The position numbers were made by a program, and so were the translations under genes. 64,000 nucleotides of DNA, from assembly GCA_045837725.1 (NCBI GenBank), contig JBEWZL010000102.1, positions 186,001 through 250,000 of the forward strand, written 5' to 3'. The DNA comes from Vermamoeba vermiformis (taxonomy: Eukaryota). The notes under the pieces are model-generated. The model was not told where the DNA came from, did not search any database, and worked only from the letters and a program-made list of their open reading frames with translations. Of this stretch, positions 1-64,000 are shown piece by piece. How positions within the stretch are numbered: the first letter of the stretch is position 1; the number at the start of each line of letters is the position of its first letter.

Positions 1-13083: not shown

Positions 13084-15443
<2,360 letters not shown>

Positions 15444-15588
15444 AGAGACGTGTTGATACGTAAACGAGTTTATTTAACAATTGTTTCGTACAACGATCGG
15501 TGGCATCAGGTCAGGACTACATCTGCAAAAGATGGTGATTAGAACTGCAATTTAGATGAGTTGCAATGTATAAAAATTAATTATAGTG

Positions 15589-15733
15589 AGTGGTTCGGTG
15601 AATGGATTAGATCCTCTCATAAGTTAGCCGACTCGTCGAACACGCGGGCCAATAAAACATTGGTGATCCGCAGTCTCCGAGTCAGCAGGTCAAGGAGTGT
15701 CAAAAATGCCTTGACATTATCATCATTACCACT
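15589..15733 (-). ncRNA. Intronic box C/D snoRNA, predicted guide for the LSU rRNA U in AUGAAUGGAUUA
   Basis: Terminal stem AGTGGT/ACCACT; box C ATGATGA; D' CTGA; variant D box CCGA preceded by TAATCCATTCA, antisense to conserved LSU UGAAUGGAUUA. Confidence 0.75.
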
Positions 15734-15883
15734 ACTCGTCTGATAGTGTGGTTGTTATCTTTTTTGTACTTACTTGAGTAGTTTTACAAGCCACGACAGA
15801 CAGATGGGAGGAACACCTTTTTTCGCCTATCAAGCAAACAATAAGTATTAGAACATATAAGAAGTAATCTTAATAACTCAATA

Positions 15884-15984
15884 GGCCTGAAGATTTGCGT
15901 TCAGTATTAAAAAGCTCGATTTAGTTCAACACGACGATTTTCAGCGTTGGATTTCAAAGTTTCATCAGAACAAACGTTCAGGCC
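15884..15984 (-). ncRNA. Intronic dual-guide box C/D snoRNA targeting SSU rRNA GUUAAAAAGCUCG and GUUGGAUUUC
   Basis: 8-bp terminal stem GGCCTGAA/TTCAGGCC; box C TGATGA (15962-15967); D' CTGA (15941-15944) after GAAATCCAACG; D CTGA (15901-15904) after CGAGCTTTTTAATA. Confidence 0.85.
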
Positions 15985-16393
15985 CGCTGCGCAATCAATG
16001 CAATAAATTGAATAACTTACATTATGCACTCGGTGAGGGGGTACAAGCTGAGGGCCTTCTTATGTCTAGATCTCGAGGCTGCCCGAGCTGTATCTGGATT
16101 AGCGAAGACAAAACAAAAATAATGTAAATATTGCTTTAATATCGAATATTGCACAGATGTCTTCAGCGGATTTCAAGGAGAGTCCACCTGCTGCTTCTTG
16201 TAGTGCTTTTTTGGGATGGAGATTTGCATCCGATCCAAACAAAAAAAATTTAAATAAAATAAAAATAATTACCTTTAATAGTGCTCTACGTAGTGTAGCT
16301 GGTAGCGTCTATTTCATGAAACACTCTAAATAATTAAAAATAAATATTCGATCGAATCCAAAAAGGAATGATGAAAGAAGCAAAATAAATTAA

Positions 16394-16500
16394 CCCTCAG
16401 CAAGTCAATTATCATCAATAGCTTCCTAGTTCTGTGTGGTGCATGACTACTAGTGTTACTAGTGCAATCATAGGGAATGAACTGTAACACCAGAGGATGT
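16394..16500 (-). ncRNA. Candidate atypical intronic box C/D RNA
   Basis: CCC/GGG stem; degenerate C box ATGATT; C' TGATGA; D box CTGA; internal hairpin; no clear rRNA target. Confidence 0.45.
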
Positions 16501-17001
16501 GCAGGTACTCACCATTTAAGAGACGCTTAGAAGATCAACCACGCCCAAGCATTGTTAGTACTTGTGTGATGTTCATATGAGGATGATGGAAGATAATGAG
16601 GCGGCAGAAATGAAGAGAAGAGGTAGGAAGGAAAGGAAAAAAAAAGAAAAAGAAAAAAAAAAGAAAAAAAATAAGGAACCGGTCACTTTAGCCCCTTATC
16701 TAAATATTCGCTCATATCCAAAGTAACAGGTTACTGATTATCAATCGACGCCCAATGTACAGAGGACGTAAATTGCGTAAATTTGATCTGTCGCGGCTTA
16801 AATCGTCCATTAGCCCAGATTCTGTCAAACAATTCACATCTCAGCATGTAGCAATGTGTCGATCAATCGCGAGCTGAAAACTTGTTCAATTAACCTAATT
16901 TGGGAATGATGGGCCTTTGTCTCGCGCGACTGCGATTTACATAAATTCGGCCGAACCTTTCACTCCTATTTCAACCATTTATTGCAATTAAGGCACCACT
17001 G

Positions 17002-18300
17002 ATGACGTCGCGAACTTCGTGGAATCCATCCGACAATCTGCGCACAACACCGGTCATTTTAGATCCGGATTACTTAGCTTTGACAGTGCTAGTGACCTTT
17101 GTGTACCAAGCAGTATTTTATTTTATTGCAGCGGTATGCAAGTTCGATAAGGTCACAGATTTTGTAAGTATCTAATAAATTTAGAGAATAATTTCAGTTT
17201 TAATCGCATTTATCGGAGACCCGAGAGGGTTTAATCTCGTTCCATCGGAACAAAAATTAACCAAAATACTAACGTCTATCGTATAGTCCTATGGCACAAA
17301 CTTCATAGTCCTGGCAATTCTCACCTTCTTTTTGAATCAAACTTACTACATCCGTCAAATTATTCTCACCGGCCTCGTAACTATTTGGGCAATCAGATTA
17401 GGAGGCTTCTTATTGGTGCGCATTATTGCCATTGGTCAAGACAAAAGATTTGATGGCATGCGCGAAAAGCCGTTGCAGTTTTTACGATTTTGGATCTTCC
17501 AGTTCATTTCGATTTGGGTGATCTACTTGCCCATGTGCTTTGTTAACGCAGAGTACTACGATACTGCACTACAATGGAACGATTACTTTGGTTGGGGTCT
17601 CTGGCTCATCGGTTTCTTAATCGAGACGATTGCAGATCAGCAGAAGTTCAATTACCGACAAGACCCCAAGAACAAAGACCACTGGTGCGACGTCGGTGTT
17701 TGGTCGTGGAGGTAAGGGCATGTGATATTAAGAGCCTGCAGATACTAACAGTGTTGGCCAGTCGTCACCCCAACTACTTTGGCGAGATGTTGTGCTGGAT
17801 CGGTATCTGGGCCAGTGCAGCGTCCATTCTCGTGCTCGGTGAATGGGCCTCAGTGGTCAGTCCGCTCTACATCATCAACATCTTGTTGTTCCTCTCGGGC
17901 CTCAATCGACTTGAGCGCAGTGCTGATGACAAGTACGTGACTTGATGTTGATGCATTATCTCTTGCATTCCTCGCCCTGACGCCTGTCAACTGACACTTG
18001 CCTAATTAGGTATTGGAACAACGACGAGTACCGTCGCTACAAGAAGAGCACCAGTCCCATCATCTTGTGTCCTCCTCCACTCTATCGCGCACTCGCCAAA
18101 GCTCTCAAGTGCATTGTCTGCTGCGAGTTCCCGCTGTACACATTGTCACCCGGTACGTAGCGATGCAGATAGAATATATAAGTATACATCATAGTTGTGA
18201 TCATACTGACATGCACTCAGAAGAGAAAAAGAAGTTGGACGACAAGAAGCGCAGTGAAGAACGACGATTGGAAGAGGGCCGCAGCAGTGAGAACTCGTAG
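17002..18300 (+). CDS. DUF1295 / steroid 5-alpha-reductase-like membrane protein
   Basis: DKVTDF, WAIRLGGFL..RI..G.DKRFD, ETIADQQKF, GVWSWSRHPNYFGE motifs; multiple TM segments. Confidence 0.9.
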
Positions 18301-18576
18301 ATGTGTCCATGAGACTAATGAAAGGACTAATGGAAGGACTATGGAGGCTTATATATAGCTGCATTAGTAATAGCAACTGAGCTCTAGTTCTATCAAACAA
18401 ATCAATTGTATATACGCAATAATTAATGTAAATAACCCGATTCATATTCCCCTTTTCTCATAATTATACCTACATCGTATAGTCACAAGTATAGCAGTGC
18501 TTAGGAGTACAAGAGTTATTTTATCTCATCGCAGTACAGGCATGAAATGGAGTTACTAATGCCGTTGCATATATAT

Positions 18577-19219
18577 TTAGTTGTCGCCATATTGGCCACC
18601 AGAAGGCTTCCAGTTCGAAGAGGTCTCCAAAGTGCTGTCACCTTGCGATTGCACTGCGCCAGCTGATTTGTGCGAGTCAATGCTGTTACCAAATCCGTAG
18701 CCCTTAGGTCCAATCAAGCTACCGTAGCAACTGCCAATCACCGATAAATATATTGCGCGCATCAAGCACTAATATAGTTCTATTAGACTTACCCCTTGCA
18801 GTAGGGCTGTTCAGCGTGTTCGAGCACATTACCAGCGGCTAACAGCTTGTTGCAAGCAGTGCACTTCAAGCTGCATTAATGTTAGCACTTCATTTGATAC
18901 ATGTAATATGGTCAGTGTATTACCAGAGCTTGTGGTAGTCTTTGCCGAGAGCGGATACACGTTCAGCGAAATAAACGGTCTTGGCGCACCTAAAATTCAA
19001 ATTAATTCAAAAAATATTATTAAACGATATAATAATAAGATTTGGTATTAATTGTAGAGTTCAGTAACATTTTTAAATTGGAGGAGAAATAAAAGATTTT
19101 TGGGAGATAAATGACGAGGTAAATTTCCACTCGCCGGTATGAGCGAGTACTAGTACGCTCGATATGATATAATATGCTTACTTGGGGCACTTGGGGTTAC
19201 CTCCTCCAACCTTGTTCAT
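18577..19219 (-). CDS. Small LIM-domain cysteine-rich protein (CRIP/CRP type)
   Basis: Spliced [35 protein letters not shown]...PYCK..CYG..IGPKGYGFG. Confidence 0.9.
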
Positions 19220-19464
19220 TGTGTTTGTGTCGATGTATTTAGGTTAATGAAATTTTAATGCGCTTGTCAATTATGACGAGTTGTCCCTATTGTGACGCAA
19301 AGAATTGTCGTGGTACGTGCAGTCAATGGAGTGTATAGCTGAGCTAAGTCGCTTATTCAACCGAAACAATCCTTCATCAGTTACCTAACGGAGTATCGTG
19401 GAATTTTCATCGTCTCAATAATTTGTTTATTTTACAACCGAGGCGCAAACATAGCTCTGCCAAG

Positions 19465-21694
19465 ATGATGAACCCCACGAAGAATGTAATTAAATACTTG
19501 ATACGGTTGACAATAGGTATTATTAACAGATCCGTTTGTAGTTCAAAGGCGTCAAGCTGTATTTCCGCAATGAATATCAGGACTTTTATTCGATCGTAGG
19601 CACGCTTGTATTAACTGATTTCGAAGCATTGTTCTATTCTGACGATGGCAAGCGAGACATGCAGGTAATAGCTCCATCTGCCAAAAATAATTTCAAAAAT
19701 ATTGATTCTAATTCACACCCATTTTTATTATCATCAGGCGACATTTCATAGCGTAGATCTTGTAGATAGAAATACCAAGAATTTTATATTCGTTTTTTTC
19801 AAAGATTTCCAGCAGTGGGTCATGAGCTGCGAGGACGCAGTGTTTCCAGATCTGCTTTTAGCGTGGAAAGAGAAGACACATTCAGCTGGACAATATTATA
19901 AGACTAATGGTGAATACGACACCTCAAAAATATTCGCATTTAATTACAGATCACCGGAGCTTATTGAAGAAGACGGATGGAGCATTTATGATGCGGTGAG
20001 TGATAGCCGAGGCAACTACAATAGCATTTAATTGATTGTCAATACTATCGCAGCGAAATGAATACCAACGCATGTTTACGACCCTCACGATTGAGAACAA
20101 AGAATTGCGATGGAAAATCAGCAATGTGAACGAGCAGTACGATGTAAGTGGATCTGACGCATCTACTAGCTTGCAGTTCAATATGACAACTCTTATATTC
20201 TCGTAGTTATGTCCCTCGTATCCGGCGCACATTGTATTGCCGAGCGAGTTCGAAGACGCTGATTGGCGCAAGGCCACGGAATTTCGCGATGCGTCACGTG
20301 CTCCTGCTGTCTCGTGGATTGGCTCCCACGGCCGTGCTATTTTGAGATGTGCACAGCCCTTGCCCGGCAGACTCGGCCTGGGTCGATCACCGCAAGACGA
20401 ACGACTGCTGACGCTGGCCAGTCAGGGCGCAGCACTCGCGATTGTCGATGCACGCAGCAGACAAAATGCGTGGGCCAATCAGGTCAAAGGCGCAGGATTT
20501 GAACGACAAGAAAACTACGGTGTAAGTGTCAAGTGCAGCACTGTCGTTGACTGCTCGTTGACACGTGTCACAGGGATGTCAAGCAGAGTTCATCGGCATT
20601 GAAAACATTCACGTGATGCGCGACAGTCTCGAGAAGTTGCAGCTGTTGTGTCGCACTGTGAACAAACACAACGCGAGCTGGTGGAACAAACTCGAAGCGA
20701 CCAATTGGATGCGCCACATTCACGGTACGCGTGTCAGTCCTGCCTCTTGTGCGTACTCACTGCTGATTTAGATGTGTTGCGCGGAGGTGCAAAGATTGCG
20801 CAATTAGTCCGCACTGGCACTACGACACTCGTGCACTGCAGTCACGGCTGGGACCGCACCGCACAGCTCGTAGCCCTGGCACAGCTGTTGCTCGACCCTT
20901 ACTACCGCACTATTCGCGGCTTTGAGCAGCTGATTGAAAAAGAGTGGTGCTCCTTCGGCCACAGATTTGAACACCGCTGCGGTCACTTGCGACACTTGGA
21001 TCCGACCACTGACAGCAACGAGAGCTCACCGATCTTCATGCAGTTCATCGACGCAGTGTGGCAAGTCATGACGCAGTTCCCCGATCAGTTTGAGTTCAAC
21101 GACAAGTTCTTGCTGACCGTGCTCGAACACGTCTATTCGTGTCGCTTTGGCACCTTCTTGTTCGACACTGAGCGTGAACGACGCGCAGCTGATGTGCAGA
21201 GCCTTACTGTGTCGCTGTGGAGCTACATGAATCACTCCTCGCGCCTGCACAGCTTTGTCAATCCGTTCTACAGTCGACTCAAGCTGCGCGACTACTTGCC
21301 CTTCGACTGCGCGCCAAACAAATTGATCTTCTGGGCTGCGCTGTACTGTCGCCACGAATACACTGAGACACCACTCGCACGCCTGACAGTGCGCGTGAAG
21401 ACAATGAGCGAAGACCAGCAGCTGTTGCAAGAGCAGTTGAAGCGTGCCGTGTTGGAGTCGTTCAACTTGAAGCAGTCGTTTGACAAGGAGCGCGAGCAGT
21501 TGTTGCAGCGCATTCGACAGCTAGAGGGCAAGGAAGAGCCGAACAGTGCGAAGAAGAGTCACGCGAGCGATGAGAGCAGCAATAGGACGAGTACTAGCCC
21601 GAGCAACGAGGCTGTGAGTGAAGTGCAGAGCACATCTGACGCAACCACCGCAGAACCAGCACCCACGAACAGTACTGCTAGCGATGCGTCATAG
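19465..21694 (+). CDS. Myotubularin-family phosphoinositide phosphatase
   Basis: LCPSYP, RCAQP, IENIHVMRDSL, VHCSHGWDRTAQ, LDPYYRTIRGF, SPIFMQFID; C-terminal coiled coil. Confidence 0.93.
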
Positions 21695-21814
21695 CGCACA
21701 AATTGAATAAAATAATTGTACAGTAAACACTCGTATGGCGTATATCTTCCTTATTCTCGACTCGGCCCAGCTAAAAACATTTGTTAAGGATCTGATCACC
21801 ACAGGACCCATCGA

Positions 21815-23123
21815 ATGGAGGCTATTACGTTCGAGCCTCCAAAATCAAAATTGACCGTGCAAACATCTACACTTAGCGATCGAGCAATACACCGCCTAAT
21901 ACTCGAACATCATTTCAATCATAAAGTACATCCGCTGCTACTGGTCAAATAATTCAATATTTATCAGATTATATTTAGGTTGAAATATTTGTACCGTTTG
22001 ATGCCAAATCATTGACCGTACCACAGCCAATAGAGGACAAAGAATTTTTTTATCACTTGCGATCTGATCTGTCGTTTTTGTTTGACGCTAAATTCATCGC
22101 GGAATATATCAAAAAAGGTAATTATAACAGGTTGTATCAAAATTAACATTTTTATTCATTCTGTTGCAGGGGATCTGTACCTGCTCAGTGTGGGCAGTTG
22201 GCTGGACAGTGGCAATGTGTTGAGTGTGCAGCACGGTCAGTTGACACTTGCAGTTGACCGTCAGACATATTTGCAGCTCGGCATTGAGGGCCAGAAGAGC
22301 ACGCTGCGGGACAACAGCGAGCGGTACTGGATCACACTGGCACTCAACAGCGAGCACTTCACACCTGGCTCCAATTACTACGAGCGCATTCGTTGGTGTC
22401 TCACGGAGCGCATTGGACCCTGTGAGCTAGTGCTGACGTGGTGCGATGACGGTAAGTCACGTGATTTGGTTTGCAGCCCTGGTTGATGACCTGCAACAGA
22501 GGGGCATGTCAAACCTGTCAACGTGTCAAACATGACGCTCACCCCGCGACAACTGCGCGTGTCACAACAACTGTTCGAACCCCTCGCGATACCTCATCAC
22601 GTGACACCTTCCAAAAAAGGAAATGATCCGAACAATGACAACGAACACCTGCTGCAGCTGCACGAATGGCTCGGCGCATTGTCGTGTCGCGCACTTGAGT
22701 AAGATGACTCGCACACACCTATATGCACATAGCTCTATACTCACCCTCGCTAGTTGCTGCACTACCGCTCAGCCTGAGTTCGATCCGTTTGTCGCCGCGT
22801 ATTCGCACGATTTGACTACAACGAGTGCGCGTGGTGTGAGCTACACATACAGCGGTCTGATTACACCTGCTTTCATCATGCGACTGATAGATCACTTCAA
22901 GTGAGTATTATGCAGCTGTTTGAGCCATTCTAACTGTTGCAGAGCCCACATCCCGCTTGAGTGGATCGCATTGTCAGCGTGGGGCTATGAAGACGCACCA
23001 GTATCATGGGGCAATCATGAACATGGCTATCACTGTGCAGGCGACAATGACTACTGCTTAATTATCGACAAATCACTCGCTGTGACAGCTTTTATCACCA
23101 CCGGCATGGATGCATATTCTTGA
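21815..23123 (+). CDS. RPP40: RNase P/MRP subunit Rpp40
   Basis: HHFNHKV; LTLAVDRQTYLQLGIEG; LHEWLGALSC; C-terminal WIALSAWGYEDAPVSWGNHEHG...GDNDY. Confidence 0.85.
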
Positions 23124-23202
23124 TTTTAACATCTGCGAAGAACAATAAACAGCCTTGTATTATAGCAACATTGTAAGAGTTGTACCACACAGTTCAATAT
23201 AC

Positions 23203-24175
23203 ATGGATACTGAAGGAGATTGGGGCTTGTTTATCAATCAAAAGTAAGTCTGATCTTAGGTAAATCCTATTCTCAAACACCGGCGGGAAAAATTATCAAA
23301 AAATATTATCGAAATTTATGCCGAGTCAGGAAACAGGGCTAATTAATTCATCGATTTTTGGATCGTGATCTGACAACCAAAATTCCTTCAGATACATCAG
23401 TAAGAAGTTTACGTTCGGCAAGAAAACCATAGAACTGCTCGATCTTGACCCAGGCGTAGATTGGGACGTAACTGGACAAGTGGTGTGGACTGGCGCTGAG
23501 ATCCTGTCGCAGTACTTCGCTGAACAGATTGAAGGACCAGATCCATTCTTTGCGCCCGATAACTTGCAGCAGCTATCAGTCCTGGAGCTGGGCAGTGGAC
23601 CCGGCCTATGTGGTCTATATATGGCGCAGTATTGTCGCAAAACAGTGTTGTCCGACTGCGATGAAATCGTGTTGGATCTGCTCAAAAAGAACGCCAAGAT
23701 CAACGAGCACGGTGAGACAAGCATATTGTGCACTATATATATATATATTCTAACGCCCTAATAGAGGGCCACGAGATTATCTGCGCACCACTGCGCTGGG
23801 GCGTGGATGTGACACCGCTCCAAGAGGCGAGCAAGACTACAGAGTTTGAACTCATCTTTGGCTCAGACATTGTCTATTCAGTGTACGTACTAGCACTTGT
23901 GACTAACGTCCCTAATCGTTTGTGCCAGTAACTGGCAGGAGTCGATCATACCGCTCTGGAAGACAGTGGATCAGCTGCTCAGCCACTCACCACGTGCGCG
24001 CTTCATCGTCTGCTATCAAGAGCGCGCAGCAGCAACCACAGAGTACTTGCTGCGACTGGCGACTGAACACCACTTCAGTGCCGCAGTGATCGATGGCACA
24101 CACTATCTCGCGCACTGTTCGATCCCCACGCATCGCGACATCAAGTTCTTTGTCTTCACGCGCACTGTGCAGTGA
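23203..24175 (+). CDS. Seven-beta-strand protein methyltransferase (Methyltransf_16 / METTL21-like family)
   Basis: TGQVVWTGAEILS, VLELGSGPGLCG, LSD, LRWG, IFGSDIVY motifs. Confidence 0.88.
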
Positions 24176-24217
24176 ATGTTGTTATTGAATTATATAATAC
24201 ATTTGTAATATACGCCA

Positions 24218-25372
24218 TCACTGTGCAGGCTGATTGTTGTTGTTGAGATAGCCCACGAGCAGTTGCAGCTGTTCGGGCGTGGAGTCAGGTGCAGGGATCA
24301 CTTGCGGCAGGACCAGTGCTTGACCTGCACCCTCGCCTAACGAGGTCACTTTGGTGCGTGCTCCACCTGACTGGTCTTGTCGTTGCGTGGTCTGATCTAA
24401 TGCGAGTGACACGTGTCAGCATTCATCACGTGACATGCAGCCAGGCTGACAACTTATGTGCAGCCAATCACGTACCGATCAGCGGTGTGAAGCGCACTGT
24501 GCCCAGATCTTTCACGGTGATTTCACCGCCCGGCAGCTTGTCCACTTGCAGGTAGCGGTGGAAGGCAGTGCTGGGACCAACAGGCAGCAACAATCGACCG
24601 CCCTCGCGCAGCTGATCTACCAGGGCACGCGGTATCTCTGCAGCCGCGGCACCGACGTAAATAGCGTCGTAGGGACCATGCTCACTCCACCCTGCAAAGC
24701 CATCGCCCGCTGCACTGAGGATTAGTGGCAGTGCCTAGATCACGACGTACTGACCTTTGATGGTGATGCGCGAGACAATGTTCGGATCTGCTGTTTGAAT
24801 ATTTGCGTGCGCTTGATCAACGAGCTCTGCAATGTGTTCGACGCCGTAGACGTGTCCTGTAGGACCGACCAGATGGGCAAAACACGCGCACATGTAGCCT
24901 GAACCCGCGCCAACATCTAAGACACGAGCACCTGGCTTAATGACTTCGCTCAATATTTCCAGACCAATTGCGTGCTGTGGAAATAATAATAATTAAATTT
25001 CAAAATTGAATACGCGTTCAGCTAAACAAAATCACTCACCATATGGGGTGCACTCAATGTTGCGTTGAACCCTTCATAATTATAACGCTTAATATTGAGT
25101 ATTTATGGCATAGAAATCATACCGATCGGCTGTGCTTTATCCTCATAAGGCTCATCTTGTCCTTGCACGTAACGAGCTCGATCGACTTTCAACATCGCTG
25201 TTTCAACAGCACTCGATTGAATATGACGCTTTTCCTTTAAATAAGCCACCAGGCGAGCGTTGCTGCGGATCCTCTTGTCACTCTTCGTTCCGACAGAGAG
25301 GTACAGGATCGCACCAACCGTCGATGCTGCAGCTACAGGCACTATATACCTAATGTACTTTGACCAATCCAT
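24218..25372 (-). CDS. PCMT1: Protein-L-isoaspartate O-methyltransferase with N-terminal hydrophobic segment
   Basis: MLKVDRARY, PYEDKAQPIG, ATLSAPHMHA, VLDVGAGSGY, PYDAIYVGAA, LREGGRLLLP. Confidence 0.9.
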
Positions 25373-25545
25373 AGCGATGGGATCAGGTGTGTTGCAGATG
25401 CGGAAGTAAATTTCAAAAATGAACACTGCCCACCATGCCTGCTACCACTTACTTAGCTGCACCCGAACTACTCTGGGCTGGGTAAGATGAAGGTGGATAA
25501 CGGTCATAAAGACGAGAAAGTCGCGCAACGCTTTTGCTTCAACGC

Positions 25546-25586
25546 TCCCACAATAATATTTTTACGATGGCAGCGGAGCTATAACA
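25546..25586 (+). promoter_or_regulatory. U6 copy 2 promoter: DUSE-like TCCCACAA at -67 and GCTATAAC at about -35
   Basis: Same motifs and near-identical spacing as upstream of U6 copy 1. Confidence 0.65.
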
Positions 25587-25612
25587 CGGTGGTTACGATC
25601 TACTCAACAATT

Positions 25613-25633
25613 GACCTCTTCGGAGGTCATCTG

Positions 25634-25666
<33 letters not shown>

Positions 25667-25717
25667 GGCCCCTGCGCAAGGATGACACGCAAAATCGAGA
25701 AGCTGTCAACTTTTTTT
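25613..25717 (+). ncRNA. RNU6: U6 spliceosomal snRNA, copy 2
   Basis: Sequence identical to 10731-10835, including the ACAGAGA box and oligo-T terminator. Confidence 0.98.
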
Positions 25718-25975
25718 TTGCTTTTTTGCCTCGAGAGGACTTGAGGTTGCGATCCGCCTGATCTTGCATCATCAAACTAGCACCGCTCACAAACGAAGGG
25801 TATTTGTGGTCTGCAGTCGAATTAGACCGAGGTGCAACGGGTTACATTAGGAAACAAAACCACGTGCCCGCCAGATTCATTCTCGTCACAGTCTGTTTGC
25901 TGCACACCTCATTACAACACTTCAATCACATATATGCAAATAACCATCTAATCATAGTACACAGTAACCTACCAG

Positions 25976-28107
25976 ATGAACGATTTCAATGGGTTCTTGG
26001 ATCACCACCCAAGTGAGTATTTTAACTGACATTAATGCGTGATATATTCCAAATAATATATAAAAAAATATATCAAGGCTCGTTTTGATATTTTACCGTT
26101 ACTTCTGCAGATCTCATATATTAACGAGAAATTTACTAATTCCTGAAATTAAATAGATAATAATGTGGATGATTTATATCCTCATGACGGGGGAATGGAG
26201 GGATATATGGACGATCAAATGATGGATGAGGAACAAGATGATAACCGCGAAGAGTGGATGGAGGAAGAGGAAGAAGACAATTACAGCGACATGAGTGCGT
26301 ACGGAGATGAACCAACCAAAAAAGGTTCAGACGTGCGCACGAGTGCTGCACCACCACTGACAGCGAGTCAGGGCGGAGAAGTGAAGTTGGTGATTAAGCC
26401 TCAAATGCAGGGCAATCCCATGGCGATCAAGTGCTACTGCTCCGACACCACACCGAGTCCCGCACTCACCTCCACAGTAGATCTCAGATGTGCTGCGTGC
26501 GGAGGATTCTTTCATCAGCGATGTCTCAAGAACCCCGCGCTGATCCGACCGCGTCCCTTGCCCGGTGACTGGGGCTACAAATTCATCTGCGCCAACTGCT
26601 CGGACAAGAAGACTGAAGAGTTCAGTCTCATTGGCAAGGGCTGGGCGGACATTGCACACGTCACACTCTACAATCTCAAACTGCACGCCATTGAACGCGG
26701 ACAACCTGACCGTGTCTTCTACCGCTTCAAAGAAGAGATTTGCAACTTTATTGATCAGAACTGGGAGTCACTCTGCTTCGAAAAGACGCGCACCATCACT
26801 TGGAACAACACTGTCGGAGGCTCACTCTCCACGCACTCGCACACTTTTCAGAACGGTGCTGACACCATGGCCTCAGCTGGCTGGTGGGGTCTGCGCTCAT
26901 ATGAGAACCCATTTTTACTCAAACTACTCGATCCGACCCTGAACAGGTATGTTTTAACAGTCTCACTGTACCACCCATTCAGATCTGACTCGCCCACAGC
27001 ACCAAGAAGAAGAAGGGCCCGGCGACCAAGAAACAGAACACACTCACACAGTCAGGCAACAAGCGCGGCAGACCAAAGCGCGAGACTGCTGTGGGAGATC
27101 GCGAATTTGTTCCTGAAGGCACTAACTTGGCTGAACGACGTCGCAAACCTCGTCAAGCCCCTGCTCAACCAGTGATGGTGTCGAAGAGCTACTACCAACC
27201 ACTCGCGACTAAATACACGCAGTTGTGTGTGGCCAAAGAGAACTCTGCGCCACAAATGATCATCTCACCGGATATGCTCACCGTGCGCAATGAGAAGGGT
27301 TACTGCATGGCACGAGCATCGTTCGGCGTCAGTTCCCCCGCTGAGCTGTACGCAGCAGGAGTGATACCCGCCCCTACAGTACCTACTGGCTGGTACTACG
27401 AGGTGCTGATCAAAGAGGGGGACCGCAGCAGCATCACCCTCATGGACAACTCCAAGCGTACTCTGCCACCACCTGCTTGGCGCTTGGGTTGGTCGAGCGA
27501 GAAGGGTGACTTGCAAGCCCCCGTAGGATATGACAAACACTCGTATTCTTATCGCAACAGCGACGGTGCGGTCATGCACAAGTCCCGATCGAGGCAGTAC
27601 GGTGAAGGATTTCAAAAGGACGATGTAATCGGCTTCTTTATTCTACTAACAGACACAAACGAGTCAATAATGGAAGAAGAAGAGGTGCCACCACCACCCA
27701 CGTCAGTGTCGGCTGTGGGCAAGAAGAAAATTGTTAGCGTCGACCTCAACACTGGAAGCCAGATACAATTTTTTAAGAATGGAGTCTCGCAAGGCATTGC
27801 TTTTGAGAGCATATACAAAGCAACTTATTATCCGGCAGTATCACTATTTTACAATGCAGCCGTTACATTCAACTTTGGTCCGGAATTTAAATACCCGCCG
27901 AAGAATTTTAATGTGCCTTACAAGCCCTGTTCAGACCTGCTCGAATTGCACGCAGCGATTGCTAAGAAAAAAGAAGAAGAAGAGGCGAAACGACGAGCTG
28001 AGATGGAGGCTAGTGCAGCAGCAGCAGATGCGGCTAACAACACAGAAGTCACGGTGACAGAAGTAACGGATACCCATATGCCATTAGAACCATTGCTGCC
28101 ACAGTAA
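25976..28107 (+). CDS. ASH2L: COMPASS subunit ASH2L/Bre2 (PHD-like finger, winged helix, SPRY)
   Basis: CYC...CAACGGFFHQRC...FICANC; FIDQNWESL...TWNNTV; SPRY motifs KGYCMARA, RLGWS..GDLQAPVGYDKHSYSYR, FFKNG.SQG.AF, YYPAVSL, NFGP.F.YPP. Confidence 0.93.
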
Positions 28108-28175
28108 ATAAATTACCGCCTTTGTAACTGCGGACTACGTCCATATCCAAACCAAAACGTTTATGAGTCCTACAA

Positions 28176-28601
28176 TCAATCGTCCTTGTATTGTTGCTCG
28201 AGTTGCCGTAGCAACTTGATACCTTCACGGTACTCGTAGAGACCCAAACCAATGGCGAGGCATACAAATGCAATGACCATTATTGATGCGCCAGCTGAGA
28301 GACTACTCATTGCTAGCCCAAGAGTGATGAAGGACGCGCCATTGGACAGCAGACTGACGTACAGAAAAACTCCCGTCCTTCTAGCCGGCAAGTAAGGTTT
28401 GCCCACCATTAACGCCAGCTCCACTTGAATGAGAACGCTTATTATGTTAGCCATCGCGGCTACGGCAGAGCCGATTGCAAAAGCCAGCACAATTGGGGCG
28501 AGCGGACTTGCCTGTAGCAGGTACGTAGCGCATACCAAGAGGATGTCGGTAATTAGCAGTGTTGCCATCACAAAAATTACAAATTTCGCTACGCTCGCCA
28601 T
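28176..28601 (-). CDS. Hypothetical 141-aa intronless membrane protein (about 4 TM)
   Basis: Intact ATG-to-stop ORF with four hydrophobic segments; no family recognised. Confidence 0.6.
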   Translation of the reverse strand: MASVAKFVIFVMATLLITDILLVCATYLLQASPLAPIVLAFAIGSAVAAMANIISVLIQVELALMVGKPYLPARRTGVFLYVSLLSNGASFITLGLAMSSLSAGASIMVIAFVCLAIGLGLYEYREGIKLLRQLEQQYKDD

Positions 28602-29152
28602 TGCGCCTGTTCAGCCGTAGAGATAAGTAAACTACAACGCAAATCCAGTCGGTCCTTTAAATAATTTCGACAGTCAATTCCACCTAATATTTGTTATTGC
28701 TGGAATAATAGTGATTATGCTTTATGAAATTGCACAAATAACATGAAGCATGACTTATTATTTCAATTGCAAAATGAAAAATGAAGTTTTTATGTACAAA
28801 AAGTCACGTGTTCTGTTCTTCAGGAGAACATATCGCGAGCAATATTTTATTTTCGCCAGCCCGTAGAAAGTGAAACAGAGGAAAGATACACCAAGAATTA
28901 TTGCACTAATTGGTGGTCTGATTATAGATCTGTTCTCGTCCCTTTGTAGCCTATTCAAGCTTTAAATTTATTCAAACCACGTCAAAGGTTTATTTCAAGC
29001 AGGAGTTAATTTGACCATTTTATGAGTACGTATAATTAATGCTAATTTTTTTACTACGATTTTTTAATATTTTTTCGAGTTGATCGACGTTTTTTCTTCG
29101 GTAATGTAAAAATTGGTACTAACGGCAATTATTTACTAAAAACTATAGAAAG

Positions 29153-32015
29153 ATGAATATGGAAGCTGGATTAGATGCCTATCAGGATTCCGCGCATTCG
29201 TAAGTTTAACCTCTCCAGATGGGATCGAATCTTCGCAATATTTTTTTTGCAATTTTAAGAACCTCGCTGACTTGATTTAACTATGTAGCGAGTTCTTAGC
29301 GCGCATGTTAGAGCTCAAGCAAAAGTTCATGGAGGCGAAGAAACAAACCGAAGCTAAACCTACAAGCCCGCCAACTATGAATGTTCCAGTAAGTAAATCT
29401 GATGTTCGGTAGCCCTTTTTCTAATGGCTTCTATATGACCATTATACATCGGTTGTATTTTTAATGAACATTAATTAATTGACTTTTTGGATCAAGTCCC
29501 CGCAGACAAGCCAAAATAGTCCGCCGCTTCCGATCCAGAACCAATTTCAAAATAAGAAGAGACCTGCTTCTAATGATAGTTTCGATCAACGAAGACGAAA
29601 GAAGCGAAAAGTAGTTGAATCCGACAAAGTTCAAGGTACGTCATCGAACCGAAATCCGACGCGCGAAAACTAAATTTGTTATCTTACGTAGAACTATTGA
29701 AGCAAATTATAGAAGAGCATGGTGGTTCTTGCCATTTGGAAACAATCGTCGAATATGTCCGTCGGGTACGTCGATAAATCCGAAATCTGGAATTAAATCT
29801 TTTTGACCGCCGAACAATCATTCTCATGTCGGAGAAATTATAATAAGACAATTTTTGTCATTTTTTGCTTCTTTAATCACTAAATCCGATTTAATTCCAG
29901 CAAGCTCAAGTGACCGATCTATTTCCGCCTGAAGACCGTAAGTGTTGTTAATATTACACTGATATTAGTGACCATATGTAGCGTAACGTGCTACTAATGT
30001 GGTGTTCAGGTGCGGATGTGAAAGAGATCAAGAAACAAGTCAAATATCTGCTGCAGAACTTGCAGGACTCGATGAACACACTCATCTTCACGCAAGACTC
30101 GTACAAGGACGGCTGTTGGCTCCTCAATCCTGATCTCAAGAAGCCGAGCGAGGTACGTGCTGCGGGGAATGATCATCCGAGCTTCGAACTGACACGTGTC
30201 AACAGAGTGACAGCAGCAATCCGCTGATGACTACAGAGACGTTGACGGGCCCCCTCAGCGACGGAGACTACAGCATTCGTAAGTACACTGCACCCTCCTC
30301 TCGTGTAGCTCACACCTGCGCCAGGCTCGATTGACGATGTGATCACCAACGCACTCGAGAAGAATGACGGCACAGCGCACATTGACGTCATCAACGACTA
30401 CGTGTTCAAGAACTGGGACCGCAAGATGTCGAGTGGCAAGTTCATGACTGACGAGCAACTCAAAGAGCGGATCCGCACCACCCTCGATACACACCCGAAA
30501 TTCATGCGCGATCCTATCAGCGACAACAAATACATTCTCACCAATCGAAAGAAGCGACGCGTAAGTCGTGCTGGTGGTCCTGAGGATCACATGCTGACAG
30601 TCTACCAGGGCTCATACAACACTAACAACGGCAACAACAACCTCAATAACAGCAGCAATGGCAACAAGCGCGGTGCACCAGGCCGCAAGAAGAAGTACGA
30701 CTCAGACAACGAGGACAGTGTGCGTTCTAAGCGCACGAGCACGAACAGTTTAAGCTCGCTGTCGAATTACAATCCACACATCAAGAAAGATCCGCCTGCA
30801 CCGTCAGAGGGTTATCAGTGCAGCTGTGGCCGCGCATACAACAGTCAAGAAGTGCTCAAGACTGGTGCTATTTGGTACTACGGCCCACACCCCAGCACGT
30901 GGATGTGTGCACCGTGCGGCAGTCGCTGGTCCAAAGAACACGCTTGTCCCGTGTGTGGTCGCGTGTATGACTCGCACCACTTGGACCTCGACAAAGACGA
31001 GGACGAAGAAGACGAGGAGGACGATGATGACGAGGACGAGGATGAGGACGAAGACGAAGAGGGCGAGTGGATTCAATGCGATCAGTGCAGTCGGTGGGTG
31101 ATGTGCAAGTGCGACGGCATCAACGACCTCTCCATCTACGACGACTCCAATCCCAATCACTTGCCCTACTTGTGTCCCATGTGTCGCAATGAACAGGCCG
31201 AGAAACCACTCGTATTCCACACGCGTCAACAGTTCCAAGTGTGGGTCAAGACCAACACGCGCAATCGTCGCATGCTGCGTCACAGCAGCGGCGCTACGAC
31301 GACACAGACCACGAACACAACTGTCACCACCACGACACGTGCCAAGCCCGAAGATGAGAACGAGTTGAAGCGAAGGAGGAAGACAGGTGCAGGCACAGTG
31401 ACGCAGAGCACAGCTACGGTGACGACACAGACCAATGTGACCGTCACACCACAACCCACCAGTCACGCGCACACCATGGGCGTCACTTCTCGCGTGCAGA
31501 CTGTTGTACACCAACAGCTGAACGATGTGAATATGGGTAAGTACTGCACAGCGCAGTGCACGTGCGAGAGTGCTAATGTCTTGCTAGAAACAGAGATGAG
31601 TCGTCCATTGTTGCACACACGATTGCTGGACAAATTGCCGCACACAGATTGTAAAATAACATTGATCGAGCGAGAACTGTTGCGCGGTGTGGATCAGCAG
31701 CGTGAAGAGAGCGATGAGCGGTGGACAAAAGCCAAGTTTGAGAAGACATCGGTCGTCGAGCGCAAATTCGTGGAAGAAATCAGCAGAATACGCGAGTACT
31801 TGGTGCAGACTCGCAATTCACTGTGGGACCGCAGCCAAAAAGATCTAGAGCGGCAGATTGACAAGCTGAAAAAAGAGAAGAAGGTGCTCGACGAGAAGAT
31901 TGAAGCGCAGCTCATAGATCAGTTCCGCGTCTATTTTCAGAAGAAGTTAGATAATTTCAATGCGCAGATGGATAGTATATTAAACAACTCCGATGATGTG
32001 GATACGAGTGCGTAA
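29153..32015 (+). CDS. Nuclear protein with winged-helix-like regions, zinc finger/PHD finger and C-terminal coiled coil
   Basis: CSC...CAPC, then CPVC...WIQCDQCSRWVMCKC...YLCPMC (PHD-like, with an acidic insert); basic NLS-like tracts; multiple 5' introns. Confidence 0.75.
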
Positions 32016-32103
32016 TGGTACCTCGTGTCGTATTGTCACATAATTGTAATTAATAAACAAAGTGTATACAATAGTTTTTATAAATCACACACGCCTGCCG
32101 TGC

Positions 32104-33863
32104 TCACTTCTTCTTGCTGTGCAGGATCTGGTAGCGATTGATCGCTCCTTGCGCCGCTTTGTTGCCGTACTTTTGTTTGAGTTCCGCTGAAGTCACCCAC
32201 GTCTTTGTGCCTCCCGCGCTGCTCACTCGCCACTCAGTGCTGCCTGCAATATCGCGCACACCGACAATAGACACTTCTGTAGTCTTGTCTGCACCACTCT
32301 TTCTGCGCGAGCTCTTCGTCTCGGCACTCTTCTTGTTCTTGCCGCGCTGTTCGACTTGCGCGCTATCAGAACTCGAAGACTCATCTTCACTGCTCTCTGA
32401 GGACTCTGTGCGTGTCTCGTGCTGCTGTTGCTTGCCAGTGCTCTTCTTGCCCGAGCGAGGTTGCGTGGGACTCTTGCTCTGACGCGGCGTCTTTTGTGCG
32501 CTGCTCTGTTGTTTGCTCGCTGATCGTGTGCGCACACGTGGTGTGGGCTGTTCATCGCTGTCATCTTCGTCCTCGCCCTGCTCTTCGTCCTCATCGTCCT
32601 CGTGCTCCTCGACTTGTTCTTCAACTTCTTCCTCATCATCTTCTTCCTCTTCTTCTTCAGTGCGTGCTGCTCTTCCTCCCGACACGCGACGTCGTTTGTT
32701 CGGACGAGGACTCGCTGAGGTAGATCTTCTGCGCTTGTTCGTGCTGGGTGTGTTGCCGCGTGATTGACGCTGATTGGCGCGCATGTCTTCAATTCTGCGC
32801 TTCAGTTCGCGGATCTCCACATCGCGCGCGTGCAGTTCAGCTTCGAGTTCACGCATGCGCACAGCCATCGAATCTACTTCAGCCTTGCGCGTGAGAGCAG
32901 CTTGTTTGTACAGCGTGATGGCTTGCTGCACCTTCTTGCTGTCACTCTGCTCCAGGGCGCGTTGTGCCTCACGCAATGCACCGCGCAGCAGTTCAATCTC
33001 CTCTTGCGCACTCACTGCACTCTCCTCGTCACTCGCGTAGTGTTTGCGCGGTGAGGCACGAGGTTTGACACGTGTCACCTCTGGCTCTTCAATCTCCTCA
33101 ATCACGTGGTCCTGTTCGTGAACCTCTTCTTCACTGACCTGCGCGGACAATTCGTCAGCGGTCATGAAGCGACGACGAGTGCGGCGGTGCACTTCATTCA
33201 CGAACAGTTCGCCTGCCAGATCTGTCGCCAATCGCCTTTCATTGTCGCGCACAGTGATGTCCGCGCCGTTGTTGAGCAGCAGCACCGCAATGTCGAGCTG
33301 TTGTGCTTGAAAGGCGCAGTGCAGTGGTGTCGTGCCGTTGCGTGCGCGCGCATTCACATTGGCTTTGTGTTGGATCAGCTTGAAGGCGAGGGGCTTGGAG
33401 ACCTTAGCTGCATAGTGCAGTGGAGAGCGACCTTCTTTGTCCCTGGCAGTGGATAAATAACGACTCTCATATGCAAAGCCTTGCGCACGTACCCGAGATT
33501 GACATTCGCGCCGTTGTTGATTAGCCACTCGACGCAGTTCACTTGATTAAAACTGATGGCAGCTAATAGGGCAGTGGTGCCCGATACATCTGTACAGTAA
33601 ATTATCAGTACTTAGTCTCTTCGATAGTAGTTGTACAAATTAGCAGAATTTACTCGGCGCTAGGGTTAGGGTTTGAAGAAAATTAATTACCCAAAATTGC
33701 AAATGCGATCAAATTAAATACCAATATACAAATACGAGCGATGCTTACCATATGACACATTTACATCAAGGTTGTATCGGCGCATTAATGCTTGCATCTT
33801 GCTCAGTTCGCCCAATTGCGCGAAACCGATGAACTTAATAATCTGGTCATCTTGGTCAGCCAT
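32104..33863 (-). CDS. Ankyrin-repeat protein with coiled coil, acidic region and possible C-terminal chromoshadow-like domain
   Basis: GTTALLAA, GRSPLHYAA and GTTPLHCA ankyrin repeats; C-terminal SIVGVRDIAGSTEWRV...TWVTSAELKQKY...AINRY. Confidence 0.8.
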
Positions 33864-34046
33864 TTTGTGCTAGGATGTAATATCAGCTTGATAGATGCTT
33901 TGTGGTGCAGCGAGTGATTGAGAATCAAATCTTCTTTCGATTCAATTTTGGCGCCGAATCGAAATCATTCGAACACGGATCGAACACCACCGCTCGGACT
34001 CAGTCCGTACCTTAATTGTATCCTCCGAAGAAGCACTGCTCGTGGA

Positions 34047-35866
34047 ATGCAGCTCAATCACGTCACGAAGCTCAGCCAAGTGCCGCGATCAGGTCTCAAC
34101 AACTCACTGGTGCACATTAAGGGCTGTATTGTTGCATTAATTACCGACAACAATGCGATTTATTTCTACGAATATAGACACCATGGTAGAGAGCTGCACT
34201 TGCGCGATCAGATCCTCTTCTCGTCCCCGTTGATTGAGATCGAGTCTGTCGCGCTGTCCACGGACGAACAGTGGCTCATCATTGCGACTAGCAGCGCACT
34301 GACCACACTCACTGACTCTGCGCGACCAGCGGTGCATTTGTACAAGGTACCAATTACCTCTTGGTAGTGACAGTTCTGACCGCTGCGCAGGTGTTGGATC
34401 TGACGCGTTCACTGAACGACACCGAGTCACGTGCCATGTTCAGTGCAGTCACGTGTTTTTCAGTGTATTTTCAGCCCAAGACTGTTGCAGCCACACCGAT
34501 CGATCAACAAGAACTCTTGCTGGCAGTGGGTGGTGGCAATGGTGTCGAGTTATTCCGCTGTTCACTGACCGACAAGCACGTGACACCAATGAGATTGCTG
34601 CACGACGCCACGAGCATCAATCACGTGACTTTTGACACTAGCGGTCACTACCTGGCCATTGTACGTGTCACTGATTGACAGCTGGTATTGACACTTGCCT
34701 TTTTAGGTAGCAGCAGATGGCCACGTGGGAGTGTGGTCACGTGACAAGTTACTGACGAGTGCGGGACACATTGATTGGTTCGATCACGTGACCTCGGAGC
34801 GCATCACTGATTTGCAGTTCGGGGGTGACCTGCAACGACCTCTGCTGGCACTCAGCACGTGGGACGGACAACTCTTTGTGTACGCCCGTGACACGCAAGG
34901 TGGCACCTGGCAACACGTGGCAATGAATTTGCTGCTGACACGCCAAGAGAAGAACACGAACAACCCTGGTGGATTTATTCAGTTCAGCGGGCGCTATCTC
35001 GTCACGTGCTTGCAAGATCAGATCGTCTTGTCTGACACGTGTCAAAATGCGATCCACAAGGTGACGCGAGTGCCACTTAAGGACAGCACAGACTGCGTTA
35101 AAGGTGTGACCCTGGTAGATGTCAATGAGGTGACACGTGCTGTATTGGTGCTCACTCGATCACGTGACTTGCACTGCATGACACTGCCACTGCCACTTTC
35201 CATATCTGGCAATGAGTGTTGCATCGCCCAGCACGCAGACGTGGAGTTGTATTTGCAGCACGCAGCAGACTGGCGCCATTCACCTTTGCAGCTGTCACTG
35301 CACTCTGCCACTAGATACGTGTCATTCGCATGTCCGCACGTCAGTTACGAGATGTTGGGCACCTCTGTCACGTGTGCTGTCACGCTGTCACACGTGTGTC
35401 TCGCTGTCGGGTCACAACTGCTGCTGTACGAGACTGCAAATGACACGTGGCGAGATATTTTCACTGAACAGCCTGTAGTTGCCGTCTGTTTCATGAACGG
35501 TGAGTGATAGCTGTGTGTGGTCAGTACTTAATTCTTTGCTGCGCAGATCACGTGGTGGCACTGCTCGAGAGTCACGCGCTAGTCACGTGGCAGCTATCGA
35601 CATTGAAACAGAAGAGCTGTGTGAACCTAAAAATAGACTCTCAGTCACGTGGTACTTTTTTGCTTTCACAGGGAGACTTCTGCTGCGTTGTGCGATGGCA
35701 GAATGACACGTGTCATTTGGAATTCATGACGGTGTCTGACATCGGTCTCAAATTACATTCGACTGCCCGATACGAGCACGTGACTGAGGTGCGGTACACT
35801 ACCTGTCGGAACCTGCAAATGACATGTGCCAGCGGAGAAACTCTCTCGATCGAATGGCCAAATTAA
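34047..35866 (+). CDS. Divergent WD40/beta-propeller protein
   Basis: SINHVTFDTSGHYLA, DGHVGVW and ITDLQF..LALSTWDGQLFVY WD-like blades; introns at about 34348, 34661 and 35499. Confidence 0.65.
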
Positions 35867-35981
35867 AAATAGATTGTAAATAACCTCATTTGTACAAAAA
35901 ACAAAGCGCTTTTCTCTATTGAACAATTAATACAAGCGAGCACTCCTCGGTGCCCAAATATAGTCAAACAATCACGTGACT

Positions 35982-38373
35982 CTATTTCTTGCCACTCTTC
36001 TTGCCGCTCTCACTCGACAGCTCAGAGTTGCTGTCGTCGCGACTCTTCGACTTGACCTCTCGGCGCCGCCTCTTCGCGCGCTCAGTGTCCTGCTCGTCAA
36101 TCTCCATGCCCTCTTCGTCGTCCTCCTCTTTCGGACTGCCGCGTTGACGACGACTGCGACGCTTCTTGTGCTGCGCCTCGTCCTCAGGCTCAATCTGCCA
36201 GTCATCGTCGTCCTCATCGTCCTCGTCCTCGCGCTCTTCTTCCTCCTCGCGCTGCACGGGCACGGCACTCTTGTCGCTCATGGTCACATCGACGGCGGGG
36301 GGCTCTGCCGGGTGCACTCTCCGTCACGTGCTCGCTGTCACTCATCACCACGTCACTCTTCGCGCCCTCACTCGGCACTGGCACTGCGGCACTCTCGGCC
36401 ACGTCACTCTTCGCTGGCACACTGTCACTCGCTGCTGGTGTGCTGGCGACATTAGTGTTCGGTGATGGCACGTTGCCAGGTGTCACCGTCGCACTCGGTT
36501 CGCTCGGTTTGACCTCGCTCTTCTTCTCCTCACTCGCGCTGTGTTCGCTGTGACGTTTCTTCTCCTCGTCGTCGTGCGGCAGATTCAGCGGCGCCAGTCT
36601 GTTCGTCTCGTTCTCGCCCTCTTTGCGCTCGTTGTTCGCGCCATTGGCTGCGCTGCTCAGACTCAGTTCGTTGCTGGTCAGCGCGGGGCCTGCAGGGGCC
36701 AATGAGCCACTGCCACCGAGCTTGAGCTGTGCGGGACCAGGGCCTTGCAGCGGTCCTGGATGCACTGCTGCGCTCTTGCTGGCCTCGCTGAGTGGCACGT
36801 TGTTGTAGAGTGCTGCGCGCAATATTTGCAGTCGTTGCTGAATGTGCTTGTTGTTCGGATCCAGCTCCGAGGCCCGCGAATAGGCATCGAGCGAGTCATT
36901 GAGCTGATTGCAGGACTCGTAGAGGGTGCCGAGATCGTACCAGACCTCAGAGAGATAGGGATTGAGGCGTATGGCGCGCATGTAGGCGTCGAGTGCATCG
37001 CGGTACTGATTGATCTGATAGTACAGCACGCCAATGCTGCACCAGAAGGTCGGATTGCGACTGTCGCGATACACTGCTTGTTGATAGGCGTCGTAGGCCT
37101 TCTTGTAGCGGTGCTGACTCATGTAGCAGCGGCCCAACAAGTACCAGGTCTGACCGTCTGTGGCATCGGCATCGATCGAGCGCATCAAGTACGAGATGGC
37201 AATCTCTTGCTGCTGCTGTGCTGTCATCACCGTGCCGTCCTCGTTGCGCAGTGTGCTGCCCTCTTTGAGCTCGCTGCTGTCACGTGATTCGTGGCCATTG
37301 CTGTCGCTGCCCTGGTGCGTGGTCAGCAGCGAGTGCGGGGCATTGGCACCTGGCACCAGCGCACTGACATCGCTGCCGAGGTGGTGGTACAGCCAGCCGA
37401 GCTGTTGCAACACCTTGCCGTGATTGGGATTGTCTTTGAGCACGCGTTCATAGGCCTCTTTGGCGTGCGCAAAGTCCTTTTTGAGCTCGTGCACGTGTCC
37501 GATCTGAAACCAGATGTCACCCTGCACGAGCGGTCTGGGCGGCTGTTGAATGATCATTCGGAAGCACTCCAAGCTCTTGTCGTACTTGAGCTGTTGCTTG
37601 TAGATGATGCCCAAGCGGAAGTAGATCTCGTTCTTCTTCTCGAACTGCGGATCCATCTTCAGCACCGCATTGAACGCCTCTTCCGCGTGTTCGAAGGAGC
37701 CATAGCGGTCGTACAATATGCCAATGCCGTACCAGAGATTGGGGTCCTGCTTGGGATTGGAGAGGTGATAGAGGGCCTGTTGATAGGAGGTGTACGCCTT
37801 CTGCAGATCTTCCATCATCAAGTAGCAGTGGCCGAGTGCCCCCCATATCTCACCATTATTGGACTCGATGTTCAGTGAGCGCTGAAAGTACTCCACTGCC
37901 TAATTAGGACAACTGGTCAGCACCCACCCCGCGCGAAGAATTGTCTTAATCGTGAAGTGCGCGGTATTGTGGTCATAGTGCACCAGTCATTGCAGTAATT
38001 ATGATTGCGCGCGAATAATCGGCGAGCATATTTAATTTAATTTTTTTTATCGTGCTGCACGTACCTTGGGATACATCTCCTTCATTCGACAGATCGAAGC
38101 TACTTGAGTGAGTGCTTTAATATTATACGGATTATGGCGCAACGCGTTCTCGAAACAAAACATCGCCTTGTCCAAATCTTGAAGGGATTCCCACAGAGCC
38201 CCTAGAAAAATTACTATAAATTAACTGCCCCACGCAATTGCACGGCCCAATCACGCGCGTGCACCGAGACTAGGCGCGCTAAATATACAACACATGTGAC
38301 ACGTACCGAGCTGCAGCCACGAGCTCTCGTTGGCATTGTTCAACTTTTGCACTATCGACACTTGCGTCGTCAT
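35982..38373 (-). CDS. CYC8: TPR corepressor Cyc8/Ssn6 (TrfA-like); apparent 1-nt frameshift near 36311
   Basis: WGALGHCYLMM..LQKAY.SYQQALYHL, LWYGIGILYDRYG, EIYFRLGIIYK, AYDAYQQAVYRD.RNPTFWCSIGVLYYQINQYRDALDAY, EVWYDLGTLYESCNQ. Confidence 0.92.
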
Positions 38374-38548
38374 GAGCTGGAGGTGTGGTGTGTGCTAGAC
38401 AGTGTCGGTGCTGTTGGATCGGTCGCGAATGCAATAACTGAATGAAATCAAATTTAACTCGCGCATGAAAACAAATTATTTTTTTGGTTGTGATCTGCTG
38501 CGTGTCAAATCAATCGACAACGATGCACGCAGCAACAGAGTGCACAAT

Positions 38549-39793
38549 ATGAGCGACTATGAAGAGAGTGACTACGAGCAGTTGATACACTCCGCATTGC
38601 TCCACAAGCGCACGACACGCGAGGTACATCCACGCTCCACCGCGGCACCGCGCTTCGTACTGCGCGACATAGGTGCCCCAGTGACAGCAGTGCACCTCAC
38701 TGCCAGCACTGCCAGCACTGACGCGCTATTTGTGGGCACGCAGCACGGACTGGTGGCACAGTATTCGCTGCAGAGTTATCGACGCGTGAGTGCAGCACAT
38801 CTGCCGCAACACCGCGCGAGTGTGATGAGCTTGGAAGAGGACAATAGGACGTGGTTGTATAGGTAGGGCATTGCATTGATGCGCGAGCTGGAATGGAAAT
38901 TATTATATTATTATAATTATTTTATTATTTCCAACTAAATTAGCGAATTCTTCTCGCCGTTCAGTGAATTGCAAATCACGTGACTCACGCATTGACACGT
39001 TTGACAGTCAAGCACGTGACGGTGCAGTGCATGTCTACGATCTCGCCGTACAGAGCGCCGTTCGTTCACTGAACACGCAGTGTGAAACTTTCTGCAAAGG
39101 TTGCGTAGGTGAGTCACGTGCTGCCACTTGCCTAATTTGGTAACACTCCTTTCAGGGACGCAGGAAGGTGTGGCACGCTATTGGGTCACTTCGTCCTCTG
39201 CAGAGTCATCGCGCGTCGTACTTTGGTCTATAAATAGCGACGAATCGTTGCAATGCTTGCCTGACCACACTGCCAAATATGGCATGTGCATGGCCACACG
39301 CATGCACGACACGGCCTCATACAGCATCATTGCAGGCACGTACGAGAGCGGTCACGTGCTATTTTGGGATGCGCGTCAGACACACGTGCCACTGACCAGG
39401 GCCCTCGTTCATGAACCAAGCAGTGATGGCACTGCTGTCTCGGGACTCAGCTTTGACTGGCAGAGTGACACGTGTCAAGGAGTGGCAGGTGGCACTGATG
39501 CGCAGCTCGTGTCATTCACTCTCGATGTGTCACGTGCTGAGTGTCACGTGACTGATCGCAGAGTGACAGGTGTCAAAGGCGGTACTGCAGTCGTGCGCTT
39601 CGATGCCAGTTTGACACGTGTCATCACGGGAGGTTGGGATCACGTGACACGTGTGTGGAACTGGCCGTTGACACCCAATGTGACACCTGTCACACTGAAG
39701 CACGCAGCAAGTGTCACTGACCTGTCACTGTCACGTGACTCGACACTCGCCGTCGGCACCAATGACGGGCATGTGACGCTGTGGTCGCTGTAA
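38549..39793 (+). CDS. GNB1L: WD40 protein GNB1L/Asa1-like
   Basis: APRFVLR...VTAVH, YGMCMA, YESGHVLFWD, TGGWDHVTRVW, LAVGTNDGHVTLWSL. Confidence 0.75.
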
Positions 39794-39854
39794 TAGCCTT
39801 ATTTGTACAATTGAAGATTTATAAATAGCTACACCTCTATAATTACAATGGGCC

Positions 39855-40374
39855 CTAGTCGCGCGATGTACCGTCACTGCGCTTCAAATAGCCCATGCTG
39901 CGCAGCACGTAGCGCGTCTGTTGCGCGAGGTGCGAGTCGGGCTGTTCGTTCAGAATGCGATCCAAGTACCGCGCACTGCCACTCAGTCCACCACTCACCG
40001 CGCATATGCTGCTCACGCCCAGGGTGAATATCGCGCGCTTCCACGGCGAGGGCTGTTGACCAGTACGACGCAACACTGCGAGTGTGGGTGAGCTGGATGT
40101 ACCTGACTAGCACCGCACGAATGAGGTTACTTACGCGACCATATGCCTTCTGCGAATATGAACCCGACGCCAAAGCCGATGCCACTCCTACATCACGCAG
40201 TAATTAATTAATTAATTGAAAAAACAATTATTAAATAAAGGCATTGACTTCAATAATTGCGGTGCATGAATATGGTACTGACCTCTTCAATAAATCACGG
40301 TAAATGGATTGCAACAATTTGGTTTCAGGATCGCGTGCAGTAGCGGGAGCAGGTTCCACATTGCTCACATCCAT
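39855..40374 (-). CDS. Small hypothetical membrane protein (3 exons)
   Basis: ATG at 40374 (MDVSNVEPAP); GT-AG introns join it to ORF 39855-40076, which has a hydrophobic segment. Confidence 0.55.
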
Positions 40375-40450
40375 GACTTGCTTTCACTTGCTAGCTACTT
40401 TATTAAGCGTGTTGTTTGTTATGTACAAGGTGTGGTGTGCTGCGCTGAGT

Positions 40451-43112
40451 TCATTTGCGACTGAATGCGCGACTGACGCGCACAGCTCCGATTAACCAAA
40501 AAAGGACAGATGCAGCGAGGACAACGTAGCCGAGTGAAATTCCGCCCTGCAGTCCAGTGCGCGGGGACTGACATCGATCGAGCGTCAGAACTGCATCGTG
40601 AGGCACGTGATTGTGCAAGATTTCATGAACGGCGCGCAAGTCATGTACTAATAAGGAAGTGAGGACTGCAGCCAGTTCTTTAAATTTGAGCTGTTCACTG
40701 AACTGAAAAGCTAATTTTAGCTTGAATGTCATGAGGTTGACGCGTTGTGTCAAGGCCACGTCAATAACACCTGTCAAAAGTGTCAAATGGTGACTCACAG
40801 CGCTGATCTGCTCGAGCACGTGATCAGTCAAGTGAATCACGTGATTGACATGTGCAGCGTCAATTTGCAGCTGAGTGACACTCGTGCTGGGTGCATAAGA
40901 GCTAAAAATAGACGGCAAGCGTGCCACCAGCCAGTCATGCGTCCACTGCGGTGTGACAGCTGTCAACGTGTGACTCGCACCGCCTGTCACGTGACTGCCC
41001 GTCTCAATGTGCAATATCTCGTGCATATGAGATTGAAATTTCTGCAAAGCTAACTGGTGTTCCGCGGTCAGCTGCAAAGTGAGGTGTTCTGGCACGAGAC
41101 CTGCAAATGATGAGTTAGCCTAATTTGGTAATGCACTGCTCGAGCAGTCACTGACCCCAGATGAGCTGCAAACAACTGCGCAACACAGCCCTGGTCGGTG
41201 CATCCCCCGCACTGCAAAGATCTGTCAGTGGTGTATACGCATCGATGTATAATTAAATATGTCCGTATATTTCAGATCGATGTATAATTAAATATGTCTG
41301 TATATTTCAGATCGATATATAATTAAATATGTCCGTATATTTCAGATCGATGTATTAAATAGTTATCGATGTCTATATAAATGTATGCAACACGCTACCT
41401 CTCCACCACACGCGCGTCCTCACACGTGTGGCCCAGATCAATGTGCTGCTGAGTGTCGCGCGGCTGCACGGCTATGACCATATTAGGAAAGGTGTGAGAC
41501 CACGAATTGCGAGTCACGTGATCAGAATCCGTCAACAGCACGTGATCTTCAGTCTCGAGCACCACCACTGGCAACACGTGTCTGTCACTGGACTGCACGC
41601 CACTCAGTGCCTGCCAGTGTCTTTGCACGAATTCGCGAATCACGTGGCTGTCAAAGTACTGTCGCGCAGACGAGTGCACAGTGCCACTGCTGTCGAGGTA
41701 CGCGCTCGTTTTGGATTTGAGGGCTGAGCGCTGCAATCTCCGACATATCTCGCATTCCTGGAGATTTCGTCTCACCACTGACACTTGCACTGCACTGTTG
41801 CCAAATTTAGGCAATGCTGGATTTGTAAGCACGGACTGAATGACAAAATAGAGTTATTTTCGCTGAAAGTAACCAAAAAGGGAAATATTGACCTGAAGCG
41901 ATGCCACATCGAATTTCAGTGAATGCGCCTCGTCACGTGATTGAGTCACGTGCAGGACTACGACTTGTATCTCGCGCTGGAGATCAGTGACGAGAGGCTT
42001 AAAATAGACGCGCGGAACAATGACCTGATCGATCAGACGTGCCACCAGCGTGCTGATGTACCGTGCGAGCAGTGTCGTGTCCAAATTAGGCAAGTCCACG
42101 TGTTCGTGCACACCTTCGCCTGCATGACGCGGTCCTGAACTGGCCCTGGTTGATCGTTAGCGTGCTGCAAATGACACGTGTCAATGCGCGTACCTGCTCA
42201 GTGCGCGGAGATCTACGAAGAGATCGCGGTCTCTGTGCCACTCGTTAGTTCGTTCATGAATGCGTAGTTCACTGAACGCGTACCTCGTCCACATGATGCC
42301 CGCACAGCGCTGATTGGCCAGCACGTAATTGCGATGTGATTGGCCGGGCTCGTTCATGAACAGATACACCGTGCTGGCATACGCGTCACGTGCTTGTCGT
42401 GCCAGCACTGCATCGAGCTGCGACTGCTGCACGGGATTGTGTGTGTCGTGGAGATCTGGCGAGAGTCAGTGCTGCTAAAAATAGCCCTGTCCACTTACTC
42501 TGAATTGCGCGGAATAACTCGGAGTTAGTATCACGTGCTGTCACTTGATAGTGAAATCTCCGATGGCTGGGATAGAATGTGGTGTTTGCAGCTGTCACAG
42601 TTGCCAAATAAGGCAAGTGCACCGTACGCGACAACTGATTGTATATCTGCGACTGAAGCACGTGAGTAAACGTCTAAATTTAGCAGCACGTACTTGCAGA
42701 GTGGCTGGATAATTTCCCACGAGCACCACGTGTACAGTCACGTGTCCCAAGTGTGACAGCAAGAACTGCAGCGAATGTTAATACTTTGCTCGATGCGTCA
42801 TAGTCACTGTTGCCTATTACAGCTGCATTGTCCAAATAAGGCAATTACCTGCAAGGACTGCAGCTCAGCAATGTAATTCTCGCGCGGCTCGGACCAGTAC
42901 TGCTGCAGCTCCCTCTGATCGAGTGCCGCATATGGATCATTGTCGTATGTAGTACTAGCACTATTATCGCTATTTTTCAGCAGCAAATAGCTCACTTTGG
43001 ATTCGCTTTGTTGACGTGAGGTTGAAATCTGTTCGTAGGACTGCGCGGTGAGACCAGTGCATAGTGTGAGCACGGTGATGCATATATATGCGAGTACTAA
43101 GTGCGCATTCAT
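40451..43112 (-). CDS. Signal-peptide, C-terminally anchored protein of unknown function (resembles a plant/protist family with a FxDLxAGP..GEG motif)
   Basis: Signal peptide MNAHLVLAYICITVLTLCTG; LFVDLRA...GPRHAGEGV...LPNL; C-terminal TM ISLGYVVLAASVLFWLIG; several introns. Confidence 0.6.
41241..41360. repeat. 35-bp tandem repeat, about 3.4 copies, intronic
   Basis: ATCGATGTATAATTAAATATGTCCGTATATTTCAG at 41241, 41276 and 41311, partial at 41346, with single substitutions. Confidence 0.9.
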
Positions 43113-43245
43113 CGTGCTTGCATGGTCGTGTGGTCAATGCGCTCAATACGACTGATTGTTATTTGTCCTTTGATACTGCACACCACACGAGCACTGCAAC
43201 ACGTTATATTTATTATATATATATTTATAGTATAGCACTGGTGAC

Positions 43246-46027
43246 ATGCAGAGTACGCACAACAAGAAGCGAGTGCAGTTCAGATTTGAACAAGAAAGGC
43301 CCGCCAAGCGACAACGCGTGGATGCAGCTGTTACACGCCGAGCAGTAGTGAGCAGTGAGCTCGAATATGAGCACAATAGTGCTGCTGATGATAGACGTCA
43401 CGAGCTCACGGGCGAGTTACTGCCTGCATCGGTGGGTGTGACCGCGAGTAGCTGGATGGAGACTAGAAACGCGTCAGACGATGATTCTAGCACTCAAATG
43501 ACTAGTGATACGCACAATACAGCACCACTAACTATGTCTGGCTTGTTGGGCTCTATTCGTCTGCCTCGATCTGCCGCACCTGGTAATTTAACTTAATTAT
43601 AGCGCAATATTGTTCGAAATATTATACAATTAATATCGCTATGAAATACTATGATTATCATGACTATACACGCATATTCCGTGCTAAGTACTGACGCACA
43701 CTGGTCTGCAGCGGATCCACGCTTCTCAGCAGGCAAGCGAGGTGCGAGTGCACTGCACAAGCGCAAGAGTGACGACAATAGCAGCACTAGTGCCAGCAGT
43801 CTCGCTGCGCAGGGACTCGAAGTGGCACTGATCGTGAATCTGCATCCGCACGGCTATTCACTGAACGATCAAGAGCAGCTGCACGCCTATCACAAACACA
43901 GCGCGGTGTCACGTGACTTGGTGGAGTCGATCGATCACAATCTGCTCTATCATCCGCTGCACGACCTCGTGGCCAATCTGCAGCCCAAGTACGACCACGG
44001 CGCACTGCTGCTGCAGATCCGCGACTTCAGGGGCCCAGTGCTGTCTGCAGCTGATCGGAAGTGGTCCGATGAGGTCACTGCGGAGGCGAGCAAGGACGCG
44101 GACACGGAGCACAAGGAGCCTGAGGTGAAGAGCGAGGTCAAGGACGAGGCTATTAATAGCAACACCAGCGCTAATAATAGCAACACCAATAATAGCACCC
44201 CGAGTGCGGCCAATAATAGCACAGCTGTCGCACCGAGCACTGCTGTCGCTAATAATAGCAGCACCAATAATAGCACCGCTGCCAGCGAGGAGCCAGGTGA
44301 CAGCAAGAGCGAGGAGAAGAAAGACAGCGCGAGTGTCAAAGTGACACCTGTCACACTCAAACATCCAATCACGTGCTTGCATCCCCGACACTCACAGCAG
44401 TCACGTGGTCTGCCCACCGTGCACTACGTGCTGCTGCGACCGAGTTACGAGCACGTGATCGGCGATGTGCGCCAGCTGATCGATCGATTGGTGGCAGAGA
44501 GTGCCAGCAAAGCGAACAACAGCAAACTCAACGACAGCAGTGCTGCCCTGGATGAGAGCGTGGACCTGGACAGCATGATCGAGTCGTTCATTAACCGCGA
44601 TGAGACTAATAATAGCACCACTGACCAGGGCCCTGGTCTGCGCGTCGAGTCCAAGACTGATGCCACCAATCTGCTCGAGGCCAAATTGTTCCGCGCCCTG
44701 GTGCCAGACCTCTGTCTCGATCCCAGTCCCGAGGTATTGTTCCGCAGTAATTCCGCTCACTACAATGCGCGCAAGATGCTGCGCTCAGTGCCGCACAAAG
44801 ATCTCAAGCGCGCACGTGTAGTGCCACGTGTCATCACCACGCCACGTGCTCTCGGTGTATCTCCGGTGATCGAGAACGAGCACGTGATGCAAATTGAAGC
44901 CACCACCGAGCCCACACCCCTAGCGGTTGAGAATGGCCATTCAGTGAACGAGCACGTGGATGAGTCCGCGTCGAGCAGTCAAGTTGACACGATGACACCT
45001 GTCAATGTGACACTCGAGACTGAGCCCGTTACTAGCTCGAGAGTAAGTCTTTGCAACTATTTCGGCGCTGTAGCGATCGATTGACGAGCTAAATTTAGAA
45101 GCGCGAGTCCAAACTGCTGAATTTTCTGCAAACCATCAGCCACGAGGCCCTGGTCGACGAAAACAATCGTTATTTGCACCGCGAATCGATCTACCAGCCC
45201 CTGTCCATCATCACGAGTGCCAAGAGTGCCACCAGTGCCTTGCCAAATATAGGCAGCGAGCTGTCCTTTGCGCACACGAACAAGATGAAGCAGGCGCAGG
45301 AACAGAGTCGCACACTCAAGTACGGCATCAACAAGAACCGCGACTATTTGCAGCTCGAACTCGCCTTCACGCACCAGGGCTCCGATCACGTGCACTTGTT
45401 GCCCGAGGAGCATGATCCGCGCTGGACGGGCAAGCTCTTGGTGCTCAAGGACGTCGTGCCTGGCAAGCCGCTGCCGTCACGTGATCCGCGCTACGAAGTG
45501 GAGTTCTCGATCGGCGATCAGTACCAGACGCAGCTGTTCGTGAACACGCTCAATCAGATCGAGATGCAGCAGGCCGGCACGCAGCTCATTCAAGACTCGG
45601 CTGCGGGCTATCAAGCACACCCGACCCTGCCGCAGACCCTGCCCTACATGCCACCTGGACCCAATCAGCCACCTGGCCCTGGTCAACCTGTGCCTGGCGG
45701 ACCGGTTAAATTGCCTTTTATGGGTGGTCCTGGTGGCGCAGTGCCGGGCATGATCAAACGTCCCGATCAACCCATGATGCCTGGTGGCATGCCAAAACTC
45801 CCGCCCCAGATGAGTGTGGTGCCCCCTGGCGGCATGCCACAGAACCCCATGCTGATGCAACGCAGACAAGGTAAGCGAGTTACATACGAGAGCTAGTACT
45901 GACCTGGACAGTAGTGCCACCTGGTGCTCCACGCCCTGGTGCTCCAATGCCACAGAGCATTCCTGGCCAGCCCTACATGCCACCAGGTCCCAATCAGCAA
46001 TTCCCACCCAATTATCCACATCATTGA
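43246..46027 (+). CDS. SPT20: SAGA subunit Spt20/SUPT20-like
   Basis: Spt20 domain motifs LIVNLHPHGYSL, LLLQIRDFR, YVLLRPS and LEAKLF...DLCLDPSPEV; P/G/M/Q-rich C-terminus. Confidence 0.8.
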
Positions 46028-46029
46028 GT

Positions 46030-47750
46030 GTGTTCATCTGACTTGTAAATATCAGCATTAAAGTTTGTACTATACATAGCATGTTTAAAATGCCATCAGG
46101 GTGGCCAGCCAAATCTGAGGACAATGGCAATATGAAAGTCCAGCCAGCTATGTTTACTGATTGGGGACTATGTACTAACATTTTTGGCATATTCATTCAG
46201 TACATACATGGTTGGGAATGTACTAGCATAAAGTGGAAGACTTCAGTGTCCAATGGTCACTGCTTACTATTCAGACCATCTCCAATGGGGACATTGGCGG
46301 AAACCAAAAATATTTTGTCTGTCCATCATGGACATTGCATCAGATGATGTTGTAATTGACGTCGGACGTCCCGTCCGCAAAAAATTTTTCGTCCGTGGAC
46401 ATTGCGTCCGTCCGGGGTCGCTGCATCCGCTGATGTTAGTAATTGACCAACTTATACCAAACTTTGCCATTAGCACCAGTGGACCCAAGAAGCACTACTA
46501 TTGGCATCAGGAGGCTTTGGGCTAAACGCCAGAGGCTGAAAATGGCAATGTTCTGCAAAGAACTTAAGTACTAGAACTTTGTTCTATTGGCTGCAATACC
46601 ATTGAAAATTTGGAAACACCTAGACCTATCACTATCTAACAAGAAAATATGAGTAATCATCAAAGATATTGTAGTGGCAGCAATTTGTAAATTTTCAGCA
46701 TTAAGTATGAACCCACCCACCAGCACATATTTGGCACAAAACAACTATACGTATTTTATGCAACCCTGAACTTTGGCTACAATACATTGTCACCTAGCTA
46801 TGAAATTTTTTTTGAATCATCTCTACTTTTTTATGTTGTAACCTTTGTCCAGTATGGTGGCAAACCTTGTTATAATGAAGGGATATGCTTAATCATATAC
46901 ATGGCATATAGAAATCTTGTTAAAATCTTCATACTATATGATGTATGGTCGGGGACGCGGCCAGGTTTTTGGGATGGGACGTCCGCCGCCAAAACCATCC
47001 TACACCATGCGCCGTTGATTGTTTTCAAGTGCCGTCTGGGGGAGCCGCCGGGGATCAACTCTGCTGTTAGCATCAGCAGACCCAATCTTGATCTTTGGGC
47101 TAAATGGTGGAGGCTGACTTCTAAGTTCTGTGAAGAACACTGCACCATGTCTGCAATATGGCCTTGATGCCGCCATTCATCCTACTTGGTAATTAGCAAT
47201 TTTTTTTATTGAGACTCATTATCTTTTTTCAGCTTAGATTGTAGTGCATTAGGCCTACAGCAAAAAGAAGTGCTTTGCAACCCTCCTTTACCCTCGCCCC
47301 CCCGTTCCGCCAAAAAAAGAAGTCAGTATTAACTAGTGCTGGATATCCTTTTGGGGTATCGATATCGAAGTTTTTTAGAAAGCCCTATCATTTGCCATAC
47401 ATTATCAGCTCTCTACAGCAGCCTTCTGTCAAGGTTACTCTTTCCTCATATATTTACATATATTCAACTGAAGCTTAGGCAGACAAAATTATGATTGAGC
47501 ATGAGGGTTGGAGGCTGCTGGGCAGGAAACAAAACTTTTCAATATCGTTGATATAAAATCAATATGTAAGAGCGCAACCAGGGATAGGAGTCTGATTTGG
47601 AAAGTATGATTGCACACAGATAAGGACTCACTTTGGAGGAGTCTGCCTAATTGAACAGACGTGCAGACAGGACAGGAATGGGCCGTAGTTATGGGTTCTC
47701 ATGAAATAAAACCATGGGTGGATGAAAAATGACTTTCGTGAATGTAAATT
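46030..47750. mobile_element. Non-coding, CpG-depleted intergenic island; probable degenerate transposon or repeat relic
   Basis: 1.7 kb without a credible gene in a genome with very short intergenic spaces; CpG scarce except in small GC patches; internal repeat pair differing mainly by CpG-type transitions. Confidence 0.45.
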
Positions 47751-47768
47751 TAATTCGTCAGGGGTAAT

Positions 47769-48827
47769 CTAATTGTCCTTCTTGATCTTTGCAGCACCAT
47801 TTGCAGCACCATTTGCAGCACCATTTGCAGCACCAGTCTTGCCGTCCTTCTTCGTGTAAGTGCGAGAGAAGAAGCGGTTGAAGAGCAAGTTGAAAGTGGC
47901 ATTGGCAAAGATGGTGACACCGACAATGGTCACTGAGCCCGAGCAGTGTTGTTGACTGTTCACGTACAGCCACAGCGCGAGCACGGCGAGATTGAAGTAG
48001 AACTGCGTGATTTGCATCTGCGTCAAGTGTTTCTGCAGCACCGATCAGTCGCGTTACTATATAAATATATATATGCATGTGTGACACGTACCTTCCACCA
48101 GATTCGCGCGTCAGGGTCGAGTGTGGTGCGCAGATAGTAGTAGTACATGACCGTGTGCACCAGGGTGTTGGTCACCACGCCGATCCACTGAAACGTTGTG
48201 TTCGTCAACAGGCCCAACCACGTCGCGAAGAGTGTCAGGATGTGGTGATAGACGTGCAAGAAATCTAACGGTTTCTGTGCAGTGTGAGTGTCAATAGCAG
48301 TCACGTGATAGCAGTTGCTATATTTAGCTACGAAGATCGCTGCCGTACCTTCTTGAGGGCAATGAACACGGTATCAATAAATTCGTAAAATTTGCTCAAG
48401 TGGAAGATCCAAACCCAATAAGCGACGCGTCCTTTGTAATAACGACCATTCGGGTCGCAGAACAAGTCATTAGGCGTAGCATTTTCCTGTCAAAATGAAA
48501 GGTTAGATCCCAAACTGAAATTCAAAAAATATCTTAAATTCGAAATACTGAGAATAGTCCTACCGTGAGCATGGCCATAGCGAGGTCATATAACAGACCC
48601 GACAGCACGACAAAAGATCCAACGCTCAAAATCAAGTTGTGCAGCGCTTGAGGATATTTCAGCGAGAGTTGAAAGGGAAGACCATATTTGAGACCAAAAA
48701 TAGTAATTAAATAGACTATAGAGGCACCTACAGGCCACTGCCACTCCGAGAATGGCGTGACACCGTATTTAAATTCAAAGTTGTTCATGTAGTGATTGGC
48801 GTCCTCGATCCACTTGTTGAGCTCCAT
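47769..48827 (-). CDS. Very-long-chain fatty acid elongase (ELO/GNS1/SUR4 family)
   Basis: FHLSKFYEFIDTVF, FLHVYHH, NTLVHTVMYYYY, LTQMQITQF; KKxx ER-retrieval end (KKDN); AANG tandem repeat at about 47790-47835. Confidence 0.95.
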
Positions 48828-49064
48828 TGTGGTGTGTTGCGCGTGGTAGTGTTGAATTAATTGGTCTTGGTCTGCTTGTTCTGAATAATGGAATTACGTC
48901 GTCGCGCGACGTGACAAAATGTCCGAACGGAGAATAATTCCATATTTGGTAATTTAAATTCGGAGTCAAAAAAAGGAAAATTCGTTGCTGAGAATTCAAT
49001 CGAGGTACCTAATCGTCTCCACATTAATCAGGCCCACGAGTATTCGCAAAGCTGTTTATATACA

Positions 49065-50637
49065 TTACATGGGTGGTGCGCTGGGACTGGGCAGTGCAGC
49101 GCTGCTATTATTAGCGCCAGTGTTGTGGATCACCGTGTTGTGCACCACATTGTTGTACACCACCGTCACGTGACTCGAGGGGTGTGCAGTCACGTGATCA
49201 ATCCAGGCGCTGTTCACTGAATTCTGACACGTGCGCCACTCGTGCTCGCAGTCCTTGAGCTCGGCATCGCGCGTGTGTTCTATTTGCGTCACTCGCTCCT
49301 CGCACTCACTGCGCGCACGTGCCACTTTCAGCTCGCAGTTCTCTACCAGGGCACGTCGCTCGTTCTCAGTCACGTGCTCGCCCTCCACTGCACGCTCCAG
49401 TTCACTCTGCAGCTCGCGCACACGTGACTCGTACACCTTGCGCGCGGCACTCTCTTCTTCGCTGGCACGTGATCGCGCACGTGATTTGCGTTCTTTGCGC
49501 CGCTTTTTGCCCGCAGCGAGCTGATCGTGCAGTGCGCGCAGTTTGAGCACGTGACCAGCAGGCAAGGACAGGGCCTCGCCGTGCACGGAGATTGGCCACT
49601 GCCAGTAGTGGGTCAGCAGCTCCACGGCACTCAGACGCGCAATCTCGCGCTGGAGATATTCCGCGAGCTCTTGCGGCGTGAGATAGCCCTGGTCGACGAT
49701 CCAGGGCGCATAATCACGTGCGATCTGTTCGAGGGTGAGCAGGCCAGTGCGCAGGTCCATGAGTGCGCGGTCGCGGAGCACGTGGAGTGAGAGCAAGTGG
49801 TGCTGCACGAGGGGCTGCGCACCAATCTTGATCAGTTCACTGAACGAGTAGTCACGTGACTTGTCATCTGCGACGATGAGCGAGGTGATGAAGCTCTTGT
49901 CAATATCGAGCTTGTCGACGAGCCAGACCCCGTAGCGACACATGCGCAACAAGCAGGGTGTGGCGTGGTGGTGCAGCACATCCAGCTCGAAGCGCTCTTT
50001 CAAGAACTCTTTGCTCAGCACTCTGTCTGCGACTACGTGATTCAATATCTGGGAGTGATACGTGCTCCATATGTCATCGAAGCCCATGTTCTTGGCGACA
50101 ATCTCATCGATCAGCTTGCTTCTAATGTTCTCGATCGAGGCAACTGTCAATCCAATAAGAATGGAGTTTGCAACAAAGAATAGGCCGCAACTTACTCTTC
50201 TTCAAGCTCTCCCAATCCCACTTTTCAAAGCTCTCGACAAACGGCTTGCTTTTGAATTCTAAGTGCGCAGGTAAGCTACATCCAACATCTTTAGAGTGAA
50301 TTTACCTTGTAAATATTCTCTCAATGCTTCTGGATCATTCATGTATTTTTTAGTGATTAATCCTGCACCAAATATGGATGCAACTGCAATACGTAAATTT
50401 TTAGGGCTGGTCGAAGCGAGATGGAAGGTAGATGTACTTACTTGCGCTGAAGACATAGGTTCGAGCGCGATGTGACCCTCGCAACCATGCTATTAAAGCT
50501 ATACTTGCACCGCTGAGCAACAAGATCCGGCCCAGCGTGCGACCAAAGGAGCGGCGCTGATACCACTCTGCTTTGACGAGCTGCAAGTGTTCTGCATCCG
50601 GATCTGAAGTGGGGGACTGACGTGTGGTCATGTCCAT
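49065..50637 (-). CDS. Hypothetical protein with N-terminal TM pair, helical middle, coiled coil and C-terminal PSAP motif
   Basis: ORFs 50401-50637, 50259-50456 and 49065-50150 joinable by GT-AG introns; ends ALPSPSAPPM. Confidence 0.6.
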
Positions 50638-51091
50638 AGTGTAGTGCGATTACTGAGTGGAAATGACGTTCTTCTGCTTTTCAACACGTCGGCAGAATTC
50701 TGCCTAATATTTCAGGAAGGAAAACAAACTGTCCCATAAGGGACCTAATAGGGACGAGATTTGACGGGGTGACGCAACAGGCAGATAATCAACAGCTGTG
50801 TCGCACCTTGTTGTGAGTGCCTTCCCACACTTACACGACCGTGAATTCAGCACGCAGTCACTGGGAATTCAACCGTACCCGACAGCTACGCCTATTTTAC
50901 ATTACAGCGCGTAGTAGCAGAGAGAGAGAGTACAGCGATATGACGAGGGACACTATTTGGAGCTTTTAAGGTTTTTATTGTTTTTTGTTTGGTTTGGTGC
51001 TATTTTGAGCGCAATTTCTATTCACAGCACACTGTCACGTGACCAGTACTGTCACGCCACGAGTGCAAATTTAGTGGCAGCGGTAGCTAAT

Positions 51092-52749
51092 TTACTGGAA
51101 TCCAGCCACGTACAACCTCTTGTCTGCAAATGTGAAAATAAACTGTGAGTGACAAGCACTAGATATTTTCCAAATAAGGCAAACATACCGATCTCAGCAG
51201 GAATGGGCTTAATCTCCGTATCGAGCTCCTTCTCAATCTTGAGCAAGTTGTAGCGGTCCTCATACGTGACAAGATTGATCGCGAGACCGAGGTGTCCAAA
51301 TCGGCCCGAGCGACCAATGCGGTGCAAGTAGGTCTCACTGTTCTTGGGGAAGTCAAAGTTGATGACGACATTGACTGCGGGGATGTCAATGCCGCGCGTG
51401 AACAGATCTGACGACACCAAGTGGCGGCAAGCTCCGTTTCTGAAGTCGTGGAAGACGCGATTGCGGTGTTCTTGCGGCATCTTGGCGTGAATGTAGAAGC
51501 ACGAGTAGCCGAGGTCCGTGACCTTCTTGGCGAGCAGCTCCACACGCGTGACGGAGTTGCAGAAGATGATGGACTGATTGATGTCCAGCTTGGAGAAGAG
51601 CGTGTTCAGACAGTGCACCTTCTGTCGCTCATCCACAAAGGCGTAGTACTGCGTCACACCCTTGAGCGTCAACTCCTCCATCAGATTGATCTCGTAGGGG
51701 TCCTCTAAGAAGCGGTCTTTGAAGTCCTTCACCGTGATGGGGAAGGTAGCTGAGAAGAGCAAGATCTGACGGTCCTTGGGCAGATAGCCGATGCACTTCT
51801 CCACGGCCAATCTGAACTCGGGGGACAGCAGCTTGTCAGCCTCGTCCATCACCAAGTACGTGCACTGCTCGAGCTTGGCCACGCCCTTGTGCGCCAAGTC
51901 CCAGACACGTGCAGGGGTAGCGACGAGAATGTGCACACCCTGCATGAGTCGAATGATGTCGTCCTTGAGCGAAGTGCCACCAGTGGAGACCATCACTTGC
52001 AGACCTTCAATGTACTTGCCGAGCTGTTTGCACACTTGACTGGTTTGCAGCGCTAACTCTCTCGTGGGCACCAAGATAATAGCTGCAAATATACTCGTTA
52101 ATTACATAGGGCTCGCTAATTATCACAAGAGCAATTGATGGTCAACGGTGACTGCAGTATGAATTATTATTGAAATTAAAATAAATTCAAGATATTTTTT
52201 GCAAACTAACCAAAAATTTTCAACCGCTTTACAACGTCGATATTGAATTATCAACTACGCGGCCAATAATTAAATTATTTTGTTCAATTTACCTTGAATA
52301 GCCTTCTTGGTCGCATCAACTTTCTCCAAGGCAGGAATCAGAAAACTGGCTGTCTTGCCAGTACCGTTCTTCGCACGAGCCAAAATATTGCGGTGAGCGA
52401 GAGCAATGGGAATGGCTTCTTCTTGAATAGGAGAAGGACGTTCAAAGCCCATCTCGTAAATTCCCATCAAGAGCTCTTTCTTTAAGTAATAGCTGTCGAA
52501 ATCAGTGCCTTTGGTAGTTTTGGTAACGTCCTAATATGTTACGTTGATACATGCTATATTGAATTCGTTGGTGCTGATCTTACTTCGGTTTTAGGTCGCA
52601 AATCTGGTGCTGGCTTGTTAATTCTTGATTTCCAATCCTCGTCTCCACTGTACAGAAAAAATGAGGAAAAAATGTTAATATTCATTTTAAAAATTATCAT
52701 AAGCTTAGCCATACGAATTGGACGTGTGGTTATTTCTTTGGTTATCCAT
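51092..52749 (-). CDS. DDX6: DEAD-box RNA helicase DDX6/Dhh1
   Basis: [58 protein letters not shown]. Confidence 0.97.
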
Positions 52750-53011
52750 CCAGCAAATCTTCTATTTTACAAGGACAAAAAAAAAATATTGTACAAAAAT
52801 ACTGCAAGTTTGCTAAAGATAACACGAGCTTCTAGCGATAGTCCTAAAATACGATACTTTCACTCGATTTGTTGCTCTGGTTAAAAAAAATGGGCATAAT
52901 AAAATTTTTTCACGGTTGTTTTTTTAACGATCTGACACGACGCTGAAACACACGTCAACACTGCGACACAGTGTTCTATAACTCATTTATTTCACGTGGT
53001 AATATTGCGCA

Positions 53012-53834
53012 ATGAGACGACTATTTGGGGGTTCAAAAGCAAAAGAGCCCAAAGAGCCACCACCATCCTTGGATGACGCTACCAAAATGGTAAATTTATT
53101 GTACATTATCGCTATCATGGCGATGTAGTGCAGTATATTGTTTTATTGAGGGCATTGAACTTTAATTCTCTATTCGTTCAATTTCAAAAATAATTCGAAA
53201 AACGAAAATACTTTCTAATAATAATAAGAAACAACCAACTAACGCGAATTAGATCAATACGCGCATTGCGGGCATCGAAGATAAGATCAAGAAGCTCGAT
53301 GTTGAAGTGGTGAAGTACCGCGATCAAATGAACAAGATGCGACCAGGCCCCGCACAGAACGCCATCAAACAAAAAGCGCTGCGAGCCCTGAAGCAGAAGA
53401 AGATGTACGAGGCACAGCTCAACTCGCTGATGACGCAATCGTTCAACATGGAGCAGACAGCCTTCACGCAACAGTCGCTGTCCGACACGGCGCTGCAAGT
53501 GCAAGTGATGAAGCAGGCCAATGTGAGCATCAAGGCGCAGTTCCAGGACATCAGCGTGGACGAGATTGACGACCTGCACGATGACTTGCAGGACTTGATG
53601 GACACCTCCAACGAGATACAGGAGATCATGTCGCGCCAGTACGAGATGCCCTACGATGTGGACGAGAGTGAGCTCGAAGAGGAGCTGATGACCCTCGAAG
53701 CAGATCTCGATGCGGATGCGGATGCAGTGCCGAGCTATCTGAGTGAACTGCAGGCACCCAGTGGCGCTATCAATGTCGGAGGACAGAACGAAGCACTGCC
53801 CGATGTGCCGCTCAGCAACACCGTCAACAACTAG
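53012..53834 (+). CDS. CHMP5: ESCRT-III-associated Vps60/CHMP5
   Basis: MRRLFGGSK; KQKALRALKQKKMYEAQ...QSFNMEQ; EIQEIMSRQY..P.DVDESELEEEL. Confidence 0.95.
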
Positions 53835-54163
53835 CGGCAGTGCTGGATTTGTACATAGTAGTAAATAGGGACTTTGCGACCTCGTTGCTGTCATTCTTGG
53901 TGTACCTGCTGCACCGTCATACTAGAGTCGAGTCAGCATACTAATGTTCTCCTATTAGAGTCGTATACATCCGTCAACAATCACCCCCTAAATCAGCCTG
54001 ACGAAATTTCTGGTGGTGATATTAATTTTGACACAGATTCTTATTCAATTCAGCAGTCTCACTTTTCAACGTGTAGCACATACAAATTGCATGCAACATA
54101 TTAGATCGAGCTGTACACTAGCGGAGCTATTCTAAAAGGATTTTCGGCATTGGATCCACTACA

Positions 54164-56518
54164 ATGGATTCGGAACAGTTGGAAGTGATTCAACTTTTAG
54201 ATAAAGATATTGATTTGCTTAAAAAAGGTAATATAATAGTCTTACGCATGTATTAGCACTATAATTCACGACTAGAATATTTGCGGAATTAATATTTTAA
54301 TTTTTTGAAATTCTCGTTACCAATTAATGCCGCGAATAACACTCTAGCATCGCAAGGTATACGAGATGAGCGCAACAAACTGCCCGATCTCATCAAGACA
54401 TCATTCAGCGACTCTCAACTTGCTGATCCCAACATGCTCGATCTGTTCGTAGATCTGCTCCAACTCTCACAGCAACACTTGACAGTACCGCAATCACGTG
54501 CCGGATCACGTGACAAATCTTTGCAGACGTGGCCCGTGCTCGAAGTCGTGCCTGACACGCGGCCCAGTCCTCTGCTCGTGCAGTGTCGGCACTGTGGCCG
54601 CATGTTGCGCGCTGAAGTGTTTCACGAGCACGTGACTGGCTGTCAACTGGCACGCGCTGAATCACATGGCGAGTCACGTGGCAGTGCGAATAGAACACGC
54701 GACAACAGCCCTGCCCCGCGTCACGACGACAGCGAGGACTCGGCCACTGACGAGCGCAGTCGTGAGCACGTGACTGATCGTGCGGGTCAGGACTTGACAC
54801 GTGACATGTCAAATGTAGCACGTGATCTGTCTCCGCTGGCACGTGAGCTCGTGAAGAAAATTGGCGCTGAACACAGCAAACGCAAGCGCGACACTGACAC
54901 GGAGGATGAAGGTTTGTGTTTGACACGTGTCATTCGCTGTACTCGAGCTCACTATTGCTTGTATTTTTAGCGCCCAAGAGCAAAAAACGCAAACTCAGCA
55001 ATGAAACAGCTGTGCTTCCTAAAAAGGAAATAGCCACGACGACAGAAGTGCCACCACCCATCACTCAACAACACGTGCCGATTATTGACACGTGGACAGC
55101 GGAAGAACACGATGAACGCACGACACTGAAGAAATTGTTGATGTCTAAAAATAGCAGCAAGAGCAGCGAAGAGCACGTGCAAGAATTGCTGCAATTTATC
55201 AAAACAGTGCCACCACGACCCCTCGTGTTCACGAATGACGAGGACGCGCTCTATTTTTGGCACCAATCGCGCGCGCAGTCCACGCTGCCAGTTGCCACCA
55301 GAGCCGCACGTGATCGTCGCGCCCAACGACTGCGCGGTGCCGGAGTGCAAGTGAGTGCGCTGCCGAGTCGCGAGTTGGTGCTGAGCGAGTACCGCTACAG
55401 CGTGCCCAATCGACAGCTCAAACTCACCGCGCAACAAGTGCTGCTGCAACAGACGGTCAAGATCGCACTGCTCAGCGGACTGTTGCATCAGAACGACGCC
55501 ACCACCGGCAACAAACAGCTGCGCTCCAGCAAGGGACGCGTGCGAGCTAATAATAGCACCACACCGACCCCTCCGCCGAGTGCAGCAGCGCCACCGAGCA
55601 CGAGCGACAAGAGCGCGAAGACGAGTGACGCGAGTGCTGCGGAGAGCGAAGTGGACGAGAAGTCACTCATGGCCAAGCTGCTGCAGCTCGAGCCCAGCAC
55701 GCCTGCACCTAATAATAGCACCAACAACACGAACAGCGTGCCACCGACAGCTAATAATAGCAACAATGTGACAGCAGTGAGTACACCAGTGCCAGTCACC
55801 ACCGCACCCAGCACGTCGATTGCGGTGCCGGCCACACCTGTCACCCCCGTGCCTGCTGTCACTGCTGTCACTCCCACACCAGCCACGGCAAAGACTGGTC
55901 ACGTGCCCACGCTGCTCGTGCCCAACTCCGCGCTGAGTGCCACCCTGATGAAAGATATGGCCTTAAAAGGCAAGACAGGCTCAGGTGTGCCACTGACAGC
56001 TGTCACACTGCTGCACCCGACTCAACTGCAAGGTGCTAATGTAAGTTGTGTTTATTGCCTAATATGGTAACTCAAACATCACGTGCACAGATCAAGATGC
56101 AAGTCAAAGGCAAAGTCCCGCCCCTGACACAGCCCAAGGCCGCGCCCCCTCCGACAGGTGTCAAAGCAGCACCCGCGCCAGTGAGTGTCACGCCGAAGCA
56201 GATCTCGCCCAAGCCCGCAGTCAAACAGCCGCCACTGCTCGCCAAGCCCGTGCTGGACGGAGCTCTGCTGAGCGGCAACCGAGTGGCGGTGCTGCCGATC
56301 ACGAGTGCGAACACGCCGAGTCTGATGCGCGCACCGAACACGACTACCGTGGCTGGACGCGTGGTGAGCAGCATGCCTGTCGTGCTGACCACGGCCAAGC
56401 CACTCGTCGCACCGCCCAATGCTGTCGTGCCACCCACCGTGCCGGCCAAGAAGAGCACTGCCAAGTAAGGACATTTGTGTTGTGTGGCACGTGACTGACT
56501 TGCTAAATTAGGAAATGA
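54164..56518 (+). CDS. Sgf73/ataxin-7-like protein (N-terminal Zn finger, long low-complexity tail)
   Basis: LVQCRHCGRMLRAEVFHEHVTGC resembles the N-terminal Zn finger of Sgf73/ATXN7. No clear SCA7 domain seen; P/T/A-rich C-terminus. Confidence 0.55.
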
Positions 56519-56683
56519 GTGCCACCACCCTGTGAATACCCCTCGACGCGTGTGAATACCTCTGTTAATACTGTCAGTTGACCGCTGAGCTGATGCTGCA
56601 CCACTGTAATATAGTAAACCAGTCCTCTCTCTGCGCTGGCGTGTCGTTCACTGAATACAATCTTTCACGGTGCTTGACAGGTG

Positions 56684-57653
56684 TCACTCGCCCTCCCCCT
56701 GCGAGGTGTGCGGGAATGACAGGTCCCAATAGCCCTCAGGTGTGTGCGGGGGCGTGTAGAGCTGTTTGTGGCGACTGACGTGTCCAATCAGCTCGTCTTT
56801 GCTCTTGTGTCCGTGCTGGTGGTGTTCGTGCACGTGTGTCGGGGCGTGTGCGGCACCCTCATTGCCATATATGGCTGCGTAGAACTGCGCGCACTGTTCG
56901 CACTCGTGGCCCGTGAGTTGTTCGCGGTCCTCTTTCTTGCGCACTGCAGCCACGTACTTGTACTGCTTCTTGGGCCGTCGTGCGTCGTTGCTGTCTGTTG
57001 TGCCATATTTGGTGTCTGCATTGCCATATTTGGTATCCTCATCGTCATCGCGCTCAGAGACGCGTCGTTTCTGCGGAGTGTGACGGAACAGCTCGAACTC
57101 GTCTGCTTCACTGTGCGGCAGTTCATCCTCGTGTCCGTGCTCGTCCTCCACTGCGCGGGACTGACGGTGCTCGTGCTTGGTACTCGCAGCACTCGTAGTG
57201 TTGTTGTGCGCCTCTTCGCTGTCACTCAAGTAGATCACGCTGTACTCCAAGTGCTCGGTGCTGTTGGCTTTGTTCATGTTGTACAAGATGCGCTGAGGCT
57301 CGCGCTTGTCTTCGAGATCTAATTCGTCTACTTCAGCGTGCTTGGTCTCGCTCATAATCAGCTTCTTGTTGTCCTCTTTCAATTCCTCCGATCGACTCAA
57401 TTTTTCCAGTAATTTTTTGTATTTATCAATCGTTTCTCGCGCTTTCATATATTTAATTTTCCACTCGTCGCGCTCTTCTTGTAACCTTTAATCAATTGTT
57501 AGTAATTAGTGTGGCGAGATCCAGCGTGTAACTAGCGTACTTGAATACTTGTTCGTGCACATCGCTCAACAGGCGCTGCAGTGGGCCAGTGATGCTGTCC
57601 AATGTGCTGCCACGTGCGCGACTAGTGGTGTGTGCAGTAGTGTTCTTGTGCAT
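56684..57653 (-). CDS. SAE2: DNA end-resection factor CtIP/Sae2/Ctp1
   Basis: YKYVAAVRKKEDREQLTGHECEQCAQFY, SRHK and TPEGYWDLSFP; N-terminal coiled coil. Confidence 0.9.
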
Positions 57654-57713
57654 TGTTCGCGGTGTGTTAATCAGATCTGCAATTGAATTAGTTGTTGAAC
57701 AGCACAACGCAGC

Positions 57714-58424
57714 ATGACGCACTTAATTAAGGCCACTAAAGTGCTGGGTCGGTGGCACAAGCCCAAGCTCAGTCTGCGCAAGCAAAATACACTCTTGAAA
57801 CAGACGATCACGCCGCGCAATTGTCAGCAGATCTTGGATGGCAAAGTAGAGCTTGCAGATACCACTAAAGCAGCGCTATTGCCACTACTAACAACATATG
57901 TGGCTAAATGGGAGGGCAGATACAATGGAGAGGTCAAAGAGTTCCGCGCTCCAAAAGGACACAAATTCGAGAAGAAGTTGCTTGAAAGGTACGTCTAAAG
58001 CTGTGTATTTATTTTTAATAATCAGTATATGCGTTATACATGCCATTTATAGAGATACATTGAATTTTAAACGATAAGACGATAAAATAAAAATCAGATC
58101 TGCCAAATAATAAAATAATTATTTACACCCCTGCCAATACTCGCAATTAATTGAATACGATGCTACAGACAAGAACAAATCAAAAAGAACTTGAAACAAG
58201 TGCCCAAGATGCTCGAAGACCTCAAGAAGAAGAAGCACGACAAGCCAGTGGTGCGCAAGGGCGTGGACTGGATCTTGCCCTCGCGCGCGGAACGATTGCG
58301 CGATCAAGCACAGGCCAAGCTGCGCAGTCGACAGAGCCAATACGAACACATTGAGGACGCGCTGCTCGCTGGTGCAGATCCGCAACAAGCTCGTCTGTTT
58401 GCTGAAGAGAAGCGCAAGCACTAA
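57714..58424 (+). CDS. MRPL25: Mitochondrial ribosomal protein mL59 (Mrpl25-like)
   Basis: GRWHKPKLSLRKQ, PKGHKFEK, then K.VPKMLED; one intron at about 57989-58168. Confidence 0.7.
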
Positions 58425-58673
58425 CCTGTACATATACACACTGAATAGACCATTAAATATAGCTATTTACTGCGACTAGGACCCGAGTGCATATTATTAG
58501 ACACTCATTACTACTCGACTCCGATCAGTCCTCGGCACGTGTCAAACAAATATCTGTGCACGGCTGTGAAATTTTGTTTTGTTCTTGAGCACAGCAACGA
58601 GCAGCACACCACAGCTCTGAGATAGTCCACACGCTTGTATATATATATATATATACCAATATACACAGTAACA

Positions 58674-60348
58674 ATGTCGTGGCTCCGTCAATCACTGCTC
58701 AAAACAGCAGCTCGTCTGCGCACATCAGGCAGCAGTGGCGGCAAGGTACTGACGCGCGAGCAACTCTCGCCGAACATCCTCGCCTGTCACTACGCAGTGC
58801 GCGGTGAGTTAGTGCTGCGCGCTGAGAAATTGGCGCAGACTCTCAAAACCAATCCTGAGCAATTGCCCTTCAAGAAGATCACTTACTGCAACATTGGCAA
58901 CCCTCAAGAGCTGGGTCAGAAGCCCATCACATTCATTAGACAGGTCTGTTCAGTGGTCGACAATCCTGAGCTGCTGAAACACAAAGACATCTTCCCTGCT
59001 GATGTGTTTCAACGCGCAGAGAAGATTCTCAAGCATATTCCGAGCACTGGTAGGTGTTATAATTATTGTATAATATTTAACGCATTTATTCGTAATTATA
59101 CGCGCTCATCATTGCATTATTAATCGAACCGTCACTGATCGCGTCAATTGACTCAATTTTCGCGATTGTGCTCTCACCTCGCAATATCATAACATGCATT
59201 GTATACATACAGGTGCATACACTACGAGCAGAGGTATCCCTTTTATCCGTGATGAGATTGCAGATTTCATTCGACGTCGTGATGGCAAAGAAGGAGATCG
59301 CGACTACACCTCACCAGACAACATCTTTATGAGTGATGGTGCTAGTCCTGCAGTACAGCAGTCATTGCGCATGTTGATTCGCGATTCAAACAGTGGCGTG
59401 ATGATCCCGATCCCGCAATACCCCTTGTACAGCGCAACAATTCCGCTGTTGGGTGGCAAGCAGATCCCTTATTATTTGGACGAAGAGAACAACTGGACCA
59501 TGCGCGTCACTGAGCTCGAGCAAGCAGTCACGCGTGCTCGCGAGCAAGGAGTGAATCCGCGCGGTCTGGTGGTGATCAATCCCGGCAATCCTACCGGCCA
59601 GTGCTTGGAACACCGCGATATGGAGGCCATTCTCGACTTTGCAGCGCGTCACAAGCTCGTGTTGCTGGCCGATGAAGTGTATCAAGACAACGTGTACACC
59701 GCCAAGCCCTTCGTCTCGTTCAAGAAAGTGTTGCACGGCATGGGCACGCAGCACCGCCACGCAGTCGAGCTGCTCTCCTTCCACTCCGTCAGCAAGGGCA
59801 TGCTCGGCGAGTGCGGCAAGCGCGGTGGCTATGTGGAGATGACGAACATCGACCCCGCGGTGATCGAACAGTACTACAAGCTGTCGAGTATTGGCCTGTG
59901 TCCCAATGTCACTGGTCAACTCGTCGTGTCGCTCATGGTCAATCCACCCAGACCTGGTGAGCCCTCGCACGCGCAATATCATCGCGAGCGCAGTGCTATC
60001 TATGACTCGCTGAAACGTCGCGCGGAACTGGTGGTGAAGCAGCTCAATCAGCTCGAGGGCATTCAGTGCAATCCCGCGGAGGGGGCCATGTACGCCTTCC
60101 CGCGCATCACCATCCCTCGCCGCGCGATTGAACTCGCCAAGGCTGAAGGTCACGCCCCTGATGCGTGGTACTGCTTGCAGTTGTTGGCGCGTACTGGCAT
60201 GGTGGTGGTACCTGGATCTGGTTTCGGACAGCGCCCCGATACCTTCCACTTCCGCACGACCTTCTTGCCGCCCGAGGAGTCGATTCAACAAGTGCTCAAT
60301 GACTTCAAGGCCTTCCACAGCGATTTCATGAACAAGTACCGCGACTAG
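58674..60348 (+). CDS. GPT: Alanine aminotransferase, probably mitochondrial
   Basis: YAVRGE, NIGNPQ, PIPQYPLYSA, VINPGNPTGQ, ADEVYQDN, SFHSVSKG..GECGKRGGY, GAMYAFP, VPGSGFGQ; presequence-like N-terminus. Confidence 0.97.
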
Positions 60349-60383
60349 ACGGCGCTGCAACAGCTCAATAAATATTCACCTAG

Positions 60384-61096
60384 CTAGTCCGAGATATTTA
60401 TTGCCAGCACAGTGAGACAGCACAGCACGAGTGCCGCGATCAGCAGGGTGAGCAGATGACGTGGCAGTGCACTCAATTCAGACCACGTGACTGTCACTGG
60501 CCGTGCAGCACCGTTGACGCATCGATAGCCAGTCTGTGCATCGAGCACGTGATAGATGCACTGCGGGGCCATGCACTGATGGGTGCGCGTGTTGCAGACG
60601 AGTGGTGTCGGACAGGCAGTGACGTCACAGCGCGGTGCAGTGCGTGTCATGCTGTCAAGTGACAGGTGTCAGCGTGAGGTCCGTACCATTCACTGCAACT
60701 TACTCGACACAAGTGAGGGTGTTGTAGTCACAGTAATTATTGAGCGGACACTGCGGGGCGAGTGCAGTGACAGAGGTGCAGGTCAGTTGCGCGGAGTAGG
60801 GCTCAGTGCGCGCACAGTACTGCGTCTTGGCTGCGGGGACTGTGAACCACCCGGCATCGCTTACGTGACACTCTGCGCACTGCGTCGTGTTGAATCGAGT
60901 GTAGGGATAACGTGCCTAATATGCCATTGGTTAGTCGACGATCAATTATTCCACCCCTCGCACTTACCAAGGCGCATCCGCCATTCTGTGCAGTAGTGTT
61001 GCGTCTATTCAGTACTGCGGCCAGAGGTGAGAGCGCATTGCAGTACACTAAAAGAATTAAAATGAAGTATATTGTGTGGTGCATCACATAGCGCAT
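60384..61096 (-). CDS. Small secreted or surface cysteine-rich protein with C-terminal hydrophobic segment
   Basis: Signal peptide; exons joinable by GTAAG introns at about 60967 and 60704; repeated C..CP..C...T..C motifs; hydrophobic tail. Confidence 0.6.
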
Positions 61097-61174
61097 TGAG
61101 TTAATAACAACAGCCGCAAATGATTACCGGTTTTGTACCGAGTGAAATTTCAGTTAGTTTTCCGAACTCGACCT

Positions 61175-62108
61175 TTACTTCGCTTTAGTGCCAGAGCTTT
61201 GCTGAAGGCACAATCTAGAGTACATGTATGATAGGTGGTGAGTGATTTGCTGAACGGAGAGTTCCGAGGTGAAGTTCGAGAGTGAAGTGAGTCCGATGAG
61301 GGTGCGCGAATGACAGGTGTCAAAGTGCGTCCTATGCCGCGCAATTCTTCTCACGAGAGCATGCCGTGCTTCTTGAACAGCTCAATGTACTGGCGCGTGT
61401 GCGTGACTGGTGCTGCGTGCTGCTCAATGTCGGAGATTTCGCTGAGATCGATCAGCAGTTCAGGAGTGGTGCTCGCCACGTGGGTGAATTGATCTCCGAA
61501 GATGAGCTCGAGACACTTGACAGCTGTCACGGAGAGTTGTTCGCGAATGTTGCGGCTCGTGTTGCTCGCGGGGGGTGTGTTGGCACGGCGCTTGAATGGG
61601 TTGTGTATCACGCCGAGCAGCTCTTCGTGCACGGAGCTGGGCAGTGCGAGATGTGCCACTTCCTGATTAGTATAAGTCACGTGATACACCACGCCGCGTG
61701 GCTGGTCTGCTGCGGTCACTGCGAGCTGACGCAGTTCAAAGCCGCGCCACCTGGTGCGCAGTCCCTGTGGTGCCATTAATACCACATTATATGCTATTGG
61801 AGGGCTATATGAGTACTTACGCGAAGGTGAATGGTCTGTTTGGTGGTGAAGAGACGGATCTTGTCGAAAATTAATTTGATTTCTCGATCAGCCTCTAACA
61901 CTTGGTTGTCGCACATTAAATATGACTTGTCCGCCAACGTATCAAAATTAACTAAATAAGTAGGCTTAATACGAGTCTTGGGTGCAGTGGGGAGCTGAAG
62001 TTGGATGGTAGATTGGATGGGCGTGTTAGTCGTGCGCAATGTGTTGGGTGTTACTGGCTGATAGAACGAAGCTGATTCGTTGGTGTATAATAATATGCTG
62101 GAGTACAT
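61175..62108 (-). CDS. Hypothetical protein; ends at 61351 or continues through a frameshift to 61175
   Basis: ORFs 61794-62153 and 61351-61785 joinable by an intron; another frame stays open for about 60 codons downstream. Confidence 0.45.
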
Positions 62109-62192
62109 TTGGAGCTCTGCTGTGGTTGACTTCAACGCGATCTGACAGGACAATGATTATTTGTTTTGCAGCCACAGATACACGAACACAAT

Positions 62193-62647
62193 ATGGATTC
62201 AGATGGAATTGGCAAGCCCCCTGGTCTACCTTCACGATATCGTAATAGACCGCCTAACTTGAAGTTTTTGCGTCAAAATCCGTGTTTGAAACAGTGGATT
62301 ATGTTGATCGAATGCTACACTGTTAATAGTTATGCAAACAAGCCTTGTTTGAAGGAATTATTGGCATTTGAAGGATGTTCAGCAAATATGGTGCGTATTC
62401 AATGATAACTAAGCTCAGCAATAATTTTGGAGTATTTTTCGATAATTATTTTCATTATTTAATTTTACAACACTCTACTTGCCAACATTCAATTTATTCA
62501 AAAGTTTATTAATATTATCTAATTTAAATTAATGCGATGTGCTATTAACGAGCGGATCTACAGAAAAGTGCCAAGCAACGCATTGCCTCAACACGTTATC
62601 ACATGAAGCGATTGGTGAAAGAAGCAGCGCGTCTAGTGCCTAAATAA
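62193..62647 (+). CDS. Twin CX9C (CHCH) protein, likely mitoribosomal mS37/CHCHD1
   Basis: PCLKQWIMLIEC and PCLKELLAFEGC twin CX9C; second exon ...STRYHMKRL. Confidence 0.7.
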
Positions 62648-62805
62648 TACTACAGTTATGCAAGAATATATATATAAATAAGCGGTTAATATGTACGATG
62701 CAGAGTGTTTATTATATTACAGATGCAGTGAGGCCGAGTACACGCAGACAACAGCTCTCTATTCTACAGTCATATATACTGGACCGCGTGCTATTCACAA
62801 GAGGT

Positions 62806-64000
62806 TCAAGCGGTGGAAGAGATGAACGAGTCGAAGTGTTTCTTTGCGATCTTGATGTTCACCAGTGTGGCGGCAGGCTCTGACAATAGCGATCAGTACA
62901 CTATATATATATATATGCAGCATGGAGGACGAACAACAACGTACGAATAGAGGGGTCGGTGATGATGACCATGACGTAGGTGTTGGTGGTGAACTCATCA
63001 ATGTAGGCCGCAAAAGCGCTGTTCTTGACCTCCATGGCCTGGAACTGTGCCTGCGACTTGCTGCAGCTGAGCTTGAACTGCTTGATGATGTTCGATATCT
63101 TCTCGAACCGGTGCGGATCTTTCACCGAACCACTCCCGCTGCTGTGCGATATCACCAGGAAGGTCGCTTTCTCGAACAGCACCACCTCCTCGGCCTCACA
63201 TATGCGACGGAACTTGTCCAAGCGCTTCTCCACGAGTTTGACATTCGGGATCAGACTGTACACGATCGAGCTCCACGCGCGGTACAGTGTCTCGTCCCAG
63301 ATGGAGGTCCTGAAACAGCTCGCTTTCTGCGGCAGTGTGAGTTCGCGCACCTCGTTCTCTTTGGCTTTGAACACTGCATCGCGCTGCTCCTCGGGCACCA
63401 GATCCATCTTGTGGATGAGACAGAAGATCTTGGCGTCCTTGGAGTTCTGTCTGATGGCCTCGACGCACTGCTTGTAGTACTTGACGTCCTTGTCGACCTC
63501 TTTGCTGTCAATGTCGAATACGTAGACCAACACCTCGACGTTGCGGAAGATGTGATCGCGCTGCGAGGCGAAGTAGTTCTCCATGAACGAGTCTTGGCTG
63601 TCACAGGCGAGGTCAGACACGCGTCATGTGCAGTGCTAATATACAATATTGCGGTATTAAGTTGTGCTTACCCTCCGCAGTCCCACAGATTCAGCACGAG
63701 ATTGCCGAGAAATCGCACGTGTGAGTGCTCCACATCCACTGTCAGCCACGGTCAATAATTGCAGGGTAATGTATTGTCGCGATATACTTACATGTAGCAC
63801 CTAATCTCATCGTGTCTCGTGCTAAAATAGATTGCAGATCAGCACAAAGCAACACAATAAAATAATAAAATAAATTATAATTTCCCAACTTGTCTATTAG
63901 TAATGAGCCATACCAATATAATTCGCAAAAATAATGCTGCGCATTGATGTTTTGCCGCTACCGCTTTTACCCATGAGCAAGACCTTCAATAACAACGAGT
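62806..64000 (-). CDS. RRAGA: Rag GTPase RagA/Gtr1 (5' end beyond window)
   Basis: [87 protein letters not shown]. Confidence 0.97.

Follow-up and report, generated by a model that had tools for sequence, protein, structure and literature searches.

Between two protein-coding genes of Vermamoeba vermiformis lies about 1.2 kb of DNA that raises a simple question: is it a spliced gene that codes for no protein and exists to carry snoRNAs in its introns? The window analysed here is a stretch of 64,000 nucleotides, and a preliminary description of it had proposed such a host on the minus strand at about 15460-16680, with a long C/T tract followed by five tiny exons and four introns. The core of that proposal stands. 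The locus is very probably a non-coding, spliced host in which each of the four introns is trimmed to one snoRNA and the exons are disposable spacers. Three kinds of evidence carry this reading: a spliced contig from a near-identical strain, the pattern of conservation at an orthologous locus, and the pairing of the predicted guides with the rRNA of the organism itself.

The host is separate from both of its neighbours. A divergent DUF1295 gene occupies 17002..17945 on the plus strand, with a transcript from 17002 or earlier, and the exon that was tested is 91% identical to a V. vermiformis protein in EukProt. The convergent Methyltransf_28 (NDUFAF7-type) gene at 13084..15443, also on the plus strand, ends with its stop at 15443. 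A DNA search of the 43-Mb assembly for a second copy of 15460-16700 returned only the self-match. Elsewhere in the window are two U6 snRNA genes of identical sequence and score, 15 kb apart (10731-10834 and 25613-25716, plus strand).

Four of the 22 public sequence runs listed were mapped to the locus, namely X1, X9, X20 and X22. Run X1 comes from a near-identical strain and yielded eight contigs, all at least 95% alike; its RNA label is a guess, but the introns of both neighbouring genes have been removed in it. Runs X20 and X22 derive from a relative about 90% identical (19 and 48 reads mapped, respectively), and run X9 is size-fractionated and possibly of DNA origin. One orthologous locus, L067, was obtained from a metagenome scan. 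Its sequence begins within intron 1, with exon 1 and the first half of snoRNA 1 missing, and it also contains the NDUFAF7-type neighbour in the same arrangement.

The spliced host was seen in a single run, X1, as one contig of 202 nt at a depth of 8.82, with zero depth in the bins that lie wholly within the four introns. Exon 1 (16513..16680, its 5' limit presumed) is followed by this contig to about 16569, as judged from binned depth. Intron 1 (16326..16512, 187 nt) opens with a GTGAGT donor at 16512, and in X1 position 16513 is joined to a sequence beginning at 16325, from which 5 nt of the window sequence are absent; the acceptor at 16326 aligns with an AG in L067. Exon 2 (16273..16325) measures 53 nt here, 5 nt less in X1 and 51 nt in L067. 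The joint that removes intron 2 (16088..16272, 185 nt, donor 16272, acceptor 16088) is absent from the X1 joint list, the alignment skipping a repeat at 16237-16271. We infer a joint at 16273/16087 from the contig geometry, since binned depths of about 57, 18, 30, 66 and 29 nt add up to 200 of its 202 nt. Exon 3 (16021..16087) is 67 nt long and 66 nt in L067, and its piece in X1, 16087-16020, carries a 2-nt deletion. Intron 3 (15827..16020, 194 nt, donor 16020, acceptor 15827) is removed at a listed joint in X1, reading CT..AC on the plus strand. Exon 4 (15774..15826) has 53 nt, or 38 nt in L067, and X1 covers 15825-15797 of it. Intron 4 (15523..15773, 251 nt, donor 15773, acceptor 15523) lies past 15797, where the contig ends, and is predicted from the GTAAGT and TTGCAG that L067 conserves; the junction 15774/15522 had zero coverage in the four runs mapped. 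Exon 5 (15465..15522), to which no reads mapped, contains an AATAAA at 15474-15469, and another AATAAA lies nearby in L067. No host junctions were found among the 19 and 48 raw reads of X20 and X22.

The proposed architecture of five tiny exons and four introns on the minus strand therefore holds, with splicing partly read in X1 and the donors and acceptors kept in L067. The third junction, 16021/15826, had been called exactly. For the first two, proposed at 16513/16308 and 16273/16093, the donors proved right and the acceptors wrong, as X1 joins 16325 and 16087 instead. We rejected 16309 and 16094 as main acceptors because X1 uses 16326 and 16088 and the AG at 16094 is gone in L067, although minor use is possible. 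A branch-point-like TACTAAC also occurs within exon 1 (16562-16556, minus strand), where X1 has no upstream intron. The introns had further been described as much longer than the local norm. This is correct against the two neighbouring genes, whose introns with checked ends measure 54, 57, 56 and 123 nt. Across the genome, however, length does not set a snoRNA host apart: on a different contig, five introns of a kinase gene, sized by eye, each run to about 180-280 nt, and one of them has a snoRNA match. Intron length alone therefore proves little.

A gene whose exons were translated, or whose spliced RNA had a function of its own, could carry the same snoRNAs as passengers. Short ATG frames of 10-14 amino acids do exist in the spliced host, and exon 1 has no comparable relative, both of which leave room for a micropeptide. 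The longest ATG frame is nevertheless 14 amino acids with the read-supported junctions (36 with those first proposed), and four frames tested within the host region gave no Pfam match. The X1 exons carry the deletions of 5 nt and 2 nt, which would shift a frame, while the X1 pieces of the neighbouring genes are free of gaps and differ by 0-3 substitutions. In L067, exons 2 to 5 are 53, 55, 38 and 69% identical to ours, compared with 76, 75 and 81% for neighbouring coding exons, and exons 2, 3 and 4 change length out of frame (51, 66 and 38 nt against 53, 67 and 53 nt). The earlier judgement that no credible ORF is present agrees with these results, exon 1 being outside the comparison, and we regard a micropeptide or a functional spliced RNA as highly improbable.

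What the exons lose, the intronic elements keep. Identity with L067 is 85/96 (89%) for the element of intron 2, 79/80 (99%) for that of intron 3 and 146/153 (95%) for that of intron 4, and snoRNA 1, of which L067 contains 38 nt, is identical over that length. In the relative sampled by X20 and X22, no part of the host other than the elements of introns 2, 3 and 4 received reads. Each of the four introns holds one snoRNA, all of them predicted RNAs apart from a piece of snoRNA 4 seen in X9. Two or probably three box C/D snoRNAs had been suspected; three are present, in introns 1, 3 and 4, and intron 2 adds an H/ACA RNA that had been missed. Boxes are non-canonical in places (ATGATTG for box C, CCGA for box D), and only one of the four RNAs, snoRNA 3, passes an Rfam cut-off. 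The host and three of its four RNAs are invisible to Rfam cut-offs and to protein-based annotation.

SnoRNA 1 (16394..16475, all snoRNAs here being on the minus strand) has a C box ATGATTG at 16471-16465, a D' box CAGA at 16434-16431, a C' box at 16417-16412 and a D box CTGA at 16400-16397. It matches the family snoZ221_snoR21b at 22.3 bits, under the cut-off of 44, and the guide ahead of its D' box is found as the same guide in the same position in the Rfam snoR21 alignment. SnoRNA 3 (15894..15973) belongs to Rfam SNORD36 (RF00049), with 38.8 bits against a cut-off of 30, and its copy in L067 scores 40.7 bits. SnoRNA 4 (15585..15737) is long for a box C/D RNA, at about 150 nt, with a C box at 15726-15720, a C' box at 15620-15615 and a D box CCGA at 15598-15595. 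A 60-nt internal hairpin occupies 15686-15627, and its fold is more stable than expected (z of -3.2 and -3.5). When changes in relatives are mapped onto it by eye, one pair (15682/15631) proves compensatory, two others become G-U and two are broken. Its 5' part gives a weak snoR1 alignment in Rfam (E 1.7), and no SNORD17 match was found at E up to 10. Two candidates for its D' box were discarded: the CTGA at 15685-15682 is altered in both relatives, and a TTGA does no better than 23 of 30 shuffles. The snoRNA 4 sequence in X9 is an adapter-flanked contig of 119 nt.

The RNA in intron 2 (16144..16238, about 95 nt) is read as a short H/ACA snoRNA, with an H box at 16212-16207, a guiding 3' hairpin at 16206-16151 closed by four pairs, and an AUA box at 16149-16147, preceded by a small, variable 5' hairpin. 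It is shorter than the standard form of two full hairpins, given as 120-160 nt in the part of PMC3542256 available to us, has no Rfam match and folds no more stably than shuffled sequences (z of -0.3); both strands of its pocket are unchanged in L067. A C/D reading of the same intron, based on a CTGA at 16166-16163, was rejected, as there is neither a C box nor an rRNA match ahead of that CTGA. We also observed that a U-rich run together with the first 14 nt of the 5' part (16249-16226) is identical in L067 and almost identical in X22, which seems more conservation than a short variable hairpin needs.

Targets were sought on the organism's own rRNA, with SSU numbering that includes the group I intron of the gene. 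Because the boxes were picked by eye after the matches had been seen, the shuffle counts given here are optimistic, and the support for the guides that does not depend on box choice is their conservation in L067. Five guides fit the rRNA better than shuffled sequences do. The D' guide of snoRNA 1 forms a 12-bp duplex with SSU 1757-1768, with its site at G1760 (0/30 shuffles did as well), the type of site known as yeast Gm1271/snR40, human Gm1328/U32 and plant snoR21. SnoRNA 3 directs its D guide to SSU A634, the site of human Am668 (1/30), and its D' guide pairs with SSU 646-658, with its site at G649, at the offset of human Gm683 (1/30). In snoRNA 4 the D guide makes 11 Watson-Crick pairs, placing its site at LSU U2455 (0/30), whose counterparts are Dictyostelium Um2580 and human position 3818. 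The pocket of the H/ACA RNA fits LSU U1814 with 6 + 7 bp, all 13 pairs Watson-Crick, at 14 nt from the box (1/200). We take U1814 to be the equivalent of human position 2632. That human position has been linked in the literature to SNORA38.

Two further guides are not above chance on their own. The 5' guide of snoRNA 4 covers about LSU 2976-2989, the snoR1/snR48/SNORD60 region, in an uncertain register (4/30 shuffles). The D guide that snoRNA 1 carries found no convincing target in SSU, 5.8S, LSU, U2 or U6, and its best LSU match contains three G-U pairs (8/30). The latter guide (16411-16401) is nonetheless identical in L067 despite the absence of a convincing target.

The predicted C/D sites are methylated in their human, yeast or Dictyostelium counterparts. 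Within our rRNAs, U2455 lies 33 nt after A2422, the U15 site, and G649 lies 15 nt after A634; the human offsets, taken from part of PMC11550049, are the same, from Am3785 to position 3818 (+33, SNORD17) and from Am668 to Gm683 (+15, SNORD19). In Dictyostelium, which belongs to the same supergroup, Am612 corresponds to human Am668 and Gm1266 to human Gm1328 (PMC8817022, Table 1), Um2580 lies 33 nt after Am2547, and Gm3124 lies 24 nt before Gm3148. According to the portions of that paper at hand, methylated counterparts exist in Dictyostelium for SSU A634, SSU G1760, LSU U2455 and probably LSU G2977.

Four conserved snoRNAs in a row could also be a polycistronic or independently transcribed cluster, released by endonucleases or driven by their own promoters, with the splicing incidental. 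Dictyostelium offers a precedent, since 46 of the 47 C/D genes of D. discoideum are intergenic, unlike those of the intronic host described here, and about half are clustered, according to the sections of PMC8817022 consulted; moreover, a piece of snoRNA 4 is all that X9 contains of the locus, and none of the host exons was seen in that run. Such a cluster, however, would not be expected to place exactly one snoRNA in each intron, nor to keep its splice signals while the exons diverge. The spliced product was observed in X1, and only 34-47 nt separate each donor from its snoRNA. We therefore consider a cluster of this kind very unlikely.

Under the preferred reading of a non-coding spliced host, one transcript of about 1.2 kb, presumably made by RNA polymerase II, would start in the short region that it has in common with the divergent DUF1295 gene, run along the minus strand and be spliced. 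Each intron lariat would then be debranched and trimmed to a single snoRNA and its snoRNP, a route described for intronic snoRNAs in the passages of PMC11028025 and PMC7277114 on which we draw, and the spliced exon RNA would decay. The distances of 55-67 nt from snoRNA to 3' splice site and of 34-47 nt from donor to snoRNA fit lariat trimming. The three C/D RNAs would guide 2'-O-methylation of SSU G1760, A634 and G649 and of LSU U2455, with a G near LSU 2977 as a probable further target of snoRNA 4. Pseudouridylation of LSU U1814 would fall to the short H/ACA RNA.

Whether transcription starts within the C/T tract is a separate matter. The tract reported earlier (16601..16678, minus strand) is real: its longest pure C/T run is 47 nt (16671-16625), its best 60-nt stretch has 59 pyrimidines, and no other 60-nt stretch on either strand of the window reaches 55. 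At about 75 nt, it coincides with the presumed start of the transcript or immediately precedes it, within the short divergent promoter region shared with the DUF1295 gene, and could be either a 5'TOP or a promoter poly-T element. If the transcript of the non-coding host began inside it, the tract would be a true 5'TOP and the host would be co-regulated with ribosomal protein mRNAs. That it precedes exon 1 on the sense strand, and has no counterpart in the window, favours this, as does the report that all animal non-coding hosts carry a 5'TOP (PMC7277114, in part). A 12-nt pyrimidine run lies about 75 nt ahead of the RPS3A start codon, and RPS8 has comparable stretches 35-60 nt before its own, compared with runs of only 5-6 in two non-ribosomal neighbours. 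These stretches, 35-80 nt upstream of the ATG, are only suggestive support, the comparison being a very small one of two genes against two. On the other side, the X1 contig stops near 16569, short of the tract, the genome contains 1,706 overlapping all-pyrimidine 35-mers, and L067 provides no orthologous exon 1. A domain search for LARP1_HEAT in the genome, run without a positive control, gave no match. Classical TOP sequences are also much shorter than this tract. We hold a true 5'TOP to be possible, but somewhat doubtful.

A further snoRNA, outside the host, also lies in an intron. A U18-like C/D RNA (L010 1474-1547, plus strand; 23.7 bits, below the cut-off) lies in an intron of the AGC-type kinase gene mentioned above, a host that is not ribosome-related. 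Genome searches for snR38 patterns, a U27 pattern and the U14 family gave no matches. The rRNA and snRNA searches brought some observations of their own. The nuclear SSU rRNA gene contains its group I intron at L005 8290-8630 (minus strand), and the LSU gene is followed, after about 0.9 kb, by a tRNA gene (L005 2304-2374). Two small-subunit rRNA copies with identical scores and opposite orientation (L002, L003) share one contig, probably as an organellar inverted repeat. There are three identical-scoring U2 genes and four weaker U2-like matches of 219 nt (about 57 bits) on two contigs.

In the main texts searched, mostly open-access, we found no publication on non-coding snoRNA hosts in amoebae or on snoRNAs of Vermamoeba. 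Non-coding snoRNA hosts have reportedly been noted in the brown alga Ectocarpus; no passage on them was found in the parts available of an Ectocarpus miRNA paper or of a Cryptosporidium paper. The annotation of protist snoRNAs is described as sparse (PMC12309372, in part). In Entamoeba histolytica only one snoRNA is intronic, according to the part of PMC3542256 that we used. Taken together, the non-coding host and the U18-like RNA in the kinase intron indicate that the picture of intergenic snoRNAs drawn from Dictyostelium and Entamoeba is not general for Amoebozoa. The suggestion, in part of PMC8817022, that intronization postdates the split of the supergroups is weakened, though independent gain remains as likely an explanation. 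Intronic positions are described as not ancestral, with snoRNAs that move (PMC3511168, in part), which favours independent gain.

In our view it is unlikely that amoebae, fungi and animals inherited from a common ancestor spliced non-coding hosts that begin with a pyrimidine tract and are regulated together with ribosomal protein genes, and that Dictyostelium and Entamoeba lost them secondarily. Were that so, V. vermiformis would hold a living amoebozoan 5'TOP host, an ancient double guide for Am668 and Gm683 whose two functions humans divide between SNORD36 and SNORD19, and a minimal H/ACA RNA in which a single hairpin works. At 1.2 kb, the locus is a compact system in which to test the lariat-based processing of snoRNAs, and TOP-type control beyond animals and plants.

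Compared with known snoRNAs, the C/D RNAs of this host recombine familiar guides. SnoRNA 3 shares with SNORD36/snR47 its score over the RF00049 cut-off and a D guide to the Am668/Am619 site. The second guide of SNORD36, however, is directed to LSU Am3703/Am2218, whereas the D' guide of snoRNA 3 is directed to the Gm683-type SSU site that human SNORD19 serves, a target different from the LSU site of U36/snR47. This double guide is widespread and not peculiar to the Vermamoeba host: of 64 metagenome matches to it, 58 possess both C and D boxes and represent 26 distinct cores, and among the 19 metagenome loci scanned 14 score above the SNORD36 cut-off. Many of the double-guide loci (L027-L090) are flanked by splice-like signals, and in L045 and L079 a second snoRNA lies about 0.5 kb from the double-guide RNA. 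A rough search for additional guides in 26 metagenome loci proved insensitive, missing those known in L067, and was left unused. SnoRNA 4 resembles SNORD17 in directing its D guide to the counterpart of human position 3818. Unusual length and an internal hairpin are features of human SNORD17 as well. Unlike SNORD17, snoRNA 4 combines a SNORD17-type guide and a snoR1/snR48/SNORD60-type guide in one RNA. Dictyostelium C/D RNAs measure 66-113 nt, none with a hairpin as long as that of snoRNA 4, in the portions of PMC8817022 at hand.

As a host, the gene is most readily set beside the vertebrate UHG (SNHG1) and GAS5 genes, which are likewise spliced and non-coding, with short, unconserved exons and one snoRNA per intron (PMC7277114, in part). 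UHG and GAS5 carry 8-10 snoRNAs, of the C/D type only, while the Vermamoeba host carries four and mixes C/D with H/ACA. None of the families U22 and U25-U31 named for UHG occurs in it, and there is no sign of orthology. A 5'TOP and turnover by NMD have been demonstrated for UHG and GAS5, and the Vermamoeba host shows the other three of the five defining features. Clusters I-V of Neurospora crassa, described in part of PMC2780460, are similar in being compact and intronic in non-coding hosts with short ORFs in a microbial eukaryote; there the snoRNAs are of the C/D type only. The architecture of the host is already known from UHG, GAS5 and the Neurospora clusters, and what is new here is an example from an amoeba.

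What the first reader, a model, noticed from the sequence alone, without database searches (positions are those of the whole stretch)
20559..61529. 12-bp palindrome family TGACA[CG][CG]TGTCA iterated at least 20 times in exons and introns
Seen: exact TGACASSTGTCA at 20559, 24407, 30190, 33066, 35033, 35704, 39466, 39564, 39612, 39681, 40954, 42172, 44342, 44993, 54921, 55994, 56675, 60660, 61311 and 61518, plus near-matches. Under equal base frequencies about 0.015 copies are expected in 64 kb. Copies have unrelated flanks and are translated in different frames (VTRV, DTCQ/DTCH, VTPV, VTGV, LTAV), so the signal is at DNA level. Known: TGACAGCTGTCA and TGACAGGTGTCA are the in vitro dimer sites of TALE homeodomain proteins (TGIF/PKNOX/MEIS). 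Inference: a eukaryotic analogue of cyanobacterial HIP1 or bacterial uptake sequences, in which a protein-recognised motif accumulates by drive (biased conversion or repair, or protection from mutation) or by selection for a chromatin function.
Basis: partly seen in the sequence, partly recalled or inferred. Interest (0 to 1): 0.9.

Follow-up and report, generated by a model that had tools for sequence, protein, structure and literature searches.

The report
Iterated 12-bp palindrome in amoeba genes
An exact 12-letter DNA palindrome that looks like the docking site of a paired DNA-binding protein is scattered through the exons and introns of a Vermamoeba-like amoeba far more often than chance or protein coding allows, which is a pattern known from bacteria but not so far from a eukaryote's nuclear genes.

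Summary
TGACASSTGTCA occurs 20 times at the stated coordinates. Expected counts are 0.03 in dinucleotide shuffles and 0.5-1.2 under order-5/6 Markov models. In ORFs 12 copies are seen against 0.37 after synonymous-codon shuffling.

The word behaves as a symmetric dimer site:
- Only the inverted TGACA-N2-TGTCA arrangement is enriched.
- One-mismatch copies sit at background (7 seen, 4.0 expected).
- Flanks are unrelated.
- The centre is always S.

By my reading, 12 copies are exonic and 8 non-coding. A related lineage (L001, 86% identical in coding DNA) keeps both non-coding copies 12/12 within flanks 42-60% identical. One exonic copy differs there by two substitutions.

The host is a Vermamoeba-like amoeba. 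The first 20 kb of the window has none.

A second, larger family, CACGTG (123 copies, 11.5x), co-occurs.

Best reading (0.4): sites for a two-fold symmetric, TALE-homeodomain-like DNA binder, kept by selection. Main rival (0.3): a HIP1-like repair or conversion drive.

Not tested: genome-wide extent, the binder, methylation.

The parts
20559..20570 (.). copy, CG centre; predicted intron of the + strand myotubularin-like gene, 31 nt after a GTAAGT donor and 3 nt before a CAG
   Evidence: the 52-nt intron is my reading of frames, not shown by RNA
24407..24418 (.). copy, CG centre; predicted 79-nt intron on the - strand (24397-24475), 10 nt before the 3' splice site
30190..30201 (.). copy, CG centre; predicted 53-nt intron on the + strand (30153-30205), 4 nt before the 3' splice site
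33066..33077 (.). copy, CG centre; exon of the - strand ankyrin-repeat gene (read VTRV)
35033..35044 (.). copy, CG centre; 266-codon open frame on + (read DTCQ)
35704..35715 (.). copy, CG centre; 120-codon open frame on + (read DTCH)
39466..39477 (.). copy, CG centre; exon of the + strand WD40 gene (DTCQ); first of a cluster of 4 copies in 227 bp
39564..39575 (.). copy, GG centre; same WD40 exon (VTGV)
39612..39623 (.). copy, CG centre; same WD40 exon (LTRV)
39681..39692 (.). copy, CC centre; same WD40 exon (VTPV)
40954..40965 (.). copy, GC centre; 222-codon open frame on - (LTAV)
42172..42183 (.). copy, CG centre; no long open frame; predicted 48-54-nt intron on - (to 42193), 4 nt after the donor hexamer
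44342..44353 (.). copy, CC centre; exon of the + strand Spt20-domain gene (VTPV)
44993..45004 (.). copy, CC centre; same Spt20 exon (MTPV), 38 nt upstream of the one intron shown by an RNA contig (45043-45098)
54921..54932 (.). copy, CG centre; predicted 59-nt intron on + (54912-54970), 3 nt after the donor hexamer
55994..56005 (.). copy, GC centre; 386-codon open frame on + (LTAV)
56675..56686 (.). copy, GG centre; its last three bases are the TGA stop of the - strand ORF 56684-57448
60660..60671 (.). copy, GG centre; predicted 52-nt intron on - (60652-60703), 8 nt before the 3' splice site; 12/12 conserved in L001 while flanks are 36/60 and 28/60 identical
61311..61322 (.). copy, GG centre; non-coding (candidate 105-nt intron 61250-61354 on -, or 3' UTR 29 nt past a TGA); 12/12 conserved in L001 while flanks are 25/60 and 36/60 identical
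61518..61529 (.). copy, GC centre; exon on - (VTAV); L001 differs at 2 of 12 positions by substitution (one changes Val to Ala, one is synonymous)
1..20000 (.). contrast region: ordinary intron-rich eukaryotic genes with the same dinucleotide signature, but no copy of the 12-mer and CACGTG at chance level (6)

Best explanation
The 12-mer is a recognition site for a two-fold symmetric (homodimeric or paired) sequence-specific DNA-binding protein. Its half-site is kTGACAS, which is closest to the dimer site of TALE-class homeodomains. Copies were made in place by point substitutions in transcribed DNA. They arose wherever the protein sequence or an intron could tolerate them. They are kept letter-perfect by selection on the DNA itself, for binding of that protein. 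The role is probably a gene-body chromatin or transcription-control mark on a subset of genes.

Shown: the anatomy of the site, its DNA-level excess, origin or loss by substitution, and conservation in non-coding DNA.

Inferred: that a protein binds it, that this protein is TALE-like, and that selection rather than a drive keeps it.
For: 1. Dimer-site anatomy. TGACA-N2-TGTCA occurs 20 times. Every other spacing from 0 to 15, and the everted and direct arrangements, occur 0-4 times.
2. The two halves choose C or G independently. Observed CG/GC/mixed counts are 10/3/7 against 9.1/2.1/8.8 expected (my arithmetic). The centre is never A or T.
3. Among the 123 CACGTG, two TGACA-type arms occur together 10 times against 2.2 expected. 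They mix with RT-type arms only 2 times against 13.6 expected (my arithmetic).
4. Position -1 is G or T in 28 of 40 half-sites.
5. Two TGIF1 homeodomain monomers were crystallised on the GC-centred 12-mer with T/A flanks (passages of PMC6158717).
6. Exact copies far exceed near copies: 20 exact, 7 one-off and 24 two-off, against 0.63, 4.0 and 24.3 in order-5 simulations.
7. The constraint is on DNA. There are 12 copies in ORFs against 0.37 after synonymous shuffling. Both non-coding copies that can be compared are 12/12 identical in L001, inside flanks 42-60% identical.
8. In the WD40 gene, 18 of 24 copy-by-relative cells remain compatible with the motif, down to 71% protein identity, with no indel at a copy.
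9. The distribution is patchy and clustered, like a regulon. There are 4 copies in 227 bp, 0-4 per gene, and none in 20 kb of neighbouring native genes, where about 9 would be expected at the local density.
Against: - Twelve of 20 copies are in coding exons, and only two at most (56675; 61311 if it is 3' UTR) lie outside predicted exons and introns; none lies in the AT-rich spacers. That is unlike ordinary promoter sites.
- Transcription-factor sites are normally degenerate. Here one-off copies are at background. That fits an enzyme-like reader or a drive better.
- The one exonic copy with DNA from a relative is not conserved.
- Motif-coded residues in the WD40 protein are not clearly more conserved than the rest. 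Ten of 12 full codons are invariant, against about 64% of columns (my count).
- No TALE gene, binding datum or genome-wide count is available.
- The commonest centre here is CG, whereas the solved site is GC-centred.
Confidence: 0.4

Rival explanations
1. HIP1-like drive. A sequence-specific enzyme system (modification-linked mismatch repair, or biased gene conversion) converts near-sites into the exact word and repairs decayed copies. The word therefore piles up wherever selection on the protein or on codons is weak, without serving the cell at each place.
For: - The exact form dominates sharply over one-off forms.
- Copies lie in any usable frame, in exons and predicted introns, and the excess is carried by synonymous codon choice.
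- Both palindrome families are dense in poorly conserved, weakly covered genes (34-36, 38-46, 48-50, 54-56 kb). They are rare in the TPR gene, the DEAD-box helicase and the alanine aminotransferase.
- In constrained genes the 12-mer sits in introns (20559, 30190).
- For CACGTG, the CpG-transition neighbour CACATG/CATGTG is under-represented: 15 seen against 21-51 expected, depending on the model.
- The density of 1 per 2.2 kb is of the order of the roughly one HIP1 site per 1 kb discussed for cyanobacteria. That model does not need a function at each site (section 3.4 of PMC4390886).
- Conservation in L001 introns is also what a persistent drive predicts.
Against: - No copy lies in 20 kb of native, intron-rich DNA with the same dinucleotide signature. 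A genome-wide drive should reach it.
- One-off copies are not depleted (7 against 4.0), so there is no sign that near-sites are being swept up.
- No enzyme reading a 12-bp two-half-site word is known in such repair systems, and no methyltransferase or methylation datum is at hand.
- Palindromes in general are not in excess once the two families and (TA)n are set aside.
Confidence: 0.3
2. RNA-level element. The word acts in the transcript, as an extended branch-point region in introns and as a binding site for an RNA-binding protein or a pairing element in exons.
For: - At least 18 of 20 copies lie in predicted exons or introns.
- Four intronic copies end 3-10 nt before a predicted 3' splice site, which puts the A of TGAC about 12-19 nt upstream. 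TGAC or TAAC at that distance is the usual word in this genome's short introns, by my reading of the candidate list. The RNA-confirmed intron 45043-45098 has it too.
- The intronic copy at 60660 is conserved in L001 at the same place in the intron.
- Six of the 7 asymmetric copies show the CC form on the sense strand (my reading; binomial p about 0.13, not significant).
Against: - A branch point needs only one half, yet the whole inverted repeat is kept.
- Direct repeats of the half-site, which a dimeric RNA binder would use, are not enriched.
- A 5-bp stem with a 2-nt loop cannot fold, and 7 of 20 centres are not self-complementary.
- Two intronic copies (42172, 54921) sit next to the donor, not the acceptor.
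- Twelve copies are exonic.
Confidence: 0.1
3. By-product of general word bias. The genome favours CA/TG, GC and words such as CACGTG, GTCAC and TGACA, and the 12-mer is what these produce together.
For: - CA/TG rho is 1.31, GC 1.28 and CC/GG 0.67.
- CACGTG is 11.5 times the mononucleotide expectation, and many CACGTG-centred 8- to 10-mers are enriched.
- Half-sites are themselves about 2-3.6 times the expected count (my arithmetic).
Against: - Markov models that contain all 6- and 7-mer frequencies still expect only 0.5-1.2 copies.
- Only one spacing and one orientation of the half-sites is enriched.
- Ten of 20 copies have CAGCTG or CAGGTG cores, which are only weakly enriched.
- TGACA arms pair with each other and avoid the commoner RT arms.
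Confidence: 0.05
4. Relic of a mobile element. The copies are fragmented MITEs, solo terminal repeats or excision footprints.
For: - A 12-bp insertion would keep the reading frame.
- A true high-copy TIR element lies in the window at 46356-46992, so such elements are active in this genome.
Against: - Flanks are no more alike than random anchors.
- There is no indel at any copy in the alignments with L001 or with six WD40 orthologues.
- The 61518 difference is two substitutions.
- One-off decayed copies are at background.
- The TIR element at 46.4-47.0 kb holds no copy.
Confidence: 0.03

Closest known systems
HIP1 and alternate highly iterated palindromes of cyanobacteria
   Same: - An exact short palindrome, vastly over-represented.
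- Found in coding and non-coding DNA, in every usable frame, with unrelated flanks.
- Spread by substitution rather than by transposition.
- Density of the order of one per 1-2 kb.
- Whether it reflects function or is a by-product of repair is open there too (abstract and section 3.4 of PMC4390886).
   Different: - This is a eukaryotic nuclear genome.
- The word is 12 bp, with two half-sites and a degenerate S-S centre, rather than an 8-mer built round a methyltransferase site.
- No cognate methyltransferase is known here.
- The distribution is patchy, with none in 20 kb.
- Genome-wide extent is untested.
TALE-homeodomain dimer site
   Same: - Half-site TGACA in inverted orientation with a 2-bp centre.
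- T before and A after the core.
- The GC-centred form is the DNA on which two TGIF1 homeodomains were crystallised (passages of PMC6158717).
- The GG-centred form occurs in a paper on SELEX-derived motifs (search listing only, PMC5449588).
   Different: - Those are in vitro or promoter/enhancer sites of animal factors.
- Here the commonest centre is CG.
- Sites are mostly inside genes, exact, and about one per 2 kb.
- No TALE protein of this organism was looked for, as no proteome or query sequence was available.
Bacterial uptake sequences (USS/DUS) and Chi (recalled, no call)
   Same: Protein-recognised words that are enriched throughout genes and shape amino-acid and codon choice.
   Different: Those are asymmetric words tied to DNA uptake or RecBCD. 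Neither process is known in amoebae.
E-box sites with defined flanks for bHLH-ZIP factors (recalled, no call)
   Same: - The co-occurring family RTCACGTG (54 + 47 half-sites of 246; GTCACGTGAC 8 times) has the look of such sites.
- CACGTG was conserved 4 of 4 times in L001, against 18.6% of all 6-mers.
   Different: - There are 123 copies in 44 kb, in all three frames of coding DNA.
- Its two flanks are chosen independently (26 against 20.7 expected), so it is a separate phenomenon from the symmetric 12-mer.

Membership tests
Highly iterated palindrome (HIP1-like) | An exact palindromic word at a frequency orders of magnitude above composition-based expectation | tested here: met
   20 copies against 0.03 (shuffles) and 0.5-1.2 (order-5/6 Markov) in the window. 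Seven of the 20 are not strict palindromes, having GG or CC centres.
Highly iterated palindrome (HIP1-like) | Spread over the whole genome | not testable with these tools
   No genome is held. Copies lie only in 20.5-61.5 kb of the window, with 2 in the 4.4-kb L001. There are none in window 1-20 kb.
Highly iterated palindrome (HIP1-like) | Present in coding and non-coding DNA, independent of frame, with unrelated flanks | tested here: met
Highly iterated palindrome (HIP1-like) | A cognate DNA methyltransferase and methylation of the word | not testable with these tools
   No proteome and no modification data are available.
Highly iterated palindrome (HIP1-like) | One-letter deviations biased to the outer positions | tested here: inconclusive
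   There are only 7 one-off copies. Folded positions: 1 (2 copies), 2 (1), 3 (3), 5 (1).
TALE-homeodomain dimer binding site | Two TGACA half-sites, inverted, with a 2-bp centre | tested here: met
   for spacing and orientation; for the solved TGIF1 complex on the GC-centred form.
TALE-homeodomain dimer binding site | A TALE homeodomain protein encoded by the organism | not testable with these tools
   No genome or proteome is held. No tool-given TALE sequence was available to search with.
TALE-homeodomain dimer binding site | Binding in vitro or in vivo | not testable with these tools
   Needs EMSA, DAP-seq or ChIP.
MITE or other dispersed repeat | Copies share sequence beyond the core, with terminal repeats or target-site duplications | tested here: not met
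   Flank identity is 18.4/60 against 17.0/60 for controls, with a maximum of 26 against 30. There are no indels at copies.
Spliceosomal branch-point region | Lies in an intron about 10-20 nt upstream of the 3' splice site | tested here: not met
   Met by 4 of 20 copies (20559, 24407, 30190, 60660) in predicted introns. The other 16 do not fit: 12 are exonic and 2 lie next to the donor. The introns are predictions. RNA confirmed only 45043-45098, which has no copy.

The most novel reading that the evidence does not exclude
A eukaryotic counterpart of the bacterial highly iterated words. By extrapolation from one copy per 2.2 kb, thousands of letter-perfect copies of a 12-bp dimer site would be written into exons and introns of an amoeba by a sequence-specific DNA-level force. 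That force would be either a repair or conversion drive coupled to a site-reading protein, or selection for a genome-wide self or chromatin mark. It would be strong enough to bend synonymous codon choice and even amino-acid sequence, together with a second such word (CACGTG).
Probability: 0.3. Interest if true: 0.9.

Novelty: new variant of a known kind. Interest (0 to 1): 0.72.

Why it matters
Words that are recognised by a protein and enriched throughout genes (HIP1, uptake sequences, Chi) are a bacterial theme. I found no description of one in a eukaryotic nuclear genome, nor of this 12-mer in any amoeba. The searches were made, over open-access PubMed Central and bioRxiv only.

If the pattern holds genome-wide, it gives three things:
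- A tractable case for asking how a DNA-level force competes with protein and codon selection in a eukaryote.
- A ready-made candidate site for an ancient TALE-type factor in Amoebozoa.
- A practical sequence signature for recognising Vermamoeba-lineage DNA in metagenomes. The signature was 0 copies in 462 kb of 79 unrelated loci against 2 in 4.4 kb of the relative.

If it is only the regulon of one transcription factor, it is still unusual in being exact, intragenic and conserved inside otherwise scrambled introns.

Tried and rejected
- Whole-genome counts: no genome is held for this window.
- Orthologous DNA for the 4-copy WD40 region: the metagenome scan found no relative. The second scan, with the aminotransferase, gave one close locus (L001) and 79 distant ones used only as a negative control.
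- RNA reads of the same species label (X23) proved 90-95% alike. They were laid mostly on conserved genes and gave no usable view of the copies or of most introns. Only one intron (45043-45098) was confirmed, by an X5 contig.
- The codon-usage classifier marked only 40% of 20-64 kb as coding. It was too weak to classify copies, so I used open frames, splice-site context and homology instead.
- General palindrome excess (the quasi-palindrome correction idea): not seen beyond the two families and (TA)n.
- IMG/VR scan for paired copies: 7 stretches, all tandem or operator-like arrays in phage-type contigs with no CACGTG excess. They are unrelated to the amoeba pattern.
- Earlier findings of this scan: nothing on this genome, these words or this sequence.
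- Residue conservation at motif-coded codons of the WD40 protein (10 of 12 invariant against about 64% overall) does not separate DNA constraint from protein constraint.
- Sense-strand bias of the GG/CC forms (6 of 7) is not significant.
- Supplements of the papers were not opened. SELEX tables in them could bear on which TALE factors prefer which centre.

Full report
**1. The observation**

- The centres are CG 10, GG 4, CC 3 and GC 3.
- Relaxing the centre to NN adds nothing, so A or T never occurs there.

Chance gives far fewer copies:
- 0.03 in dinucleotide-preserving shuffles.
- 0.015 to 0.18 under Markov orders 0-4, 0.52 under order 5 and 1.2 under order 6.
- The order-5 and order-6 models already contain the frequencies of every 6- or 7-mer inside the word.

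The sequence itself is sound. Contigs of other public runs span copies with no differing letter:
- X1 records 4 and 7.
- X5 record 11, over 39161-39692.
- X5 record 14, which also skips a 56-nt intron and is therefore RNA.

A water-metagenome contig (X9 record 19) covers 39319-39940 with 4 differences and one gap, at places not listed.

**2. What organism**

The open frames encode ordinary eukaryotic proteins: a myotubularin-like phosphatase, an Ash2-like protein, ankyrin and TPR proteins, an Spt20-domain protein, a DEAD-box helicase and an alanine aminotransferase.

The aminotransferase is 95% identical to a protein of the EukProt Vermamoeba vermiformis transcriptome. The next relatives are near 60% identical and are largely amoebozoan. 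The window therefore comes from a Vermamoeba-like amoeba, from a lineage distinct from that transcriptome. No whole genome is held.

**3. Anatomy of the word**

It is an inverted repeat of a half-site.
- TGACA-N2-TGTCA occurs 20 times. The same arms at any other spacing from 0 to 15, or in everted or direct orientation, occur 0-4 times.
- The two halves pick C or G independently. TGACAC makes up 27 of 40 halves, giving expected CG/GC/mixed counts of 9.1/2.1/8.8 against 10/3/7 seen (my arithmetic).
- The base before the half-site is G or T in 28 of 40 halves.

Exact copies dominate. There are 20 exact, 7 one-off and 24 two-off copies, against 0.63, 4.0 and 24.3 in order-5 simulations. Near-copies are therefore at background.

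Flanks are unrelated. Pairs share 18.4 of 60 flank positions against 17.0 for random anchors, and the best pair shares 26 against 30.

Palindromes in general are not enriched once this family, GTCACGTGAC and (TA)n are set aside.

**4. DNA level, not protein level**

Twelve copies lie in 19 long open frames (18,297 nt).
- Shuffling synonymous codons within each frame, which keeps the protein and the codon usage, leaves 0.37 copies. The maximum is 3, and 0 of 1000 shuffles reach 12.
- Shuffling codon order leaves 0.01.

The word has TGA in one frame on each strand. It is read in the other two frames as xTRV, xTGV, xTPV or xTAV, or as DTCQ/H.

**5. Where the copies sit**

- *Exonic (12 copies):* 33066, 35033, 35704, the four at 39466-39692, 40954, 44342, 44993, 55994 and 61518. 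This is my reading of open frames, Pfam hits, RNA contigs and splice-site context.
- *Predicted short introns (6 copies):* 20559, 24407, 30190, 42172, 54921 and 60660.
- *Intron or 3' UTR (1 copy):* 61311.
- *Stop codon (1 copy):* 56675 supplies the TGA stop of a minus-strand frame.

These introns are predictions. RNA confirmed only 45043-45098, which has no copy.

In four predicted introns (20559, 24407, 30190, 60660) the word ends 3-10 nt before the acceptor. Its first TGAC then falls where this genome's short introns usually carry TGAC or TAAC (eyeballed).

At most two copies (56675, and 61311 if it is 3' UTR) lie outside predicted exons and introns, and the AT-rich bins hold none. Four copies cluster within 227 bp.

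Window 1-20 kb has none, although about 9 would be expected at the local density. That stretch holds ordinary genes and shares the dinucleotide signature.

**6. Relatives**

One metagenome contig, L001 (4,382 bp), is 86% identical to the window in the aminotransferase exon and aligns with window 60300-62250.
- The two non-coding copies (60660 and 61311) are 12/12 identical in L001. The 60 columns on either side are 60% and 47% identical for the first, and 42% and 60% for the second.
- The copy at 60660 lies between the same conserved anchors, in an intron whose length and remaining sequence differ.
- The exonic copy at 61518 differs in L001 at two positions by substitution. One change is Val/Ala and one is synonymous. 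There is no indel.
- L001 has no copies of its own beyond the two shared ones.
- The other 79 loci fetched (462 kb of unrelated organisms) have none.

For the four-copy WD40 gene, six relatives at 71-99% protein identity show no indel at any copy. Their residues remain compatible with the word in 18 of 24 cases. The losses are in the most distant relatives. The copies are therefore old and change by substitution. Whether the DNA word itself is kept in those exons could not be seen.

**7. A second, larger family**

CACGTG occurs 123 times in 20-64 kb, which is 11.5 times the expectation, and 6 times in 1-20 kb.
- It is read in all three frames.
- It exceeds the synonymous-shuffle null: 80 copies against 28.8.
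- It is dense in poorly conserved genes and rare in the TPR, helicase and aminotransferase genes.

Its usual flank is RT. The two flanks are chosen independently (RT/RT 26 against 20.7 expected). TGACA-type arms, in contrast, pair with each other (10 against 2.2) and avoid RT arms (2 against 13.6) (my arithmetic). The 12-mer is thus a distinct symmetric entity that shares the hot regions with CACGTG.

The transition neighbour CACATG/CATGTG is under-represented.

**8. Explanation**

The spacing, the symmetry, the independent halves and a centre that only distinguishes S from W all point to a two-fold symmetric DNA-binding protein. That reading of the centre rests on my knowledge of minor-groove readout.

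The GC-centred form, with the same T/A flanks, is the DNA on which two TGIF1 TALE homeodomains were crystallised (passages of PMC6158717).

An RNA role is unlikely for the whole word:
- Direct repeats are not enriched.
- The hairpin cannot form.
- Seven centres are not self-complementary.

The first half may still double as a branch point in some introns.

The data cannot say why there are so many exact copies.
- *For selection for binding (0.4):* the patchy, clustered distribution, the motif-free 20 kb, and the position-specific retention in scrambled introns.
- *For a HIP1-like repair or conversion drive (0.3):* the sharp preference for the exact form, the spread through any tolerant frame, the concentration in weakly constrained genes, and the parallel CACGTG excess with its depleted CpG-transition neighbour. 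The cyanobacterial model shows how such words can accumulate without a function at each site (PMC4390886, abstract and section 3.4).
- *Largely excluded:* a compositional by-product (0.05) and a mobile-element relic (0.03).

**9. Novelty and verdict**

Five searches of open-access PubMed Central and bioRxiv found neither this word in any amoeba nor a highly iterated palindrome described in a eukaryote.

The finding is real and statistically overwhelming within the window. It is at DNA level, conserved in a sister lineage, and resembles a known kind of element (iterated protein-recognised words) in an unexpected host. I rate it a new variant of a known kind, with interest 0.72.

The main caveats:
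- Only 44 kb plus 4.4 kb were seen.
- The intron calls are predictions.
- The binder, any modification and the genome-wide picture are untested.

Noticed in passing
window 20001-64000: CACGTG occurs 123 times (10.7 expected from base composition), against 6 in 1-20 kb. It is read in all three frames of ORFs. In 19 ORFs there are 80 copies, against 28.8 after synonymous shuffling and 11.6 after codon-order shuffling. It is concentrated in the 2-kb bins at 34-36, 38-46, 48-50 and 54-56 kb, and rare in the TPR, DEAD-box helicase and aminotransferase genes. The preferred flank is RT (AGTCACGTG is commonest), and the two flanks are chosen independently. Four of 4 copies are conserved in L001.
   Followed up: partly
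window 46356-46992: A roughly 640-bp element is bounded by 27-nt inverted repeats (81% complementary). It has about 100 times the depth of its surroundings in the X1 contigs, with many loose ends at its borders. It is probably a high-copy MITE-like transposon. It holds no copy of the 12-mer.
   Followed up: partly
window 1-20000 against 20001-64000: There is a sharp change near 20 kb. GC rises from 0.40-0.48 to about 0.5, open frames on the low side are shorter, and both palindrome families appear only on the high side. The dinucleotide signature is the same on both sides (CA/TG and GC high, CC/GG and TA low), and both sides hold ordinary eukaryotic genes.
   Followed up: partly
window, predicted introns, e.g. 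982-1032, 45043-45098, 50144-50195: Introns appear very short (about 45-60 nt), with GTAAGT, GTACGT or GTGAGT donors. A TGAC or TAAC word lies about 10-17 nt before the acceptor, so half of the 12-mer equals the likely branch-point word. This comes from a heuristic list with many false positives. Only 45043-45098 is confirmed by an RNA contig.
   Followed up: partly
window 20001-64000: Several tetramers are strongly under-represented against a dinucleotide model: CCGG 0.40, CATG 0.47, CTAG 0.48, ATGC/GCAT 0.54. The hexamers CCCGGG, CCTAGG and GTTAAC are absent.
   Followed up: no
window 41241-41355: A tandem repeat of a 35-nt AT-rich unit, 3.3 copies, 95% matching, lies between genes.
   Followed up: no
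window, e.g. 44149-44194: The 10-mer AATAATAGCA occurs 10 times on both strands together (0.16 expected). In the Spt20-domain and 54.9-56.1 kb ORFs it encodes Asn-Asn-Ser runs in low-complexity stretches.
   Followed up: no
L083 104-187; L084 521-712; L082, L085, L086: Phage-type IMG/VR contigs carry the same 12-mer in regular arrays. In L083 there are three copies 30-42 bp apart, each between T-runs, like operator sites. In four other contigs it recurs inside a 36-bp tandem unit.
   Followed up: no

What the first reader, a model, noticed from the sequence alone, without database searches (positions are those of the whole stretch)
34400..62000. Extreme, regionally graded enrichment of E-box palindrome CACGTG (often GTCACGTGAC) that shapes protein sequence
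Seen (manual counts): about 21 CACGTG in 34420-35790 (about 0.35 expected at random), about 10 in 39110-39740, about 11 in 49160-49860 and about 9 in 54490-54930. Roughly 100 occur in 34-62 kb against about 22 in 1-33 kb. Conserved genes nearly lack it (none seen in ALT or CHMP5, about 1 in DDX6), while divergent ORFs are full of HV/HVT, SRD and TRV/TC peptides in all frames. Known: GTCACGTGAC is the preferred site of bHLH-ZIP factors (USF/MITF/TFE, yeast Cbf1). Inference: the motif is gained wherever purifying selection allows, with intensity varying along the chromosome, which fits a drive process better than ordinary promoter function.
Basis: partly seen in the sequence, partly recalled or inferred. 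Interest (0 to 1): 0.85.

Follow-up and report, generated by a model that had tools for sequence, protein, structure and literature searches.

The report
Hyper-abundant CACGTG palindrome rewriting eukaryotic genes
An unidentified microbial eukaryote has packed the 10-base palindrome RTCACGTGAY into some of its fast-evolving genes so densely that it has changed their protein sequences, which resembles the unexplained "iterated palindromes" of cyanobacteria and which I could not find described for a nuclear genome.

Summary
CACGTG occurs 129 times in the window against 24 expected. 105 of these lie in 34-62 kb, against 14-23 expected, and it is the most over-represented hexamer. The copies are not tandem repeats or a mobile element. 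They lie in exons in all three codon phases and also in non-coding DNA.

The word extends to RTCACGTGAY with statistically independent half-sites, as expected for double-stranded DNA read by a protein dimer. Seven genes with little or no family match carry 89 sites against about 6.6 expected. Their proteins are enriched in HV, [SPTA]R[VADEG] and T[CW], almost always spelled with the motif. Conserved housekeeping genes sit near expectation.

A syntenic relative (L010) has the same hot gene with 8 sites, 6 of them at identical positions. Comparing three lineages shows lineage-specific gains, some through amino-acid changes, and no clear loss in the window's lineage. More distant relatives show no excess.

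Best reading: a lineage-specific directional pressure creates and keeps this palindrome wherever protein constraint permits, either a repair or conversion drive or selection for the word itself. The engine is unproven. Dense functional binding arrays remain a strong rival. The claimed chromosomal gradient cannot be separated from gene content.

The parts
34428..56493 (.). Domain holding the seven site-dense genes: 98 of the window's 129 CACGTG sites
   Evidence: Site list; per-gene table
34047..35866 (+). G17, a WD40-like gene found only in this small clade. The model has 4 exons (34047-34346, 34391-34660, 34707-35499, 35547-35866) and encodes 560 aa. It carries 21 sites, all exonic, against 1.2-2.0 expected.
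   Evidence: Ortholog in L010 with 8 sites, 6 at the same aligned positions. Orthologous protein P0001.
38492..39790 (+). G19, a WD40 gene with weak Pfam matches, 12 sites against about 1.1-1.7 expected
40282..41119 (-). G21, a transcribed gene without a Pfam match, 4 sites against about 0.4-0.5 expected
41398..43052 (-). G22, a multi-exon gene without a Pfam match, 14 sites against about 0.8-1.25 expected. One site (42659) lies in an intron confirmed by RNA contigs.
43645..45913 (+). G24, an Spt20-domain gene with 11 sites. Seven of them (44813-45478) lie after the stretch matched by the Spt20 domain. All 11 permissive amino-acid contexts carry the site.
49068..50646 (-). G27, a gene without a Pfam or PDB match, 12 sites against about 0.6-0.8 expected. 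10 of the 12 are compatible at the amino-acid level with a 75%-identical ortholog (P0237).
54293..56465 (+). G30, a gene without a Pfam or PDB match, 15 sites against about 1.5-2.1 expected
34785..34790 (.). Example of an old, retained site. ATCACGTGAC sits inside a 21-base block identical in L010. The five other sites shared with L010 start at 34622, 35161, 35444, 35549 and 35777.
   Evidence: alignment; table
34577..34582 (.). Example of a derived site. The window encodes HV (CACGTG) where both L010 (CAA GTT) and P0001 have QV, so the gain needed one replacement and one silent change.
   Evidence: column 162
35033..35044 (.). One of 10 copies of the perfect 12-mer TGACACGTGTCA. The copies start at 20559, 24407, 30190, 33066, 35033, 35704, 39466, 39612, 42172 and 54921, with no similarity beyond the 12 bases.

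Best explanation
A lineage-specific, directional process acting on double-stranded DNA creates and then preserves the dyad-symmetric word RTCACGTGAY. It works by ordinary point substitutions, in exons (any codon phase) and in non-coding DNA alike. How many copies a gene ends up with is set mainly by how much its protein tolerates H-V, S/T/A/P-R-x and x-T-C/W.

The independent half-sites and the T/A preference next to the core say that the word is read by a dimeric sequence-specific protein with the specificity of USF/Cbf1/TFE-type bHLH-ZIP factors.

I commit to the engine being a bias in repair, gene conversion or transmission, or equivalently genome-wide selection for the word as such. This is the kind of process discussed for cyanobacterial HIP1 and bacterial uptake sequences. 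I do not think it is gene-by-gene regulatory tuning.

- **Shown:** the excess, the DNA-level nature, the extended consensus, the reshaping of proteins, the retention of old sites, and lineage-specific gains.
- **Inferred:** that a protein dimer reads the word, and that a bias or drive is the engine.
For: 1. **Size of the excess.** 129 sites against 24.2 in the window, and 105 against 14.4-22.7 in 34-62 kb.
2. **All compartments and phases.** Coding 88 against 14.0 and non-coding 16 against 2.3 in 34-62 kb; coding 15 against 8.3 and non-coding 8 against 3.0 in 1-34 kb. Codon phases are 4/3/5, 4/4/2 and 5/6/1 in three hot ORFs.
3. **Window-wide pressure at silent positions.**
   - Genes of 1-34 kb: 15 of 36 permissive amino-acid contexts carry the site, against 4.7 expected from codon usage.
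   - Hot genes: 77 of 99 contexts against 21.2 expected.
   - Permissive contexts number 31.8 per 1000 codons in hot genes and 6-12 elsewhere.
4. **Dyad read as double-stranded DNA.**
   - Half-site position -2 is a purine in 83% of cases. Position -1 is T 0.43, G 0.24, A 0.21 and C 0.11.
   - The two flanks are independent at distances 2-6 and nearly so at distance 1 (48 against 39 self-complementary pairs, P = 0.035).
   - The half-site alone is not enriched: GTCAC outside full sites occurs 177 times against 159 expected.
5. **No array architecture.** Spacing is random.
6. **Evolution of the hot gene G17.**
   - The window has 21 sites and the syntenic relative L010 has 8, with 6 at identical aligned positions.
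   - Only 16.7% of all coding hexamers are identical between the two, so 6 of 8 retained gives P = 4e-4.
   - Four sites are derived in the window alone. Seven more are shared only with P0001 at the amino-acid level.
   - Eight permissive contexts are private to P0001.
   - There are 0 positions where the window lacks a context that both others have.
   - QV has become HV in parallel in another lineage, P0123.
7. **A clade trait.** L010 has 13 sites against 3.3 expected, with RT flanks on 13 of 26 half-sites. The 11 more distant loci have 23 sites in all, each locus near or below its expectation, with RT flanks on 1 of 46 half-sites.
Against: - No molecular mechanism of this kind is known for a eukaryotic nucleus, and none was tested here.
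- A uniform neutral bias should saturate silent positions of conserved genes too. Yet ALT, ASH2, a WD40 gene and DDX6 together realise 1 of 17 permissive contexts. Cold genes inside the hot domain realise 6 of 18 against 4.1 expected.
- The ankyrin gene next door is as divergent against L010 as G17 (59.5% against 64% identity), but has 3 sites against 21.
- All seven hot genes lie within 13 consecutive genes of the 34 in my table (my arithmetic gives P of about 0.007 or less). This could mean a local function or chromatin domain.
- The deamination-type neighbours CATGTG/CACATG are depleted equally in the hot and cold halves (10 against 35.2 and 10 against 28.9). There is therefore no specific trace of a T:G-to-C:G repair route.
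- The polarisation rests on one gene with DNA from only two taxa and near-trichotomous distances (69.5%, 64% and 65.5%). One C-terminal context (ITW in L010, P0125 and P0127; IEW in the window and P0001) may be a loss.
- The gene models are my own approximations. Calling genes 'hot' by site density makes some hot-versus-cold contrasts partly circular.
Confidence: 0.4

Rival explanations
1. These are functional binding-site arrays. Selection has packed the bodies of a particular set of genes, or a roughly 22-kb chromatin domain, with sites for a USF/Cbf1/TFE-like bHLH-ZIP dimer. The bound factor would control their transcription, chromatin state, replication or recombination. Protein changes are the price paid.
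For: - The flank preferences fit the recalled preference of this bHLH-ZIP class: T at -1, a purine at -2, and CCACGTGG in only 2 of 129 sites.
- The half-sites are independent.
- Site density is gene-specific. The same gene is the densest in the relative L010 (8 sites, against 4 and 1 in its neighbours).
- Old sites are retained well above background (6 of 8 against 16.7%).
- The most conserved genes show no excess even at silent positions (1 of 17).
- The hot genes are clustered.
Against: - Ten or more sites per kb inside exons, with random spacing, is unlike any regulatory architecture I know of.
- The excess also appears in unrelated genes and in non-coding DNA across the window.
- The hot genes share no recognisable function: two WD40-type genes, an Spt20 gene and four with no match.
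- Sites keep arising at new positions in each lineage instead of being fixed in place.
Confidence: 0.3
2. The motif acts at the RNA level. CACGUG palindromes in transcripts would pair with each other, or bind an RNA-binding protein, for example to cluster or regulate the mRNAs of the hot genes.
For: - Most sites are in transcribed exons, and the hot genes are transcribed.
- An 793-nt stretch of G27 folds better than all 20 shuffles (z = -3.2).
- The perfect 12-mer TGACACGTGTCA occurs 10 times against about 1.6 expected from independent half-sites.
Against: - Flanks do not co-vary to lengthen the palindrome at distances 2-6.
- Exon 3 of G17, which holds 12 sites, folds no better than shuffles (z = +0.5). 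A control gene gave z = +1.2.
- Sites also occur in intergenic DNA, and one lies in an intron.
- The symmetric flank preference is what double-stranded recognition predicts.
Confidence: 0.07
3. The excess is a by-product of composition, codon usage or repeated protein motifs (for example WD40 blades containing H-V).
For: Two of the hot genes are WD40-type, and HVT recurs in G17. CAC and GTG are preferred codons.
Against: - Dinucleotide and trinucleotide models predict 14-23 sites, not 105.
- Sites use all three phases.
- HV is spelled CACGTG in 36 of 39 cases against 20.9 expected. T before C/W uses ACG in 13 of 14 cases although ACG is 28% of Thr codons.
- Non-coding DNA is enriched too.
- Five hot genes are not WD40.
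Confidence: 0.03
4. The sites are remnants or footprints of a small mobile element or of templated insertions.
For: One window-specific site coincides with a 9-base gap in L010. Four pairs of sites are exactly 12 bp apart (P = 0.004 uncorrected).
Against: - There is no similarity beyond 10-12 bases around sites.
- There are no repeat families.
- Unshared sites differ from the ortholog by 1-3 point differences without indels in 14 of 15 cases.
Confidence: 0.03

Closest known systems
HIP1 (GCGATCGC), the highly iterated palindrome of cyanobacteria (PMC5861425 and PMC4390886; I saw only the abstracts in search listings)
   Same: It is a short palindrome many-fold over expectation and is spread through genes. 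Per the PMC5861425 abstract its function is still unknown after 20 years. Here the sites are also kept between orthologs more than background.
   Different: This case is a eukaryotic nuclear genome with introns. The word is an E-box. The excess is 5-fold window-wide and about 13-fold in hot genes, against 15- to 300-fold reported for HIP1. It is strongly uneven between genes and is accompanied by visible amino-acid change. No methyltransferase link could be tested.
Class-B E-box sites of bHLH-ZIP factors (USF, TFE/MITF 'CLEAR' element GTCACGTGAC, yeast Cbf1 RTCACRTG). The specificities are recalled, not taken from a call.
   Same: The core is CACGTG, with T/A next to the core, a purine or pyrimidine one step further out, C/G next to the core disfavoured, and independent half-sites.
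   Different: About 80% of sites are inside exons at up to 11.5 per kb, not in promoters. The Cbf1-tolerated CACATG form is depleted (7 against 32.8). No bHLH gene or binding could be examined.
DNA uptake sequences (DUS/USS) of Neisseriaceae and Pasteurellaceae (PMC1939737; abstract seen in listing)
   Same: These are also short words driven to high genomic frequency by a transmission bias rather than by local function, and they are tolerated in coding DNA.
   Different: Those depend on natural transformation in bacteria and are not palindromic hexamers. No comparable uptake route is known here.
Dcm/Vsr very-short-patch repair in E. coli (recalled)
   Same: It is a repair bias that raises the frequency of a methylatable word at the expense of its T-containing neighbour.
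   Different: The predicted specific depletion of CATGTG/CACATG in hot regions relative to cold regions is not seen. CpG observed/expected is about 1 everywhere.

Membership tests
bHLH-ZIP (class B E-box) binding site | Palindromic CACGTG core with T at -4 / A at +4 and independent half-sites | tested here: met
   T 0.43 and C 0.11 at the position next to the core, purine 83% one step out, no flank covariation at distances 2-6. The family's preference itself is recalled.
bHLH-ZIP (class B E-box) binding site | A cognate bHLH-ZIP protein is encoded by the organism and binds the sites | not testable with these tools
   No whole genome is held. No bHLH domain appeared among the window ORFs I scanned.
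bHLH-ZIP (class B E-box) binding site | Located in promoters or enhancers of target genes | tested here: not met
   103 of 128 classified sites lie in predicted coding segments. All 21 sites of G17 are exonic.
Highly iterated palindrome (HIP1-like) | Short palindrome many-fold over composition-based expectation across the genome | tested here: inconclusive
   The excess is 5.3-fold in the window, about 13-fold in seven genes and about 1.9-fold in conserved genes. Genome-wide behaviour is unknown.
Highly iterated palindrome (HIP1-like) | Present inside coding DNA in all frames and beyond codon-usage expectation | tested here: met
Highly iterated palindrome (HIP1-like) | Sites conserved between orthologs more than surrounding sequence | tested here: met
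   6 of L010's 8 sites are retained, against 16.7% of all coding hexamers (P = 4e-4). This rests on one gene pair only.
Highly iterated palindrome (HIP1-like) | Associated DNA methyltransferase acting on the word | not testable with these tools
   No genome and no methylation data. CpG observed/expected of about 1 argues only against heavy mutagenic CpG methylation.
Very-short-patch-type repair bias | Specific depletion of the T:G-derived neighbour where the word is enriched | tested here: inconclusive
   CATGTG/CACATG is depleted (0.34 of the first-order and 0.61 of the second-order expectation), but equally in the hot and cold halves.
Tandem or dispersed repeat / mobile element | Copies share sequence beyond the core, or form arrays | tested here: not met

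The most novel reading that the evidence does not exclude
This is a molecular drive in a eukaryotic nucleus. A dimeric CACGTG-reading protein biases repair or gene conversion toward its own site. The palindrome then spreads through the genome like a selfish word, overwriting codons in tolerant genes and measurably changing protein composition. It would be a nuclear counterpart of cyanobacterial HIP1 and of bacterial uptake sequences.
Probability: 0.25. Interest if true: 0.9.

Novelty: new variant of a known kind. Interest (0 to 1): 0.7.

Why it matters
Short words that spread through genomes against protein-coding interests are known from bacteria (HIP1, uptake sequences, Chi), and their causes are still debated. 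A nuclear example would show that such pressures also operate in eukaryotes. This one has introns, orthologs in several related lineages, visible amino-acid consequences and ongoing parallel gains.

It offers a system where drive and selection can be separated by population genetics and crosses. It also gives a concrete candidate reader, a bHLH-ZIP-type dimer.

For annotators, it warns that lineage-specific proteins rich in HV, SRD and TC/TW may owe part of their sequence to a DNA-level process.

Six full-text searches found no report of such an enrichment in a eukaryote. Subscription journals and supplementary files were not searchable.

Tried and rejected
- **Whole genome.** None is held for this window, so no chromosome-scale profile was possible.
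- **Earlier findings of this scan.** Nothing exists for this genome. The 8 of 27 listed notes mentioning CACGTG concern viruses, bacteria and archaea and do not bear on this case.
- **Polymorphism.** Reads and contigs of four runs were laid on 34400-54399. Only 40 of 378 single-letter differences were shown. 0 of those 40 fall in a CACGTG hexamer, where about 1 was expected (sites are 2.5% of the stretch), so this is uninformative for a gain/loss spectrum.
- **Habitat and organism labels.** These are coded. I drew nothing from them beyond noting that water, root and biofilm metagenomes are listed among the rows.
- **Taxonomy.**
  - The protein atlas call on ALT gave only 'Eukaryota'.
  - The DDX6 search gave Balamuthia (84%) and Cymbomonas (81%) as the best named relatives, and a near-identical protein flagged as a contaminant in a fish assembly.
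  - DDX6 is too conserved to place the organism, so I leave it unidentified.
- **Function of the hot genes.** Pfam and PDB sequence searches gave nothing specific. The scan of 1.84 billion representatives with P0001 found only 6 fragments of true orthologs and then generic WD40 proteins.
- **Over-represented words in distant relatives (TGGTAT, TGGGTA).** These looked like a possible analogue but are exon-intron junctions.
- **RNA folding.** Results were mixed: z = +0.5 and -3.2 for two hot genes and +1.2 for a control.
- **Exact 12-bp spacing.** It occurs four times (P = 0.004 uncorrected). I treat it as unproven after allowing for the many spacings tested.

Full report
**1. Is it there?**

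Yes. CACGTG occurs 129 times in the 64-kb window. Dinucleotide-preserving shuffles give 24.2 ± 5.3, and 0 of 100 reach 129.
- 21 in 34420-35790
- 10 in 39110-39740
- 12 in 49160-49860
- 9 in 54490-54930
- 105 in 34001-62000
- 21 in 1-33000

Markov models of order 1 and 2 predict 14.4 and 22.7 for 34-62 kb. Orders 3 and 4 predict more, but only because they absorb the motif's own sub-words. CACGTG is the most over-represented hexamer of the window (z = 21).

The sites are not tandem repeats. The flanks share nothing beyond about 12 bases.

Independent RNA and DNA contigs from four public runs reproduce the hot genes with 2-4 differences per 0.6-1.3 kb. They also confirm short GT..AG introns, so the sequence is real and transcribed.

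**2. What kind of sequence is this?**

It is a compact eukaryotic region with 41-210-nt introns. The genes I could name are:
- Hop-like TPR, DDX6, alanine aminotransferase, Snf7/CHMP5, RagA
- ELO, ASH2-like, myotubularin, PCMT, Spt20, CtIP/Sae2
- two U6 snRNA genes

No whole genome is held. The best named DDX6 relatives are Balamuthia (84%) and Cymbomonas (81%), which is not enough to place the organism.

**3. Anatomy of the motif**

The word extends to R-[T>G,A>>C]-CACGTG-[A>C,T>>G]-Y.
- Pooled half-sites are a purine at -2 in 83% of cases and T at -1 in 43%. C at -1 occurs in only 11%.
- The two flanks of a site are statistically independent at distances 2-6 and nearly so at distance 1.
- The half-site RTCAC is not enriched on its own.
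- After RTCAC, 106 of 431 occurrences continue with GTG. The near-misses GTT and GTC number 2, against about 9 expected from other CAC contexts (expectation is my arithmetic).

This is the signature of a dyad read on double-stranded DNA by a dimer. From memory, it matches the USF/Cbf1/TFE class of bHLH-ZIP factors rather than Myc/Max: CCACGTGG makes up 2 of 129 sites.

One sub-class stands out. The perfect 12-mer TGACACGTGTCA occurs 10 times, against about 1.6 expected from independent half-sites. Part of the flank pattern is forced by coding, because TCACGTGA contains TGA in one frame.

**4. Where the sites lie**

I used an approximate coding map built from codon-usage log-odds, covering 36 kb. 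The excess is similar in coding and non-coding DNA:

| Region | Coding (observed / expected) | Non-coding (observed / expected) |
|---|---|---|
| 34-62 kb | 88 / 14.0 | 16 / 2.3 |
| 1-34 kb | 15 / 8.3 | 8 / 3.0 |

Several 'non-coding' sites are in exons my map missed, so the non-coding figures are rough.

Within hot ORFs all three codon phases are used. Spacing between neighbours is random, with no 3-base periodicity.

**5. Gene-by-gene pattern**

The per-gene sums below are, using expectations computed with the sites masked.

| Gene group | Sites observed | Expected | Ratio |
|---|---|---|---|
| Seven hot genes (G17, G19, G21, G22, G24, G27, G30), 4.8-11.5 per kb | 89 | about 6.6 | about 13 |
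| Fifteen genes with clear families | 19 | about 9.9 | about 1.9 |
| The remaining twelve | 14 | about 5.0 | about 2.8 |

The hot genes have no or weak family matches, or (Spt20) carry most of their sites outside the matched domain stretch. So the inverse relation to conservation holds here.

Three observations complicate it:
- **All hot genes lie within 13 consecutive genes of the 34 in my table.** Conserved cold genes (Hop, ELO, DDX6, CHMP5) are interleaved with them. The pattern therefore follows genes and is not a smooth gradient. The cold left half is mostly conserved families, so a regional effect cannot be isolated.
- **The ankyrin gene next to G17 is as divergent from its L010 ortholog as G17 is** (59.5% against 64%), but it has 3 sites against 21. 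Its acidic low-complexity stretches may simply not accommodate the word.
- **Silent positions are unevenly affected**. ALT realises 0 of 5 permissive contexts, ASH2 0 of 4, one WD40 gene 0 of 3 and DDX6 1 of 5. In contrast PHD realises 4 of 6, Hop 3 of 5, myotubularin 3 of 5 and Spt20 11 of 11.

**6. Effect on proteins**

In hot coding segments:
- HV occurs 39 times against 11.6 expected, and 36 of the 39 are spelled CACGTG (20.9 expected from codon usage).
- T[CW] occurs 14 times against 6.3, and 13 use ACG although ACG is 28% of Thr codons.
- [SPTA]R[VADEG] occurs 44 times against 16.6.
- Histidine makes up 4.9% of residues, against 2.8% in cold segments.

I counted every amino-acid context that could hold the site:

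| Gene group | Permissive contexts (per 1000 codons) | Realised | Expected from codon usage |
|---|---|---|---|
| Hot genes | 99 (31.8) | 77 | 21.2 |
| Genes of 1-34 kb | 36 (6.3) | 15 | 4.7 |
| Cold genes inside 34-57 kb | 18 (9.4) | 6 | 4.1 |

So there is a window-wide silent-site preference for the word. On top of it, tolerant genes show wholesale amino-acid change. The 'hot' label was assigned by site density, so these contrasts are partly circular.

**7. Evolution**

A metagenome scan with the Hop protein returned 12 loci. Only L010 is syntenic with the window, matching 29950-36720.
- L010 has 13 sites against 3.3 expected, with RT flanks on 13 of 26 half-sites.
- The other 11 loci have 23 sites in all, each locus near or below its expectation, with RT flanks on 1 of 46 half-sites.

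The trait therefore belongs to a small clade.

For G17, the window and L010 are 69% identical in DNA. The window has 21 sites and L010 has 8, and 6 are at identical aligned positions. Only 16.7% of all coding hexamers are identical, so old sites are kept (6 of 8, P = 4e-4).

With the protein P0001 as a third lineage, the pairwise identities are 69.5%, 64% and 65.5%. The comparison gives:
- 6 sites shared by all three
- 7 window sites matched only by P0001 at the amino-acid level
- 4 sites private to the window. At one of them, HV stands where both others have QV.
- 8 permissive contexts private to P0001
- 1-2 sites private to L010
- 0 positions where the window lacks a context that both others have

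Fragments from further lineages show the same QV-to-HV change arising in parallel (P0123). They also show one possible loss: ITW in three lineages, IEW in the window and P0001.

HV is 3- to 7-fold over expectation in the four longest orthologous sequences: the window, P0001, L010 and P0123. Two shorter fragments have 2 against 0.5 and 1 against 0.5, and two have none.

In a second hot gene, G27, 10 of 12 window sites are amino-acid-compatible in a 75%-identical ortholog.

Net gain with retention is therefore supported. It rests on few genes, and DNA is available for only two taxa.

**8. Mechanism**

- **Composition, codon usage, protein repeats and mobile elements** are excluded or very unlikely.
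- **An RNA-pairing role** is weakly supported at best. Flanks do not co-vary, and folding z-scores are +0.5 and -3.2 for two hot genes and +1.2 for a control.
- **A Vsr-like T:G repair route** leaves no specific trace. CATGTG/CACATG is depleted equally in the hot and cold halves, and CpG observed/expected is about 1.

Two readings remain.

- **Reading A:** a directional bias, or genome-wide selection for the word itself, limited by protein constraint.
- **Reading B:** selected arrays of binding sites serving a local function in certain genes.

Evidence for A:
- The excess is found in every compartment and phase.
- The silent-site excess appears in unrelated genes.
- Spacing is random.
- New sites keep appearing at different positions in each lineage.

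Evidence for B:
- The pattern is gene-specific, and the same gene is the densest in L010.
- The hot genes are clustered.
- The most conserved genes lack saturation at silent sites.

I put A at 0.4 and B at 0.3. That a dimeric protein reads the word is inferred from the flank statistics. No protein was identified.

**9. Comparison and novelty**

The closest analogue in behaviour is cyanobacterial HIP1 (PMC5861425, PMC4390886; abstracts seen in listings). The closest analogue in sequence is the class-B E-box.

It fails the promoter-location criterion for an ordinary E-box. Its genome-wide status as an iterated palindrome is untested.

One listed abstract reports that TET catalytic domains prefer CpGs inside bHLH/bZIP sites (PMC9451156; abstract seen). 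It is a lead for a methylation-linked route, and nothing more.

Six full-text searches found no eukaryotic precedent. Subscription literature and supplementary files could not be searched.

**10. Verdict**

This is a striking, apparently undescribed nuclear case of a hyper-abundant palindrome that reshapes proteins. Its engine is unresolved.

Noticed in passing
window 22476-49686 (17 copies, e.g. 44624 and 44630 back to back): A second iterated word, ACCAGGGC/GCCCTGGT, often extended to GACCAGGGCC. It has 17 copies against about 1 expected, in both orientations and in several codon phases. 13 of the 17 lie in 36-50 kb. L010 and the other loci have 0-1 copies.
   Followed up: partly
window 27685-57751 (17 copies): GGTGGCAC/GTGCCACC occurs 17 times against 1.7 expected (first-order Markov) or 4.2 (third-order), in both orientations and mostly in coding DNA. 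There are none in 1-27 kb.
   Followed up: partly
window 10731-10834 (+), 25613-25716 (+), 15894-15973 (-): Two U6 snRNA genes with identical scores (114.6 bits each) lie 15 kb apart, and there is a SNORD36-like box C/D snoRNA.
   Followed up: no
window 46406-47072: Summed contig depth in the water-metagenome run X7 is 76 here, against about 3-5 elsewhere, and the three RNA-type runs give no cover. This may be a repeated or widely shared element. The ORF at 46691-47164 has no Pfam match.
   Followed up: no
window 41241-41355: An AT-rich 35-bp tandem repeat (3.3 copies, 95% matches) lies between hot genes G21 and G22.
   Followed up: no
L010 (reverse strand), third intron of the G17 ortholog: The donor site reads GC where the window has GT, so this is a GC-AG intron at a conserved position.
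   Followed up: partly
L001, L007 and related loci: Their top over-represented hexamers (TGGTAT, TGGGTA and complements) sit at exon-intron junctions (TG|GTAT...). They are splice-donor signals of very intron-rich relatives and not an analogue of the palindrome.
   Followed up: yes
window 44172-44607 and 55548-55752: TAATAATAGC recurs six times inside the coding DNA of hot genes G24 and G30 (Asn/Ser-rich stretches).
   Followed up: no
window 51055-52101 (DDX6): The strongest database match (728 bits) is a protein labelled by its source as an unverified contaminant in a fish genome assembly, on a 373-kb contig. The same or a very close organism therefore seems to occur as a contaminant in other projects.
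   Followed up: no

Follow-up and report, generated by a model that had tools for sequence, protein, structure and literature searches.

Two dyad-symmetric words resembling the binding sites of MADS-domain proteins, CCW6GG and CTAW4TAG, are strikingly over-represented in the single 64 kb stretch of DNA analysed here (the window), and the excess of both survives every null applied. The most likely reading, which we hold tentatively and on the basis of sequence, is that they are candidate targets of dimeric, MADS-type DNA-binding proteins encoded by the organism itself, and are kept or spread inside transcribed gene bodies.

Counted across the whole window, CCW6GG occurs 28 times against 1.69 expected from dinucleotide shuffles (maximum 7) and CTAW4TAG 17 times against 0.64 (maximum 3), with 0 of 100 shuffles reaching either observed number. 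All 32 coordinates given in the original prediction are exact (15 CCW6GG, 17 CTAW4TAG); its CTAW4TAG list is complete at 17, but five CCW6GG sites inside its own interval were missed (37853, 40496, 45714, 50368 and 55018), and eight more lie upstream of that interval (9929-34698), giving the window total of 28 (Table 1). The hybrid words it mentioned are also present in the window (CCW6AG 11 times, CTW6GG five times, CCAATAATAG three times). The coding set comprised the 54 segments called in this analysis (27,672 nt), most intron calls likewise being our own predictions. Comparison with a codon-aware null, and of C[CT]W6[AG]G with shuffled sequence, had been proposed as checks; using 1000 synonymous-codon shuffles per coding segment, the coding segments hold 11 CCW6GG against 2.20 (maximum 7), nine CTAW4TAG against 0.83 (maximum 4) and 26 CYW6RG against 5.95, with 0 of 1000 shuffles reaching the observed number in each case. 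Since shuffling of codon order gives 0.77 CCW6GG and synonymous shuffling 2.20, compared with the 11 observed, amino-acid order and synonymous choice both contribute to the excess. In non-coding DNA, with bases shuffled within 30-, 60- and 200-nt blocks, there are 17 CCW6GG against ~2.4 (maximum 9) and eight CTAW4TAG against ~1.2 (maximum 7).

Table 1. CCW6GG and CTAW4TAG sites in the window, with strand in brackets and encoded residues where coding
Word	Sequence	Positions	Context
CCW6GG	CCATAATAGG	9929..9938	outside called coding segments
CCW6GG	CCAAATATGG	13672..13681	upstream of coding segment 13994-14488
CCW6GG		14222..14231	coding exon (+), L-P-N-K-E; TTTCC flank on minus side
CCW6GG	CCTAATTTGG	16894..16903	
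CCW6GG	CCTAATTAGG, TTGCC flank	18001..18010	3' end of predicted intron 17933-18009 (+)
CCW6GG	CCAAAAAAGG	22611..22620	open + frame T-P-S-K-K-G, probably coding; intron end according to gene finder
CCW6GG		26316..26325	coding exon (+), ASH2L-like gene, P-T-K-K-G
CCW6GG	CCTTTTTAGG, TTGCC flank	34698..34707	predicted 3' splice site, intron 34661-34706 (+)
CCW6GG		37853..37862	coding exon (-), TPR gene, S-N-N-G
CCW6GG	CCTAATTAGG	37899..37908	contains 3' splice site (CCTAATTAG/G), intron 37900-38064 (-); joint in RNA contigs X5, X6
Full 16-mer	TTGCCTAATTTGGTAA	39128..39143, CCW6GG at 39131	47-nt intron 39109-39155 (+), WD40 gene; predicted from frame logic and GTGAGT..CAG
CCW6GG		39273..39282	coding exon (+), A-K-Y-G
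CCW6GG		40496..40505	222-codon ORF 40451-41119 (-), V-L-F-W; probable last exon
CCW6GG	TTACCAAATTAGG on minus	41119..41128	predicted 55-nt intron 41101-41155 (-)
CCW6GG		41478..41487	coding exon (-), F-P-N-M-V
CCW6GG		42081..42090	ORF 41854-42156 (-), D-L-P-N-L-D; probably coding
Full 16-mer	TTGCCAAATAAGGCAA	42601..42616, CCW6GG at 42604	exon (-), H-L-P-Y-L-A; exon inferred from frame shifts needed between ORFs
CCW6GG	TTGCCTTATTTGG	42832..42841	from base 5 of predicted intron 42766-42848 (-)
CCW6GG		45714..45723	coding exon (+), SPT20 gene, L-P-F-M-G
CCW6GG	CCATATTTGG	48940..48949	between genes
CCW6GG		50368..50377	78-nt exon 50306-50383 (-), RNA-confirmed introns both sides
Full 16-mer	TTTCCAAATAAGGCAA	51167..51182, CCW6GG at 51170	starts 7 nt into RNA-confirmed intron 51124-51188 (-), DDX6 gene
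CCW6GG		55018..55027	coding exon (+), L-P-K-K-E
CCW6GG		55961..55970	coding exon (+), A-L-K-G
Full 16-mer	TTGCCTAATATGGTAA	56055..56070, CCW6GG at 56058	intron 56041-56090 (+); loose end of RNA contig X5 at 56091 carries letters of upstream exon
CCW6GG		56865..56874	coding exon (-), SAE2/CtIP-like gene, A-I-Y-G
CCW6GG		57003..57012	coding exon (-), T-K-Y-G
CCW6GG		57024..57033	coding exon (-), T-K-Y-G; 21-nt tandem copy of 57003 site
CTAW4TAG	CTAAAAATAG	35627..35636	downstream of ORF 34707-35507
CTAW4TAG		39228..39237	coding exon (+), WD40 gene, W-S-I-N-S-D
CTAW4TAG		40711..40720	ORF 40451-41119 (-), K-L-K-L-A
CTAW4TAG		40902..40911	ORF 40451-41119 (-), P-S-I-F-S
CTAW4TAG		42475..42484	predicted 43-nt intron 42456-42498 (-), required by frame shift between ORFs
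CTAW4TAG		42674..42683	predicted 41-nt intron 42653-42693 (-)
CTAW4TAG		44150..44159	coding (+), SPT20, A-I-N-S; perfect 12-mer palindrome GCTATTAATAGC
CTAW4TAG	CTAATAATAG	44171..44180	coding (+), SPT20, A-N-N-S; 31-nt repeat copy 44169-44199
CTAW4TAG	CTAATAATAG	44249..44258	coding (+), SPT20, A-N-N-S; 31-nt repeat copy 44247-44277
CTAW4TAG	CTAATAATAG	44606..44615	coding (+), SPT20, T-N-N-S
CTAW4TAG	CTAAATTTAG	45089..45098	last 10 nt, including 3' splice site, of RNA-confirmed intron 45043-45098 (+)
CTAW4TAG	GCTAAATATAGC on minus	48318..48327	inside RNA-confirmed intron 48275-48348 (-)
CTAW4TAG	CTATTATTAG (CTAATAATAG on coding (-) strand)	49105..49114	49-kb gene, A-N-N-S
CTAW4TAG	CTAAAAATAG	55145..55154	coding (+), S-K-N-S
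CTAW4TAG	CTAATAATAG	55547..55556	coding (+), A-N-N-S
CTAW4TAG	CTAATAATAG	55709..55718	coding (+), P-N-N-S
CTAW4TAG	CTAATAATAG	55751..55760	coding (+), A-N-N-S

The inner structure of CCW6GG is precise. In an AT-run-aware test, where the flanks of all 254 maximal W6 runs were compared with independence, CC and GG flank 28 runs against 10.0 expected (odds ratio 10, p = 1e-10), and no such association was found for W4, W5, W7 or W8 runs; the spacing series from CCW4GG to CCW8GG is 6, 5, 28, 2 and 0, and the control flank pairs give one GGW6CC, two CGW6CG and five GCW6GC. The core has a central AT in 19 of 28 sites versus 56 of 226 other W6 runs (p = 9e-6), and is self-complementary no more often than by chance (3/28; chance 1/8; control W6 runs 31/226). 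TT adjoins 23 of the 56 half-sites against a background of 6.2% (p = 6e-14), as TTGCC (13), TTTCC (5), TTACC (4) or TTCCC (1). TTDCCW6GG occurs 22 times in the window (0.17 expected), with T as fourth core base in 22/22 when read in the TTDCC orientation, and full TTDCCW6GGHAA four times (0.00 expected), the word thus extending to a 16-bp consensus, TTDCC-WWATWW-GGHAA. Alignment of the 22 TTDCCW6GG sites with 20 nt on each side gave no conserved flank, target duplication or common length; with nothing in common beyond the 16-mer, they are not repeat copies. One-sided TTDCC flanks are sense to the gene in seven cases and antisense in six, and the confident coding sites fall in two frames encoding unrelated peptides. 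With cores that are self-complementary no more often than by chance, no relation between flanks past the 16 bp and an even orientation, CCW6GG has the look of a dyad recognised in double-stranded DNA rather than a hairpin, repeat copy or splice signal. The frames and peptides, the even orientation, the similar density in confident coding DNA and elsewhere (0.40 versus 0.47 per kb) and the joint contribution of amino-acid order and codon choice all place the effect at the DNA level rather than that of protein or RNA.

The CTA and TAG halves of the second word are statistically coupled, TA....TA being present in 17 of 41 W8 runs flanked by C..G versus 6 of 76 with other flanks (p = 4e-5), and GCTA preceding 18 of 73 W4TAGC half-sites. 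Its AT cores are self-complementary in 3/17 (chance 1/4), and the sites of both words are dyads, not the true palindromes that had been proposed. The observation that NNS peptides are mostly encoded AAT-AAT-AGC holds for 10 of 13 NNS tripeptides, an NCT codon standing ahead in 7/10 compared with 19.7% codon usage (p = 8e-4). Outside NNS, Asn is encoded preferentially by AAC, and the suggested comparison of AAT with AAC inside and outside NNS, made here for the window, gives 21/5 versus 160/242 (Fisher p = 5e-5). This bias, together with the synonymous shuffles, bears out the claim that the AT islands run against codon preference.

Both words are indifferent to strand and compartment, occurring at similar density in exons, introns and the remaining DNA. 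By our own classification 16/28 CCW6GG and 12/17 CTAW4TAG are exonic, and 8/28 and 4/17 intronic, with RNA support for five of the 12 intronic sites. MADS sites are usually described in promoters or enhancers; by contrast, most sites here are exonic or intronic. The accumulation is not the general process first envisaged, because word density differs gene by gene, from 0 (13 of 29 coding segments of at least 300 nt) to 31.6 per kb, and 0-32 kb of the window is poor in both words. The anticipated co-accumulation with CACGTG is apparent at the 1-2 kb scale, in some genes (Spearman rho 0.28-0.41 for CCW6GG, 0.52-0.72 for CTAW4TAG), the nearest CACGTG lying at a median of ~120 nt from sites versus ~350 nt from random positions. 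Six unrelated words, i.e. CACGTG, TGACASSTGTCA, GTTCASTGAAC, CCAGGGCCCTGG, CCW6GG and CTAW4TAG, crowd the same 1-2 kb patches, in exon and intron.

CCW6GG resembles MADS sites more closely than originally perceived, in that it extends to a 16-bp AGAMOUS/Mcm1-type consensus. (G)CTA-W4-TAG(C) is of the MEF2/Rlm1 type and TTDCC-WWATWW-GGHAA of the SRF/Mcm1/AGAMOUS type; the TTD/HAA flanks and central AT equal the AGAMOUS consensus TTDCCWWWWWWGGHAA, as tabulated in PMC4035604, and likewise the yeast Mcm1 motifs TTTCCTAATTAGGAAA and TTNCCNNNTNNGGAAA, as tabulated in PMC1779545. Over their 10-16 bp, both words carry as much information as the binding sites of MADS-domain proteins. The pattern thus looks like protein recognition, given the restriction to spacing 6, the central AT, the TT flanks, the degenerate core and the AGAMOUS/Mcm1 match. 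Dictyostelium, according to PMC3640940, has MADS genes of both the SRF-like and the MEF2-like kind, two of each, and the best named relatives of the alanine aminotransferase encoded in the window are amoebozoans (57-59% identity).

We infer, as most likely, that the words are protein-binding sites, recognised by a MADS-type protein and maintained by binding. Being dyad-symmetric, the words would function as double-stranded DNA and would be read by the host's own dimeric DNA-binding proteins, MADS-type for these two; they may be retained or spread at the DNA level inside transcribed gene bodies, in a subset of genes, where they are densely clustered together with CACGTG-type and TGACA-dyad words in exon and intron alike. 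Maintenance by binding could operate via selection, or via a repair or conversion bias linked to binding. Some observations run against this proposal: the words combined occur about once per 1.4 kb, a very high density for specific regulators; most lie in exons and introns; the confident coding CTAW4TAG sites are all in one frame (xCT-AAT-AAT-AGC and kin), several being local duplicates; and the crowding of unrelated words into the same genes could reflect a shared process independent of any transcription factor.

Such a process, a molecular drive or mutational bias without binding in which repair, gene conversion or replication favours particular sequences and so creates and spreads a few dyad words in certain chromosomal stretches, is rather unlikely; the resemblance to MADS, bHLH and TALE consensus sites would then be coincidence or reflect the enzyme's own specificity. 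It accommodates the shared patches spanning exons and introns, the 55 perfect palindromes of at least 12 nt in the window (22.6 in order-3 Markov simulations) and the bending of amino-acid order, besides codon choice, towards the words. The conserved DDX6, Snf7, RagA, alanine aminotransferase and TPR genes carry few words or none, which is what a drive opposed by purifying selection on proteins would predict, yet the non-coding DNA of 0-32 kb, which is little constrained by protein, is also word-poor. Neither a hairpin nor template switching would yield degenerate cores that are not self-complementary, and the match to a 16-bp protein consensus, including TTD/HAA flanks and central AT, likewise argues against drive. 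We know of no drive of this kind in eukaryotes, and our literature search on these words found no report of genome-wide accumulation. An RNA-level element, either a small hairpin (UUGCC-loop-GGCAA) or an RNA-binding-protein site helping to define short introns, is improbable. By our classification 12/45 sites lie in short introns, those at 42832 and 51170 shortly after the 5' splice site, those at 37899 and 45089 (RNA-confirmed) and 34698 (predicted) containing or abutting the 3' splice site, and in the intronic one-sided sites at 18001, 34698, 41119 and 42832 TTDCC is always on the sense strand. However, transcribed one-sided sites overall are evenly oriented, the majority of sites are in exons or outside called exons and introns, and 4/14 of the RNA-confirmed introns listed hold a site (37899, 45089, 48318 and 51170), at differing positions. 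Such a hairpin would have a stem of only 4-5 bp, the position-specific information in the loop or core (central AT) fits DNA reading, and no Rfam family overlaps any site.

That the words are by-products of AT islands, acceptor sequences (W-rich plus AG/G) and Asn/Ser slippage or duplication has a comparably low probability and is largely refuted. Duplication does explain part of the NNS tracts: a 31-nt repeat in SPT20 (97% identity), with partial copies nearby, accounts for two CTAATAATAG sites, the 57024 site is a tandem copy, and the NNS block at 44142-44304, bordered by 15-nt direct repeats, varies among some RNA contigs; three or four sites also coincide with 3' splice sites. Slippage alone does not suffice, however, as NNS codon usage is skewed to AAT and hence not normal, whereas Asn next to Asn overall is not AAT-rich (32 AAT, 45 AAC), and three unrelated genes share AAT-AAT-AGC, preceded by an NCT codon that completes the dyad. 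The observed counts exceed all three nulls (AT-run-aware, local-composition and codon-aware), and CC..GG coupling is confined to spacing 6. Least probable, and also largely refuted, is descent from a short mobile element or dispersed repeat with the words at its ends or core. Mobile 'introner' elements spread introns in some protists, copy number is high and the 16-mer resembles terminal inverted repeats (TTGCC...GGCAA), but the aligned TTDCCW6GG sites show none of the expected common features, and many sites are in frame within exons, in local peptide without visible insertion.

Concerning the genes named in the original prediction, no Pfam family was found for 54293-54970 and 54910-56070, labelled 'Sgf73-like', and the SPT20 label is confirmed by a match to Pfam Spt20_SEP (E = 3.7e-12).

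The striking feature of the window is the accumulation of two words, CCW6GG (W = A/T; the CArG box, SRF/Mcm1/AGAMOUS type) and CTAW4TAG (MEF2/Rlm1 type). Every coordinate listed for them in the original prediction is an exact match, and its CTAW4TAG list is complete (17 of the window's 17); its CCW6GG list covers 15 of the window's 28, five within its interval having been missed and eight more lying upstream. Compared with whole-window dinucleotide shuffles, both words are in large excess (CCW6GG, 28 versus 1.69; CTAW4TAG, 17 versus 0.64). Because such shuffles provide a weak null for mosaic DNA, three stricter nulls were used; every statistic refers to 64 kb of one window, with the coding and intron calls being partly our own.

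Among 254 maximal W6 runs, CC stands to the left in 51 and GG to the right in 50, and the two occur jointly in 28, versus 10.0 under independence (odds ratio 10, p=1e-10). No such coupling is present at runs of W4, W5, W7, or W8, where joint counts equal expectation, and alternative dyad flanks at W6 are scarce, i.e. GGW6CC (1), CGW6CG (2), and GCW6GC (5). For a codon-aware null, synonymous codons were shuffled 1000 times within each of 54 confident coding segments (27,672 nt, called from codon statistics), giving 11 observed CCW6GG versus 2.20 (maximum 7), 9 CTAW4TAG versus 0.83 (maximum 4), and 26 versus 5.95 for the relaxed form C[CT]W6[AG]G; none of the 1000 shuffles matched the observed count for any of the three patterns, so that the excess proposed in the original prediction persists when codon usage is taken into account. 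Shuffling of codon order gave 0.77 (CCW6GG) and 0.09 (CTAW4TAG), thus peptide order and synonymous choice both lean toward the words. Outside these segments (36,328 nt), shuffling of bases in blocks of 30, 60, or 200 nt, i.e. at constant local composition, gave ~2.4 CCW6GG and ~1.2 CTAW4TAG, versus 17 and 8 observed.

The detailed form of the words extends beyond their defining cores. TT flanks 23 of the 56 CCW6GG half-sites, versus 6.2% in the background (p=6e-14), as TTGCC (13), TTTCC (5), TTACC (4), and TTCCC (1), such that TTDCCW6GG occurs 22 times versus 0.17 expected and the full 16-mer TTDCCW6GGHAA four times versus 0.00. The core has a central AT in 19 of 28 sites, compared with 56 of 226 other W6 runs (p=9e-6), and in the TTDCC orientation all 22 cores have T as their fourth base; in 17 this is a direct consequence of the central AT, and in the remaining five the center is TT, always in the same orientation. 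Self-complementary cores are at chance level (3 of 28). The 22 aligned occurrences share no sequence outside the 16-mer; with flanks unrelated beyond this point, the sites are independent instances rather than repeat copies, and a dispersed repeat, MITE, or introner was rejected on the same grounds. The halves of CTAW4TAG are likewise coupled, TA....TA being present in 17 of 41 W8 runs flanked by C..G, versus 6 of 76 otherwise flanked (p=4e-5); there are 3 CTAW2TAG, 4 CTAW3TAG, and no CTAW5TAG or CTAW6TAG. GCTA precedes 18 of 73 W4TAGC half-sites, and GCTA-W4-TAGC is present in 9 of the 17 CTAW4TAG sites. No helical or nucleosomal periodicity was seen in word spacing.

Genes are densely packed in the window, which is nuclear DNA of a eukaryote (GC ~48%) with short GT..AG introns, at least 14 of which, 47-210 nt in length, are confirmed by spliced contigs from two public RNA runs. 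Sites were placed by use of these contigs, the coding segments, and the frame shifts required between ORFs, with our own gene finder as a guide only: its first version over-called introns (262 and 277), and its second detected 8 of the 13 introns known on the minus strand and the single one known on the plus strand, but merged genes, with sites being checked by hand. Raw RNA reads (X23 and X24) are thin in this region (126 and 136 reads) and added no introns beyond the DDX6 gene.

Word sites and genes, in window positions
Feature	Position (nt)	Strand	Basis or remark
CCW6GG, 28 sites	37899, 51170, 56058 (RNA-supported introns)		16 in exons, 8 in introns, 4 in neither class
CTAW4TAG, 17 sites	45089, 48318 (RNA-confirmed introns)		12 in exons, 4 in introns, 1 in neither class
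TTDCCW6GGHAA, 4 sites	39128, 42601, 51167, 56055		full 16-mer
TPR protein	36214-37899	minus	Pfam
WD40 protein	39113-39793		Pfam
SPT20	43645-45084		Pfam
DDX6-type helicase	51052-52101	minus	Pfam
Snf7	53253-53831		Pfam
SAE2/CtIP-like protein	56684-57487	minus	Pfam
Alanine aminotransferase	59152-60348		Pfam
RagA, ASH2L-like, myotubularin, and others			Pfam
U6 snRNA gene	10731-10834	plus	Rfam, 114.6 bits
U6 snRNA gene	25613-25716	plus	Rfam, 114.6 bits (identical)
SNORD36-like C/D box snoRNA	15894-15973	minus	38.8 bits

The words occur in exons and introns alike, the density of CCW6GG being 0.40/kb in confident coding DNA versus 0.47/kb elsewhere. Intronic sites start 5-7 nt past the 5' splice site (42832 and 51170), lie mid-intron (39131 and 48318), or include the 3' splice site, as at 37899 (CCTAATTAG/G) and 45089 (CTAAATTTAG/), the stroke marking the junction. 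A role as a splice signal was rejected, since a site is present in only 4 of the 14 introns confirmed by RNA among the joints listed, and its position varies from 7 nt past the 5' splice site to overlap with the 3' splice site. In coding DNA, CCW6GG is read in two frames, giving unrelated peptides (TKYG, PNMV, and LPFMG); 10 of 12 coding CTAW4TAG sites are in one frame, xCT-AWW-AWT-AGC, encoding A/T/P/S-N/I/K-N-S, the exceptions being 40711 (CTA-AAA-TTA-G) and 40902 (xCT-ATT-TTT-AGC). The one-sided TTDCC flank is in the sense orientation in 7 cases and antisense in 6. Placement, frames, peptides, and strand balance together point to a feature of double-stranded DNA, and fit neither a motif at the protein level, nor an element acting in RNA, nor a signal for splicing. 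Differences between strains fall inside any word in 1 of 40 cases listed, versus 2.2 expected, counts that are without power.

The effect on codon choice is clearest in Asn/Ser-rich tracts, where the original prediction had claimed that NNS peptides of unrelated proteins are mostly coded AAT-AAT-AGC, against local usage. This was borne out, with 10 of the 13 NNS tripeptides in coding segments being so coded; Asn within NNS is AAT in 21 cases and AAC in 5, versus 160 and 242 elsewhere (Fisher p=5e-5), and Asn adjoining Asn in general is not rich in AAT (32 AAT, 45 AAC). Seven of the 10 AAT-AAT-AGC instances are preceded by an NCT codon, versus 19.7% usage (p=8e-4), which completes the CTA half-site. 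Local duplication does occur: a 31-nt segment with two words is duplicated within SPT20 (97% identity), and sites 57003 and 57024 are one 21-nt tandem copy. As the full cause, however, low-complexity slippage or duplication was rejected, given that AAT-AAT-AGC recurs in three unrelated genes (SPT20, a gene at 49 kb, and a gene at 54-56 kb) with the Asn codon contrast described; it contributes to the NNS words, but the same non-preferred coding across the three genes goes beyond it.

The Asn/Ser-rich block of SPT20 (44143-44304, within 44128-44319) is itself bracketed by 15-nt direct repeats, AAGAGCGAGGTCAAG and AAGAGCGAGGAGAAG. Some contigs from the public RNA runs X5 and X6 leave the window sequence exactly at 44141 and 44305, and another X6 contig spans the block, suggesting an insertion that is variable or allelic.

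The two words do not accumulate in isolation. CACGTG occurs 129 times, chiefly in the forms TCACGTGA and GTCACGTGAC, with 78 in coding DNA versus 35.3 under synonymous shuffling. Further dyad words include TGACACGTGTCA (10 copies), TGACAGCTGTCA (3), and TGACASSTGTCA (20 copies, with 9 in coding DNA versus 0.19 under the same shuffling), and GTTCASTGAAC, TTCATGAA, and GACCAGGGCCCTGGTC are likewise enriched. These other words are over-represented in exons and introns alike, and recode peptides, as with the recurrent H-V-T and V-T-P-V-T of the WD40 exon. At 49840, a strain difference (C>G, run X6) at the center of GTTCACTGAAC converts it to its reverse complement, GTTCAGTGAAC, with the dyad being kept.

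The distribution of the dyad words is markedly patchy. Hot stretches are at 34-36, 39-45, 49-50, and 54-57 kb; 0-32 kb is cold, as are the TPR, DDX6, Snf7, aminotransferase, and RagA genes. Among coding segments of at least 300 nt, word density ranges from 0 (13 of 29 segments) to 31.6/kb (the WD40 exon) without relation to GC3 (rho -0.04), and the hottest have one of the tallied dyad words every ~30-100 bp. Per-bin correlation with CACGTG is 0.28 (1 kb) and 0.41 (2 kb) for CCW6GG, and 0.52 and 0.72, respectively, for CTAW4TAG. No circular shift of 2-kb bins attains the observed rho; with 1-kb bins, none does so for CTAW4TAG or the pooled words, and 62 of 2000 do so for CCW6GG alone, the distinct shifts numbering only 63 (1 kb) and 31 (2 kb), which limits resolution. 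The nearest CACGTG lies at a median of ~120 nt from the words, versus ~350 nt from random positions. Thus, the co-accumulation claimed in the original prediction is supported, but its extension to gene bodies in general is not, since only some genes and stretches are affected, exons and introns together. The cold first 35 kb has 8 CCW6GG versus ~0.9 predicted from the shuffles of the entire window (1.69 per 64 kb), and no CTAW4TAG. A different codon skew is uniform over hot and cold genes: across all 54 coding segments, His is encoded by CAC in 263 cases and CAT in 19 (93% CAC), far above the other two-fold C/T pairs (58-74% C).

A wider search for TGACACGTGTCA within 30 nt of CACGTG gave 119 loci, mostly AT-rich (GC mostly 0.2-0.35, a minority 0.5-0.77), none of which has the window's other words. 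Literature found on these words consists of ordinary single-site transcription factor papers, with no report of their genome-wide accumulation being found.

The AGAMOUS MADS-domain consensus is TTDCCWWWWWWGGHAA (PMC4035604), yeast Mcm1 motifs are TTTCCTAATTAGGAAA and TTNCCNNNTNNGGAAA (PMC1779545), and the string CTAWWWWTAG is in use for Mef2/Rlm1 (PMC3250504, PMC3900518). The CCW6GG sites of the window resemble the CArG box in their CC(A/T)6GG core, strict 6-bp spacing, TTD...HAA flanks, central A-T preference, and dyad half-sites around a non-palindromic AT core; four are exact matches to the 16-bp AGAMOUS consensus, and the 16-bp pattern agrees with both Mcm1 motifs. By contrast with the CArG box, which is normally described in promoter/enhancer elements upstream of few targets, the window sites occur ~1 per 2.3 kb; they fall mostly within coding exons or short introns, cluster in certain genes, and prevail over codon preference. 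Similarly, the 17 CTAW4TAG sites have the exact MEF2/Rlm1 core, coupled halves, and, in 9 cases, the G...C extension, but differ in that 12 are coding, some are local duplicates, and none is in 0-35 kb.

Exonic transcription factor sites ('duons') and heterotypic binding-site clusters are described in the human ENCODE literature. As in duons and such clusters, transcription factor-type words lie within coding sequence, the choice among synonymous codons is measurably affected, and different words cluster; however, density and effect are far greater here (5- to 10-fold over the synonymous null), amino acid order is also shaped, and introns are equally affected. The USS/DUS of the Pasteurellaceae and Neisseriaceae are bacterial, with one word per genome, and are explained by biased DNA uptake together with recombination. 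By analogy only, a short specific word there also accumulates throughout the genome, including inside genes, at a cost to codons and peptides, and is rarer in highly conserved genes; by contrast, the window has a set of transcription factor-like dyads. To our knowledge, no USS/DUS-type mechanism is established in a eukaryote.

The combination of strict spacing, informative half-sites and flanks, and a degenerate, position-biased, non-self-complementary AT core is, to judge from its form, the signature of a dimeric protein reading duplex DNA. Dictyostelium has both SRF-like and MEF2-like MADS genes (PMC3640940). From this signature, the MADS-like 16-bp pattern, and the presence of amoebozoan MADS genes, it can be proposed that the words may be recognized by MADS-type proteins of the organism itself, and would be retained or propagated as DNA features within selected gene bodies, a reading to which we give slightly less than an even chance. 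Such sites would be maintained by binding-dependent selection or binding-linked bias. It is also conceivable, if rather doubtful, that a process linked to dimeric DNA-binding proteins (MADS, bHLH-type, and TALE-type) plants and keeps consensus sites in exons and introns of selected genes, overriding codon preference and bending amino acid sequence; if true, this would be a eukaryotic counterpart of uptake sequence-like word accumulation or a new gene-body marking.

The main alternative, a drive or mutational bias independent of binding, appears unlikely: although the same patches contain several unrelated words, there is a general excess of perfect palindromes of at least 12 nt (55 versus 22.6 simulated), and conserved genes are spared, the word cores are degenerate and non-palindromic, and the left half of the window has unconstrained DNA yet is word-poor. 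Were it the cause, the word accumulation would be unusual for a eukaryote. Three further readings, i.e. an RNA element, a by-product of ordinary features, and a mobile element, are weakened by the direct tests of strand and frame, of the stricter nulls, and of flanking conservation, respectively; no known RNA family (Rfam) overlaps any word site. With respect to recognition by MADS-type proteins, the 16-bp consensus and 45 mapped sites are directly testable. If the pattern is genome-wide, recognition words would shape coding sequence far beyond the debated 'duon' effect in animals, in a gene-specific manner blind to exon-intron boundaries.

With regard to the genes themselves, the nearest named relatives of the aminotransferase are from dictyostelids, Physarum, and Balamuthia (57-59% identity), so that the organism probably belongs to the Amoebozoa and lacks a close relative with sequence available. 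The best-scoring named database matches to it and to DDX6 are filed under sturgeon (marked in the source record as a contaminant), frog, and metamonad, which suggests that the organism is often a contaminant in other projects. No relatives of the SPT20 exon protein were found in metagenome contigs, and an orphan gene at 40.4-43.1 kb gave no match in a full-length protein search and nothing in Pfam searches of its ORFs. About three tandem copies of a ~50-nt AT-rich unit, with GATCGATGTATAATTAAATATGTCCGTATATTTCA, lie between the exons of this orphan gene, at about 41225-41350. The two U6 snRNA genes are 14.9 kb apart, and both they and the SNORD36-like gene lie away from any motif site.
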